Position numbers and translations under genes: made by a program. A stretch of DNA of 40,847 nt. Origin: Gammaproteobacteria bacterium. GTDB taxonomy: Bacteria > Pseudomonadota > Gammaproteobacteria > Natronospirales > REEB76. Location of the stretch: the NCBI GenBank assembly GCA_050739495.1, contig JBOIBL010000104.1, forward strand, positions 1 through 40,847, in the 5' to 3' direction. The notes beneath the pieces were generated by a model, which was given only the letters and a program-made list of their open reading frames with translations, was not told the origin of the DNA and did no database searches. This document shows positions 1 to 40,847 of the stretch, piece by piece (the first letter of the stretch is position 1; every line of letters starts with the position of its first letter).

Positions 1-839
1 ATGGCCAGCAGCGCCGTCCAGTTCTTGAAGGCGCCGCGTTTCTCGGTGACTGCGAGTGAATGCACCAGCGCCGTGCCTACGAGCCAAGGCATGAAGGATG
101 CGTTCTCGACAGGATCCCAGAACCACCAGCCGCCCCAACCCAGTTCGTAGTAGGACCACCAGCTGCCGAGGGTGATACCGAAGGTAAGGAACAGCCAGGC
201 AACCAATGTCCAGGGACGTGACCAGCGTGCCCAGGCGGCGTCCATGCGCCCGCCCAATAGCGCAGCAACCGCAAACGCAAACGCCACCGAAAACCCGACA
301 TAGCCGGTATAGAGCATCGGCGGGTGGATAGCCATGGCCGGATCCTGAAGGATTGGATTCAGGTCCCTGCCCTGCCCGGCCGGTGGCAGCAAACGGGTGA
401 AGGGATCCGAGGTGAACAGCATGAACAGCAGGAACCCGATACTGATTACCCCCAATACACCCAATACCCGACTTACCAGCTCCATCGGCAGATGGCGGCT
501 GAAGCGCGCGACTGCGATGGTCCAGATACCCAGGACAGTTACCCACAGCAATAACGAGCCCTCATGCGCTCCCCACACCGCCGTGATGCGATAGGGCCAT
601 GGCAATGAGGTATTGGAATTTTCGGCAACATATTGGACCGAGAAATCGTTGGTCAGGAACGCGTAAGCGAGTGCCGCGAAAGCGAGGATCACGAACCCCG
701 CCTGTGCTACGGCGGCCGGTCGTACCACCGACATCCAGATCAGTTGCTTGCGCCAAGGGCCGATCAAGCCGAAACCTGCCTGGGCGACGGCAAGGCATAA
801 CGCCAGGATGAGTGCCAAGTGTCCGAGTTCAGGAATCAT
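1..839 (-). CDS. ccmF: cytochrome c-type biogenesis haem lyase CcmF, N-terminal part (continues past the left edge)
   Basis: The frame is open from ATG (839-837) to the window edge. It is absent from the ORF track because it has no stop in the window. My translation is [29 protein letters not shown]...[30 protein letters not shown]...[29 protein letters not shown]. It contains the Trp-rich [12 protein letters not shown] haem-handling motif and the hydrophobic helices typical of CcmF. Confidence 0.9.
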
Positions 840-1064
840 GTCACAACCTACTCTAATATCTGAGAACGAATAGCGGCCGGATAATCAGAACGACAACATA
901 AATCCACTTACCATTTTACAGATTTTGTGAATGCAACCCTAAAATTCAAGATTTCAATTTGATGGCGACAGAAGGCGGACGGCACAAGGACCACGGCGAG
1001 CTTGATGGTACTCCATTTTTTTTGAAGGGGGGCACGCCCGCACTCCCGAAAGTCTGTAACACTC

Positions 1065-1093
1065 TTGACATGATTATCACATAGGGCTAAATA
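1065..1093 (+). promoter_or_regulatory. candidate sigma70 promoter for the AraC-family gene
   Basis: TTGACA (1065-1070), a 17-nt spacer, then TAAATA (1088-1093). It lies in the AT-rich 841-1225 intergenic region, about 130 nt upstream of the ATG at 1226. Pattern match only. Confidence 0.3.
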
Positions 1094-1225
1094 TCTCGTT
1101 ATATATATAAAGTCCCCGACATGAAATACAAAATTTAGGTAGTCGAGTTTGGTTGTGGAGTCCGGATTTACCCACGACCATTAAGAACAATGGCTTTATG
1201 AAAGTATCAAAATCTGGGGTATGCG

Positions 1226-2137
1226 ATGCTGCAAACCATTCGGTTCCCACCGCCCTGCTCGGTTGAGCAATTCCCGAATTACATGGTCAGTGCGCCCCGC
1301 ATTGTCAGTACCGGGCGCGGCTGGACCGGCATTACTGCCCGGGTTTACGACCTGCCCGCTAACCCTGAAGTAGTCTCACTACCGGCGGTAGATGATTTCT
1401 GCATCAGCCTACGCCTTTCCAAGACTCCAATGGATGTCGAGCGTTCATTCGGCGGCCTGTTCAAAAAAGCGCGTGTGACCGAAGGCTCGATCAGCTTTGT
1501 GCCCGCGAAATCCGCCGTGTCGTGGCGTTCTGATGAGCCGCTTAGCGTCATGCATATCCATATCAGCCACAGTTTCCTGCAAAGTCATTTGAGCGATGCT
1601 ATTCAGGATCACTGCGTGGACCGAATTGAATGCCTGGATATGCTGGGCATAAGGGATGAGATGCTATGGGAACTTGGACGCGGGTTTTTGTCTGAAATGA
1701 CGACTCCAAATATGCAGGACAGGCTATACGTCGAGTCCCTGGGCCACATGATTGCCACTCACCTGATGCACCGCTACGCCATCGACTTGAAGCGGCAGCC
1801 TGGTTTGCCGCTGACCTTGTCACCTTCCGGCATAGATAAAACAATCAAGTTCATCGATGAAAATCTTGATCAGGACTTGAGTCTGGAGCAGTTAGCCAAC
1901 GTGGCGCATCTCAGCCTCTATTATTTCTTGAGGCAATTCAAAACCATTTGTGGCATGACGCCGCATCAATATGTGCTGAAGTCGCGTATCAAGCGTGCCA
2001 AGCACTTGCTTGCTGCCACCAGATATTCAATTGTCGAGATTAGCCAGATGACCGGTTTTGTGAGTCAGAGCCACTTTGCCAATGTCTTCAAGGCTCAAGC
2101 TGGAGTAACGCCGAGAGCATTCCGGCGCAATCGCTAA
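1226..2137 (+). CDS. AraC/XylS-family transcriptional regulator
   Basis: 303-aa ORF. The C-terminal double HTH is typical of AraC/XylS (LSLEQLANVAHLSLYYFLRQFKTICGMTPHQYVLKSRIKRAKHLL...GFVSQSHFANVFKAQAGVTPRAFRR). The N-terminal ~190 aa form a sensor-like domain of unknown ligand. An alternative start is Met20. Confidence 0.85.
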   Translation: MLQTIRFPPPCSVEQFPNYMVSAPRIVSTGRGWTGITARVYDLPANPEVVSLPAVDDFCISLRLSKTPMDVERSFGGLFKKARVTEGSISFVPAKSAVSWRSDEPLSVMHIHISHSFLQSHLSDAIQDHCVDRIECLDMLGIRDEMLWELGRGFLSEMTTPNMQDRLYVESLGHMIATHLMHRYAIDLKRQPGLPLTLSPSGIDKTIKFIDENLDQDLSLEQLANVAHLSLYYFLRQFKTICGMTPHQYVLKSRIKRAKHLLAATRYSIVEISQMTGFVSQSHFANVFKAQAGVTPRAFRRNR

Positions 2138-2435
2138 ATCTTCTTCCCGCCTCTCTAAAGCGTTGAATGTGGCGTGCTCGCAACACGTCTATAGCACCGT
2201 TTTACCCTAATCAAGACTGAGACCTTAGTTCGCGCCAACACAGCAATTTCAAAATAAAAGTCGGCAACTATAGGCAAGTAATTGACATCCCTCGTGCCAC
2301 ACTTAAGCTGGTGCAAAACATCGCTAAGCAATTCAATCACATGTTGAAACTTGCTTGGCAATCTTAAAATTAATGGCAAATACGACAATAAAGCGACGAC
2401 CACGCCGGAGCTGAAGCACGTCGGAGGTATGGGTA

Positions 2436-3974
2436 ATGCAAAAAGCAACAAAGTCAGAAATTGGGCAGCAAGCGTGGCGTCGCTCGATAGCGCCGCTGAT
2501 AGCGCTGATTTTCATTGGTTTGGTAGGCACCTTGATGCCGGCCAAAGATGCCAATGCCTTACCGGCTTTTGCCCGCAGATACCATCTGGTATGCAACGCT
2601 TGCCACACCCGGGAACCACGGCTGAATGCCTTCGGTGAACGTTTCTTCGAGAACGGCTTTCAGCTGCCTGGATCCGAGGATGGCGATGTTGCCCATCAGA
2701 TTTATCTCGGCAACACGGTCAATCACGCCGCGCTGAATGACGCATCGAATTATTTCGCGGTTCGCATACGTGGTCAGGCAGTTGACTATCAGTCCGATCA
2801 GCCCAGTGCAGACACTAACCGTCTGGATATCTCGCACATGATTCTGGATGGCTCGATATTTACCGCCGGTCCGATAACGAAAAATATCAGTTTCTTTGGG
2901 GAGTTTGCCGGGAGTACCCAGGATTCGGTGGTATTGAATACCGCGTCATTGCAATTCACGAATTTGGTCGGTTATCAGGATCTGAATGTGATCCTCGGAG
3001 CAGTCCAGACCGATGAATTCTTTGCTTATCCAAACGATCGTAACCAGATCAATTCATTGGATGGTTCCGAAGACGATAGCGGTTCTCCAGTCGGATACGA
3101 CCGTATTCCGATCGCACCGGCGGCATTCAACTTGAACATGTTTGGCCTGACCACAGGGAATGCCAACCTCGGGGCCGGAGGCGGCTTCGGCTTGTCTCCT
3201 TACGATCCCTTTGGCTTCAATGGTGGAGACAACGAAGAACAAGTATCGCTTTACGGCCGCCCATTCCAGGACAAGAGATTCCTGTACAGCGTGGGTTTGG
3301 CGCAGAACCATACGGCGGAAGATAACCCGCAGATCAGACACGATATCTTCGTATTGGCACGTTATGACTTTTTCCCGGGTGCTTACCAGGAGCTGGCCGT
3401 TTCCGGCTTCTACTACAAGGCGCCCAGTGCTGTCCGGGCAACGGTACCACTTGATCCGACCACCGATCCCGGAGACCCGGCTTGCACGACATTCCCCTGC
3501 TATCAATTGGGTCAAGTGGAAGATGTGGACAATTATGGCTTGGGCGCCAGGTGGTATACCGGGCCATTTGATATCTACTCGGCGCTTGTCTGGCACAAGA
3601 TAGATAGTCCCCGCTTCACTAACCCGGGTGCACAACAGGCCCAGTTCAAGAATACCGGGATGGGGTTCACGGTGGAGGCTGATTATCTGTTCAACGATAA
3701 GTGGCTTGGCGGGGTGCGCTACGACTATGCCAGCCCAGGCGGGCTGGAGAAGCTGCCACCATTGCTGCAGGGCACTGCACCCGAGATAAATCAGAAGTAT
3801 TCATATATCAATCTCCTGGCCAAATATTATCCGGCACCGAATTTTGCGATATACGGCCAGTTCACGCATAACCTCAACGGGACGAACCAGCTGCCATTGA
3901 TATTTGGAGGCGGCAATACGCCGGCGACAAATAACCGCAACGTGATTGCTTTCGGGTTCGACTGGGGCTTCTGA
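2436..3974 (+). CDS. cyc2: Cyc2-like fused monohaem cytochrome c / outer-membrane porin (copy A)
   Basis: GGAGG lies 9 nt upstream of the ATG. There is a signal peptide (...LMPAKDANA|LPAFARRY). A single CxxCH (CNACH, nt 2592-2606) follows right after the predicted cleavage site, in the context FARRYHLVCNACHTREPRLNAFGERF. The remaining ~450 aa are Gly/Asn/Tyr/Asp-rich with alternating beta-strand-like segments. The protein ends ...VIAFGFDWGF, a terminal-Phe OMP signature. The architecture matches Cyc2 of Fe(II) oxidisers as I remember it. Confidence 0.7.
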   Translation: MQKATKSEIGQQAWRRSIAPLIALIFIGLVGTLMPAKDANALPAFARRYHLVCNACHTREPRLNAFGERFFENGFQLPGSEDGDVAHQIYLGNTVNHAALNDASNYFAVRIRGQAVDYQSDQPSADTNRLDISHMILDGSIFTAGPITKNISFFGEFAGSTQDSVVLNTASLQFTNLVGYQDLNVILGAVQTDEFFAYPNDRNQINSLDGSEDDSGSPVGYDRIPIAPAAFNLNMFGLTTGNANLGAGGGFGLSPYDPFGFNGGDNEEQVSLYGRPFQDKRFLYSVGLAQNHTAEDNPQIRHDIFVLARYDFFPGAYQELAVSGFYYKAPSAVRATVPLDPTTDPGDPACTTFPCYQLGQVEDVDNYGLGARWYTGPFDIYSALVWHKIDSPRFTNPGAQQAQFKNTGMGFTVEADYLFNDKWLGGVRYDYASPGGLEKLPPLLQGTAPEINQKYSYINLLAKYYPAPNFAIYGQFTHNLNGTNQLPLIFGGGNTPATNNRNVIAFGFDWGF

Positions 3975-3989
3975 TTCGGAGGACAAAAA

Positions 3990-4844
3990 ATGAAAATTTG
4001 TCGCAACACTCTAAGCGGGATCGCGATAGGTATGTTGGCCATGATCGCGGGATTCTATGTGCCATGCACATCGGCGGCGGACTCCAATGATGCGGCTGCC
4101 AGCTATTTGCCGATCGAGCCATCACCATACACAGACAAACCTGCTGATAATGCCGATGCGCAAGCCGAAGGCAGACTGATTTTTGAGCGTGGATGTGCGC
4201 TTTGTCATGGAATGGATGGCAAGGGAGATGGCCCCACGGCCTATTTCATAGGCCGTAGTTCCGGACCACGCCCCCGCGACTTCACTTCCGGAACCTTCAA
4301 ATTCCGTTCAACCGAAAGCGGCGAATTGCCGACCGATGAAGACCTCTTCCGCACCGTTAGCGAAGGCATCCCCGGATTCATGCCGGCTTATGGAGGTTTA
4401 TCGGTGGTCAACCGGTGGAAGGTGATTTATTACATCAAGACTTTCTACCCTGGGTTCAAGGATGCGAAGCCGGCGGTTATCAAAGTTGTCGGGCAACCAG
4501 CGATGCCCACCGTCGCGAGTATCGATCACGGGCACCAGTTGTACCAGCGGATGCACTGTTGGGAGTGTCACGGCGGCGGTGGCGAAGGCGATGGATCGAA
4601 AGCCCCGACTCTCAAAGATGACTGGGGGATGCCGCTACCACCGGCCAACCTCACGTTGCCGCAATCGTTCAAGAACGGTCATCGTCCAGTGGATATATAC
4701 ATGACCATCATGACCGGCCTGAACGGTACCCCCATGCCCTCCTACAGCGACCTGTTCCAAGGCCATGAACAGGATGCGTGGGATCTGACCAATTACATAC
4801 TGTCGCTGTCTGCGGATGGGAGCGGTAAGCAAAAGGATTACTGA
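3990..4844 (+). CDS. periplasmic dihaem cytochrome c
   Basis: GGAGG lies 7 nt upstream. It has an N-terminal signal or anchor helix and two CxxCH motifs (CALCHG, CWECHG). Each is followed by a Met-containing segment (GIPGFMPAY; GLNGTPMPSY). It is clearly paralogous to residues ~280-520 of the 7144-8862 product. Confidence 0.85.
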   Translation: MKICRNTLSGIAIGMLAMIAGFYVPCTSAADSNDAAASYLPIEPSPYTDKPADNADAQAEGRLIFERGCALCHGMDGKGDGPTAYFIGRSSGPRPRDFTSGTFKFRSTESGELPTDEDLFRTVSEGIPGFMPAYGGLSVVNRWKVIYYIKTFYPGFKDAKPAVIKVVGQPAMPTVASIDHGHQLYQRMHCWECHGGGGEGDGSKAPTLKDDWGMPLPPANLTLPQSFKNGHRPVDIYMTIMTGLNGTPMPSYSDLFQGHEQDAWDLTNYILSLSADGSGKQKDY

Positions 4845-4901
4845 AAAATCGGGTCGATCAATCAATAAAATCTCCACTCACTCTCATTCTGGAGCATTGA
4901 A

Positions 4902-5630
4902 ATGAAGGTTTTCTTCAGCGTGTTCATGATCGGTGCAACCACCATGCTGTTTTCGCCGCAGACCGCCCTGGCCTATGCAGGGGGTACGGTGACAAAAGGC
5001 GGCACTATATCCGGGACGATATCTTTCAAAGGCACGCCTCCCGCGGAACCGATCATACAGGTTGATAAGAACATCGATTACTGTGGCAAAACCATTCCGG
5101 AAGACTGGTACGTAGTGAATAAAAAGGATGAGGTGGCAAATGCCGTAGTTTTGCTTGAAGACATTTCGAGCGGAAAACCCATCGACAAGAGCGCCGTCGT
5201 CCAGTGGGACAATCACAAGTGCATGTTTGATCCCCATGTGGCGATAGCCGTGGCCGGGCAGACACTGGACATCAAAAACAACGACCCGATACTGCATAAC
5301 ACGCATTTTCACATGATGCCATCTGGTCGCACGTTGTTTAACGAACCGCTGCCATTCAAAGGTCTGTCGATCAACAAGAAGCAACCGATCGCGCACCCCG
5401 GGGTCGTGAAAGTTACCTGCGATGCACATCACTGGATGCTTGGGTATATCTATGTCAATGATAATCCGTATATCGACAAGACCGGTGACAATGGGCATTT
5501 TGAATTAACCGATGTGCCACCGGGCACATACACATTGAAAATATGGCACGAAAAATTTGGAGAACATGAAGAGAAGGTTACGGTAACAGCAGGAGGAAAA
5601 GTTACCGTAAATTATAGTTTCTCAAAATAG
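4902..5630 (+). CDS. periplasmic cupredoxin-like (type-1 copper) protein with a C-terminal CarboxypepD_reg-like beta-sandwich
   Basis: Signal peptide (MKVFFSVFMIGATTMLFSPQTALA). It has DPILHNTHFHM (compare amicyanin or plastocyanin HNV/HNI). About 40 residues later comes VTCDAHHWM, which has the Cys-x2-His-x2-Met spacing of the amicyanin copper loop (nt 5418-5438). The C-terminal GHFELTDVPPGTYTLKIWHEKFG resembles carboxypeptidase-regulatory-like domains. Confidence 0.6.
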   Translation: MKVFFSVFMIGATTMLFSPQTALAYAGGTVTKGGTISGTISFKGTPPAEPIIQVDKNIDYCGKTIPEDWYVVNKKDEVANAVVLLEDISSGKPIDKSAVVQWDNHKCMFDPHVAIAVAGQTLDIKNNDPILHNTHFHMMPSGRTLFNEPLPFKGLSINKKQPIAHPGVVKVTCDAHHWMLGYIYVNDNPYIDKTGDNGHFELTDVPPGTYTLKIWHEKFGEHEEKVTVTAGGKVTVNYSFSK

Positions 5631-5725
5631 CAGCGATATTTCCCGCCCTCATATACCCACATGTACGAAGGGCCATGCGCTGCTATCGCAGTGTCAAGAT
5701 ACGCTTTTAGTCAGGAGTTAGACTA

Positions 5726-7147
5726 ATGCCAAATCCAACGACTCCCTCTGCATCTTTATCTAACCTCGACGAACTCATCGATCGCCCTGTCGTGATCCAG
5801 TGGCTGGCGTGGGGTCTGTTCTGGTTGATGATAGGACCGTCTATCGGCGCACTTATCTCGACGCAATTTGTCTATCCTGACGTCACCGGCACGTGGTTGC
5901 CGCTGCAATTCGGTAGATTGCGCCCTATCCACGTCAATACGGTGGTGTACGGCGCCTTCTCAGGACTGTTCATCGGGTGTGTGCAGTATCTCCTGCCGAG
6001 ACTTACCGGCGTCAGGATTCCCTGGCCACGTGTCAGCCGGCTGATGGTGTGGATCTGGAACCTGGGTATATTGTTCGGCGATCTTAGCCTGGCCGCGGGT
6101 TATAACCAGGGTCTGGAGGTGGCCGAATACCCGCTGATCATCGATATATTTGCCTTCGTGGGTCTCTTGACCCTGACGATACAGTTCTTGTTGGCGATAG
6201 GGCGGCGCACGCATCAGGATGTCTATGTGAGTCTCTGGTATCTGATGGGGGCTTTCGTATGGACATCGATGAACGAGATCTTAGGCAATTTCATCGTCCC
6301 CTATTACATTCCAGGCATAAATAACGCGGCCTTTCACGGCCTCTACCTGCATTACACCGTAGGCCTCTGGCTGACACCGGCAGGTTACGTGCTGATCTAT
6401 TACTTTCTGCCGGCGAGCGTCAAGAACCCGATATACAGCCACAAGCTTTCGATGATCGGATTCTGGTCTTTAGCGCTGTTTTATCCATTCGTGGGTATCC
6501 ACCATTATCTCTATAGCCCAATCGCGGACTGGGCGGAGACGTTAGCGATTATAACGTCGATGTTATTGATTATTCCGGTATGGACCGTATTGCAGAACTT
6601 CTTTGGAACGATGATCGGAAGGTGGCATACCTTTAGCAACAATCTTCCAGCAAAATTCCTGATTATCGGGTCGATTATGTACCTGCTGGGCTGCTTCCAG
6701 GGATCGACTGAAGCTTTGCGATCCATCCAGAAGCCGACGCACTTCACCGACTTCGTGATCTCACATTCTCACCTGACCGTATTCGGTACTTTCGTGATCT
6801 GGGCGATCGGAGGAACCTTGTATGTCTGGCCAAAGATGTTTGACCGAGAATTGTATTCGTTCAAGCTGGGCAACTGGTCGTTCTGGCTGATCACGATAGG
6901 CATATCTACCATGGGTGTCGTCCTCAGCGCCCAAGGGTTGCAGCAGGGATTCATGTGGATGAACGGCACCGAATGGATCGATTCGCTCGTACCCATGAAG
7001 CCTTTCTGGATCGTACGGACCCTGGCCGGCATATCGATGGATATGGGCATGAGTCTAATAGTGTTCAACCTGATGATGACGGCCCTTTCACGTGATGACA
7101 AGAAAACCAGTGCTTCGGGCGCTGTCGTCGGGGGGGCTGCGTCATGA
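5726..7147 (+). CDS. ccoN: cbb3-type (C-family) haem-copper oxidase subunit I, divergent CcoN
   Basis: AGGAG lies 9 nt upstream. The product is 473 aa and polytopic. Ligand motifs line up with the canonical CcoN motifs as I remember them. These are RPIHVNTVVYG (haem b His) and YLHYTVGLWLT (vs YGHNAVGFFLT, CuB His). Also FYPFVGIHHYLY (Tyr-x5-HH, vs YIWAGPHHLHY) and FVISHSHLTVFG (vs GHVH, haem b3/b His). Confidence 0.85.
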   Translation: MPNPTTPSASLSNLDELIDRPVVIQWLAWGLFWLMIGPSIGALISTQFVYPDVTGTWLPLQFGRLRPIHVNTVVYGAFSGLFIGCVQYLLPRLTGVRIPWPRVSRLMVWIWNLGILFGDLSLAAGYNQGLEVAEYPLIIDIFAFVGLLTLTIQFLLAIGRRTHQDVYVSLWYLMGAFVWTSMNEILGNFIVPYYIPGINNAAFHGLYLHYTVGLWLTPAGYVLIYYFLPASVKNPIYSHKLSMIGFWSLALFYPFVGIHHYLYSPIADWAETLAIITSMLLIIPVWTVLQNFFGTMIGRWHTFSNNLPAKFLIIGSIMYLLGCFQGSTEALRSIQKPTHFTDFVISHSHLTVFGTFVIWAIGGTLYVWPKMFDRELYSFKLGNWSFWLITIGISTMGVVLSAQGLQQGFMWMNGTEWIDSLVPMKPFWIVRTLAGISMDMGMSLIVFNLMMTALSRDDKKTSASGAVVGGAAS

Positions 7148-8862
7148 AAAGAGCAAGAACAGTCGTTCTCGTAGCCGGCTTCGGATTTTTCTTTCTGGCC
7201 GTATTTACCCAGGGTTTATTGCCCGCGATTCAGCCTCAATCACGCTATACCAAGGTATCGCGGGCAGTGCGGACCGATCGCGGCGATATGAAATGGATGT
7301 ACTCCAATGCCACCGACTACACCCCACTGGAAGCAAATGGGCGGGCCGTCTATCTGCGCGAGGGTTGCTGGTACTGTCATTCGCAGTACGTTCGGCCGGT
7401 CACGGGAGAAACTCTGCGATGGGGGCCGGTATCTGAGGTCGGTGAATATGCCTTCGATCAGCCGCATCTGCTGGGAACCCGCCGCATCGGACCCGATCTG
7501 ACCCGCGTCGGCGGCAAATACAGCGATGGCTGGCATCTGGCTCATTACTGGAACCCACGCATGCTGACACCGGACTCCATCATGCCGCGTTACAAACACC
7601 TGTTTGAAGGTGAATGGACCGCGGATGTGGTAACCGACTCACAGGGCCGCAAGACATTGCAGCAGGATGAAGAGACCAGGAAGCTGTTCGATTTCGGCAA
7701 TAAGGTTACTTTCAACCTGACTCCCAATCAGGATGGCCTGTTGTTTGTGCCTGATGATGCGAAGGGAAAATACCCGATAATCTTCACACCAAATAATGAA
7801 TTTACCGGCAAGCAGGTACATTTCGTTACCGAGAGCGATGACCTGCGTGGTCTGGTGGCATACGTGCAAAAGCTGGGCATGAACAGGGGTAAATGGCGCG
7901 ATACTTTCGAACCGCAGCTGCTGACCATAGAATCGCTTTCCATTCCTGAAGATCCCGAATGGATAGACGATGGCAAACGGATTTACGAGCACCGTTGCGA
8001 GGGTTGCCACGGCGCGAAGGGTGACGGAAATGGCCCGGCGGCGACATTCCTGGCAGTGCGCCCAAGGAATTTCACGTTAGGCGAATTCAAGTTCCGTCAT
8101 ACGCCATCCGGTTCGTTGCCAACGGACGGTGATTTGTTACAAACCATTACCCGCGGTGTGCGGGGTACCGCCATGCCGTCGTGGCATATGCTTACCGAAA
8201 AAGATCGCCTGGCACTGATCCAGTACATAAAATATGATTTAGCGGTGGACCGAAGCGACCCAAAACACCCGGTATCGTATTTCGTCGAAGATCCGCCGGA
8301 ACAACCGATATATATAGGTCTTGTTCCGCAAGCTACAGATGAAGTGATCGAGCACGGCCATGACATCTACCAGAAAGCCCGTTGCTGGGAATGTCATGGC
8401 AATGACGGTGCCGGCGATGGCCCCAAGGCAAACACACTTACTGACGACTGGGGATTCCCCATCGAGCCGGCAAATTTCGTTAAAGGTATTTTCAAATCCG
8501 GTCCATTGGTCACGGATATCTACCGCACGATTACGACCGGACTCAATGGCACACCGATGCCTTCTTACCACGACATTCTTGGTGACGATGACCGATGGGC
8601 GCTGTCTTATTACGTGCTTACCTTCTCGGCGTATCGTGCACCCGGTACCGGTGACCCGTTGGCAATATCGGAAGCTGATCGCGCAGCCCTCGACGATCCG
8701 GACATGCCGGCAGCCAGCCCGGCTGATGCGTACAAACCGTCCGAACAGAAGTTTGGTAAGGCTCCGGATGTTGCTTTGATACGGAATCTGGGTATGAAAA
8801 CTCTGGTGCCGTCAGCGAATTCGAAACCCGCTCCTGCCGCTGCCCAGGAAAAACCGAATTGA
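7144..8862 (+). CDS. ccoO: CcoO (monohaem subunit II of cbb3 oxidase) fused to a C-terminal dihaem cytochrome c (CcoP-like role)
   Basis: ATGA overlap with the ccoN stop. The N-terminal TM helix and REGCWYCHSQYVRP...PHLLGTRRIGPDLTRVGGKYSDGWHLAHYWNPR...SIMPRY...LVAYVQKLG make up a complete CcoO module (aa 1 to ~250). Two further CxxCH motifs follow (CEGCHG, CWECHG). The protein ends in a Pro/Ala-rich tail. Confidence 0.85.
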   Translation: MKRARTVVLVAGFGFFFLAVFTQGLLPAIQPQSRYTKVSRAVRTDRGDMKWMYSNATDYTPLEANGRAVYLREGCWYCHSQYVRPVTGETLRWGPVSEVGEYAFDQPHLLGTRRIGPDLTRVGGKYSDGWHLAHYWNPRMLTPDSIMPRYKHLFEGEWTADVVTDSQGRKTLQQDEETRKLFDFGNKVTFNLTPNQDGLLFVPDDAKGKYPIIFTPNNEFTGKQVHFVTESDDLRGLVAYVQKLGMNRGKWRDTFEPQLLTIESLSIPEDPEWIDDGKRIYEHRCEGCHGAKGDGNGPAATFLAVRPRNFTLGEFKFRHTPSGSLPTDGDLLQTITRGVRGTAMPSWHMLTEKDRLALIQYIKYDLAVDRSDPKHPVSYFVEDPPEQPIYIGLVPQATDEVIEHGHDIYQKARCWECHGNDGAGDGPKANTLTDDWGFPIEPANFVKGIFKSGPLVTDIYRTITTGLNGTPMPSYHDILGDDDRWALSYYVLTFSAYRAPGTGDPLAISEADRAALDDPDMPAASPADAYKPSEQKFGKAPDVALIRNLGMKTLVPSANSKPAPAAAQEKPN

Positions 8863-8875
8863 CGGAGCTTAATAT

Positions 8876-9058
8876 ATGTACCCACTAACCTCACTTATTT
8901 TCTGGCAGTTTCTTGTTGCAGTTCTGATGGGCGCTGCAGCACTTTGTCTGTTCGCATGGGCGGTGATCACCGGTCAGTTTTCAGATATAGAAAAAGCCAA
9001 ATATGATGCATACCACGCTGAAGTCAGCGAGGAGGATGATCATGACCAGCGGACCTGA
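8876..9058 (+). CDS. ccoS: cbb3 oxidase maturation protein CcoS/FixS
   Basis: 60 aa with a single TM helix followed by WAVITGQFSDIEKAKYD...EDD. This matches the CcoS pattern (WAxKSGQFDDLE) as I remember it. Its position directly after the cco structural genes supports the call. Confidence 0.75.
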   Translation: MYPLTSLIFWQFLVAVLMGAAALCLFAWAVITGQFSDIEKAKYDAYHAEVSEEDDHDQRT

Positions 9059-9251
9059 TCCGAACCGGAAAGGTGACGTCAATAAGAGTGATCCAGCTGA
9101 TCATCTCGAGGAGTTTGCCCAGGGCGAGATAAAGGTCAGGCACGGGAAAATCAATCTGTGGTTGCTGCCGGTTTACGCGATACTGTTCATCTGGGCCATT
9201 TATTACCTGTTCGTCTATTGGGGCGGATTGGGTCCGGGGTTGGATTACTGA
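9042..9251 (+). CDS. small membrane protein resembling the N-terminal (FixP_N) domain of CcoP
   Basis: I chose the start at Met14 of ORF 9003-9251 because GAGGAGG lies 6 nt upstream. It overlaps the ccoS 3' end by 17 nt. The product is 69 aa. It has a soluble stretch (...EFAQGEIKVRHGKINLWLLPVYAILFIWAIYYLFVYWGG) followed by one TM helix, as in the CcoP N-terminal anchor (DGIxE..N.lPrWW..lF..tI.fa..Y). Confidence 0.5.
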   Translation: MTSGPDPNRKGDVNKSDPADHLEEFAQGEIKVRHGKINLWLLPVYAILFIWAIYYLFVYWGGLGPGLDY

Positions 9252-9307
9252 GTGCGTAATTCGGATTCTGACGTATTGCACGATATCAATCGGTGTGAGG
9301 AATCGAC

Positions 9308-9442
9308 ATGAACAAACGGGTCATTAGAGCATTACTCATCTTCACGCTATTCAATTTGACCTATCTGGTTTTTGATATCTTTTACAATGTCCTGGGTGTG
9401 ATCTTTCACTGGGGAGGATTTCCGTCCGGCGGTTTGCTTTGA
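9308..9442 (+). CDS. 44-aa hydrophobic micro-protein (hypothetical)
   Basis: Not in the ORF track because it is under 60 aa. GAGGAA lies 5 nt upstream of the ATG. My translation is MNKRVIRALLIFTLFNLTYLVFDIFYNVLGVIFHWGGFPSGGLL. It has one predicted TM helix and lies within the cco maturation gene string. Confidence 0.35.
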   Translation: MNKRVIRALLIFTLFNLTYLVFDIFYNVLGVIFHWGGFPSGGLL

Positions 9443-9493
9443 GGCGGGCACTTATCCGATCCACGTGCACGGCGTGAAGAGAGGCTCATATAC

Positions 9494-9586
9494 ATGAACA
9501 TCTACGAAAAGATTGCATTTGGACTGTTTCTTGCATTTACGATCATCTTTTTCGCCTGGGTGGCTTACCTCGCTATCAAGAAGTGA
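9494..9586 (+). CDS. 30-aa single-TM micro-protein, possibly CcoQ-like
   Basis: Not in the ORF track. GAGAGG lies ~9 nt upstream. The translation is MNIYEKIAFGLFLAFTIIFFAWVAYLAIKK. Its stop is 3 nt before the next ATG (9590), which suggests translational coupling. The FFAWVAY...KK ending resembles the FixQ/CcoQ helix. Confidence 0.35.
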   Translation: MNIYEKIAFGLFLAFTIIFFAWVAYLAIKK

Positions 9587-9589
9587 CCG

Positions 9590-10264
9590 ATGCTCCAATA
9601 CCTGCTGGTCTTTGTTGCCGGTATGGCCGGCAGCTTTCATTGCGCTGGCATGTGCGGTGGCTTTGCCTGTGGTCTGACCCCGGATCCAAGAGGGAAACTT
9701 CATACCAGCCTGCGCCATTTTACCTATAACAGCGGTCGTGGCATCACGTATGTCTTTCTTGGCACATTCGCGGGTGTTACGGGCGGGTTTTTGCAACGCG
9801 GCGGGATCATTTTTGCGGAACGGACACTGGCTCTAACCGCCGGTCTGTTCATGGTGCTGATGGCCTTGAAGATCAGCGGTTATCTCGCCCATATCGGTAT
9901 AACCAGAACAGAAGCTACTGCAGGCCGGTTCCTGATTTTCTTCCGACGCCTTTTGGCAACGCCAGGGGTGAGCGCGCCGTTTGCATTCGGGCTGGCGAAC
10001 GGATTTCTCCCCTGCCCCTTGGTATATGCATTTCTGGCGCGGGCCGCGGCCACTGGAACACCATTGACCGGCGCTGCAACCATGGCCGCATTTGCGCTCG
10101 GCACGTTTCCCATGATGCTACTTCTGGGGGGGCTGGGGCCGGTGCTGCGCTATCAATGGCGGAAACGCGGCGCGGGAGTTGCTGCCGTCTTTCTGCTCCT
10201 ATTGGGCGTTATAACGGCTCTGAGGGCCTTTATTCCGCTTCAGATGCACATGCACATGGTATGA
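9590..10264 (+). CDS. DsbD_2 / TauE-SafE-like polytopic membrane protein (HCxxMCGG motif)
   Basis: 224 aa with about 6 TM helices. The N-terminal MAGSFHCAGMCGGFACG motif is characteristic of the DsbD_2-type cytochrome-biogenesis/permease family often found next to ccoI/ccoS. It overlaps the ccoI start by 4 nt. Confidence 0.55.
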   Translation: MLQYLLVFVAGMAGSFHCAGMCGGFACGLTPDPRGKLHTSLRHFTYNSGRGITYVFLGTFAGVTGGFLQRGGIIFAERTLALTAGLFMVLMALKISGYLAHIGITRTEATAGRFLIFFRRLLATPGVSAPFAFGLANGFLPCPLVYAFLARAAATGTPLTGAATMAAFALGTFPMMLLLGGLGPVLRYQWRKRGAGVAAVFLLLLGVITALRAFIPLQMHMHMV

Positions 10265-12357
10265 ACAGTTGCGCTCATTGCGGACTTCCAGCGGGTCACC
10301 GCCCATACGAACGCCGGATCGGGGGCGAGGCAACGGTGTTTTGCTGCTATGGCTGCTGTCTGGCCATGTTGCTCATGCGCGGCCGCGGCGATGAAGCCAA
10401 TGTGGCAGGACACCTGATTCGTCTGGGAATCGGTGTCTTTTTCGCGATGTTTATCATGCTTCTCAGTCTGGTCATATACAGTGGTTCCATTCCGGCAGAG
10501 GAACCTTCCCTTCGTCACTATGTGGATGTAATCCTGCTGGTACTTGCTACGCCAGTGGTGGTCCTGCTCGGTGGACCGTTCTTCCTTGGTACTTGGAGCG
10601 GATTGCGGCATGGCCGGATGACAAGTGATGCTCTGGTCGTTACCGCGGTACTGGTAGGTTATCTGTATTCGGCTTTCCAGGTATATATCGGCTCATCTCG
10701 CGTCTATTTCGATACCTTGACCATGGTGCTCTTGCTGTTCACATTGGGACGCTATCTGGAAGCATTGGGCCGTGCACGCGCCAATGGTGATCTCGAGGAA
10801 GCACTCGACCTCGGGCGGCAAATGGCGCACGTTGTCGAAGATGGAAAGACACGCAACATACCGGCATCGGAAATCGATTCTGGTTGGCTGATAAGCGTGC
10901 TTGCTGGAGAGCGGATACCCGTTGATGGCACCATCATCAGCGGCACCGGTGACATAGATGAAGCAATGCTCACGGGCGAATCAGTGCCGGTAGACAAGCA
11001 ACCCGGCGATATGGTGCAAGCCGGTTCGATCAACGGCATGGATACGTTGCTAATACGTTGCGCCCGACCGCTTGCTGCGTCCCGCTGGGCAGCCTTGGGG
11101 AGTCTGGTACGCCAGTCTCTGGCGCGGCGCTCTCCACTCGAAGATGTTGCGGATCGCATTGTCGGGTGGTTTTTACCGACAGTTTTGCTGGTTGCAGCGT
11201 CAGCCGTTTGCTACTGGTTTTATGACGGAGATCCAACGCGTGCCTTATCTAGTTGCCTTGCGGTACTCGTTGTCGCTTGCCCATGCGCACTCGGTCTTGC
11301 CGTGCCACTGGCTTCCTCCATGGGCGTTGCCGCGGCCCTGCGTCACGGTGTCGTCATCCACCGTGACGCGTTGGGAAGATTACCGTCTATCAGAGCTGTG
11401 GCGTTCGATAAAACCGGCACCCTCACGCGCGGTCACCCAACGCTCAGCCGGGTAGTCGCGTTCCCCGGCTTTTCGTCCGATGCTGTCATGGATATTGCAG
11501 TAACACTCGCCGTCGTTTCTGAGCATGTGCTTTCCAGGGCCATTGCAACTTCATCCATGCCGCAGGGAGACGCCGTCAATGTACGCACCTATCCCGGGTT
11601 TGGAATCGGCGGAGAAATAAATCGGCGACATTGCTCGATTGGATCACGTCGATTCATGGAGCAGCAGAAGATCGAGACTCCCGCTGGCGGTTACCACCGT
11701 GGCACCGAGATATGGGTGGCAGCAGGAAACAGTATCGCGGGCAAGATAATGTTGCACGACGCGCCCAGGCCGGAGATTCCGGACGTAATCGCGTGCTTGA
11801 AAGCCAAGAAAATTTATCCGGTGATATTAAGCGGCGATAACCCAGAGGCAGTTTCTGAAATCGCCAGGCAGGTGGGCATCGAAAAATATTTCGCCGAGAT
11901 GCGACCTGAAGACAAGTTGAGGGAACTATGCATTCTCAAAACTAAATACAAGCATATAGCAATGGTCGGGGATGGAATCAATGATGCACCGGTTCTTGCT
12001 GCGGCCGAGATAGGCATCGCAGTCGCTGACGCGTCAGGACTTGCGAAGGTATCTTCCCAGATCATGTTGCCACATGACGGGCTGGGTCAGTTGCCTTATC
12101 TATTTGAGCTCGCCAGCAAGGTAAGGCGCGTATCCGTCGATAATTTACGCTGGGCATTTTTTTATAATGTAATTGCTATCACGCTGGCTGCCGGTGGCCT
12201 TTTACAGCCGGTCTATGCAGCATCCTTGATGGCTGGTTCTAGTCTCATGGTGCTGCTCAATTCACAACGCCTACGACGTGATGCTGGGTATCCATTGAAT
12301 CAAGCTGCGAGAGATGCAGGCTACCGAACCGGTTGGAGCGAAGACCATGCTGGCTAA
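10261..12357 (+). CDS. ccoI: P1B-type copper-translocating ATPase, CcoI/FixI-like
   Basis: I moved the start to the ATG at 10261 ([10 protein letters not shown]...), which makes an ATGA overlap with the upstream stop. The N-terminal Cys-rich metal-binding domain (CAHCG...FCCYGCC) is typical of FixI/CcoI. Other motifs are TGESVPV, the membrane CPC ([13 protein letters not shown]), DKTGTLT and [10 protein letters not shown]. Confidence 0.85.
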
Positions 12358-12679
12358 TGAAAAACTTGGCATCTTGGGAAATGACAATCCCACAAGCCCT
12401 TCACCCGCTTCCATGAGCGCAGATGAAACAATTTCGGCCATGAACGGTCTGGCTTGTCGGAAACGGGATCTTTTACTGACTAGAGCAACACGCAAACTCG
12501 CAAACGGCCAACCTGCCGATATCGTTCTTGAGAGGTTTGCCAGCCAGTTAACAAACTCATTATTGCATCCAGTCCTCGCCTGTTTGCGTAATATACCTGA
12601 TGAGATGAATCAGAAGCGCCTTCTGGAAGAAGTATGTGAATTATTCAATTTGGCGACAGCTGATCGAGATGAAAAATAG
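12347..12679 (+). CDS. small protein homologous to the C-terminal dimerisation domain of glutamyl-tRNA reductase (HemA); a stand-alone domain or a hemA remnant
   Basis: GGAG lies 8 nt upstream of the ATG at 12347, which overlaps the ccoI stop. The sequence ...[45 protein letters not shown]...[12 protein letters not shown] aligns by eye with HemA C-termini (e.g. E. coli ...[41 protein letters not shown]...RLNILRDSLGL). No catalytic or NADPH domain is present upstream. Confidence 0.45.
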
Positions 12680-12692
12680 CGATTGAGCTGCG

Positions 12693-13409
12693 TTAGCCGC
12701 CATTGCCTTGTGTTTCGTCATGTTCATTTGCCGGCTCGATACGCCCCCTGAAGCGTTCGACATCGATTTCCTTCGGAGACTTCCCCACCAACTTGGCCTG
12801 AGCAGGCCGGGTTTGCTGGGTCAACTGATAAGGCACGACCCATTTGTATGGTGCTGCGTTGGGCTGGGCACCAAGATGATAGACCCACACTGTGAGTGTG
12901 TCGTGCCCATGCAATTTATCAAACGTTGGACCGTCAATGAGTGCGACCAGCGTATGCCCTGGCAACAGGTCTGGAAGTTTGATCGGTTGCGACAAGACAG
13001 TCTGACCATCCAGATCAAATGCACAAATGCTGTGATCGGTATCCAGAACTTGCTGCGAATTGTTGGTAAACGTGAGTTTTATGACCGGTTCAGGCGGGTT
13101 GTTTTTGTAAAATGGAATCCGATACACGATATAGAGTTTTGGCGGATTAGGCATCATGAAGTAATCGCCGTTTACCCGTGAAGTTATCTCATATCGATAA
13201 TAGAGTTCAGGAAGATTGTCTCGAACATTGAGATTTGCATGTAACCCATCCTGATCTTGTGGTTGTGTTACATCGCCGAATTTGAGGGCCTGTGCCTGAA
13301 TTTGCACGGGGTAGGAATCGGGTAAAGGAGTATCTGAGCCCTGTTCCGTTATGCAACCGGCGGTGAAGATACTGATGGTCACCGCAAGTAAAATCCCCGA
13401 TTTGTGCAC
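12693..13409 (-). CDS. lipoprotein, function unknown
   Basis: GTG start with GAGGAG 8 nt upstream. It has a lipobox-type signal (MHKSGILLAVTISIFTAGC|ITEQ). I recognise no family. Confidence 0.6.
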   Translation of the reverse strand: MHKSGILLAVTISIFTAGCITEQGSDTPLPDSYPVQIQAQALKFGDVTQPQDQDGLHANLNVRDNLPELYYRYEITSRVNGDYFMMPNPPKLYIVYRIPFYKNNPPEPVIKLTFTNNSQQVLDTDHSICAFDLDGQTVLSQPIKLPDLLPGHTLVALIDGPTFDKLHGHDTLTVWVYHLGAQPNAAPYKWVVPYQLTQQTRPAQAKLVGKSPKEIDVERFRGRIEPANEHDETQGNGG

Positions 13410-13423
13410 GATACAATCTCCTC

Positions 13424-13469
13424 AAAAAAACAGGCACCACCTCCGGCTGGTCAAGCCGAAGGTGGTGCC
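13424..13469 (-). terminator. rho-independent terminator between the cytochrome c gene and the lipoprotein gene
   Basis: On the minus strand, GGCACCACCT (13469-13460) pairs perfectly with AGGTGGTGCC (13442-13433). Five further inner base pairs follow, around a 5-nt loop. A TGTTTTTTT run follows (plus-strand A-run 13424-13430). Confidence 0.75.
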
Positions 13470-13492
13470 CCGTGAATGCAACCGCGGGTTGC

Positions 13493-13840
13493 TTATTTCT
13501 GCAAATCACCGCGGATGTAACTGACCACAGCTTTCAGGTCGGCGTCTGAAAAATGCCATGCAGGCATCGCGACTGGCAGGTCCTTGTATTTTTTCTGGTC
13601 ACCGCTACGTCCATTCTGGATGGCCTCATCAATATCCGCGATCTTGCCATTAATCACAAATGGATCGCCTTTCAGTGCAGGAGCGAGCCCCGGCGTGCCT
13701 TGACCATCCTTGCCATGGCAACTGACACATTTGGAACCAAAGATATCCGCCCCCGATTCTGCATATGCGGTGGAGGAAAAGACCAGAATCAGGCTGGCAC
13801 CGAGCAGAGCCGATATCAACTTGTTTCTATGCGCCATCAT
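13493..13840 (-). CDS. periplasmic monohaem class I cytochrome c
   Basis: 115 aa with a signal peptide (...VFSSTAYA|ESG), one CxxCH (CVSCHG) and a distal Met region (LPVAMPAW). It is paralogous to the 15420-15830 product (shared ...NGR.G....Y.D.P..MP.....DL....YI/LKGD). Confidence 0.85.
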   Translation of the reverse strand: MMAHRNKLISALLGASLILVFSSTAYAESGADIFGSKCVSCHGKDGQGTPGLAPALKGDPFVINGKIADIDEAIQNGRSGDQKKYKDLPVAMPAWHFSDADLKAVVSYIRGDLQK

Positions 13841-13861
13841 TACACCTGTTTATGGTTTGGT

Positions 13862-15352
13862 TTAGAAACCATAATCTAATATGAATGACCACGAATATCC
13901 ACCACTGCGGTAATCAGCCTGATTCAATACCGGCGTCTTGCTTGGACTGTAGTTCAAGCTGATGTTCACATTCATGGCAGGTGCCCAGAGACCGGATATT
14001 CCCCACTCGCTCGGCGCATACGCCGCGTATTTGACTCCGGTCGGCGCTGTATAGTCATAATGCAGCGCTTTATTGACATACACTTCAAATCCATAAGTGC
14101 GATTGTAGAAGTAGCGGATCGTATATCCTATCTTTTGCTGGCTAGAGGATGCGCCGCTCACATAGTCCTGGTTATTTTGTGCTATTGCGACACTCTGATA
14201 CCAGGAGTGGTTACCCATATCAGCTACCGACTGATGCCACGAAAGGCGCCATGCATGGCTGGTGTCGACCGTCTCATAGCCAGTAGTGTTCACCGTCGCC
14301 AGATCACCGAGGGAAGACCACTGGTAGCCGAGTCCGTTATTGAAACCGAAATTAGTGGAAGAAATTCCGGTGGGACATGCCGCAGAACAAACGAAACTTG
14401 TGTGAGTACCATTTACCTGGGAGCCCACATTATTGCCCCAGACACCGTCCAGGACCCACCACATGTCGTTGCTTTCCCTGCGGAATTTATCGCCAGTCCC
14501 CGGAATACCGTCATAGGCCAAGGCGATGTAGTTGTTATGTCCGTTACTGAAAGAACTGTCCGCATCTCCCGAGATTATCGAATACTGCGTCAGGATACTG
14601 TTCTTCCAGAAGCCATAGAAACTGTAACTGGCAGTCGAATATTCTGTGCCTAATCCACCTTGCCCGTAACCCCAAGGCCGTATCTGATCCACCGGGAATA
14701 CGAACTCGTTGATGGCATCCGGATACTCGTTACCGTAGGCCATGGCAATGAAACTATCCCCATCGCTGAGCATCCTGCTGGCGGTGAGCCGATATTCGTC
14801 GTAGGCAAACAGATTCAGGTTGGTCGGTTGACCCGGTGACTGGCCTGCCGTGGTGCTGGTATTGGCGGCTTTGATCGAGTTATTTCCCAGATAGCCAATC
14901 TCTGTCCAGACCCCAAGCCAATCTGTTACCGGACCGGTAAAGAAGAAGCAGAAGCGCGAACCGGGATTGGCCGTCACGTCCCGTTTGGTGCCGCCACCGA
15001 TACCGGGATTGGCACCCCCTGATGCGAAATCACTGATAAAACGCGCTGAAAGGAAATCATCCCAGTTCAGTGCCAGGTAGTTGCCACCGTATTCCGGGGT
15101 GTCCTGGCCCTGAGCGTTGAAACCCGTTTCACGGAACTTGCCATGTATGGAATTTGGTTGGTGAAAGCCACGCATGATGAAGAGTCGGCCGGTACGTGTG
15201 AAGTCCGGCACGTTCTCGAAACCGATATGGCAGGAATTGCAGTCGAGCCCAGTTTGACGTGCGTAGGACGGCATTGCGTTTGCCGTGCTAAACCAGCAGG
15301 CGCCGATCAACGTTAATATTACGGCACTTGCGCGAATCATGAACGTCTTCAT
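13862..15352 (-). CDS. cyc2: Cyc2-like fused monohaem cytochrome c / outer-membrane porin (copy B)
   Basis: I chose the start at Met14 of the track ORF (GGAGA 7 nt upstream). Signal peptide MKTFMIRASAVILTLIGACWFSTANA|MPSYARQTG. A single CxxCH (CNSCH, nt 15241-15227) sits at the mature N-terminus. The remaining ~440 aa are Gly/Tyr/Asn/Ser-rich and barrel-like, ending ...SWSFILDYGF. The PSYARQTG-x-x-C-x-x-CH context resembles the Cyc2 N-terminus as I remember it. Confidence 0.7.
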   Translation of the reverse strand: MKTFMIRASAVILTLIGACWFSTANAMPSYARQTGLDCNSCHIGFENVPDFTRTGRLFIMRGFHQPNSIHGKFRETGFNAQGQDTPEYGGNYLALNWDDFLSARFISDFASGGANPGIGGGTKRDVTANPGSRFCFFFTGPVTDWLGVWTEIGYLGNNSIKAANTSTTAGQSPGQPTNLNLFAYDEYRLTASRMLSDGDSFIAMAYGNEYPDAINEFVFPVDQIRPWGYGQGGLGTEYSTASYSFYGFWKNSILTQYSIISGDADSSFSNGHNNYIALAYDGIPGTGDKFRRESNDMWWVLDGVWGNNVGSQVNGTHTSFVCSAACPTGISSTNFGFNNGLGYQWSSLGDLATVNTTGYETVDTSHAWRLSWHQSVADMGNHSWYQSVAIAQNNQDYVSGASSSQQKIGYTIRYFYNRTYGFEVYVNKALHYDYTAPTGVKYAAYAPSEWGISGLWAPAMNVNISLNYSPSKTPVLNQADYRSGGYSWSFILDYGF

Positions 15353-15419
15353 GGTCGTGTCTCCGTAGAGAGGAAAATGCCCTTGACTCAAGGGTCCATT
15401 TTTCGGTGTTTGTCTGTAC

Positions 15420-15830
15420 TCACTTGCCCTGTTGCATGTCGCCTTTGAGATAGGCGATCAACGGGCGCAAATCCTGAATCATCGTGGCATCGAATGAAGG
15501 CATATCCGGATAGGTGTCGTCATAGTGCCGTTTCGCACCGGTGCGGCCATTGCGAATCACTTCCGCGATGGCGGTTTCAGGCGCATAGACGATGAACTGA
15601 TTGCCCTGCAGGGGCGGGGCTGTCGCCGGCAACTCGTGTCCCTTGGTGCCCTCTCCATGGTCACCGTGACAGGTTGCACAGCGTGCGTCGAAGATTGCCC
15701 GGCCAGCATCCTGTTCCGTCAGCGAGCTTCCGGTGGTCTGGTCTGCGGCCCGTCCCGGAGCCACAAAAATCACTACTGCGAATGCCGCTGTAGCGAGCAC
15801 GAATGATGCCAAAATCTTGGGGAGTCTCAT
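15420..15830 (-). CDS. periplasmic monohaem class I cytochrome c
   Basis: I chose the start at Met27 of the track ORF (GAGGAA 7 nt upstream). Signal peptide MRLPKILASFVLATAAFAVVIFVAPGRA|ADQ. It has one CxxCH (CATCHG) and a distal YPDMPSF. Confidence 0.85.
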   Translation of the reverse strand: MRLPKILASFVLATAAFAVVIFVAPGRAADQTTGSSLTEQDAGRAIFDARCATCHGDHGEGTKGHELPATAPPLQGNQFIVYAPETAIAEVIRNGRTGAKRHYDDTYPDMPSFDATMIQDLRPLIAYLKGDMQQGK

Positions 15831-16118
15831 GGCAATTTCCTCGGTAAGCGTGGAGTTCAAATGCCACCCGGTTAATGTAAAACCGGACACCGATCTGCGA
15901 TGTCTCATTGAGGTTAGATGATTTTAAAGTATTGTCAAGAACACGACATATTAATATAAATAATATTACATATATGCTCTGGCGTTGCAATCTCATGCAG
16001 CACAAAGGGTTTGGGCGTAGTAGAAAGGCAACAGCCGCCAATTCGGAATGATGGGAGCTGTATAAAGGCAGTCTGTATGCCAGAGCCTTGGTTTAGAGGC
16101 GTTATGGAGTGATGCTTA

Positions 16119-16571
16119 TCAGGTCTTGGTTTGAGCAGCGGCCTTGGCCTTGGCTTTCTTTATAGCGGCGGCCACTTCCGGCGGCATGTATTTTTCATCG
16201 TGCTTGGCCAGTACTTCGTCGGCCACGAACAAGCCATCCTTGTCGAGCTTGCCGTGCACCACTATGCCCTGCCCCTCCCGGAACAGATCCGGCAGGATCC
16301 CGGTATAGACGATCGGGACTGAATCCTGCATATCGGTCAACGTGAAGTGCACTGTCATGCTTCCGGGAGTACGCTGCACACTGCCTTTCGCAACCAGCCC
16401 GCCCATACGGAACAGCTGTCCGACATGAGCGTCGCCTGCGGCAACCTGATTCGGAGTGTAGTAATACAGGATGTTGCGCTGGAAGGCCCGCAGTCCAAGT
16501 GCTGTCGCAATGCTCGCCCCCACTACAATCACGATCACGATCGCGAGCCGTTTCTTCTGACGCGGTGTCAT
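16119..16571 (-). CDS. ccmE: haem chaperone CcmE
   Basis: 150 aa with an N-terminal anchor. Motifs NILYYYTPNQV...FRMGGLV...GILPDLFREGQGIVV.G...A.EVLAKHDEKYMPPEV include the haem-binding His of LAKHDE. It overlaps the ccmD stop by 4 nt. Confidence 0.95.
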   Translation of the reverse strand: MTPRQKKRLAIVIVIVVGASIATALGLRAFQRNILYYYTPNQVAAGDAHVGQLFRMGGLVAKGSVQRTPGSMTVHFTLTDMQDSVPIVYTGILPDLFREGQGIVVHGKLDKDGLFVADEVLAKHDEKYMPPEVAAAIKKAKAKAAAQTKT

Positions 16572-16738
16572 GGTTCCTGCTCCTCCCGGATGCGTTGCTT
16601 CAATTCGTTCAGCAACCGGCGTAGCCGCCTGCCCGGCAACCAGGCGTTCACGATCAGTACCACGGCAGTGATTATGTATGCGGGCCAGACATATGCAGCA
16701 TAGCCGCCCATGGTCAGGAATTCGTGCCAGGATTTCAT
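16568..16738 (-). CDS. ccmD: haem exporter protein CcmD
   Basis: These are the last 56 codons of track ORF 16568-17395: MKSWHEFLTMGGYAAYVWPAYIITAVVLIVNAWLPGRRLRRLLNELKQRIREEQEP. This matches the CcmD pattern (F..MGGYA.YVW.AY). The ATG overlaps the ccmC stop (ATGA). Confidence 0.85.
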   Translation of the reverse strand: MKSWHEFLTMGGYAAYVWPAYIITAVVLIVNAWLPGRRLRRLLNELKQRIREEQEP

Positions 16739-17463
16739 AACAATTCCCTGATCCAGGTTGTATTGCGTTCGCGGCGGATGATTTCGACCTGCAGGCGTTT
16801 CATCACGAAGGTCGCGAAGTAAAGCATGAAGGCTGCAATCATCACCAGCAAGGGTATAAGCATCCGCGTCGAGATATCGGAATGCGTGCCGACAAACACC
16901 GTCGGCCCTTGATGCAAGGTGTTCCACCATACTACCGAATAATGAATGATTGGCAGGTTTACCAGCCCGACCAGCGCCAGGATCGCACTGGCCCGATCGC
17001 CAGTGCGCTGTTCGGAAAATGCCTGATTGAGCGCCATGAATCCGAAATACAAAAACAGCAGGATCAGTTCCGAAGTCAGGCGTGCATCCCAAACCCAGTA
17101 AGTTCCCCACATCGGTTTGCCCCACAACGAACCGGTGACCAGCGCCAGGAACGCAAATGAAGCCCCAAGGGGCGCCGCCGCCGCCGCGACTGCGCTGGCC
17201 AGTTTCATGCGCCAGATCAGGCCGATGCCGGCCGCGATGGCCATGAAGGCATAACCGGACATCGACATCCATGCACTCGGTACGTGGATGTAGATGATGC
17301 GGAACCCGTCGCCTTGCTGGTAATCGGGGGGGGCCGACCACAAGCCGCCGTAAAGTCCGATGCCCAGCAGCAACAGCGTGATCCAGCCCGTCCAAGGTGC
17401 AACGTACTGCGCGAATTTATAAAAATATGGCGGTGACGCCAGCTTGTGAAACCAGGTAAACAC
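16735..17463 (-). CDS. ccmC: haem exporter / haem-handling protein CcmC
   Basis: GTG start with GGAGG 5 nt upstream. The 242-aa product contains the WGKPMWGTYWVWDARLTS Trp-rich motif and conserved His residues. Confidence 0.95.
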   Translation of the reverse strand: MFTWFHKLASPPYFYKFAQYVAPWTGWITLLLLGIGLYGGLWSAPPDYQQGDGFRIIYIHVPSAWMSMSGYAFMAIAAGIGLIWRMKLASAVAAAAAPLGASFAFLALVTGSLWGKPMWGTYWVWDARLTSELILLFLYFGFMALNQAFSEQRTGDRASAILALVGLVNLPIIHYSVVWWNTLHQGPTVFVGTHSDISTRMLIPLLVMIAAFMLYFATFVMKRLQVEIIRRERNTTWIRELL

Positions 17464-17626
17464 GAAACCTCCGGATTGGTCACCAAAATGCGATCTGCCC
17501 GCGGAGACGGAGACCCTTGTTTTTCAATTTTGAAGGTAACTGAAAAACCGGGGTATGACACAGATCAACTTCGCCGCATCCAGACCTGGAAAATCCAACG
17601 GCCAGACGGGTCCGGCGGATTATATT

Positions 17627-18301
17627 TCAGTTCTCGAGACTGACGCGTAATCCACCAGCGATAGCGAACGGCGCAAGCGTAAATGTCAGCGCCAGAATCG
17701 CGCCCAACAGATAGAGCGGTCCTGAGACATTGTCTCCTGCTACTGCCATGGCTGCCGAGCGCGCGCCGAATATCAGTACCGGCACCGCCAGCGGCAGGAT
17801 GAGCAACGGCAACAACATGCCGCTGCGTCTTAGCCCCACTGTCAGTGCCGCGCCAACGGCACCCAGCAAACTCAGGACCGGTGTGCCCAGCAACAAACCG
17901 ATCAGCAGCGTATCCATTGCAGAGGCCGGGAAGGATAACAACATGCCCATCAATGGCGCGAGTATCACCAGCGGCAGGCCGGTGATCAACCAATGGGTAA
18001 GAACCCGCACCAACGCCATGAGTTCCAGCGGCACAGGGCTTAGCACCATCAATTCCAGGCTACCGTCCTCATAATCGCTCTTGAACAGGCTTTCCAGGCC
18101 CACCAGTCCCGCGAGCAGAGCCGCCACCCAAATTACTCCCGGCGCGAGGGTGCGCAACAAGGCAGGGTCCGGATTCAGACCCAGTGGAAACAATGCCGTC
18201 ACCATGATGAAAAACATCAGTGGCGTCACCATTTCGCCGCGCCTCCGATAGGCCAGCTGCAAGTCGCGACGGACCAAGGCTGATAGTGCACCGGAGATCA
18301 T
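17627..18301 (-). CDS. ccmB: haem exporter permease CcmB
   Basis: 224 aa with 6 TM helices and typical CcmB sequence (...DLQLAYRRRGEMVTPLMFFIMV...FKSDYEDGSLE...). It overlaps the ccmA stop by 4 nt. Confidence 0.9.
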   Translation of the reverse strand: MISGALSALVRRDLQLAYRRRGEMVTPLMFFIMVTALFPLGLNPDPALLRTLAPGVIWVAALLAGLVGLESLFKSDYEDGSLELMVLSPVPLELMALVRVLTHWLITGLPLVILAPLMGMLLSFPASAMDTLLIGLLLGTPVLSLLGAVGAALTVGLRRSGMLLPLLILPLAVPVLIFGARSAAMAVAGDNVSGPLYLLGAILALTFTLAPFAIAGGLRVSLEN

Positions 18302-18933
18302 GCGTTGTTACCTAACGCGATGGTCTGCACGCTTTGATTGCCCAGATCCAATGCCTGGTGGGTCGCAAAAATCGCCATGCCCTGTATGCTGAGGTGGCTC
18401 TGGATGAGATCCGCAAGCAATTCGACCCCGGCCATATCCAGGCTGGTCAGAGGCTCGTCCAACAGCCAGAGGACGGCATTTGATAGCAATAGACGGGCCA
18501 GTGCGGTGCGGCGTTGCTGGCCCATCGACAAGGTGCCACAAGGCCGGTTGGCCATCTCGCTCACGCCGAGTTTTATCAGAGCTTCGGCAATGCTGATTGA
18601 CGGAGTTAACCCCATCATCGCCACATAAGCCGACAGGTTTTCGGTTGGGGTCAGGTTGGATTTCAGACCATTGGCATGGCCGAGATAGGCCAGCGCCCGA
18701 TGATAGGAGTCGCCAGCTTCATGCAGGGGCTGTTCATTCCAGCAGACAACGCCTGACTCAGGCTCGGCCAGCCCCGCCAGAATCCGGATCAGGGTGGTCT
18801 TGCCGGCGCCATTGGCCCCATGCAGGCGGAGCGCCTGCCCCGCTTCAGCCCGAAACGATAGCTGGTGGCAGAGATGGCGCTCACCGCGCCAGATCTCGAG
18901 TGACTTGCAGGAAATTGAGTGGGTTCCGGTCAT
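18298..18933 (-). CDS. ccmA: haem exporter ATP-binding protein CcmA
   Basis: I moved the start to Met13 of the track ORF because the longer ORF overlaps tRNA-Leu. Motifs are Walker A GANGAGKTT, the signature LSMGQQRR and Walker B LWLLDEP. The N-terminal length then matches E. coli CcmA. Confidence 0.9.
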   Translation of the reverse strand: MTGTHSISCKSLEIWRGERHLCHQLSFRAEAGQALRLHGANGAGKTTLIRILAGLAEPESGVVCWNEQPLHEAGDSYHRALAYLGHANGLKSNLTPTENLSAYVAMMGLTPSISIAEALIKLGVSEMANRPCGTLSMGQQRRTALARLLLSNAVLWLLDEPLTSLDMAGVELLADLIQSHLSIQGMAIFATHQALDLGNQSVQTIALGNNA

Positions 18934-18939
18934 GGATGG

Positions 18940-19028
18940 TGGTGCCCGGGGCCGGACTCGAACCGGCACGGCCGTTGCCGGCCAACGGATTTTAAGTCCG
19001 TTGCGTCTACCAGTTTCGCCACCCGGGC
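18940..19028 (-). tRNA. tRNA-Leu (anticodon UAA), type II with a long variable arm, CCA encoded
   Basis: The reverse complement is GCCCGGGTGGCGAAACTGGTAGACGCAACGGACTTAAAATCCGTTGGCCGGCAACGGCCGTGCCGGTTCGAGTCCGGCCCCGGGCACCA. It has a 7-bp acceptor stem, anticodon loop CT-TAA-AA and a GTTCGAGTC T-loop. Confidence 0.95.
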
Positions 19029-19047
19029 CTGCTCAGGAGACCAGAAA

Positions 19048-19121
19048 TGGAGGCTAGGGTCGGAATCGAACCGGCGTACACGGCTTTGCAGGCCGCTGCA
19101 TGACCACTCTGCCACCTAGCC
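19048..19121 (-). tRNA. tRNA-Cys (anticodon GCA), CCA encoded
   Basis: The reverse complement is GGCTAGGTGGCAGAGTGGTCATGCAGCGGCCTGCAAAGCCGTGTACGCCGGTTCGATTCCGACCCTAGCCTCCA. It has anticodon loop CT-GCA-AA and a complementary acceptor stem. Confidence 0.95.
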
Positions 19122-19206
19122 TCACCCAAAACATTGAAAGACCGCGAAATTTACCACATTGAGGTGGTGAATTTCAGGCTCCGGCCGGCAAACCGGCCGG
19201 GTAAAT

Positions 19207-19231
19207 AAAAAACCCCGGTTCAGCACCGAGG
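19207..19231 (-). terminator. possible weak terminator hairpin after tRNA-Gly
   Basis: The minus strand reads CCTCGG-tgctgaa-CCGGGG followed by TTTTTT. The stem is 6 bp and includes one G-U pair. Confidence 0.3.
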
Positions 19232-19240
19232 TTTTATATC

Positions 19241-19316
19241 TGGAGCGGGAAACGAGGCTCGAACTCGCGACCTCAACCTTGGCAAGGTTGCGCTCTACCA
19301 ACTGAGCTATTCCCGC
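19241..19316 (-). tRNA. tRNA-Gly (anticodon GCC), CCA encoded
   Basis: The reverse complement is GCGGGAATAGCTCAGTTGGTAGAGCGCAACCTTGCCAAGGTTGAGGTCGCGAGTTCGAGCCTCGTTTCCCGCTCCA. It is nearly identical to enterobacterial glyW as I remember it. Confidence 0.95.
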
Positions 19317-19381
19317 TTCGAAGGGGCGATATTGTAGGGCCGAACCGTTTTCTGTCAAGGCGCTACTGCATCCGGGTGCAT

Positions 19382-19942
19382 TCAGCGCTGCCGGGACAGC
19401 TCCGGCCAGGCGGCCATCAGGTACAGGACCATGCTCCACAGCGTCAGCACCGCCGCCACATATAACAGCCACAGGCCGATCGTATAGATAGGCAGGCCAT
19501 AGGCATCGTAGCGGTAAAGCATCAAGCCGGCCGCCAGCATCTGTGCCGCCGTCTTGAATTTGCCGAGCCAGGATACTGCCACGTTCTTTCGCACGCCGAG
19601 CGTGGACATCCATTCGCGCAAGGCCGAGATGGTGATTTCCCGGCCGATGATGACGATGACGGCCACCGCCAGCAACCAGTTATGGTCGGCCCAAACAAGC
19701 AGCACGAGTGCGGTGGTCACCATCACCTTGTCCGCGACCGGATCGAGAAAGGCTCCGAACGCCGAAGTCTGTTTCAGCCTGCGCGCGTAGTAACCGTCCA
19801 GCCAATCCGTGACGCCGGCCAACGCATAGATGCCTGCCGAAAGTGGATACATCCAGTCAAACGGCAGGAAAAACACCACGACAAGTACCGGAATCAGCAC
19901 GATACGCAGCAGCGTCAGAATGTTGGGAAGATTGAAATTCAT
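19382..19942 (-). CDS. pgsA: CDP-diacylglycerol--glycerol-3-phosphate 3-phosphatidyltransferase
   Basis: I moved the start to Met77 of the track ORF (MNFNLPNILTLLRIVLIPVLVVVFF...). It has the CDP-alcohol phosphotransferase motif DWLDGYYARRL...GAFLDPVADKV. Its position between uvrC and tRNA-Gly matches E. coli and Pseudomonas. Confidence 0.9.
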   Translation of the reverse strand: MNFNLPNILTLLRIVLIPVLVVVFFLPFDWMYPLSAGIYALAGVTDWLDGYYARRLKQTSAFGAFLDPVADKVMVTTALVLLVWADHNWLLAVAVIVIIGREITISALREWMSTLGVRKNVAVSWLGKFKTAAQMLAAGLMLYRYDAYGLPIYTIGLWLLYVAAVLTLWSMVLYLMAAWPELSRQR

Positions 19943-19958
19943 GTCGGGTTTCTGGATA

Positions 19959-21788
19959 TCAATGGAATGTCCCGTATATGCGCTCGGCCAATGCCTGGCT
20001 GATACCGTGCACCTGCATGAGGTCTTCGATCCCGGCGCGTGCCACGCCCTGCAAGCCGCCGAACTGTTTGAGCAATTGCTGGCGCCGCTTCGGCCCCAAC
20101 CCGGCGATCTCTTCCAGTGGTGACGCGTTGCGTGCCTTGGCCCGGCGCTGGCGATGTCCGGTGATGGCAAATCGGTGCGCCTCGTCGCGGATCTGCTGGA
20201 TCAGGTGCAGGGCCGGTGAGTCCGCGGGGAGTATAAGTGGAGTGTCTTGACCGGACAAGAAAAGTTGTTCCAGTCCGGGCCGTCGGGTCGGCCCTTTCGC
20301 TACACCCACCAGCAACACGCCCTCTACCTGCAGTTCTTCCATGACCTTTTCTGCCATGTGCAGCTGGCCCTTGCCGCCATCGATGAGCAGTACGTCCGGG
20401 ATCATGCCTTCACCACGTTTGAGCCGGGTATAACGGCGAGTGAGCGCTTCGCGCATGGCGCCATAGTCATCGCCGGGCGTGATGTCATTGATATTGAAGC
20501 GGCGATAGTCACCTTTGCGCGGGCCTTCCTGGTCGAATATCACGCACGATGCCACCGTGCCCTCGCCCATCGTATGACTGATATCGAAGCATTCGAGCCG
20601 CGTCGGCAACTGGTCGAGTTCCAGCACCTCCTGCAGAGCTTCAAAGCGCTGCCGCATGTCCGCATCGATCGCCAATCGCATCAGCAGCGCCTGGTTTGCA
20701 GTCAGACGGGTCTGATCGATCAGCTTGCGGCGTTCACCGCGCACCGGATGCATGATCTGTACCCGCTTGCCGGTTTGTTCACTGAGGGTCTGTTGCAACA
20801 GGGCTTCATCTTCGACTTGCTCGCACAACAGTATCTGTTTGGGAACCTCGCGGTCCAGGTAGTATTGAGGCAGAAACGCAGACAAAACTTCCCGTTCATC
20901 GGTTTCGACGCTGACACGCGGGAAATAGGTCTTGCTGCCGAGATTGCGCCCCGCGCGTACAAAAGTGACAGCGACGCAGGCCAGCCCTGCTTTTACGCTG
21001 ACAGCGATCGCATCGTGATCGCCATCGTCGCCGCTGATATGTTGATGGGTCACGGTCTTTCTTAGACTCGCGATCTGATCCCGGTAGCGCGCCGCCAGTT
21101 CGAAGTCCAGGCGTTCCGACGCACCCTCCATGCGCTTCACCATGGCATCGATGACTTCGCGATTGCGGCCCTCCAGAAACAGCACCGCATTGCTGACGTC
21201 GCACGCGTAATCGCCGGCATCTATGAGACCGACGCAGGGTGCTGAACAGCGTTTGATCTGATATTGCAGGCAGGGGCGGCTGCGATTGCGGAAGAAGGTA
21301 TCGTTGCATTGTCGCAGCAGAAACAGTTTCTGCAACAGATTCACGGTTTCGCGTGCTGAATAGGCGCTCGGGTAAGGACCGAAATATTTACCGGTCTCGC
21401 GGCGCCGTCCCCGGTAGAGCGTGAGACGCGGAAATGGTGAATCATCCACCAGTCGGATGTATGGGTAACTCTTGTCATCGCGCAATACCACGTTGTAGCG
21501 TGGCCGGTACTGTTTAATGAGGTTATTTTCCAGTAGCAGCGCTTCGACTTCTGTATGTGTACTGGTCACCTCGATGGATGCCATCTGCGCCATCATCGAA
21601 CGCGTTTTGAGTGGCACGCCGGTAGTGCGGAAATAACTCGATAAGCGCTTCTTCAGGTTGCGGGCTTTCCCAACGTAAAGAATATCGCCCCGTGCATCCA
21701 GCATGCGGTAAACGCCGGGCGCGCCGGTAACGTTTGCCAGGAACCTCGCGCTATCGAAAGACTTGGTGCTGTTCTCCGTCTCGTTCAC
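19959..21788 (-). CDS. uvrC: excinuclease ABC subunit C
   Basis: 609 aa with an N-terminal GIY-YIG domain (PGVYRMLDARGDILYVGKARNLKKRLSSY). It also has a UvrBC-interaction region, an endonuclease domain and a C-terminal (HhH)2 (...IAGLGPKRRQQLLKQFGGLQGVARAGIEDL). Confidence 0.95.
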   Translation of the reverse strand: MNETENSTKSFDSARFLANVTGAPGVYRMLDARGDILYVGKARNLKKRLSSYFRTTGVPLKTRSMMAQMASIEVTSTHTEVEALLLENNLIKQYRPRYNVVLRDDKSYPYIRLVDDSPFPRLTLYRGRRRETGKYFGPYPSAYSARETVNLLQKLFLLRQCNDTFFRNRSRPCLQYQIKRCSAPCVGLIDAGDYACDVSNAVLFLEGRNREVIDAMVKRMEGASERLDFELAARYRDQIASLRKTVTHQHISGDDGDHDAIAVSVKAGLACVAVTFVRAGRNLGSKTYFPRVSVETDEREVLSAFLPQYYLDREVPKQILLCEQVEDEALLQQTLSEQTGKRVQIMHPVRGERRKLIDQTRLTANQALLMRLAIDADMRQRFEALQEVLELDQLPTRLECFDISHTMGEGTVASCVIFDQEGPRKGDYRRFNINDITPGDDYGAMREALTRRYTRLKRGEGMIPDVLLIDGGKGQLHMAEKVMEELQVEGVLLVGVAKGPTRRPGLEQLFLSGQDTPLILPADSPALHLIQQIRDEAHRFAITGHRQRRAKARNASPLEEIAGLGPKRRQQLLKQFGGLQGVARAGIEDLMQVHGISQALAERIYGTFH

Positions 21789-22423
21789 TGCGGCAGCAAC
21801 TTCTTTGCCTGTTTCATCACGGCTACGAACATCGCTTCGGTCAGACGCCGGGTCTGGGTGTTATAGCGGCTGCAATGATATGAATCCACCAATTTACGGC
21901 GTTTTTCCAGTGCATGGCTGGCGCCGTGCCTGAAAACAAATTCACGTTGTTTGAGTCCGGAGGCACGGATCACGGCTTCATGCGCTATGCGTCCGAGTGC
22001 GAGGATGACCGCACCCTCGGGCAGCGATTCGAGTTCGGCTTGCAGGAACTCGTTGCAGTTGAGCACTTCGGAACCGACCGGTTTGTTCGCCGGTGGCAGG
22101 CATTTCACTGCGTTGGTGATGCGGCAATCTATCAAGCGCAGACGGTCACGGACGGAACGAGATTCTGCAGCACTGGCAAAGCCGAGTTGATGCAGCGTCT
22201 TGTAAAGCAGGATGCCGGCGTGATCGCCGGTGAAGGGCCGGCCCGTGGCATTGGCGCCGTGCATGCCGGGTGCCAGGCCTACGATGAGCAAGCGCGCTTT
22301 TTTATCTCCAAACGGCGGTACCGGGCGAGCGTGATACTCCGGATATTCGCGGCGTATGCCGGTCAGGAACTTTGCCAGCCGCGGGCAACGCGTGCAGTTG
22401 AGATCAAAACAAGCTGTATTCAT
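21785..22423 (-). CDS. uracil-DNA glycosylase superfamily protein (family 4/5-like, Fe-S type)
   Basis: Contains CxxC (CTRCPRL), LLIVGLAPGMHGANATGRPFTGDHAGILLY and a C-terminal ...HCSRYNT motif. The start is uncertain. It is either the ATG at 22423 (weak RBS) or the TTG at 22471, which overlaps the gacA stop. Confidence 0.7.
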   Translation of the reverse strand: MNTACFDLNCTRCPRLAKFLTGIRREYPEYHARPVPPFGDKKARLLIVGLAPGMHGANATGRPFTGDHAGILLYKTLHQLGFASAAESRSVRDRLRLIDCRITNAVKCLPPANKPVGSEVLNCNEFLQAELESLPEGAVILALGRIAHEAVIRASGLKQREFVFRHGASHALEKRRKLVDSYHCSRYNTQTRRLTEAMFVAVMKQAKKLLPQ

Positions 22424-22467
22424 GATGCCGAGTTTACCGGCACCCGCCTGAACAGACGAGAGGGATT

Positions 22468-23121
22468 TCAACTGGATGGGTTTTTTGTTTCTGCCAGCAC
22501 GTCGTAGCGCAACGCCAGACGCGTCAGCTCTACGTCGTTATTGACGTCGAGTTTTTCAAATAACCGCGAGCGGTAGGTGCTGACGGTCTTGGGGCTGAGG
22601 TGGAGCTGATCGGAGATGGTCTGCAGGGCCTGGCCGGTGATGACCATCAGCATCACCTGCATCTCGCGTTGTGAGAGCTTCTCGAACGGCGAGGCCTTGC
22701 CGCCGTCAAGCTTGGCTAGCGCCAATTGCTGGGCGATCGAAGCCGTGATGTAGCGTTCGCCCGCGTGAACCTTGCGTACTGCACTCACGACCTCATCCGC
22801 GGCACAATCCTTGGTCAGGTAACCATGGGCACCGGCTTCCAGCAATCGCAGCGGAAACGGTTCGCTGGCATGGACCGAGACGGCTATTACCTTTAAAGAC
22901 GGGTCATATGCATGCAGTTTGCGGGTCGCTTCCAGTCCGCCGATTCCCGGCATGTTGACGTCCATGAGGATTACGTCGGGCTTGAGTTCGCGCGCGAGCT
23001 TGACGGCTTCCTCGCCGGAAATCGCCTCCCCTGCGACACGCACGTCCGGCGTTTCCTCAAGTATCAGACGAATCCCTGTCCGAACAAGCTTGTGGTCATC
23101 CACCAGCAGGACACGGATCAT
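22468..23121 (-). CDS. gacA: two-component response regulator GacA/UvrY (NarL/FixJ family)
   Basis: 217 aa with a receiver domain (MIRVLLVDDHKLVRTGI...DVILMDVNMPGIGGLE) and a LuxR-type HTH (LSQREMQVMLMVITGQALQTISDQLHLSPKTVSTYRSRLFEKL). It lies upstream of uvrC as in Pseudomonas and E. coli. Confidence 0.85.
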   Translation of the reverse strand: MIRVLLVDDHKLVRTGIRLILEETPDVRVAGEAISGEEAVKLARELKPDVILMDVNMPGIGGLEATRKLHAYDPSLKVIAVSVHASEPFPLRLLEAGAHGYLTKDCAADEVVSAVRKVHAGERYITASIAQQLALAKLDGGKASPFEKLSQREMQVMLMVITGQALQTISDQLHLSPKTVSTYRSRLFEKLDVNNDVELTRLALRYDVLAETKNPSS

Positions 23122-23202
23122 GCTTAACTACCCCTGAAAACAGTTATATAAACCCTCGTCAAGAGATTACGTCAAATTTCACGCCTTGCACAGAGGCGGC
23201 AC

Positions 23203-24534
<1,332 letters not shown>

Positions 24535-24641
24535 GCGGAGCTATCCTTGGAAGCCTGATATCGGGAACTCGGAACCGGGAATATCTGCACCGGACGCAGC
24601 TTACCGGCGCGAAATTCTATCACGGAGCATCAATGCCTCAG

Positions 24642-24671
24642 AAAAAACGCCGGCTCCGCCTGGAACCGGCG
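24642..24671 (-). terminator. rho-independent terminator after aceA
   Basis: The minus strand reads CGCCGGTTCC-aggc-GGAGCCGGCG. This is a 10-bp stem with one G-U pair, followed by TTTTTTCTG. It lies 24 nt downstream of the aceA stop. Confidence 0.75.
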
Positions 24672-24694
24672 TCAGTTTGCCACCCCCGTGGATA

Positions 24695-26017
24695 TCAGGC
24701 GATTGCCTGTTCCGGTCTGGCAGCCTTGCCAGGCTTATTCAGAAACTGGGCTTCTTCGGTCGAACCGGTCAGTGCGGTAAGCGACGACGTCCCGCCGGCA
24801 ATCGCCTGGGCCACTGCGTCGAAATAGCCGGTACCCACTTCGCGTTGATGACGGGTGGCCGTGTAGCCCTGTTTTTCGGCGGCGAACTCCGCCTCCTGCA
24901 ATTCCACATACGCTTCCATCTGCCGGTCGCGATAACCGGTCGCCAGATTGAACATCGAATAGTTGAGGGCATGGAAACCAGCCAGGGTGATGAACTGGAA
25001 CTTGTAGCCCATCGCCGCCAACTCCCGCTGGAACTTGCGGATGGTGCCGTCATCGAGGTGCTTCTTCCAATTGAACGATGGCGAACAGTTATAGGCCAGC
25101 AGCTTGTCCGGATACCGTTGATGTATGGCGTCAGCGAATTCGCGTGCCTGATCGAGGTCAGGATGCGAGGTTTCGCACCAGATCAGGTCGGCGTACGGTG
25201 CGTAAGCGATTCCGCGCGAAATCGCTTGCGGTAATCCGGCGTTGACCCGGAAATAACCTTCCGCGGTACGTTCGCCGGTGCAGAACGGTTTGTCGTTCTC
25301 ATCGATGTCCGAAGTCAGCAGCGATGCGGCGTCGGCGTCGGTACGCGCCACGATGAGCGTCGGCACCCCCATGATGTCGGCTGCCAGTCGCGCGGCTACC
25401 AGTTTCTGAATGGCTTCCGAGGTCGGTACCAGCACCTTGCCGCCCATATGACCGCATTTCTTGGCGGCAGCGAGCTGATCTTCGAAGTGCACACCTGAGG
25501 CGCCCGCTTCGATCATCGCTTTCATCAGTTCGAATGCATTCAGCACGCCGCCGAAACCGGCTTCCGCGTCTGCAACGATCGGCAGGTATGGATCGAAATC
25601 TTCGTCCTTGTTTTCGGATTTCAGGATTTGATCCAGTCGCTGCAAAGAATTGTTGATACGCCGCACTAACGCCGGTACGGCATCCGCCGGATACAGCGAT
25701 TGATCCGGATACATCTGTCCCGCGGTATTGGCATCCGCTGCAACCTGCCAGCCGGAACAGTAGATCGCCTTGAGTCCGGCTTTGGCTTGCTGCATCGCCT
25801 GGTTGCCGGTGAGCGCGCCCAATGCATTCACGAACGATTCGGTATTCAATCCGCGCCAGAGCCTTTCCGCGCCGCGTCTTGCCAGCGTGTGCTCTACCTG
25901 CACGCTGCCACGCAACTGCACCATGTCCGCGGCATGGTAGGGACGTGACACACCTTTCCAGCGTGGCGATTCCTGCCACTCCTTTTCAAGCGCCTGTATC
26001 GATTGTTGATCGTTCAT
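24695..26017 (-). CDS. aceA: isocitrate lyase
   Basis: 440 aa. It contains the KKCGHMGGK active-site motif and other typical ICL sequence (...[10 protein letters not shown]..., ...ARTDA...). Confidence 0.95.
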
Positions 26018-26038
26018 GACACACTCCTCTCATCCCGG

Positions 26039-27649
26039 TTAAAGCTGTTGGTAGGCATTCAGAGTCAGGAAATCAGCGAACGTCTCTGCTGTCGTCAGAG
26101 CTTGCAATAGCGCCGATGCAGACCTGACATGTTCACGCACGTCATCGTCAGCGCACTCAGCCAATAACTTTGTAGTTTCCGTTTCATGCAGTAATTCAAC
26201 CAGCGCACTGGTGAGTGTTCGGCCATCGTCCAACCGGACATCGCGCTGGTGCGTCCATTGCCAGAGTTGTGCGCGGGCGATCTCCGCCGTTGCAGCGTCT
26301 TCCATCAGATGATTGATGGGCACGCAACCGTTACCGGCCAGCCATGACGCGAGGTATTGGATCGAAACGCTGATGTTGTTGCGTACCCCGGTTTCGGTGA
26401 TCGTGCCTTCCGGTACGCGCAACAGATCGGCAGCCGCGACCTTCACGTCATCCCGCAATCTCGTCAGTTGATTGGGGCCTTGCAGCTGCTGATTGAATAT
26501 CTCCAGCGCGATCGGTACCAGACCGGGATGCGCGACCCAGGTACCGTCGTGACCGTCGCCCGCTTCACGCTCCTTGTCAGCCTGGATTTTGGCAATCGCA
26601 ACCGCATTTGCCTGCGTGTCACCCTTGATCGGAATCTGCGCCGCCATGCCCCCCATCGCGAAGGCGCCGCGCCGATGACAGGTCTGGATCAGCAGTTGCG
26701 AATAGGAACGCAGGAAATGAGTGGTCATGCCGACCTGGTTGCGTTCCGGCAGTACGTATTCACGATGCGCATGGAGCTTCTTGATGAAGCTGAAGATGTA
26801 GTCCCAGCGACCGCAGTTGAGCCCGACAATGTGTTCGCGCAATGCGAACAGTATCTCGTCCATCTCGAATGCGGCCGGCAGGGTCTCGATCAGCACCGTC
26901 ACTTTCACGGTGCCCGGTTTGAGTTGCAGAACGTGCTCCGCATGAACGATGACGTCATGCCAGAGCAGTGCTTCCTCGTAGCTTTCCAGTTTTGGCAGAT
27001 AGAAATATGGGCCGCTGCCGCGTTTCAGCGATTCATGGGCGTTGTGAAAAAGGTACAGACCGAAATCGAAAAGCGCTGCCGGAATTTCCCGGCCAGCGAA
27101 ACGCACATGTTTTTCCGGCAAGTGCCAGCCACGCGGTCGCACGATCAACACGGCGGTTTTGTCGTTGAGACGGTACGCTTTGCCTTCAGGACTGGTGTAA
27201 TCGATCTCGCGGCGCACGGCATCGTGCAGGTTGCACTGGCCTTCGATGACGTTTCCCCAGGTCGGCGCCAGCGAATCCTCGAAGTCCGCCATGAATGCCC
27301 TGGCACCGGAGTTGAGCGCATTGATGATCATCTTGCGTTCCACCGGCCCGGTGATTTCCACCCGGCGGTCGAGCAGATCTCCCGGAATTGATCCGATCTG
27401 CCACTCGGATTCACGGATATGACGGGTGTCTGCGCGAAAATCAGGCAGGTTTCCCAGGTCGAATTCGCGCTGCCGGCGGATGCGGGCAGCCAGCAAACCC
27501 TCGACCCGGTCGCTGAACCGGGATACGAGATCAGCGAGGAAGCGTTGTGCCCGGGAATCCAGCATCCCCATCTGATTCGCTGCGGCGGGGCCGAGCAACT
27601 CGAGTTCGGTATCGCGGACTGGCGTGGCGGGTTTGGTGACTGCCGGCAT
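26039..27649 (-). CDS. aceB: malate synthase A
   Basis: I moved the start to Met22 of the track ORF (AGGAG 9 nt upstream). The product is 536 aa. Motifs are RVEITGP.ERKMIINALNSGA..FMADFEDS, RPRGWHL.E, LNCGRWDYIFS and IQADKEREAGDGHDGTWVAHPGLV. Confidence 0.9.
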   Translation of the reverse strand: MPAVTKPATPVRDTELELLGPAAANQMGMLDSRAQRFLADLVSRFSDRVEGLLAARIRRQREFDLGNLPDFRADTRHIRESEWQIGSIPGDLLDRRVEITGPVERKMIINALNSGARAFMADFEDSLAPTWGNVIEGQCNLHDAVRREIDYTSPEGKAYRLNDKTAVLIVRPRGWHLPEKHVRFAGREIPAALFDFGLYLFHNAHESLKRGSGPYFYLPKLESYEEALLWHDVIVHAEHVLQLKPGTVKVTVLIETLPAAFEMDEILFALREHIVGLNCGRWDYIFSFIKKLHAHREYVLPERNQVGMTTHFLRSYSQLLIQTCHRRGAFAMGGMAAQIPIKGDTQANAVAIAKIQADKEREAGDGHDGTWVAHPGLVPIALEIFNQQLQGPNQLTRLRDDVKVAAADLLRVPEGTITETGVRNNISVSIQYLASWLAGNGCVPINHLMEDAATAEIARAQLWQWTHQRDVRLDDGRTLTSALVELLHETETTKLLAECADDDVREHVRSASALLQALTTAETFADFLTLNAYQQL

Positions 27650-27724
27650 AATGTGTAACTCCTGTAGGCACTGAATATCGGGTCTGGACGGAGCCTGCGC
27701 CCGGGCTTGCATCTTGAGAAGCCA

Positions 27725-27757
27725 ATTGCTTCAATCTCATTCATTGAAATTTGCAAT
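27725..27757. promoter_or_regulatory. imperfect palindrome in the aceB / LysR divergent intergenic region (candidate LysR-type T-N11-A site)
   Basis: The sequence is ATTGCTTCAAT-ctcattc-ATTGAAATTTGCAAT. TTCAAT/ATTGAA and ATTGC/GCAAT are inverted repeats around a 7-nt centre. It lies 7 nt upstream of the LysR ATG. Confidence 0.35.
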
Positions 27758-27763
27758 AATCGA

Positions 27764-28687
27764 ATGCCACGTCCGACTCGCTATTACCGCCAGAACCGCC
27801 TCGCCCAGTTGAGGGCGTTCTGTCATGCGGTAAAAGAAGGCGGAATTTCCAAGGCAGCCGAGAAGCTCGATTTGGCTCAGCCGACGATATCACTGCAGAT
27901 CCAGGCCCTGGAACAGGAACTGGGGGAAGTTTTGCTGGAGCGGCGCGGCCCAAGGATCCAGCCGACCCCGGCCGGGCTCGCACTCTACGAACTGGCCGTC
28001 CCGCTGGTAGCAGGGATGGACACCCTGCCCCAGGCCTTGGCAGACAAGTTCGGCAACCTCGATAGTGGCGAGATCAACATCGCGACCGGCGAATCGACTC
28101 TCCTTTATCTATTGCCAGCGTATGTTCGGGATTTCGCGGACCGCTACCCCCGCATCCACCTGCGCCTGCATAACGTAACCGGGCGCAACGGGCTGGCCAT
28201 GCTGCGTGCCGATGAAGTGGATTTCGCGGTCGGTTCCATGTTCGAGGTCCCCGACGACATGGTGTACAAGGCCCTGTTCACGTTCGATACCATGCTGATC
28301 ACCGCCATGGATCACCCACTGGTGGAATTACCGCAGGTGACACTTGAAGATATCGCCGAATACGGTTTGATCCTGCCTCCGCAGAATCTCAGTACCTGGC
28401 GGCGTGTCGATCAGGTATTTCGCGCCCACAAGTTGAAATTCAACGTGCGGCTCGAAGTCGGCGGCTGGGAAGTCATCAAACGCTACGTGGAGGAAGGCCT
28501 GGGAATCTCGATCGTCTCCAGCATCAGTCTGCGGCAGAGTTATCGGTTGCGCGCCATTTCATTGAAGGAGTATTTTCCGAAACGCACATACGGCGTTGTT
28601 TACCGGCGCGGTAAATTTCTGACACCACAGGCTCGCCGCTTCATCGAACTCATGGACAAACGTTTCTTCAGCGATGACGGGGCCTGA
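27764..28687 (+). CDS. LysR-family transcriptional regulator
   Basis: I moved the start to Met20 of the track ORF. It has an N-terminal wHTH (LAQLRAFCHAVKEGGISKAAEKLDLAQPTISLQIQALEQELG) and a LysR substrate-binding domain. It is divergent from aceB. Confidence 0.85.
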   Translation: MPRPTRYYRQNRLAQLRAFCHAVKEGGISKAAEKLDLAQPTISLQIQALEQELGEVLLERRGPRIQPTPAGLALYELAVPLVAGMDTLPQALADKFGNLDSGEINIATGESTLLYLLPAYVRDFADRYPRIHLRLHNVTGRNGLAMLRADEVDFAVGSMFEVPDDMVYKALFTFDTMLITAMDHPLVELPQVTLEDIAEYGLILPPQNLSTWRRVDQVFRAHKLKFNVRLEVGGWEVIKRYVEEGLGISIVSSISLRQSYRLRAISLKEYFPKRTYGVVYRRGKFLTPQARRFIELMDKRFFSDDGA

Positions 28688-28704
28688 TCCATGCCGGTGA
28701 AACC

Positions 28705-29241
28705 ATGTTGATCCTGTTCAATAAACCCTATGGCGTGATTTGTCAGTTCAGTAGCGATGGCAACCGGCCGACCCTGGCGGATTTCATCAAGATAAAGGAT
28801 ATCTATCCGGCCGGACGTCTGGATACGGACAGCGAAGGCCTCCTGATCCTGACCGATGACGGGCGTTTGCAAAGCCGCATCAGTCACCCGCGGCACAAGT
28901 TGCCAAAGACCTATCTGGCTCAGGTGGAACGCATCCCTGCCGAAACCGACCTCGAACGACTGCGCGAAGGAATTGTGTTGAATGATGGCCGTACCCTGCA
29001 GGCCGAAGCGAAGCTGATTGTCGAACCGGAAAATCTCTGGCGACGCGATCCACCGATCCGGTTCCGTAAAGCAATCCCGACCGGCTGGATCGAACTCACG
29101 CTGCGTGAAGGGCGCAATCGCCAGGTACGGCGCATGACAGCTGCGATCGGTTACCCGACACTGAGATTGATCCGATGGCAGATCGGAGATTGGACACTCG
29201 CAGGACTGGAACCGGGAACCTGGCGGGAAATCTACAACTAG
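28705..29241 (+). CDS. rluE: 23S rRNA pseudouridine synthase, RluE-like (RsuA/RluE family)
   Basis: 178 aa with no S4 domain. Motifs are LFNKPYGVICQFS and the catalytic Asp in YPAGRLDTDSEGLLILTDDG, plus KTYLAQV and REGRNRQVRRM. Confidence 0.8.
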   Translation: MLILFNKPYGVICQFSSDGNRPTLADFIKIKDIYPAGRLDTDSEGLLILTDDGRLQSRISHPRHKLPKTYLAQVERIPAETDLERLREGIVLNDGRTLQAEAKLIVEPENLWRRDPPIRFRKAIPTGWIELTLREGRNRQVRRMTAAIGYPTLRLIRWQIGDWTLAGLEPGTWREIYN

Positions 29242-29262
29242 CTTACGTCGCTAGAGTTACGT

Positions 29263-30618
29263 TTAGCCTTTCTTCGCTTTCCTCGCCACGATCCGCATCG
29301 CCATCTCAAGCGCCTGTTCGTAATTCAGACGTGGATCGACTTGCGATTTATAGGCACGTTCCAGGTCTGTGTCGGTGAGGCCGCGTGCACCACCGGTGCA
29401 TTCGGTCACATCGTCGCCTGTCAGTTCGAAATGTACACCGCCGAGAATGCTGCCGAGCCGTTCGTGCAATGCAAAAGCGGCTTCTAGTTCCTCGAGAATA
29501 TTTTCGAAACGCCGGGTCTTGATGCCGCTGGCAGTCGTCTCGGTATTGCCGTGCATGGGATCGCAGATCCATAACACCTGTTTACCGGCTTTGCGGATGG
29601 CTTCAACCAATGGTGGAAGCTTTTCGTTGATGTGACCGGCACCGAAACGATGGATGAGCGTGAGGCGGCCCAGTTCATTTTCCGGGTTCAGGATTTCGCA
29701 GAGTTCAATAAGCTGTTCTACTCCCAGGCTGCCGCCGACCTTGACGGCGACCGGGTTGGCGATGCCGCGGAAATATTCGACGTGAGCGCCTTTTAATTCG
29801 GCGGTGCGCATTCCGATCCAGGGATAGTGCGTCGACAGGTTGTACCAACGACCGGCTTCGGCAATATATTGAGTCTGGGCCTGCTCATATAAAAGATGCA
29901 GACCTTCATGACTGGTAAAGAAATCGATGCGGCCGCTCTCGCTGAGCGTCTGTCCCGAGATCGTCTCCATGAATGTGAGCGAATCCACGATGGATTGCAC
30001 GATGCGCCGGTATTCCGCTTCCAGCGGCGAGTTACGCACGAAATCCAGATCCCAGTACTCCGGGTGATGCAGGTCAGCAAAACCGCCATCGACCATGGCG
30101 CGCACATAGTTGAGCGTGAGCGCAGCGTGCTCGTAACCGCGCAGCATCAATTCCGGATTAGGCGTACGTTCGGCGGCACTGAAGCCGGTGCGGTTGATGA
30201 GATCGCCGCGATAACTCGGCAAGGTAATGCCGTTGCGGGTTTCCATCTCCGTCGAACGCGGTTTGGCGTATTGTCCGGCGATGCGTCCCACGCGGATCAC
30301 GCGTTTCTTGAGTCCGTGCACCAGGACCAGACTCATCTGCAGCAGGATCTTCAACTTGTTGGCGATAGGATCGGCGGTGCAATCGTCAAAATTCTCGGCA
30401 CAATCGCCGCCCTGCAACAGGAAACGTTCGCCGCGGCCGGCTTCTGCCAGCTGCCGACGCAGTTTATCCACTTCACCCCAGGTAACCAGCGGCGGCAAAC
30501 GGCGGATTTCAGTCAGAACGTGCTCGACTGCAGCGCCATCGGCGTAGAGCGGTTGTTGCCCGGCGATGCGCGATTGCCAGCTGTCGGGAGCCCAGTCGTG
30601 TCTGAGTTGGTCATCCAT
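29263..30618 (-). CDS. 3-deoxy-7-phosphoheptulonate (DAHP) synthase, class II
   Basis: About 451 aa from the ATG at 30618 (the track ORF starts at an upstream TTG, 30645). Motifs LLQGGDCAE, GRIAGQYAKPRS and ...WIGMRT..., together with the length, are typical of class II (plant/actinomycete-type) DAHP synthases. Confidence 0.85.
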   Translation of the reverse strand: MDDQLRHDWAPDSWQSRIAGQQPLYADGAAVEHVLTEIRRLPPLVTWGEVDKLRRQLAEAGRGERFLLQGGDCAENFDDCTADPIANKLKILLQMSLVLVHGLKKRVIRVGRIAGQYAKPRSTEMETRNGITLPSYRGDLINRTGFSAAERTPNPELMLRGYEHAALTLNYVRAMVDGGFADLHHPEYWDLDFVRNSPLEAEYRRIVQSIVDSLTFMETISGQTLSESGRIDFFTSHEGLHLLYEQAQTQYIAEAGRWYNLSTHYPWIGMRTAELKGAHVEYFRGIANPVAVKVGGSLGVEQLIELCEILNPENELGRLTLIHRFGAGHINEKLPPLVEAIRKAGKQVLWICDPMHGNTETTASGIKTRRFENILEELEAAFALHERLGSILGGVHFELTGDDVTECTGGARGLTDTDLERAYKSQVDPRLNYEQALEMAMRIVARKAKKG

Positions 30619-30816
30619 AAGTGCGTGTAATGCTACACGGGCCAAACGGCGCGGGAAAGCATGAGGTGCGATGCGGTGGGGGTTTGTGGCAAAATGGTCG
30701 TTTTTCAGGGCCGCATGCCCTGCTCTTCAGGGGTAAAACGGCGCGCATCCCGCGTCCCGCACCATTTCGAATTCAGGCCGGCTTCGGGGCCCGCTTGAGA
30801 CTGACAGGAGTTTTCT

Positions 30817-31974
30817 ATGCATCGCGTTCTCGTACTCGGAGCCGGCAAGATCGGTTCCCTGCTCTCCGGTTTGCTCGCCGCTTCGGGTGACTATCAGGTC
30901 GATCTGGGCGACGTGAATGGGCATGCCGCACAAGCTGCGGCCGCCGGTCACAAGCTCGCCAACATCAAGGCACATCAGGTGGATGCCGGTAACAAGGACG
31001 CGTTGGAAAAACACCTTAAAGCCCATCCGGCCGATGCGGTGATTTCCAGTCTGCCGTATTTCTGCAACCCGCCGGTGGCCGAAGTCGCACGCAAACTCAA
31101 CCTGCATTACTTCGATCTGACCGAGGACGTCGAAGTCACGCGTGCAGTGACGAGGATCAGCCAGGGCGCCAGCACCGTGTTCGCGCCGCAGTGTGGACTC
31201 GCGCCGGGTTTCATCAGCATTGCCGGTAACGAGTTGATGTCGCATTTCGACGAAGTGCACGATGCCAAGTTGCGCGTCGGTGCCCTGCCCCAGAATCCGG
31301 GCAACATGACCAAGTACTCGCTGACCTGGTCGTCCGACGGTGTGATCAATGAATATGGCAACCTTTGCTATGGCGTGGCCGACAGCAAACCCGCGGTGCT
31401 GATGCCGCTGGAAGGTCTGGAGACCATCCAGCTCGAAGGCCGCCTGTACGAAGCTTTCAATACCTCCGGCGGACTCGGTTCCCTGGCGGAGACCTATGCC
31501 GGCAAGATTCGCAATCTGACTTACAAGACCATGCGCTATCCGGGGCACTGCGAGATCATGCGCGTCCTGATGAACGACCTGCGTCTCAATGAACATCGTG
31601 ATGAGATGAAGACCATCATGGAGCGTGCAGTACCGCGTACCGTGCAGGACGTGGTGCTGGTGTATGTGTCCGTCACCGGCATGCAGCACGGCAAGTTCAT
31701 GGAAGAGAACTACGTGAATGCGATCTTCCCGCAGGAGATCGCCGGCAAGCTGTGGTCCGCCATCCAGGTAACGACCAGTGCTGGCGTGTGCGCGGTGGTG
31801 GATCTGGTGCTGAAGAAACCGGACGCCTACAAGGGTCTTGTGAAACAGGAGCAGTTCAAGCTCGCTGACGTACTCGCAAATCGTTTCGGCAAAGCCTATG
31901 CACAGGCAGAAACAGCGGAACTGTCGGCGCGGCTGGTGCGCACCGGCGAAGCTGCCAGGCAATTCGTGGCCTGA
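30817..31974 (+). CDS. saccharopine dehydrogenase-family NAD(P) oxidoreductase (possible lysine 6-dehydrogenase)
   Basis: AGGAG lies 7 nt upstream. The product is 385 aa with an N-terminal Rossmann motif VLVLGAGKIGS. Its fold family is inferred from overall sequence resemblance and from pairing with an ALDH7-type gene. Confidence 0.6.
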   Translation: MHRVLVLGAGKIGSLLSGLLAASGDYQVDLGDVNGHAAQAAAAGHKLANIKAHQVDAGNKDALEKHLKAHPADAVISSLPYFCNPPVAEVARKLNLHYFDLTEDVEVTRAVTRISQGASTVFAPQCGLAPGFISIAGNELMSHFDEVHDAKLRVGALPQNPGNMTKYSLTWSSDGVINEYGNLCYGVADSKPAVLMPLEGLETIQLEGRLYEAFNTSGGLGSLAETYAGKIRNLTYKTMRYPGHCEIMRVLMNDLRLNEHRDEMKTIMERAVPRTVQDVVLVYVSVTGMQHGKFMEENYVNAIFPQEIAGKLWSAIQVTTSAGVCAVVDLVLKKPDAYKGLVKQEQFKLADVLANRFGKAYAQAETAELSARLVRTGEAARQFVA

Positions 31975-32001
31975 ATCAATCTTATTTTCGGGAGCAGAGT
32001 A

Positions 32002-33540
32002 ATGGCGATGACAGATGTAAAAGCGATCCTGACTGCGCTGGGTCTGGAAAAGACCAATGCGGGTGTGTGGACCGCCACCGGTGGCTGGCGCAAGACCCGC
32101 GGTGCCGAGGTACTTGAATCCATCAATCCAGCTAACGGCAAAGTTATCGCCAAGGTGCTGTGCGCGACTGATGCCGATTACGAGCAGGTCATCACCGATG
32201 CCCAGCAGGCGTTCAAGGCCTGGCGTGAAGTGCCTGCGCCGAAACGCGGCGAAGCCGTGAGGCTGATGGCCGAGGCACTGCGCAAGCACAAGGATGCGCT
32301 GGGCAGCCTGGTCGCCATGGAGATGGGCAAGATCAAGGCCGAGGGCGATGGTGAAGTCCAGGAGATGATCGACATCGCCGACTTCGCAGTCGGACAGTCG
32401 CGCATGCTCTACGGCAACACCATGCATTCGGAACGCCCGCAGCACCGCATGTATGAACAGTGGCATCCCTACGGTGTGGTCGGTGTGATCTCCGCGTTCA
32501 ATTTCCCGGTCGCGGTATGGTCCTGGAATGCGTTCCTGTCTGCGATCTGCGGCAATGCCACGGTCTGGAAACCTTCGCCGCGCACGCCGTTGTGTGCCGT
32601 CGCGGTGCAGAACATCTGTAACAAGGTGCTGAAGAAGCACGGCTACCCGGCCATCTTCTCCATGTTCGTGGACAAGGGTACCAAGCTGGCCGAGAAATTC
32701 TGCAAGGATCCGCGCGTGGCGCTGATCTCATTCACCGGTTCCTCGGCAATCGGTGCCAAGGTCGGTGAGATGGTGGCAGCGCGCATGGGCCGTTCCCTGC
32801 TCGAGCTGGGCGGCAATAACGCCATCATCGTGGACGAGACCGCAGAATTGAAACTGGTCATCCCTGCCGCGGTATTCGGCGCAGTCGGCACCGCGGGTCA
32901 GCGTTGCACCACGACTCGTCGTCTGATCGTGCACGAAAGCATCGTTGATGACCTGGTGGAAAAGCTCGCCCGCGCCTACCAGCAGGTCCGCATCGGCGAT
33001 CCGCTCGACAAGGAAACCCTGATGGGTCCGTTGTGCAGCGAGGACGCAGTAAAACGCTACAAGTCGGCCATAGCGGCTGCAAAGAAAGCCGGTGGTCAAA
33101 TAATCTGCGGCGGTAAGGTAATCGCGCGCCCGGGCTTCTTCGTTGAACCTGCCATTATCCGTATGGAACAGCAGCAAGCCATCGTCTGCACAGAGACGTT
33201 CGCACCCATACTGTATGTGATGACGTACCGGACTCTGGAACAGGCCGTAGACATCCAGAATTCCGTGCCGCAGGGGCTTTCTTCCGCCATCTTTACTACC
33301 AACGTAAAGCACGCCGAATACTTTCTGTCTACGGTCGGCAGCGATTGCGGTATCGCCAACATTAACATCGGCACCTCCGGCGCCGAGATCGGCGGTGCCT
33401 TCGGCGGCGAGAAGGATACCGGCGGCGGACGCGAATCGGGTTCGGATTCCTGGAAAGCTTATATGCGCCGTCAGACCAACACTATCAACTGGTCGGATCA
33501 GCTGCCATTGGCACAGGGCATAAAATTCGATCTGGGTTGA
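32002..33540 (+). CDS. ALDH7-family aldehyde dehydrogenase (alpha-aminoadipic semialdehyde / piperideine-6-carboxylate dehydrogenase-like)
   Basis: 512 aa. It has [22 protein letters not shown]...[34 protein letters not shown] (very close to the antiquitin signature). It also has ELGGNNA and the catalytic Cys in GTAGQRCTT. Confidence 0.8.
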
Positions 33541-33569
33541 GCGGCCCGATTACATACAGGCAACACATT

Positions 33570-33599
33570 AACGCCGCGCACCGCGCGGCGTTTTCTTTA
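33570..33599 (+). terminator. rho-independent terminator after the ALDH7 gene
   Basis: A perfect 10-bp stem AACGCCGCGC / GCGCGGCGTT with loop ACC, followed by TTTCTTTAT. Confidence 0.75.
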
Positions 33600-33626
33600 T
33601 CCACTCCGGAAATCCGGCAGACTGGA

Positions 33627-34112
33627 TTACTTGTCCTCGAACCGGTTCTTGTCCCGGTTCTTGCGCACCTTCAAGGCATCGAATACGCGGCCGTTCATGA
33701 CGATATAGATGCCGGGCGGCATGCTCTGCACCGCTATCACGGCGCCGCCGATATTGAAGATCGCATCGCTGCCGCGAAACCGCGCCGGATTGAGTGCCCC
33801 GGTCAGCACGATGGTCTTGCCGATCATGTTCTGCAACGCGACCGCGGTATCGGTCATGGTGTCGGTCCCATGAGTAATCAGAACATGCCGTTCGGAACAA
33901 GCTGCTACCGCTTCCGTGATCGCGGCACGATCAGCATCGGTCATATCGAGACTGTCTTTCCGCATCAGTGATGTAATCTGGAACGGAAATCCGACGCCGG
34001 TTTCACGAAGGATATCGCCGATTTGTGGCTCACCCACTTCGTATTCGCTCTTGGCATCGAAGTAGATCTTGTCTATGGTGCCGCCAGTGGTAAATATCCG
34101 CATTGGTTCCAT
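33627..34112 (-). CDS. short asparaginase-family protein (N-terminal catalytic domain only)
   Basis: AGGAG lies 10 nt upstream. The product is 161 aa. It has the FTTGGTIDK (nucleophilic Thr) and HGTDTM motifs of the L-asparaginase N-domain. There is no C-terminal domain. Confidence 0.7.
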   Translation of the reverse strand: MEPMRIFTTGGTIDKIYFDAKSEYEVGEPQIGDILRETGVGFPFQITSLMRKDSLDMTDADRAAITEAVAACSERHVLITHGTDTMTDTAVALQNMIGKTIVLTGALNPARFRGSDAIFNIGGAVIAVQSMPPGIYIVMNGRVFDALKVRKNRDKNRFEDK

Positions 34113-34132
34113 GTCCGCATGGCTCCTGAAGA

Positions 34133-36367
34133 TCAGTTGAAGGGTAAACCGAGATACAGATACAGCGACTGGTTCCCACCCTGGGAGAAACCGGCGCCCA
34201 GATACAGAGGGCCCAGCGAAGTATCGGCCCCGAGAAACAAGGCGGTGCCGTATTTCAATTGGCTCAGACTGATCTTTTGAGTGTTATCCCAGACATTGCC
34301 TGCTTCCAGACTGGCGCCAAAGTACAGACCATTGCCCAGCACGCTTGGCAGGATTGCGATCCTGTTGAGATAGATAGCGCGCGCATTCAATAGTTTCTGG
34401 CCACGCAATTGCTGTTGGCGCAGACCGGAGAGTGACAGAAAGCCGCCGAGCGTGAACTGATCATATACAGGGATATCCGAGTCGAAAGATGAACCGGCTT
34501 CGGCAGACAGGATGACGGTATGCTCGCCATTACCGAAGGCACGTAATCCGAGCATATCGACCTTGTTGTAATTGATCTCGCTGCCGAGGCTCTGGCGCGC
34601 AAAGAAACCCGTGAATTGGACATAGGAGCCGGACATGGGAAACCCGGTATCGCCCTCCAGCGTATCCAGACCGAAATGCAGACTGGCGCCACTCACGGTG
34701 TCGCGATAGATAGGCAGTGTGTTGGCACCGATGCGTGGCTGCGTGATTACATGTCCGTAGCTCAGACCAGCGCGCAATTCCGCATAATTACCGAATTCGC
34801 TTCCGACGTCGAATCCGCCACGCGTCAATTGAGCGCTATATTCCGCGACCCTGTTTTCGCCGGAGAACACATCGAAGGTGTTGTTAAGATATTCGGCCTG
34901 GGGTGCGACGAATATGGAGCCCGAATAAGTGACGGGTTGGTAGAGTTCACTATATATACGCCGGGTCTTGCCAATCTCGAGCTCGTTCCGCCACTCGCCG
35001 CCCAGCCGGTCAAGTTCAGTCCGGGTCCAGCTAAACAACAGATCGTATTGACTGCTGCCTTCCAGATCGTCCGCGATACGGATGCCGAAACGGAAATAAT
35101 TGGGCTTCCATGGTTTTTCCACGACTTTGACCAGCAACCCGGTACGATCACCTTCCTGTTCCACGGAGATATGCACATAGCTGAAATATCCCAGGTGATA
35201 AAGATTCTTAAGATCCTGGTCTATCGTCCGTTCATTCCAGATATCACCCGGTTTGCTGATCAGATGACTGCGAATCAGTGCCGTGGAGATATGCCGGTTA
35301 CCGTTTATCTCTATGAAATCGATATGCTTGATGACGCGCAGGACGTAGCTGTGAGCAACCTTGTATTGGGCATAGGCCTGAGGCGAGAGTTGCAGCTCTT
35401 TCAGGGGTTCTAACGCTTTCAAAGTAGCTTGTTTGCCGATGCGGATCGCATCTCCCATGCGGTTGAAGTCGGTCGAGGTGATGTCGCCAAGATCCGGGCT
35501 TATGAGGATATCGCCCGGCTGCATGCTGGCGGTCGATACATCCACATTCTGTTGACCCAATATCTTGACCACTTGCAAGGAGACGTTTACGACGTCCTGC
35601 TCATTACCCAGAGGTGTGAGCGGGGTCCCTACATTAACGGCGATGATGATCTGGGCACCCATACCGCGTGCCACGTCCGTTGGCAGATTGCGCACCAATC
35701 CGCCATCTACCAGCGTATGACCCTGAAACTGGACCGGTGGGTAGACGCCGGGTACCGACATGCTGGCACGCAATGCTTCGGCCAGGTTACCGTGATCGAG
35801 CACCACCATCTTGCCGGTATCGATGTCGGTGGCGACCGCCTTGAATGGGATGGGGAGTTTGCTGAAATCCTGATTCTGATCCGTGAGCAACGTCAGATCG
35901 TTGAGTATCCGGCTCGGATCATTACCGGCGATGATACCTTGCGGGAAAAAGGCCCGCCCATCGGCGTAGCCGAACTCGGCTTGTACGATGTATTGAAGTA
36001 GATACTGTTTTTCCTGGTAGGTGAGCAAATTGCGTTGCAGCTGGTTCGCCATGCTGGCTTGCAGGTCCCGGGTATGCAGTACCTGATCCAGTTGTTGCGC
36101 GCTCATCCCGGCAGCATACAGACCGCCAATAATCGCACCGATGCTGGTGCCTGCGATGCAATCCACCGGAATATGCAACTGTTCGAGTGCTTCCAGAGCT
36201 CCGACATGCGCTGCGCCACGCGCGCCACCACCTGACAACACCAGGCAAATGCGTGGGGCTGATTGAACGGTTGGCACTGGTGCATCTGCACGCGCCTGGC
36301 TGCCGAGCGCGAGCAAAGCAATCAACAAGTACAGGCTCGCAGCCCCTATTGATCCGGCTCTGGACAT
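34133..36367 (-). CDS. patatin-like phospholipase fused to POTRA + Omp85-type beta-barrel (PlpD-like, type Vd secretion architecture)
   Basis: Signal peptide (...LLALGSQARA|DAP). Patatin motifs are LSGGGARGAAHVG (oxyanion), GTSIG (GxSxG) and VDGGLVRN (catalytic Asp). A large C-terminal beta-rich region is typical of surface-antigen (Omp85) barrels. The start is uncertain (36367 vs 36412/36424). Confidence 0.75.
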   Translation of the reverse strand: MSRAGSIGAASLYLLIALLALGSQARADAPVPTVQSAPRICLVLSGGGARGAAHVGALEALEQLHIPVDCIAGTSIGAIIGGLYAAGMSAQQLDQVLHTRDLQASMANQLQRNLLTYQEKQYLLQYIVQAEFGYADGRAFFPQGIIAGNDPSRILNDLTLLTDQNQDFSKLPIPFKAVATDIDTGKMVVLDHGNLAEALRASMSVPGVYPPVQFQGHTLVDGGLVRNLPTDVARGMGAQIIIAVNVGTPLTPLGNEQDVVNVSLQVVKILGQQNVDVSTASMQPGDILISPDLGDITSTDFNRMGDAIRIGKQATLKALEPLKELQLSPQAYAQYKVAHSYVLRVIKHIDFIEINGNRHISTALIRSHLISKPGDIWNERTIDQDLKNLYHLGYFSYVHISVEQEGDRTGLLVKVVEKPWKPNYFRFGIRIADDLEGSSQYDLLFSWTRTELDRLGGEWRNELEIGKTRRIYSELYQPVTYSGSIFVAPQAEYLNNTFDVFSGENRVAEYSAQLTRGGFDVGSEFGNYAELRAGLSYGHVITQPRIGANTLPIYRDTVSGASLHFGLDTLEGDTGFPMSGSYVQFTGFFARQSLGSEINYNKVDMLGLRAFGNGEHTVILSAEAGSSFDSDIPVYDQFTLGGFLSLSGLRQQQLRGQKLLNARAIYLNRIAILPSVLGNGLYFGASLEAGNVWDNTQKISLSQLKYGTALFLGADTSLGPLYLGAGFSQGGNQSLYLYLGLPFN

Positions 36368-36512
36368 GAGGGTTCCGGCGGTTGAAATTCCGTGCGATTC
36401 GCGGGGTGACATGTGCGCTGACATTGACGATCACATATTACCGGAAGCCTTGTGGCGGGGACAGAGTGGGCTGTGGTTGCCTTTGCTGTCACCCTCTGTT
36501 TATATGTGAGAT

Positions 36513-37850
36513 ATGCGTCGCACGTTTTCCACTTTGCTTGCCGTATTCCTGATCGTTACCTGCTGGGTAACGCCCTGCTCCGTGTTCGCGGCTACTGGCA
36601 GCACCGGTGTGCTACGCATTCAGATCGATGGCGCCATCGGGCCGGCCACAGCGGATTATGTGGAGCAAGGTCTCCATGCTGCAGCCGAACAGCATGCCGA
36701 GCTGGTATTGATACAGATGGATACGCCAGGCGGTTTGAGCAGCGCCATGCGCGACATCATCAAGGCTATCCTCGCATCACCTGTGCCGGTCGTGACCTAT
36801 GTTGCACCCAGTGGCTCACGTGCCGCGAGCGCCGGTACCTATATCCTTTACGCCAGCCACATCGCTGCCATGGCCCCGGCCACCAACCTGGGGGCAGCCA
36901 CGCCGGTGCAACTGATGGGCGACAAATCACCGACCCCGGCGGTACCCAAGACAGCGGAAGATAACAAGGTGCTCAATGATGCGGTCGCCTATATCCGTGG
37001 GCTTGCTTCACAACGTGGGCGCAATGCAGATTGGGCGGAAAAAGCGGTCCGCGATGCAGCAAGCCTGACGGCTGCGGAGGCATTGAAGCAGCATGTCATC
37101 GACCTCATTGCAAGCGATATTCCCGACCTGCTGGTCAAGCTGGATGGCCGCCAAGTGACCACCATTGCCGGCCCAGTCACTTTGCATACCACCGGACTTA
37201 CAGTGACGGATTACACACCCGGGTTCCGGGTCAAGTTTCTGGCGGTACTCACGGATCCCACAGTCGCGTATATCCTGCTCCTGATCGGCATCTACGGTCT
37301 GGTATTTGAAGGTTACAACCCCGGTGGCGTGCTGCCGGGGGTCGCGGGTGGTATCGCGTTGCTACTCGCGCTCTATGCGTTCAATATCCTGCCGGTGAAC
37401 TTCGCCGGTCTGGCGCTGATCATCCTGGGCATCATCCTGTTCATCACCGAGACCTTCGTGCCCGCCTACGGGACGCTCAGCATTGGCGGGCTGATCGCGT
37501 TCGTAATCGGTTCTATCATTCTGATGGATACCGGCATCCCCGGCTTCGGTATTTCCCGCGGCGTAATCGGGGGCATCAGCGCAGCGGCCGGTCTGATAGT
37601 AGTCGGCACCCTGTGGCTGGCAATGCGAGCACACCATAAACCGGTCGTCAGCGGCGCCGAAGAGATGATCGGCAGCATCGGGAACGTAGTGACCGATTTT
37701 GCTGCCGATGGCAATGGGATCGTGCGGGTGCACAGCGAAAACTGGAATGCATGGAGCCGTATGCCATTGCAAACCGGCGACTCAATAAAGGTATTATCAC
37801 GTGACGGCTTGAAGCTGACTGTCGAAAAAACGGATATCGAGGAGAAATAG
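36513..37850 (+). CDS. nfeD: NfeD-family membrane-bound ClpP-class serine protease
   Basis: 445 aa with a signal peptide and a ClpP-like domain ([14 protein letters not shown]...[27 protein letters not shown]). It also has several TM helices and a C-terminal OB-fold NfeD domain ([14 protein letters not shown]). The stop is 2 nt before the stomatin gene. Confidence 0.85.
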
Positions 37851-37852
37851 AC

Positions 37853-38629
37853 ATGGGTATAGGGATACTGGTGGTAGTCGTTATCGTGGCTGTCCTTCTG
37901 TTCAGCGCCATCAAGATAATGAAGGAGTATGAACGCGGGGTCATTTTCACGTTTGGACGTTTCAGCGCGGTCAAGGGTCCCGGGCTCATCATGGTGTGGC
38001 CGGTCGTGCAGCAGGTCGTGAAAGTTGACTTGCGTACCGTGGTCATGGATGTGCCGCCACAGGATGTGATCTCACGCGACAACGTCTCCGTAAAGGTCAA
38101 CGCGGTGATCTATTTCCGGCTGGTCGATCCGGAGAAAGCCATTATCCAGGTCGCCGATGTGTACGAGGCCACCAGCCAGCTCGCCCAGACCACGCTGCGC
38201 TCGGTGCTAGGGCAGCACGAGCTGGACGAAATGCTGAGTGAGCGCGAGAAACTCAACAGTGACATCCAGGTGATCCTCGACCAGCACACCGACGCGTGGG
38301 GCATCAAGGTCTCCAACGTCGAAATCAAGCAGGTGGACCTCGACGACACCATGGTCCGCGCGATCGCCCGCCAGGCCGAGGCCGAGCGCCAGCGCCGCGC
38401 CAAGATCATCAACGCCGAAGGCGAGCTGCAGGCCTCGCAAAAGCTGATGCAGGCCGCACAGACGCTGATGGAACAACCGCAATCGATCCAGTTGCGCTAC
38501 CTGCAGACGCTGGTCGAGGTGGCGGGCGACAAGACCACCACCATCGTGTTCCCGCTGCCGATGGACCTGCTGGAGCCGTTGGTCGGCAAGCTGCGCAAGG
38601 ATGCCGCAGACAAGCCGCCGGCTGCGTGA
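37853..38629 (+). CDS. SPFH/band-7 stomatin-like protein (slipin)
   Basis: 258 aa with an N-terminal TM helix. The SPFH core includes [72 protein letters not shown] and [17 protein letters not shown]. Confidence 0.9.
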
Positions 38630-38647
38630 CGCGCGGAGCTGCGCCCG

Positions 38648-39649
38648 ATGAAGGCGCTGCCGTGGATCGTCGTCGCGCTGCTGGTCCTCGCGGCGGCCGT
38701 GGCGGTCGCCTGGTTTGCGAGTCCGTGGCCGCGGGTTGCGCTGATCCGCTATTTCTTCGACCGTGGTGGGGTCGCGATCGAACACTCGCTCGCGAAGCAC
38801 GTTCCGCCCGGCGTGGCAGCCATCACAGATCTCGCGTACCGCAGCGGCGATCCTGCCGCGCGGCTGGACGTGTTCTTTCCGGCCGCCATCGAGGGCACGG
38901 ATCAACGTCTTGCAACGGTGGTGTGGGTGCATGGCGGCGGCTGGGTCGCAGGGCACCGCAGCGACATCGCCAATTACACGAAGATCCTTGCGTCACACGG
39001 CTTCACGGCCGTCGCGATCGGTTACGCGCTGCCGCCGCAGGCGCGTTATCCGACGGCGGTGGAGGAGGTGAACGCGGCGCTGGGTTACCTCGCCGCCCAC
39101 GCGGCGCGCCTGCACGTCGATCCCGACCGTTTCGTGCTGGCCGGAGATTCGGCGGGCGCGCAGATCGCCGCGCAGGTCGCCGACATCGTCACCAATCCCG
39201 GGTACGCGAAAGCGATGGGCATCGCGCCGGCGATCCCGCCGTCGCAGCTCGTCGCGACGGTGCTCGCCTGCGGTGTGTATGACCTGCAAAGCGCGGGCGG
39301 CGGTGGTCTGTACGCGAAGTTCTTCTCGGCGGCGTTCTGGGCCTACAGTGGGCACCGCGATTTCAAGGAGGATCCGCGCCTGCGTCTGATGTCGGTGGCG
39401 CTGCACCTGACGCCGCGCTTTCCCCCGACCTTCGTGACCGCTGGCAACGGCGATCCGCTGATCGGGCAATCCGTTGAACTGGCGCGACGCCTGCGGTCAT
39501 TGGACGTTCCCGTCGATGCTCTCCTGTACCCGCCCGACCATCGCCCGCACCTGCCGCACGAATACCAGTTCAACCTGGACAGCGCTGCCGGGCAGGAAGC
39601 GCTGCGACGGATCGTCGCGTTTTTGAAGCAGCGCACCGCGGCGTACTGA
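38648..39649 (+). CDS. alpha/beta hydrolase, family IV (HSL-type) esterase/lipase
   Basis: 333 aa with an N-terminal TM or signal helix. It has the HGGG oxyanion motif (VWVHGGGWVAG) and the nucleophile elbow GDSAGAQIA. The gene is very high in GC3. Confidence 0.75.
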   Translation: MKALPWIVVALLVLAAAVAVAWFASPWPRVALIRYFFDRGGVAIEHSLAKHVPPGVAAITDLAYRSGDPAARLDVFFPAAIEGTDQRLATVVWVHGGGWVAGHRSDIANYTKILASHGFTAVAIGYALPPQARYPTAVEEVNAALGYLAAHAARLHVDPDRFVLAGDSAGAQIAAQVADIVTNPGYAKAMGIAPAIPPSQLVATVLACGVYDLQSAGGGGLYAKFFSAAFWAYSGHRDFKEDPRLRLMSVALHLTPRFPPTFVTAGNGDPLIGQSVELARRLRSLDVPVDALLYPPDHRPHLPHEYQFNLDSAAGQEALRRIVAFLKQRTAAY

Positions 39650-39752
39650 CTCCCATGGCATGGGCCGCAGGTCATGCAGACGCGGGGAAGGGAATGGCGC
39701 ATACTCACCACGTGCAATGGGTGGTGTGGCCGCTGCAGGCGAGGAGGTTGCG

Positions 39753-40040
39753 ATGTTCGAGCTCGGAGTGCTGTTGCTGGTCGCGTTCGGCGCGTTGTGG
39801 GTGTTCGGCGCGCTGATCGCCGGTTTGTTCAAGCTCACGTTCGGACTGGTCGCCGCGATTTTCGGCGGCCTGTTCGGTCTGATCACGCTGGGCCTCGCGA
39901 TGCTGCTGGTGCTGCCGATCGTGTTGTTTGCGCTGCTGCCGCTGTTGTTGCCCGCGTTGTGCATCGTCGCGCTGGTGTGGCTGGCCGTGCACGCGTCGCG
40001 ACCGCATTCCCGGCCGGTGCGGGCCCGGCATGATTGGTGA
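39753..40040 (+). CDS. small hydrophobic membrane protein (hypothetical)
   Basis: GAGGAG lies 6 nt upstream of an internal ATG in track ORF 39660-40040. The product is 95 aa, with about 3 TM helices rich in L/A/G/V. In ~70% GC DNA a long ORF alone is weak evidence. Confidence 0.4.
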   Translation: MFELGVLLLVAFGALWVFGALIAGLFKLTFGLVAAIFGGLFGLITLGLAMLLVLPIVLFALLPLLLPALCIVALVWLAVHASRPHSRPVRARHDW

Positions 40041-40154
40041 GACCCGGCTGCCGCTGCCGTAGGCCGGGTCAAGGAGCGCAGCGCCGGTCCCGGCGAGATA
40101 TTCCGCGAACACCACAGCGCCGGTCCCGCCCTTTGAACCGGGCCACCCGCTCGC

Positions 40155-40724
40155 TCAGAGCTCGCCTTGCGGCGACGAATAATCGAGTTCGCCGTCTGCC
40201 ACGTGCGCCGCCGACGTGTACGGGTGCTCGCGCGGCGAACCCGGCCCCATGATGTGCAGCACCCGCGTGCCGTGCAGCTTGAATACATCCGAGACCAGCC
40301 CTCGGTGGCAGCGCCACCACACCGCTTCCGAACACATGATCGCGGTACGTTTCCGGTCCGCCAGCACCTTCAAACGCTCGATGCCGGCGTGGAAGTCATC
40401 GGTCTGCATGTAATCCGCGTACCCGCGAAACGCCGGATGCCGCCATGCGGTGTTGGGCGAATCCGGCTGCACCTTGCGGCGGCCGCCGAGCTCGATGAAC
40501 GGTTCGTAGCCGATGCCGGCATCCAGCATCGACTTGCGCAGCGGTTCGGCATTGAACTGCGGGTATTTCCGCGAGCCGGGATAATGGCGCACATCAGCCA
40601 GCACCTCGACGCGGTTTTCCTTCAGAAGTCCGATGAATTCCTCGATGTCGCGGGTCGAATGGCCGATGGTCCAGAGCGTCCCGGGCCACGGGGCATCGGG
40701 CGTAGGTTTCGCGGAGGCTGCCAT
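40155..40724 (-). CDS. DUF488-family protein
   Basis: 189 aa. Motifs are LWTIGHSTR..EEF..LL, VLADVR..P.SRK.PQFN and the conserved MCSE..WW.CHR near the C-terminus. Confidence 0.7.
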   Translation of the reverse strand: MAASAKPTPDAPWPGTLWTIGHSTRDIEEFIGLLKENRVEVLADVRHYPGSRKYPQFNAEPLRKSMLDAGIGYEPFIELGGRRKVQPDSPNTAWRHPAFRGYADYMQTDDFHAGIERLKVLADRKRTAIMCSEAVWWRCHRGLVSDVFKLHGTRVLHIMGPGSPREHPYTSAAHVADGELDYSSPQGEL

Positions 40725-40783
40725 CGGACCAGCATACGCGCCCGGCTGCGCGGCAGGAAAACCAGGCAGCCTACAATGACGGC

Positions 40784-40847
40784 ATGACCCGATACGCCAC
40801 CGCCAATACCGTCGAAGAATTCCGCGCGCACCTCGAGGACGTGCACG
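40784..40847 (+). CDS. possible 5' end of an unidentified gene (runs off the right edge)
   Basis: The ATG at 40784 opens a frame (MTRYATANTVEEFRAHLEDVH...) that runs to the window end. It is divergent from the DUF488 gene. There is no clear RBS and only 21 codons are visible. Confidence 0.25.
   Translation, partial: MTRYATANTVEEFRAHLEDVH

Follow-up and report, generated by a model that had tools for sequence, protein, structure and literature searches.

Cytochrome genes have probably gathered stepwise between ccmE and ccmF in an uncultured soil gammaproteobacterial lineage

Results

A cytochrome c maturation locus split by 15.3 kb

The stretch of DNA analyzed here (the window, 40,847 nt) comes from an uncultured soil gammaproteobacterium in which 15.3 kb of DNA with cytochrome and oxidase genes lies between ccmABCDE and ccmF. 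The genes ccmA-B-C-D-E (16119–18933, minus strand) were recognized by Pfam as CcmA (ABC_tran), CcmB, CcmC, CcmD, and CcmE. Three of their four junctions are 4-nt overlaps, and a 163-nt gap lies between ccmB and ccmC. The 5′ part of ccmF (1–839, minus strand; 279 codons) matches the CcmF N-terminus (Pfam Cytochrom_C_asm, 2.4e-48), and the gene continues past the window edge. An earlier note on this DNA, made by reading the sequence, had described the split and the mostly overlapping ccmA-E genes, and both were borne out, with gene identities and coordinates correct according to Pfam. Its statement that ccmF normally follows ccmE also held, as ccmE lies directly upstream in 76 of the 80 ccmF loci compared from distant relatives. 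Locus L168 contained ccmE-ccmF with no ccmABC match in the approximately 18 kb on its upstream side, the only side covered. Dispersed ccm genes are found in Rhizobiales and Rhodobacter capsulatus. Upstream of ccmA-E, uvrC, pgsA, and genes for tRNA-Gly, tRNA-Cys, and tRNA-Leu occur in the same order in all relatives. In the window, these three tRNA genes (18940–19316) adjoin ccmA, so the claim that no tRNA adjoins applies to the boundaries of the block described below, but not to the ccm genes.

The interval between ccmE and ccmF contains about 18 genes in two convergent parts, whose stops (12679 and 12693) are 13 nt apart. Six of its open reading frames encode apocytochromes c, with a total of nine CxxCH sites, as had been counted before: one in Cyc2A, two in a dihaem protein, three in a FixO fusion, one in each of two monohaem proteins, and one in Cyc2B. 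Genes for FixS/CcoS, a CarboxypepD_reg-like protein, a DsbD_2 protein, a Cu P-type ATPase, a GlutR_dimer-like protein, and a lipoprotein, along with three small open reading frames, had been absent from the earlier listing.

A same-strand cassette shared with close relatives

The part next to ccmE (12693–16118, minus strand) consists of a cytochrome c gene, the gene for Cyc2B, a second cytochrome c gene, a conserved terminator, and a lipoprotein gene. An AT-rich spacer (15831–16118, 43.4% G+C) separates ccmE from the first of these genes (15420–15908, minus strand), which encodes a monohaem cytochrome c of 136–162 aa, depending on start choice, with one CxxCH (Pfam). Cytochromes of this type accompany Cyc2B-like genes outside ccm contexts as well. 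Cyc2B (13862–15391, minus strand) is a Cyc2-like fused cytochrome-porin with one CxxCH, the motif AMPSYARQT-GLD-CNSCH, and a C-terminal DYGF. Its N-terminal part matches Cyc2A at 33% identity, and it is 99% identical in L185; it contains no PXL motif and has Tyr instead of Phe in the signature motif. It is followed by the gene for a monohaem cytochrome c of 115 aa (cyt c115; 13493–13840, minus strand; one CxxCH, Pfam), an intrinsic terminator with a 17-bp stem and a T7 run (13432–13470, minus strand), and the lipoprotein gene (12693–13409, minus strand; lipobox FTAGC), for which a Pfam search gave no match. Orthologs of the lipoprotein gene are present in L082, L084, L185, and L186, and in relatives it directly precedes ccmF.

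The cassette occupied the identical site in every close relative found (L082, L084, L185, L186, and L196). These five loci represent four lineages besides that of the window, because a single lineage, present in two JGI samples, contributed both L185 and L186. The cassette is therefore ancestral to the clade of close relatives. In relatives further removed, the ccmE-ccmF gap holds one small cytochrome c gene or nothing.

An opposite-strand block found in the window only

The remaining 11.85 kb (approximately 841–12692, plus strand) were found in the window only. An AT-rich spacer of 385 nt (840–1225; 42.1% G+C over 841–1225) separates ccmF from a divergent AraC-family regulator gene (1226–2137, plus strand; Pfam HTH_18 and HTH_AraC), so that both non-coding bounds of the interval are AT-rich, as had been noted. 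This new spacer stands in place of an ancestral lipoprotein-ccmF spacer of approximately 112–150 nt, and similarity to relatives restarts only about 10 nt ahead of the ccmF ATG. Next on the plus strand is Cyc2A (2436–3974), a fused monohaem cytochrome-porin with one CxxCH and the motif ALPAFARRY-HLV-CNACH-TRE-PRL, which fits the Cyc2 signature (PMC8406198). Its AF2 model has 16 strands and was matched by Foldseek to 16-strand porins (probability 1.0). The adjacent periplasmic dihaem cytochrome c (3990–4844, plus strand; two CxxCH, Pfam Cytochrome_CBB3 twice) is 45% identical to residues 276–496 of the oxidase fusion protein, and is thus a paralog of the C-terminal half of that protein.

The oxidase genes, all on the plus strand, start with a CarboxypepD_reg-like secreted protein (4902–5630, Pfam), a conserved gene that opens the oxidase cassette. 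CcoN (5726–7147), the catalytic subunit of a cbb3-type (C-family) haem-copper oxidase (Pfam COX1, 1.3e-71), matched PDB 3MK7_A at 7.7e-57, versus 2e-6 for NorB, and its alignment keeps all His and metal ligands as well as the cross-link Tyr of helix VII. CcoO (FixO) is fused to a dihaem cytochrome c domain (7144–8862; three CxxCH, Pfam), an architecture that was the same in 120 listed members of a family of at least 3620 proteins. Gene calls from L184 and Pfam FixS, mapped back to the window, place FixS/CcoS at 8876–9058 and small open reading frames at 9042–9251, 9308–9442, and 9494–9586 (together 8876–9586). These are followed by a DsbD_2-family membrane protein (9590–10264; Pfam, 1.5e-40) and a CcoI-like Cu-translocating P1B-type ATPase (10261–12357; Pfam E1-E2_ATPase, TIGR01511 1.5e-132; start as called on L184). 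An orphan gene (12347–12679) comes last in the block, with weak similarity to the dimerization domain of HemA (Pfam GlutR_dimer, 4.3e-10), a GC3 of 0.42, and only 15 weak relatives among 1.84 billion representatives.

Assembly support

The block could in principle be an assembly chimera, with a foreign contig joined into the lipoprotein-ccmF gap. Independent assemblies (Logan assemblies of run SRR27067709) contained two of three junctions. The junction of ccmE and its spacer with the cytochrome c gene was reproduced in L081 (99.9% identical), and that of the lipoprotein gene with the GlutR-like gene in L184 (99.97% identical over the 6.9 kb of window positions 7105–14005). Unlike these two, the junction of ccmF with the AraC-type gene was unmatched among the independent assemblies and was seen in the window only. 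A block-free, 95%-identical population co-exists in public metagenomes, and identity between ccmF and its L185 counterpart is lower over the first approximately 375 nt (79–89%) than in the middle of the gene (94–99%); at the protein level, ccmF is 96–98% identical to L082, L084, and L185. A chimera would require two precise misjoins within the same 112-nt spacer while both flanks stayed colinear, and together with the two reproduced junctions this makes it highly improbable.

Stepwise filling of the ccmE-ccmF gap

Related loci form a synteny series. ccmE and ccmF are adjacent in L086, L100, and L092; a cyt c115 ortholog (64–68% identity) is the sole gene between them in L088 and L099; the four-gene cassette is present in L082, L084, L196, L185, and L186; and the window alone carries the block in addition. 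The JGI contig L185 is 94.8% identical to the window from 18166 down to 12730; in it, the lipoprotein gene is followed by 112 nt and then directly by ccmFGHI, without the block. Given such similar flanks, the block is a recent horizontal gain. A neighbor-joining tree of concatenated markers groups the window with L082 and L084, and L086 with L088 and L099, each with 100% bootstrap, and does not fix the position of L100. As L086 and L100 lack the small cytochrome c gene, either two losses or two gains are needed, and the order of events in the first step is ambiguous.

We consider it likely that cytochrome genes were gathered stepwise in this gap. The ancestral state would have been one contiguous run, gacA-udg-uvrC-pgsA-tRNA(Gly,Cys,Leu)-ccmABCDEFGHI, which a small monohaem cytochrome c gene between ccmE and ccmF would first have interrupted. 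In the clade of the window, the gap would then have been filled by the 3.5–3.8-kb same-strand set of cytochrome c, Cyc2B, cyt c115, terminator, and lipoprotein. Finally, in the genome of the window only, an 11.85-kb module would have been gained horizontally in reverse orientation, carrying the AraC-type, Cyc2A, dihaem cytochrome c, CarboxypepD_reg-like, CcoN, CcoO::dihaem, FixS, small, DsbD_2, Cu-ATPase, and GlutR-like genes, and taking the place of approximately 100 nt of the lipoprotein-ccmF spacer. The earlier note had proposed a single inserted block of 15.3 kb. Inserted DNA does split the locus, but in at least two steps, with a clade-ancestral cassette and only 11.85 kb of new DNA; likewise, the block is not at the same place in relatives, but the minus-strand cassette is.

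The reverse history, in which all 15.3 kb are ancestral and relatives deleted the plus-strand block, is disfavored already and has very little probability in our view. It accords with the ancestry of the minus-strand cassette in the clade and with the tetranucleotide signature of the block, which is not atypical (r = 0.59, versus 0.53–0.62 for controls). It would, however, call for the block to have been deleted precisely and independently at least three times (in L185/L186, L082, and L084), each time with a spacer left behind that still aligns and contains the same (A/G)TGACC-17-TAAAAT element, and no close copy of any block gene was found in the genomes of relatives. Base composition also speaks against it: the two interval parts have 52.4% and 51.3% G+C, versus 57.5–57.8% for the flanks, and GC3 is approximately 0.60 versus approximately 0.69. 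The lower G+C noted before is thus real, at 5–6 points, but the contrast is modest, and the values of 43% and 73% given for it were single extreme lines.

As to how the recent gain came about, Pfam detected no integrase, transposase, or other mobility gene to mark the route, and no repeat, target-site duplication, or tRNA was found at the boundaries, in agreement with the earlier reading on integrases, transposases, and direct repeats. With no mark of site-specific recombination, the route would be illegitimate recombination, or else a relative already carrying the block would have supplied it by homologous recombination. No donor was found, and the closest homologs of the CcoO fusion, Cyc2A, and AraC in any collection were only 64%, 40%, and 44% identical, respectively.

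Transcription of the two ccm halves

The terminator at 13432–13470 is conserved with compensatory changes in L185, L186, L082, and L084, and the lipoprotein-ccmF gap of block-free relatives contains the conserved promoter-like (A/G)TGACC-17-TAAAAT element. Together, these sequence features point to separate transcription of ccmFGHI even before the block arrived, probably driven, in the second step, by this element at the lipoprotein gene's 3′ end. The block replaced this element along with the spacer, and transcription of ccmFGHI would now have to start in the new 385-nt spacer, divergently from the AraC-type gene; a sigma-70 consensus scan of 841–1225 gave no match. The earlier proposal that ccmF had to acquire its own promoter owing to the block thus needs revising, as the block was not the only cause. 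Similarly, the clients of the Ccm machinery do lie inside the Ccm operon, but in position rather than in transcription, as the block is on the opposite strand with its own regulator gene.

Discussion

Shewanella oneidensis (SO0259-SO0269) provides a known precedent for a cytochrome gene separating ccmE from ccmF, with the order ccmABCDE, scyA, SO0265/ccmI, ccmFGH-SO0269 (PMC3769277). Both are gammaproteobacterial System I loci broken exactly between ccmE and ccmF, where a gene for a monohaem c-type cytochrome is found; in both, the halves are separate transcription units. The Shewanella locus has two intervening genes and divergent halves, whereas the window has about 18 genes and halves on the same strand, and its gap holds Cyc2/cbb3 respiratory genes whose presence varies between close relatives. 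As in the canonical ccmABCDEFGH(I) of E. coli and Pseudomonas, the genes are recognizable orthologs in canonical order, but contiguity and, it appears, single-operon transcription have been lost.

The oxidase core is a widespread cassette, sometimes with Cyc2 and often close to ccm operons. Among 82 related loci, spread over Alpha-, Beta-, and Gammaproteobacteria and Acidobacteriota, CcoN was present in 79, CcoO::dihaem in all 82, the CarboxypepD_reg gene in 59, and orf82, DsbD_2, and CcoI in 72–80 (orf82 in 80). The widespread order, exemplified by Cupriavidus, Ralstonia pickettii, Bradyrhizobium, and Pseudothauera, is CarboxypepD_reg - (Metallophos - SoxA-like cytochrome c) - CcoN - CcoO::dihaem - FixS - small open reading frames - DsbD_2 - P1B-ATPase. 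The window shares this order and the CcoO-dihaem fusion, with 57–73% identity in CcoN/CcoO. It differs in having Cyc2A and the dihaem cytochrome c for Metallophos/SoxA-like, as do L146, L153, L160, and others (a Cyc2A-like gene occurs in 11 of the 82 loci, most of these also with the dihaem gene), in its additional AraC-type and GlutR-like genes, and in its position inside the ccm locus.

Such positions might be selected, with linkage to ccm genes aiding co-inheritance or co-regulation, the ccmE-ccmF gap a favored landing site, and the AraC-type regulator co-controlling ccmFGHI and the Cyc2A-oxidase operon from their shared spacer. At least three cytochrome gene gains at the same gap in one lineage, and scyA in the same gap of Shewanella (PMC3769277), would suit this explanation. 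Moreover, 11 of 82 unrelated loci have ccm genes no more than 10 kb from the cassette, in several different arrangements, where a rough expectation for random position in a 4-Mb genome, ignoring kinship, is below 1%. In addition, a full-length homolog of the AraC protein (38% identity) is encoded upstream of a cytochrome c-Cyc2B-like pair in L191–L193. On the other hand, in none of the 82 loci does the cassette occupy the ccmE-ccmF gap, no motif is common to the three spacers, and Shewanella scyA is not involved in maturation (PMC3769277). Separate transcription is favored by the reverse orientation of the block, the regulator gene it carries, and the conserved terminator. On balance, we regard selected co-localization as unlikely, though deserving some weight.

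In the pathway model for neutrophilic Fe oxidizers, electrons pass from Cyc2 via periplasmic cytochromes c to a cbb3 oxidase (PMC7029218, PMC8406198). The window resembles this pathway in the motif AXPXFAR[Q/K][T/Y]...CXXCH...PXL of its Cyc2A, the adjacent mono- and dihaem cytochromes c, and the cbb3-type oxidase. It departs from it in the nesting of these genes within a ccm locus, in a Cyc2A whose identity to database proteins does not exceed 40%, in a Cyc2B that deviates from the motif, and in its host, an uncultured soil lineage whose genome context looks heterotrophic (glyoxylate shunt genes). Iron oxidation by Cyc2A or Cyc2B is a predicted role. The two Cyc2 units and the oxidase would carry electrons from Fe(II) or another extracellular donor at the outer membrane through periplasmic c cytochromes to O2, and all nine haem c sites would depend on the surrounding Ccm System I.

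Gene content of the ccmE-ccmF interval

The gene map, drawn up from ORF listings, translations, and Pfam and NCBIfam scans of the window, agreed with that of the earlier note. On the minus strand, ccmA (18933-18298), ccmB, ccmC, ccmD, and ccmE (16571-16119) lie downstream of uvrC-pgsA and three tRNA genes (Gly, Cys, and Leu; 19316-18940), which adjoin ccmA, while ccmF, also on the minus strand, begins at 839 and continues past the window end. All six orthologues (CcmA, B, C, D, E, and F) had Pfam matches, and the Ccm proteins are 92-100% identical in amino acids to those of relatives whose loci go on into ccmG, ccmH, and ccmI. There is no single contiguous ccmABCDEFGH(I) operon, as 15.3 kb of DNA (840-16118), including a conserved terminator and a block of opposite-strand genes, separates ccmE from ccmF.

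The plus strand of this interval encodes an AraC-family regulator (1226-2137), a fused monohaem cytochrome-porin (Cyc2A; 2436-3974), a dihaem cytochrome c (3990-4844), a CarboxypepD_reg-like protein (CarbReg; 4902-5630), CcoN (5726-7147), a FixO/CcoO subunit fused to a dihaem domain (CcoO::dihaem; 7144-8862), FixS with three small ORFs (8876-9586), a DsbD_2 protein (9590-10264), a Cu P-type ATPase (10261-12357), and an orphan GlutR_dimer-like ORF of 110 aa (12347-12679). Convergent to it runs a minus-strand cassette, which in order of transcription contains a monohaem cytochrome c (15908 or 15830 to 15420), a second fused cytochrome-porin (Cyc2B; 15391-13862), a second monohaem cytochrome c of 115 aa (cyt c115; 13840-13493), a strong intrinsic terminator (13470-13432), and a lipoprotein gene (13409-12693). 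The stops of the two convergent sets are 13 nt apart, and translation confirmed nine CxxCH sites distributed over six proteins, both as first read. An Rfam scan returned the three tRNAs and nothing else. Within the ccm genes themselves, ccmB and ccmC are separated by a 163-nt spacer (17464-17626, minus strand) that is also found in two related loci (L084 and L185) and measures approximately 17 nt in a third (L082); its predicted fold is more stable than that of shuffled sequence (z = -2.8), and Rfam has no match to it.

The note's claim that the operon is split against the norm was borne out, since ccmE lies directly upstream of ccmF in 76 of 80 distantly related ccmF loci from species-representative genomes. 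In L008, ccmE and ccmF are adjacent and the gap falls between ccmC and ccmE. The other three loci, which have a ccmF-like gene with no ccmE upstream, were discounted: those in L041 and L073 resemble additional paralogues of the ccmF/nrfE type from other contexts, and in L064 the upstream genes are unrelated. The ccm genes are dispersed in Rhizobiales and in Rhodobacter capsulatus; an oxidase-bearing locus in which ccmE-ccmF occurs with no ccmABC match in the approximately 18 kb on its upstream side (L168) fits this pattern. In Shewanella oneidensis, ccmABCDE, scyA (encoding a monohaem cytochrome), SO0265 (a ccmI homologue), and ccmFGH form four separate operons (PMC3769277). A break between ccmE and ccmF with an embedded cytochrome gene is already documented, and nothing known about Ccm is overturned here.

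Stepwise growth of the interval

The neighbourhood icd-gacA-udg-uvrC-pgsA-ccmA was recovered from relatives with UvrC as a probe; all of these were uncultured Gammaproteobacteria, mostly soil MAGs. The comparison of ccmE-ccmF synteny that the earlier note had suggested gave a series from adjacent genes, through a single cytochrome gene and the minus-strand cassette, to the cassette plus the plus-strand block. In three loci (L086, L100, and L092), ccmE and ccmF are adjacent. In two others (L088 and L099), the gap holds one gene, a 64-68% orthologue of the 115-aa cytochrome. Two further relatives (L082 and L084, with UvrC identities to the window of 89% and 86% and identities over six concatenated markers of 91% and 90%, respectively) carry the order ccmE, cytochrome c, Cyc2B, cyt c115, lipoprotein, ccmF on one strand, and the plus-strand genes are absent from their gap. 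A 3.3-kb contig (L196) starts in the same way and ends inside cyt c115, before the lipoprotein gene and ccmF. In a neighbour-joining tree of six concatenated proteins, the groups (window, L082, L084) and (L086, L088, L099) each received 100% bootstrap support; the placement of L100 was not settled.

The closest match came from a search with Cyc2B, which led to a 28-kb JGI metagenome contig (L185) whose Cyc2B is 99% identical and whose DNA is 94.8% identical to window positions 18166-12730. There, the lipoprotein gene is followed by 112 nt and then directly by ccmF-ccmG-ccmH-ccmI; a contig of the same lineage from a second JGI sample (L186) agrees with it up to the end of that contig. From this arrangement it follows that the minus-strand cassette is ancestral to the immediate clade. 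Because L185, at 95% nucleotide identity, lacks the plus-strand block, as do L082 and L084, the gene orders argue that this 11.85-kb block (approximately 841-12692) was gained after the genome of the window split from the L185-type population, that is, since divergence from a population at about species-boundary identity. The interval was therefore built up in steps, and the largest of these, which was also the last, is a recent horizontal gain whose presence differs among close relatives. The earlier note had proposed a 15.3-kb insertion; DNA was indeed inserted into the ccm locus at a well-localized position, but not in one event, as the cassette is shared with L082, L084, and L185. Elsewhere in the window, close relatives differ by a second indel: positions 24553-28700 (isocitrate lyase, malate synthase, and a LysR gene) are shared with L084 and missing from L082, which is otherwise colinear.

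A misassembled window could mimic such a gain, and the junction between ccmF and the AraC gene was indeed seen in the window only: it was not found elsewhere, and exact-protein look-ups with two AraC starts and Cyc2A returned no record. Against a chimera, two other junctions were reproduced by separate assemblies of SRR27067709, namely ccmD-ccmE-cytochrome c-Cyc2B (L081, 99.9% identity) and the stretch from cyt c115 through the lipoprotein and GlutR-like genes and CcoI to CcoO (L184, 99.97% over 6.9 kb); a further locus (L187) spans Cyc2A to CarbReg. As a chimera would require two precise misjoins inside one 112-nt spacer, we consider it very improbable and retain a genuine gain of the block.

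Boundaries, composition, and route of entry

Homology to L082, L084, and L185 ends where the lipoprotein gene has its variable 3' tail and its stop codon (approximately 12730-12690) and returns only some 10 nt before the ccmF ATG, so that in the window other DNA stands in place of the ancestral spacer, which measured about 112-150 nt. No direct or inverted repeats or target-site duplications flank the block or the interval in a search of positions 1-17000, which gave only short matches at chance level, and Pfam found no integrase or transposase domains, as the earlier note had observed. Its statement that no tRNA adjoins holds for the block boundary; three tRNA genes do adjoin ccmA (18940-19316), 2.8 kb from the nearest interval edge and about 6 kb from the inserted block. 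The block lacks the classical marks of a genomic island: an integrase or transposase, flanking repeats, and a boundary tRNA.

The G+C content is 52.4% in the plus-strand block and 51.3% in the minus-strand cassette, versus 57.8% in ccmA-E and 57.5% in the following 19 kb, and mean GC3 is approximately 0.60 in the interval versus 0.69 outside. A lower G+C in the block had been anticipated, and its direction holds against flanks of about 57.5%; the contrast of 43% with 73% reflected single extreme lines. In L082, L084, and L185, too, the G+C of the cassette is lower than that of its flanks, by 3.5-5 points. Tetranucleotide signatures were tried as a mark of foreign DNA and failed to separate the block from host DNA: z-score correlations with host DNA were 0.59 for the block (controls 0.53-0.62) and 0.42 for the cassette (controls 0.45-0.63). 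Absence from close relatives, a G+C lower by 5 points, and a GC3 lower by about 9 points set the block apart, and tetranucleotides do not; the compositional signal of the interval is real but modest. At the other end of the window (38000-40847; an esterase and unknown ORFs), G+C rises to 65-69% from about 57.5% elsewhere, and this segment may be another foreign one.

Compared with L185 (5573-6411), ccmF (1-839) is 79-89% identical over the first approximately 375 nt next to the insertion, 94-99% identical in mid-gene, and 83% identical in the last comparison window. This mosaic may be a recombination tract brought in with the block, a hint rather than a demonstration. Single-protein scans did not identify a donor of the block: no close relatives were found for the CcoO fusion in genome contigs or for Cyc2A in JGI metagenomes, and the AraC-type protein gave only HTH-domain matches (41-44%) in JGI metagenomes.

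A divergent cbb3-type oxidase

CcoN matched Pseudomonas stutzeri CcoN (3MK7_A) at 7.7e-57, versus only 2e-6 for NorB, and in the alignment to 3MK7_A it keeps all haem b, haem b3, and CuB histidines and the cross-link tyrosine of helix VII. Assembly genes adjoin CcoN and CcoO, namely FixS (ccoS, called on L184 and corresponding to window positions 8876-9058) and the ccoI Cu-ATPase (TIGR01511, 1.5e-132). As CcoN matches cbb3 and is accompanied by FixO, FixS, and the Cu-ATPase, the plus-strand oxidase is assigned by homology to the cbb3-type (C-family) haem-copper oxygen reductases. It belongs to a divergent subfamily: the proteins score below the curated cut-offs for ccoN (TIGR00780, 240 bits vs 583) and ccoO (TIGR00781, 141 vs 201), and separate CcoO and CcoP subunits are replaced by the FixO-dihaem fusion in one 572-aa protein. 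At least 3620 database proteins match this fusion at E <= 1e-10; the best 120 of them, on which the architecture was judged, all have the fusion and are 57-64% identical to the window protein. Relatives occur in Cupriavidus, Ralstonia, Bradyrhizobium, Pseudothauera, Thiodiazotropha, and many MAGs. The best solved relative of its dihaem domain (7957-8625, residues 272-494) is chain B of PDB 6H5L (4e-58), deposited as a 'conserved hypothetical cytochrome protein', which beats any CcoP, and the product of the separate dihaem gene (3990-4844) is a 45% paralogue of the same domain.

Across 82 related loci, the CcoN-CcoO::dihaem core was near-universal, and CarbReg, the conserved small ORF orf82, DsbD_2, and CcoI were present in 59-80. 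A Cyc2A-like gene lies next to the cassette in 11 of the 82, mostly with a dihaem gene: four loci have the exact Cyc2A gene order of the window (L146, L153, and L160; L163 by gene presence), three have the order Cyc2A-CarbReg-dihaem (L156, L177, and L179), and in four Cyc2A is on the opposite strand (L125, L134, L151, and L178). The GlutR_dimer-like ORF, last in the inserted block, matches the C-terminal dimerization domain of HemA (Pfam, 4.3e-10), shows a GC3 (0.42) below that of every other gene in the region, and has only 15 weak relatives among 1.84 billion representatives, most of which are short proteins that stand alone; it may have been left over from the donor context (as a relic of a donor hemA) or be a small haem-related factor.

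Two Cyc2-like cytochrome-porins

Judged from their sequences, both fusions carry a single CXXCH close to the N-terminus, C53xxCH in Cyc2A and C51xxCH in Cyc2B, each behind a hydrophobic N-terminal segment, a putative signal sequence. The published Cyc2 signature consists of AXPXFAR[Q/K][T/Y] upstream of CXXCH and PXL downstream (PMC8406198). Cyc2A appears essentially to fit it, with ALPAFARRY, three residues, CNACH, three residues, and PRL, with R in place of Q/K. Cyc2B has AMPSYARQT (Y for F), is without PXL at +4, and ends in DYGF. An AlphaFold (AF2) model, which covers Cyc2A only, contains 16 beta strands at moderate confidence (pLDDT 63.5, pTM 0.69), and Foldseek aligned it with the 16-strand porins OmpC, OmpF, and PhoE (probability 1.0, TM approximately 0.6), in keeping with a predicted 16-strand beta-barrel porin domain in this protein. 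The closest database relative of Cyc2A is only 40% identical, and the resemblance between Cyc2A and Cyc2B is confined to the cytochrome domain (33% over 64 residues).

More distant Cyc2B homologues occur as a cytochrome c-Cyc2 pair outside any ccm context. In three loci (L191 at 3949-7486, L192, and L193), such a pair (55-61% identity) adjoins genes for a HiPIP and an AraC-family protein, the latter 38% identical to the window regulator over its full length. This association suggests that a Cyc2-associated AraC subfamily may exist.

Transcription and proposed function

The terminator after cyt c115 is conserved, with compensatory stem changes across five genomes, and the lipoprotein-ccmF spacer of the relatives contains a conserved promoter-like element, (A/G)TGACC-17-TAAAAT, 87-90 nt upstream of ccmF. 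Transcripts that begin at ccmA or in the 288-nt spacer would cover cytochrome c, Cyc2B, and cyt c115 and end at this terminator, and in the relatives the lipoprotein gene and ccmFGHI would be transcribed separately. On this reasoning, ccmF was probably no longer coupled to ccmA-E when the large block came in, and we infer that its transcriptional independence is older than that gain. The idea that ccmF needs its own promoter thus stands as a predicted separate unit, but not as a consequence of this block, which the terminator and the promoter-like element predate. Since the old spacer is lost, ccmFGHI in the window would have to start within the new 385-nt spacer (42% G+C), divergent from the AraC-type gene. 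A sigma-70 consensus scan of positions 700-2500 gave no match in this spacer, and a search for a motif common to the three AT-rich spacers (possible AraC boxes) gave nothing convincing.

In the literature model, electrons pass from Cyc2 through a periplasmic cytochrome c to a cbb3 oxidase (PMC7029218). By analogy, the locus would provide one or two outer-membrane electron entry points, with Fe(II) or another extracellular compound as the predicted donor, from which soluble mono- and dihaem cytochromes c would carry electrons to a dedicated high-affinity oxidase, for which copper and haem assembly factors are also encoded. The Cyc2, cytochrome, and oxidase gene products would depend on the surrounding Ccm genes. 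The role of Cyc2A and Cyc2B as Fe(II) oxidases is putative. Genes for isocitrate lyase and malate synthase are present in host DNA near the locus, which suggests a heterotroph that uses the chain facultatively.

Linkage to ccm genes and significance

The oxidase cassette has ccm genes no more than 10 kb away in 11 of the 82 loci, from different phyla, and these show at least four arrangements: the cassette is divergent from ccmA (L102, L103, L106, and L119) or directly downstream of the ccm operon (L130 and L180), or has ccmE-ccmF (L168, L169, and L172) or only a ccmF-like gene (L145 and L152) downstream of it. The cassette lies between ccmE and ccmF in none of the 82. Our own rough estimate of what chance would give at random positions in a 4-Mb genome, which ignores phylogeny, is well under 1%, and the 11 of 82, a count that likewise ignores phylogeny, would lie far above it. 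Given these ccm-near cassettes and the repeated gains in this lineage, the linkage may have been selected rather than accidental, which we consider rather unlikely. We also regard as improbable the more specific proposal that the ccmE|ccmF junction is a selected accretion point for haem-c-rich modules, with the AraC-type regulator jointly controlling ccmFGHI and the Cyc2A-oxidase operon. If true, the repeated capture and the cassette-ccm linkage across phyla would result from selection that favours inheriting or regulating the maturation machinery together with its heaviest clients, and the AraC-type control would act through the new divergent spacer.

The near-identical genomes with and without an 11.85-kb respiratory module in an essential maturation locus form a natural before-and-after series of operon disruption. 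As the genome with the module has lost the promoter-like element thought to drive ccmFGHI, promoter replacement after insertion is directly testable. The locus extends the 'iron oxidation' cassettes of Cyc2 with an alternative cbb3 oxidase to a lineage of uncultured soil Gammaproteobacteria that appear to be heterotrophs, in which they move at the strain level, and it flags a possible general linkage of the widespread, little-studied CcoO::dihaem oxidase cassette with ccm operons.

What the first reader, a model, noticed from the sequence alone, without database searches (positions are those of the whole stretch)
2436..8862. cyc2 - dihaem c - cupredoxin - ccoN - ccoO/P operon: a rus-operon-like outer-membrane-to-O2 chain built on a C-family oxidase
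Five same-strand genes are each preceded by a strong SD, with short gaps or overlaps. (1) A fused monohaem cytochrome-porin: signal peptide, CNACH at the mature N-terminus, a ~450-aa barrel-like body and a terminal ...DWGF. (2) A periplasmic dihaem cytochrome c. (3) A cupredoxin with an amicyanin-type copper loop. (4) CcoN. (5) CcoO fused to a dihaem cytochrome. This parallels the Acidithiobacillus ferrooxidans rus operon, which encodes cyc2, the dihaem cyc1, an orf, the aa3 oxidase coxBACD and rusticyanin. Here the oxidase is cbb3-type and the copper protein is not rusticyanin-like. cyc2 and cbb3 oxidases are both implicated in neutrophilic Fe(II) oxidisers (Mariprofundus, Gallionellaceae). 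I am not aware of a characterised single operon that joins porin-cytochrome, soluble cytochrome, cupredoxin and a CcoO-cytochrome fusion, but I cannot search to confirm this. If it functions as proposed, it is a complete self-contained chain from an extracellular donor, probably Fe(II), to oxygen. It would be controlled by the adjacent AraC regulator.
Basis: partly seen in the sequence, partly recalled or inferred. Interest (0 to 1): 0.85.

Follow-up and report, generated by a model that had tools for sequence, protein, structure and literature searches.

The report
Outer-membrane cytochrome to oxygen operon
One operon encodes a haem-carrying outer-membrane pore, two periplasmic electron carriers and a variant low-oxygen oxidase, which together look like a complete route for electrons from an outside donor (probably ferrous iron) to oxygen; no paper I could search describes the layout, but it is not unique to this genome.

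Summary
Five co-directional genes with Shine-Dalgarno sites and gaps of 15, 57, 95 and -4 nt encode:
- a Cyc2-type fused monohaem cytochrome-porin, with the Cyc2 signature motif and a predicted 16-strand barrel;
- a dihaem cytochrome c;
- a type-1 copper cupredoxin with an amicyanin-like fold and invariant His/Cys/His/Met ligands;
- a divergent but catalytically complete CcoN;
- a CcoO fused to a dihaem domain.

The operon runs past the reported end, to about 12357, and includes ccoS, a small membrane protein, a DsbD_2 protein and a CcoI-like ATPase.

Only Cyc2 is homologous to its rus counterpart. The dihaem cytochrome, the copper protein and the oxidase belong to other families.

The layout is not unique. 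The same full operon occurs in a Gemmatimonadota MAG (metagenome-assembled genome) and in several metagenomic lineages. The Cyc2-dihaem-cupredoxin triad is common and is present in many Nitrospira. The same oxidase clade also sits next to arsenite oxidase or SoxA-like modules.

Fe(II) as the donor is inferred, not shown. I found no paper describing this operon. I class it as a new variant of a known kind, of moderate to high interest.

The parts
1226..2137 (+). AraC-family transcriptional regulator, a candidate regulator of the operon
   Evidence: Pfam HTH_18 (81 bits) and HTH_AraC. It lies 298 nt upstream on the same strand. A full-length homologue (35% identity) sits next to the same operon in L080-82, divergently oriented. 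Its regulatory role is inferred.
2436..3974 (+). Cyc2-type fused monohaem cytochrome-porin (512 aa)
   Evidence: Hydrophobic signal region at residues 15-33, then ANA/LP. The motif ALPAFARRY-HLV-CNACH-TRE-PRL fits the Cyc2 consensus AXPXFAR[Q/K][T/Y]...CXXCH...PXL (PMC8406198), with R in place of Q/K. One CXXCH. The AlphaFold2 model has 16 strands and matches OmpC/OmpF at E 5e-12 by Foldseek. The protein ends in ...DWGF. hhalign against a canonical-motif Cyc2 family gives 98.9% probability.
3990..4844 (+). Periplasmic dihaem cytochrome c (284 aa)
   Evidence: Two CXXCH at residues 69 and 190. Pfam Cytochrom_C and Cytochrome_CBB3, twice each. Matches PDB 6H5L_B at E 6e-52. 43-45% identical to the C-terminal dihaem domain of CcoO-cc homologues. 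A homologue lies immediately downstream of the Cyc2-like gene in 63 of 66 loci.
4902..5630 (+). Periplasmic type-1 copper cupredoxin with a C-terminal CarboxypepD_reg-like beta-sandwich domain (242 aa)
   Evidence: H132, C173, H176 and M179 are invariant in 60 of 60 homologues, and C61/C107 are 98% conserved. AlphaFold2 pLDDT 92.9. Top Foldseek hits are amicyanin (E 3e-6), pseudoazurin, plastocyanin and CuA; AcoP ranks 48th. Pfam CarboxypepD_reg at residues 193-237.
5726..7147 (+). CcoN, the catalytic subunit of a divergent cbb3-type (C-family) haem-copper oxidase
   Evidence: Pfam COX1 at 242 bits. TIGR00780 ccoN scores 240 bits, below its cut-off of 583. Matches PDB 3MK7_A at E 8e-57, with the haem b, haem b3 and CuB histidines and the helix-7 tyrosine conserved (H69, H209, Y253, H259, H260, H347, H349). 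More than 3500 homologues, about 70% identical across phyla.
7144..8862 (+). CcoO fused to a CcoP-like dihaem cytochrome domain (572 aa, three haems)
   Evidence: Pfam FixO at 158 bits plus two cytochrome c domains. CXXCH at residues 75, 285 and 414. N-terminal TM helix at residues 3-21. Residues 57-156 match 3MK7_B at E 4e-31, and residues 272-494 match 6H5L_B at E 4e-58. The start overlaps the ccoN stop by 4 nt.
8876..9058 (+). CcoS/FixS-like oxidase maturation protein (60 aa)
   Evidence: Pfam FixS at 34 bits, above its cut-off of 23.1. Conserved in the same position in L008, L010 and L080.
9036..9251 (+). Small single-TM protein conserved with the oxidase cluster (the ORF opens at 9003; the likely start is the internal ATG at 9036, behind GAGGAGG)
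   Evidence: No Pfam hit. TM segment at residues 48-66. Homologues 48-65% identical sit in the same position in L008, L010 and L080. Its function is unknown.
9590..10264 (+). DsbD_2 / CcdA-like membrane thiol-reductant transporter
   Evidence: Pfam DsbD_2 at 140 bits. Conserved downstream of the oxidase genes in L008, L010, L013, L080 and most metagenome loci.
10261..12357 (+). CcoI/FixI-like P1B-type copper ATPase (the ORF opens at 10156; homologues align from about residue 32 onward, which suggests the ATG at 10261, overlapping the dsbD_2 stop)
   Evidence: Pfam E1-E2_ATPase at 162 bits, Hydrolase, and a weak ATPase-cat_bd hit. 43-48% identical to the ATPase in the same position in L008, L010, L013 and L080. 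The start site is inferred.

Best explanation
This is a roughly 10-kb operon (2436-12357) for a dedicated respiratory branch that carries electrons from the outer membrane to O2.

Proposed path (inferred):
1. A Cyc2-type monohaem cytochrome-porin in the outer membrane takes single electrons from a dissolved donor that enters the pore. Fe(II) is the most likely donor.
2. The haem domain, on the periplasmic side, reduces the soluble dihaem cytochrome c (ORF2) and/or the type-1 copper cupredoxin (ORF3).
3. These carriers reduce the dihaem domain fused to CcoO.
4. Electrons pass through the CcoO haem c to haem b and the haem b3-CuB site of CcoN, where O2 is reduced and, as in other cbb3 oxidases, protons are presumably pumped.

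The downstream genes (ccoS, the small TM protein, DsbD_2, the CcoI-like Cu ATPase) supply copper and reducing equivalents for assembly of the oxidase and the cytochromes.

Shown here: the identity and cofactor-binding residues of every component, their co-directional close packing, and conservation of the gene order in unrelated lineages.

Inferred: the order of electron carriers, the donor, energy conservation and regulation by AraC.
For: Components:
- Cyc2 motif, single haem site, and a 16-strand barrel model with porin matches.
- ORF2 dihaem.
- ORF3 copper ligands invariant in 60 of 60 homologues, with a cupredoxin fold.
- All CcoN redox ligands and the cross-link tyrosine are conserved.
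- CcoO plus a dihaem domain.

Linkage:
- Gaps of 15, 57, 95 and -4 nt, with Shine-Dalgarno sites and no + strand terminator-like site in the intergenic gaps of the operon.
- The same full gene order in L013 (Gemmatimonadota; ORF1 38%, ORF2 57%, ORF3 41%, CcoN 65%, CcoO-cc 57% identity) and in L080-82 (36, 65, 63, 69 and 61%).
- The same oxidase clade follows a different Cyc2 subtype plus dihaem plus cupredoxin in 16 metagenome loci, all from one lineage. Two more loci carry divergently oriented cyc2-dihaem pairs.
- ORF2 follows the Cyc2-like gene in 63 of 66 loci, and ORF2 then ORF3 follow in order in 43 of 60.

Modular logic: in L009 the same dihaem + cupredoxin + oxidase set follows a bona fide arsenite oxidase, AioBA, which scores above the NCBIfam cut-offs. 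NCBIfam names that enzyme 'arsenate reductase (azurin)'. By my own knowledge its natural acceptors are azurin or cytochrome c, which supports a shuttle role for ORF2 and ORF3.

Literature:
- Cyc2 proteins from all three clusters oxidise Fe(II) in vitro (PMC8406198).
- Chains of the form Cyc2 -> cytochrome c or cupredoxin -> cbb3 have been proposed for Zetaproteobacteria, Leptospirillum and Ferrovum.
Against: - There is no functional evidence of any kind for this locus.
- ORF1 has only about 40 detectable relatives in 5.8 billion proteins by the word-indexed search. Its closest named relatives are uncultured Woeseia and Chromatiales MAGs.
- Its wider family includes Nitrospira homologues assigned to Cyc2 Cluster 3, whose function is called the most uncertain.
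- The motif has R where the published consensus has Q/K. The FeGenie HMM score could not be computed.
- In most genomes the triad is not next to any oxidase. In Ca. Nitrospira defluvii it is followed by hybrid histidine kinases, so the triad does not need this oxidase.
- The window holds glyoxylate-shunt genes and no carbon-fixation genes, so the organism need not be an iron lithotroph.
- ORF3 could be an assembly factor rather than a carrier.
- Co-transcription is inferred from spacing only.
Confidence: 0.6

Rival explanations
1. The chain has the same architecture and direction, but the physiological donor is not Fe(II). It could be Mn(II) or another one-electron reductant that reaches the outer membrane or the periplasm, such as reduced humic-type quinones or Cu(I).
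For: - A Cluster 3 Cyc2 homologue is a proposed Mn(II) oxidase in Ca. Manganitrophus (PMC9040806).
- Authors working on Nitrospira Cyc2 could not assign Fe or Mn.
- The same oxidase module is plugged into different donor modules: AioBA, and SoxA-like/Metallophos. The oxidase therefore says nothing about the donor.
Against: - Every Cyc2 tested biochemically oxidises Fe(II).
- Mn(II)/Mn(III) has a much higher potential and would need unusually high-potential carriers.
- Nothing in the window points to manganese.
Confidence: 0.2
2. ORF3 is not an electron shuttle. It is a periplasmic copper-handling or assembly factor, or a structural accessory subunit, of this oxidase subfamily. Electrons go Cyc2 -> ORF2 -> CcoO-cc directly.
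For: - ORF3-like genes accompany this CcoN clade whatever the donor module (Cyc2, Aio or SoxA-like).
- They lie in a cluster rich in copper and assembly genes: CcoS, the CcoI-like ATPase, SCO1, and CtaG in L009.
- ORF3 has an extra beta-sandwich domain that is unusual for soluble shuttles.
Against: - The invariant His-Cys-His-Met set with a C-x2-H-x2-M loop is the classic type-1 electron-transfer site, not a chaperone site.
- ORF3 homologues also occur in the triad in Nitrospira, far from any such oxidase.
Confidence: 0.15
3. The Cyc2-dihaem-cupredoxin triad and the oxidase cluster are two independent modules that merely abut here. The triad serves another purpose, for example feeding electrons uphill or to other acceptors, Fe(II) detoxification, or redox sensing.
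For: - The triad occurs without an adjacent oxidase in most loci; CcoN lies downstream in only 4 of 50 loci with enough sequence.
- The oxidase clade occurs without Cyc2 in type A loci.
- In Ca. N. defluvii the triad is next to sensor kinases.
Against: - The fusion of the two modules recurs in at least six separate lineages, with two different Cyc2 subtypes and in two phyla.
- ORF3 is shared by both modules and sits exactly at the junction.
- The gaps are short and hold no terminator.
Confidence: 0.1

Closest known systems
Acidithiobacillus ferrooxidans rus operon (cyc2-cyc1-cup-coxBACD-rus; cup is the cupredoxin AcoP by my own knowledge)
   Same: One operon that starts with a Cyc2 cytochrome-porin, then a dihaem cytochrome c, then a cupredoxin, then the terminal oxidase genes. 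The proposed function is Fe(II) -> O2 across both membranes (PMC10654088).
   Different: - The oxidase is C-family (CcoN / CcoO-dihaem), not A-family aa3.
- There is no rusticyanin.
- ORF2 is a 6H5L_B-type dihaem, and no c4/Cyc1 sequence match was found.
- ORF3 is amicyanin-like with an extra beta-sandwich domain. It has no sequence match to AcoP and only a weak structural one (rank 48).
- Nothing suggests an acidophile.
- Copper and haem maturation genes are appended.
Cyc2 family of fused cytochrome-porins (Clusters 1-3; Keffer et al. 2021, PMC8406198), especially the Cluster 3 homologues of Nitrospira and Ca. Manganitrophus
   Same: Signal peptide, single CXXCH, the PXFAR motif, PXL at +4, more than 365 aa, and a 16-strand porin. 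Full-length homology (27-31% identity, E 1e-40 to 1e-49) to Nitrospira proteins, whose kind is reported as Cluster 3.
   Different: - R replaces Q/K in the motif.
- At 512 aa it is longer than most, with long predicted loops of low confidence.
- It has very few close relatives; the best is 40% identical.
- Its function is untested.
Neutrophilic Fe-oxidiser model Cyc2 -> periplasmic cytochrome (Cyc1) -> cbb3 oxidase (Zetaproteobacteria, Gallionellaceae), and the Ferrovum and Leptospirillum models
   Same: The same conceptual chain ending in a cbb3-type oxidase. The Ferrovum model also includes a cupredoxin.
   Different: - For Leptospirillum the genes are reported not to be clustered. In Ferrovum JA12 the locus tags are far apart. 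For Zetaproteobacteria and Gallionellaceae I know of no clustering, but I did not test it.
- Those organisms use canonical ccoNOQP. Here all parts are in one operon, and the oxidase is a distinct subfamily with a CcoO-dihaem fusion.
Canonical cbb3 oxidase CcoNOQP (Pseudomonas stutzeri, PDB 3MK7)
   Same: The CcoN ligands and the His-Tyr cross-link residue. CcoO is monohaem. A dihaem third component is present. ccoS and ccoI accessory genes are present.
   Different: - CcoN scores 240 bits against the ccoN equivalog model, whose cut-off is 583.
- CcoP is replaced by a dihaem domain of another lineage (6H5L_B-like), fused to the C-terminus of CcoO.
- No recognisable CcoQ.
- A dedicated cupredoxin partner gene.
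Ca. Tenderia electrophaga cbb3-1/cbb3-2 region ('alternative complex IV'; bioRxiv 10.1101/2022.05.06.490989)
   Same: The relatives L012, L001, L004 and L014 place the Cyc2-dihaem-cupredoxin triad directly upstream of a further dihaem cytochrome. In L004/L005 and L012 a cytochrome c and a truncated CcoN follow, and in L012 a distant CcoN/CcoO as well. This matches the gene list given for that region.
   Different: - The window has the complete, roughly 70%-conserved CcoN / CcoO-cc type instead.
- The Tenderiales paper reports Cyc2 as rare and does not link it to that region.
Arsenite oxidase AioBA with azurin or cytochrome c as acceptor
   Same: In L009 a true AioBA is followed by the same dihaem cytochrome, the same cupredoxin and the same oxidase clade. 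The logic matches: a periplasm-facing donor enzyme, then soluble carriers, then a dedicated oxidase.
   Different: The donor module here is an outer-membrane cytochrome-porin, not a periplasmic molybdoenzyme.

Membership tests
Cyc2 fused cytochrome-porin (Keffer et al. 2021) | N-terminal signal peptide | tested here: met
   Hydrophobic segment at residues 15-33, followed by A-N-A|L-P. No dedicated signal-peptide predictor was available.
Cyc2 fused cytochrome-porin (Keffer et al. 2021) | A single CXXCH haem-binding motif near the mature N-terminus | tested here: met
   One CXXCH (CNACH) at residue 53.
Cyc2 fused cytochrome-porin (Keffer et al. 2021) | AXPXFAR[Q/K][T/Y] motif just upstream of CXXCH | tested here: inconclusive
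   ORF1 has ALPAFARRY, so 8 of 9 positions fit and R replaces Q/K. The family members P0011 and P0014 have exact ...FARKY. The consensus is from PMC8406198.
Cyc2 fused cytochrome-porin (Keffer et al. 2021) | PXL motif 4 residues after CXXCH | tested here: met
   CNACH-TRE-PRL. P61 and L63 are (nearly) invariant in alignment A1.
Cyc2 fused cytochrome-porin (Keffer et al. 2021) | Length of at least 365 aa with a 16-strand beta-barrel porin | tested here: met
   512 aa. The AlphaFold2 model has 16 strands. Foldseek matches 16-strand OmpC/OmpF/Omp32 at E 5e-12, with target-normalised TM-score 0.64-0.66.
Cyc2 fused cytochrome-porin (Keffer et al. 2021) | Score above the cut-off against the FeGenie Cyc2 cluster HMMs, or placement in the Cyc2 tree | not testable with these tools
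   The HMMs and the reference alignment are not available here. Indirect evidence: full-length homology to Nitrospira proteins of the kind reported as Cluster 3 by FeGenie, and hhalign at 98.9% probability to a canonical-motif Cyc2 family.
Cyc2 fused cytochrome-porin (Keffer et al. 2021) | Fe(II) oxidase activity | not testable with these tools
   Needs biochemistry or genetics.
cbb3-type (C-family) haem-copper oxygen reductase | CcoN with the His ligands of haem b, haem b3 and CuB, and the helix-7 cross-link Tyr | tested here: met
   The alignment to 3MK7_A (E 8e-57) conserves H69, H209, Y253, H259, H260, H347 and H349. All are invariant in alignment A3.
cbb3-type (C-family) haem-copper oxygen reductase | Monohaem CcoO subunit encoded next to ccoN | tested here: met
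   Pfam FixO at 158 bits. Residues 57-156 match 3MK7_B at E 4e-31. The start overlaps the ccoN stop by 4 nt.
cbb3-type (C-family) haem-copper oxygen reductase | Separate membrane-anchored dihaem CcoP subunit, and CcoQ | tested here: not met
   There is no separate ccoP or ccoQ. A dihaem domain is fused to the C-terminus of CcoO and is closest to 6H5L_B (E 4e-58). CcoP matches only at E 3e-4.
cbb3-type (C-family) haem-copper oxygen reductase | Score above the NCBIfam ccoN / ccoO equivalog cut-offs | tested here: not met
   TIGR00780 scores 240 bits against 583, and TIGR00781 scores 141 against 201. It is a divergent subfamily, not a canonical member.
rus-type iron-oxidation operon (orthology) | cyc2 homologue as the first gene | tested here: met
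   See the Cyc2 rows. The rus gene order is taken from PMC10654088.
rus-type iron-oxidation operon (orthology) | c4-type Cyc1, AcoP/rusticyanin-type cupredoxins and an aa3 oxidase (coxBACD) | tested here: not met
   - ORF2 has no c4/Cyc1 hit in the PDB sequence search.
- ORF3 has no sequence hit to AcoP or rusticyanin at E <= 10.
- The oxidase is C-family.
The operon works like rus but is not a member.

The most novel reading that the evidence does not exclude
The window shows one instance of a general, undescribed respiratory design. A distinct subfamily of cbb3-type oxidase (CcoN plus a CcoO-dihaem fusion) has an obligate type-1 copper partner protein. Horizontally mobile cassettes plug this oxidase into alternative lithotrophic donor modules: Cyc2 cytochrome-porins, arsenite oxidase, or SoxA-like/metallophosphatase proteins. 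On this reading the Cyc2-dihaem-cupredoxin triad is the real functional unit of Cluster 3 type Cyc2 proteins. Many organisms not considered metal oxidisers, including Nitrospira, Woeseiaceae, Gemmatimonadota and Binatia, would then respire an extracellular metal donor with it.
Probability: 0.3. Interest if true: 0.75.

Novelty: new variant of a known kind. Interest (0 to 1): 0.58.

Why it matters
Cyc2 is the most widely used genetic marker for microbial iron oxidation. Outside acidophiles its partners are guessed from genes that are not reported as linked to it, and the function of Cluster 3 type homologues is openly uncertain.

An operon that physically joins such a Cyc2 to two periplasmic carriers and a complete terminal oxidase gives a concrete, testable wiring diagram. 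It names the carriers: a 6H5L_B-type dihaem cytochrome and a two-domain cupredoxin. It also identifies an oxidase subfamily that appears to specialise in periplasmic or extracellular donors.

The conserved triad in Nitrospira and in marine sediment Gammaproteobacteria bears directly on whether these abundant organisms take part in metal cycling.

The whole chain is about 6.4 kb in five genes, plus maturation genes. That makes it a convenient cassette for heterologous reconstitution of electron uptake.

Tried and rejected
- FeGenie Cyc2 HMMs are not available. I searched the supplements of McAllister 2020 for Cyc2 sequences to use as references and found none. Membership rests on the published motif, the fold and transitive homology.
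- A PDB sequence search with ORF3 gave only pseudoazurin at E 0.2, which is not significant. Ligand conservation and AlphaFold2/Foldseek settled the question.
- My first look at the closest ORF1 homologues (L001-L007) suggested that no oxidase was linked to them. That was partly an effect of short contigs, and was corrected by L013, L080-82 and the metagenome scan.
- A first count suggested that half of the sampled oxidase loci are Cyc2-linked. Dereplication showed that the 16 loci are one lineage with at least 90% CcoN identity, so I do not claim that frequency.
- I tried to learn the provenance of the window through an exact look-up of ORF1. Nothing was on record.
- I tried to name relatives of the second cytochrome-porin (ORF-B) through cluster members. 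All were 'hypothetical protein' without organism names.
- Six literature searches for a described cyc2-ccoN operon, a CcoO-CcoP fusion with a cupredoxin, or Nitrospira Cyc2 neighbourhoods found no description of this operon. Only open-access papers and bioRxiv were searched, so absence is not proof.
- I considered a nitric-oxide reductase identity for the oxidase and rejected it. The best matches are cbb3 structures, and the cross-link Tyr is conserved.
- The promoter and terminator scans were uninformative: the counts were at or below shuffled expectation.

Full report
**1. Observation**

- 2436-3974 (512 aa)
- 3990-4844 (284 aa)
- 4902-5630 (242 aa)
- 5726-7147 (473 aa)
- 7144-8862 (572 aa)

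Each start is preceded by a Shine-Dalgarno-like sequence: GGAGG, GGAGGA, GGAG, AGGAG and a G-run. The gaps are 15, 57, 95 and -4 nt. No + strand terminator-like site falls in the intergenic gaps of the operon, although the consensus scans as a whole are no better than shuffled sequence.

The co-directional block does not stop at 8862. It continues with:
- a CcoS/FixS gene (8876-9058; Pfam FixS at 34 bits);
- an 82-aa single-TM protein (9003/9036-9251);
- a DsbD_2 protein (9590-10264);
- a CcoI/FixI-like P-type ATPase (ORF from 10156, probable start at 10261, to 12357).

An AraC-family regulator lies 298 nt upstream on the same strand.

**2. The 512-aa protein is a Cyc2-type cytochrome-porin**

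It has no Pfam hit, and only 41 relatives were found in the 5.8-billion-protein collection, the best 40% identical.

Keffer et al. 2021 define the Cyc2 family by these features (PMC8406198):
- a signal peptide;
- a single CXXCH;
- an AXPXFAR[Q/K][T/Y] motif just upstream of it;
- a PXL motif four residues downstream;
- a length of at least 365 aa;
- a 16-strand porin.

ORF1 reads ...ANA-LPAFARRY-HLV-CNACH-TRE-PRL.... All features are present except that R replaces Q/K, and its relatives P0011 and P0014 have exact FARKY.

An AlphaFold2 model built on a 33-sequence alignment (pTM 0.75, mean pLDDT 70; the loops are of low confidence) has 16 strands between residues 107 and 511. Foldseek matches it to the 16-strand general porins OmpC, OmpF and Omp36 at E about 5e-12, with target-normalised TM-score 0.64-0.66.

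A profile comparison of the ORF1 family with a family that carries the canonical PPFARQT motif (found later) gives 98.9% probability and E 2e-17 over the haem domain and the first strands.

A scan of one genome per species found 69 loci. They come from Woeseia, Chromatiales, Thiohalomonadales, Ca. Kutchimonas denitrificans, Methylomirabilales, Binatia and about 45 Nitrospira/Nitrospirales genomes, including Ca. Nitrospira defluvii. Nitrospira Cyc2 homologues have been assigned to Cyc2 Cluster 3 by FeGenie and by phylogeny (bioRxiv 10.1101/2024.12.25.630300). Keffer et al. call the function of that cluster the most uncertain.

I could not run the FeGenie HMMs, so cluster assignment is transitive and not direct.

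**3. The other four proteins**

*ORF2.* It has two CXXCH motifs and a cleavable-looking signal sequence. Its closest solved relative is chain B of 6H5L (E 6e-52), the small cytochrome bound to an HAO-like protein of Kuenenia stuttgartiensis. I recall this chain as the dihaem Kustc0457; that identification is my own knowledge. No c4-type cytochrome such as A. ferrooxidans Cyc1 appears among the hits.

*ORF3.* Its only Pfam hit is a C-terminal CarboxypepD_reg domain.
- H132, C173, H176 and M179 are invariant in 60 of 60 homologues. C61 and C107 are 98% conserved and may form a disulfide (inferred).
- A high-confidence model (pLDDT 92.9) has its N-terminal domain matching amicyanin (E 3e-6), pseudoazurin, plastocyanin and CuA domains. 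AcoP of A. ferrooxidans appears only at rank 48.

*CcoN.* It matches Pseudomonas stutzeri CcoN (3MK7_A) at E 8e-57. The two haem b histidines, the haem b3 histidine, the three CuB histidines and the helix-7 tyrosine are conserved. All are invariant in 29 relatives. It scores only 240 bits against the NCBIfam ccoN equivalog, whose cut-off is 583. It belongs to a large clade of more than 3500 hits, about 70% identical across Rhizobium, Pseudothauera, Chromatiales, Rhodospirillales and Verrucomicrobiales.

*The 572-aa protein.* It is CcoO (one TM helix and one haem; E 4e-31 to 3MK7_B) fused to a dihaem domain. That domain is again 6H5L_B-like (E 4e-58), matches CcoP only at E 3e-4, and is 43-45% identical to ORF2.

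**4. Conservation of the arrangement**

*The triad.* Among 71 ORF1-like genes in the fetched loci:
- an ORF2 homologue lies immediately downstream in 63 of 66 with enough sequence;
- ORF2 then ORF3 follow in order in 43 of 60;
- an ORF3 homologue lies somewhere in the locus in 54 of 60.

So Cyc2-like / dihaem / cupredoxin is a conserved triad. In Ca. N. defluvii it stands alone and is followed by hybrid histidine kinases.

*The full layout of the window* (triad + CcoN + CcoO-cc + DsbD_2 + ATPase) recurs in:
- L013, from Ca. Kutchimonas denitrificans of the Gemmatimonadota (identities 38, 57, 41, 65 and 57%);
- L080-82, from sequencing-run assemblies (36, 65, 63, 69 and 61%), with an adjacent, divergently oriented AraC homologue 35% identical.

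In L012 (Chromatiales) the triad precedes a further dihaem cytochrome, a cytochrome c, a truncated CcoN and a distant CcoN/CcoO. L001, L004/L005 and L014 show parts of the same series. This resembles the gene list given for the 'cbb3-1/-2' region of Ca. Tenderia electrophaga.

*Survey starting from the oxidase.* I fetched 80 metagenome loci with the CcoN alignment. Two main upstream contexts appear:
- Type A: ORF3-like cupredoxin + metallophosphatase + SoxA-like cytochrome c (37 loci). Rhizobium mongolense has this type, near FCSD and SoxYZ genes.
- Type B: a Cyc2 homologue with the canonical A[VI]PPFARQTGLACEACHT.PPEL motif + dihaem + ORF3-like (16 loci, plus 6 cut by contig ends). In two further loci a cyc2-dihaem pair lies divergently.

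After dereplication, the 16 type B loci are one lineage (CcoN at least 90% identical, GC about 0.6). The honest count is therefore about six or seven distinct Cyc2-linked lineages, and not half of the clade.

In L009 the same dihaem + cupredoxin + oxidase set follows a true arsenite oxidase. AioA scores 456 bits against a cut-off of 359, and AioB 125 against 96. By my own knowledge, the natural acceptors of that enzyme are azurin or cytochrome c.

**5. Mechanism**

The best-supported reading is a dedicated branch from the outer membrane to O2:

donor -> Cyc2-type haem -> ORF2 and/or ORF3 in the periplasm -> dihaem domain of CcoO-cc -> CcoO haem c -> CcoN haem b -> haem b3/CuB -> O2.

The downstream genes would serve copper delivery and cytochrome maturation.

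Shown here: the cofactor sites, the folds, the gene packing and the recurrent synteny.

Inferred: the order of the carriers, Fe(II) as the donor, proton pumping, co-transcription and AraC control.

The Aio-linked and SoxA-like-linked versions argue that the dihaem/cupredoxin pair and this oxidase form a reusable acceptor module for periplasm-facing donor enzymes. This supports the direction of electron flow but says nothing about which donor Cyc2 handles.

Fe(II) is favoured because representatives of all three Cyc2 clusters oxidise Fe(II) in vitro. Mn(II), proposed for the Ca. Manganitrophus homologue, and other donors remain open.

The window also carries glyoxylate-shunt genes and no carbon-fixation genes. 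A facultative or mixotrophic use is therefore as likely as obligate lithotrophy.

**6. Comparison with what is known**

The rus operon of A. ferrooxidans is cyc2-cyc1-cup-coxBACD-rus. The order Cyc2 / dihaem c / Cu protein / oxidase is thus the same. Only Cyc2 is homologous. The dihaem cytochrome, the cupredoxin and the oxidase are of different families. The locus works like rus without being a member.

The conceptual chain Cyc2 -> cytochrome c (± cupredoxin) -> cbb3 is already proposed for Zetaproteobacteria, Leptospirillum and Ferrovum. The Leptospirillum genes are reported not to be clustered, and the Ferrovum JA12 locus tags are far apart.

Six literature searches found no description of a cyc2-dihaem-cupredoxin-ccoN-ccoO operon, of the triad in Nitrospira, or of this oxidase subfamily with its cupredoxin partner. 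Only open-access papers and bioRxiv were searched.

**7. Verdict**

- the chain is plausible and backed by comparative genomics;
- uniqueness is overstated;
- homology with rus is limited to Cyc2;
- the donor is unproven.

Novelty: a new variant of a known kind (Cyc2-based donor-to-oxygen chains).

Interest is about 0.58. It remains well above ordinary, because the linkage names specific partners for an uncertain Cyc2 clade and exposes a modular oxidase system that appears to be undescribed.

Noticed in passing
window 13862-15355 (-), 15420-15908 (-), 16119-18969 (-): A second fused cytochrome-porin candidate (497 aa). It has a signal sequence and the motif AMPSYARQTGLDCNSCH, ends in ...DYGF, and lacks PXL at +4. 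It lies directly downstream of a monohaem cytochrome c gene and of ccmA, ccmB, ccmC/D and ccmE on the minus strand. A strong terminator-like hairpin (17-bp stem) follows at 13470-13432 (-). Only its N-terminal 64 aa resemble ORF1 (33% identity, E 3e-7). Its family is rare: 108 representatives at E <= 1e-3 among 1.84 billion proteins, and none carries an organism name. No structure was predicted for it.
   Followed up: partly
window 8876-12357 (+): The operon extends beyond the reported end. It continues with ccoS, a conserved 82-aa single-TM protein of unknown function, a DsbD_2 protein and a CcoI-like Cu ATPase. The longest ORFs of the 82-aa protein and the ATPase overlap the upstream genes by 56 and 109 nt, and internal starts at 9036 and 10261 fit the homologues better.
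   Followed up: yes
L008 6518-15727 (Rhizobium mongolense CP121642), L010, L163/L164, and 37 of the loci L083-L162: The same oxidase clade most often follows an ORF3-like cupredoxin, a roughly 380-aa metallophosphatase and a roughly 155-aa SoxA/TsdA-like cytochrome c. FCSD genes lie nearby in several loci, and SoxYZ genes in L008. The donor chemistry of this 'type A' module is unknown, and I found no description of it.
   Followed up: partly
L009 2570-10413: A bona fide arsenite oxidase, AioBA (above the NCBIfam cut-offs), is followed by the dihaem cytochrome, the ORF3-like cupredoxin, CtaG/Cox11, a DUF4382 protein and the same CcoN clade. This suggests a dedicated arsenite-to-O2 branch.
   Followed up: partly
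L050 9959-12986 (Ca. Nitrospira defluvii FP929003, about 776-797 kb); also L021, L023, L029: The Cyc2-like / dihaem / cupredoxin triad is present in about 45 Nitrospira/Nitrospirales genomes. In L021 and L023 two triads lie convergently, and L029 has two tandem Cyc2-like genes. In Ca. N. defluvii the triad is followed by two large hybrid histidine kinases.
   Followed up: partly
L001 14297-14503; L005 5837-6337; L012 14717-15130: Relatives carry short or truncated CcoN-like genes downstream of the triad: a 68-aa N-terminal fragment in L001, and pieces matching helices around residues 310-440 in L005 and L012. These resemble the 'truncated CcoN' listed for Ca. Tenderia electrophaga.
   Followed up: no
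window 3990-4844 and 7957-8625 (CcoO-cc residues 272-494): ORF2 and the dihaem domain fused to CcoO both match the dihaem cytochrome partner of an HAO-like protein of the anammox bacterium Kuenenia (PDB 6H5L chain B) at E 6e-52 and 4e-58. This dihaem module is therefore shared between very different electron-transfer systems.
   Followed up: partly
L003 5584-16728 (Methylomirabilales MAG): Here the Cyc2-like gene and the dihaem cytochrome are followed by a PF10634 (Iron_transport) protein and a Psr/Ttr-like molybdopterin oxidoreductase set (Mo subunit, 4Fe-4S subunit, NrfD, a NarJ-like chaperone) instead of a cupredoxin and oxidase. This hints at a link to the quinone pool.
   Followed up: no
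window 23203-28687; 18943-19316 (-); 38001-40000: - Isocitrate dehydrogenase, isocitrate lyase and malate synthase are clustered with a divergent LysR regulator.
- Three tRNA genes sit between ccmA and uvrC.
- G+C rises to 0.66 in the last 2-3 kb, against about 0.52-0.59 elsewhere.
   Followed up: no
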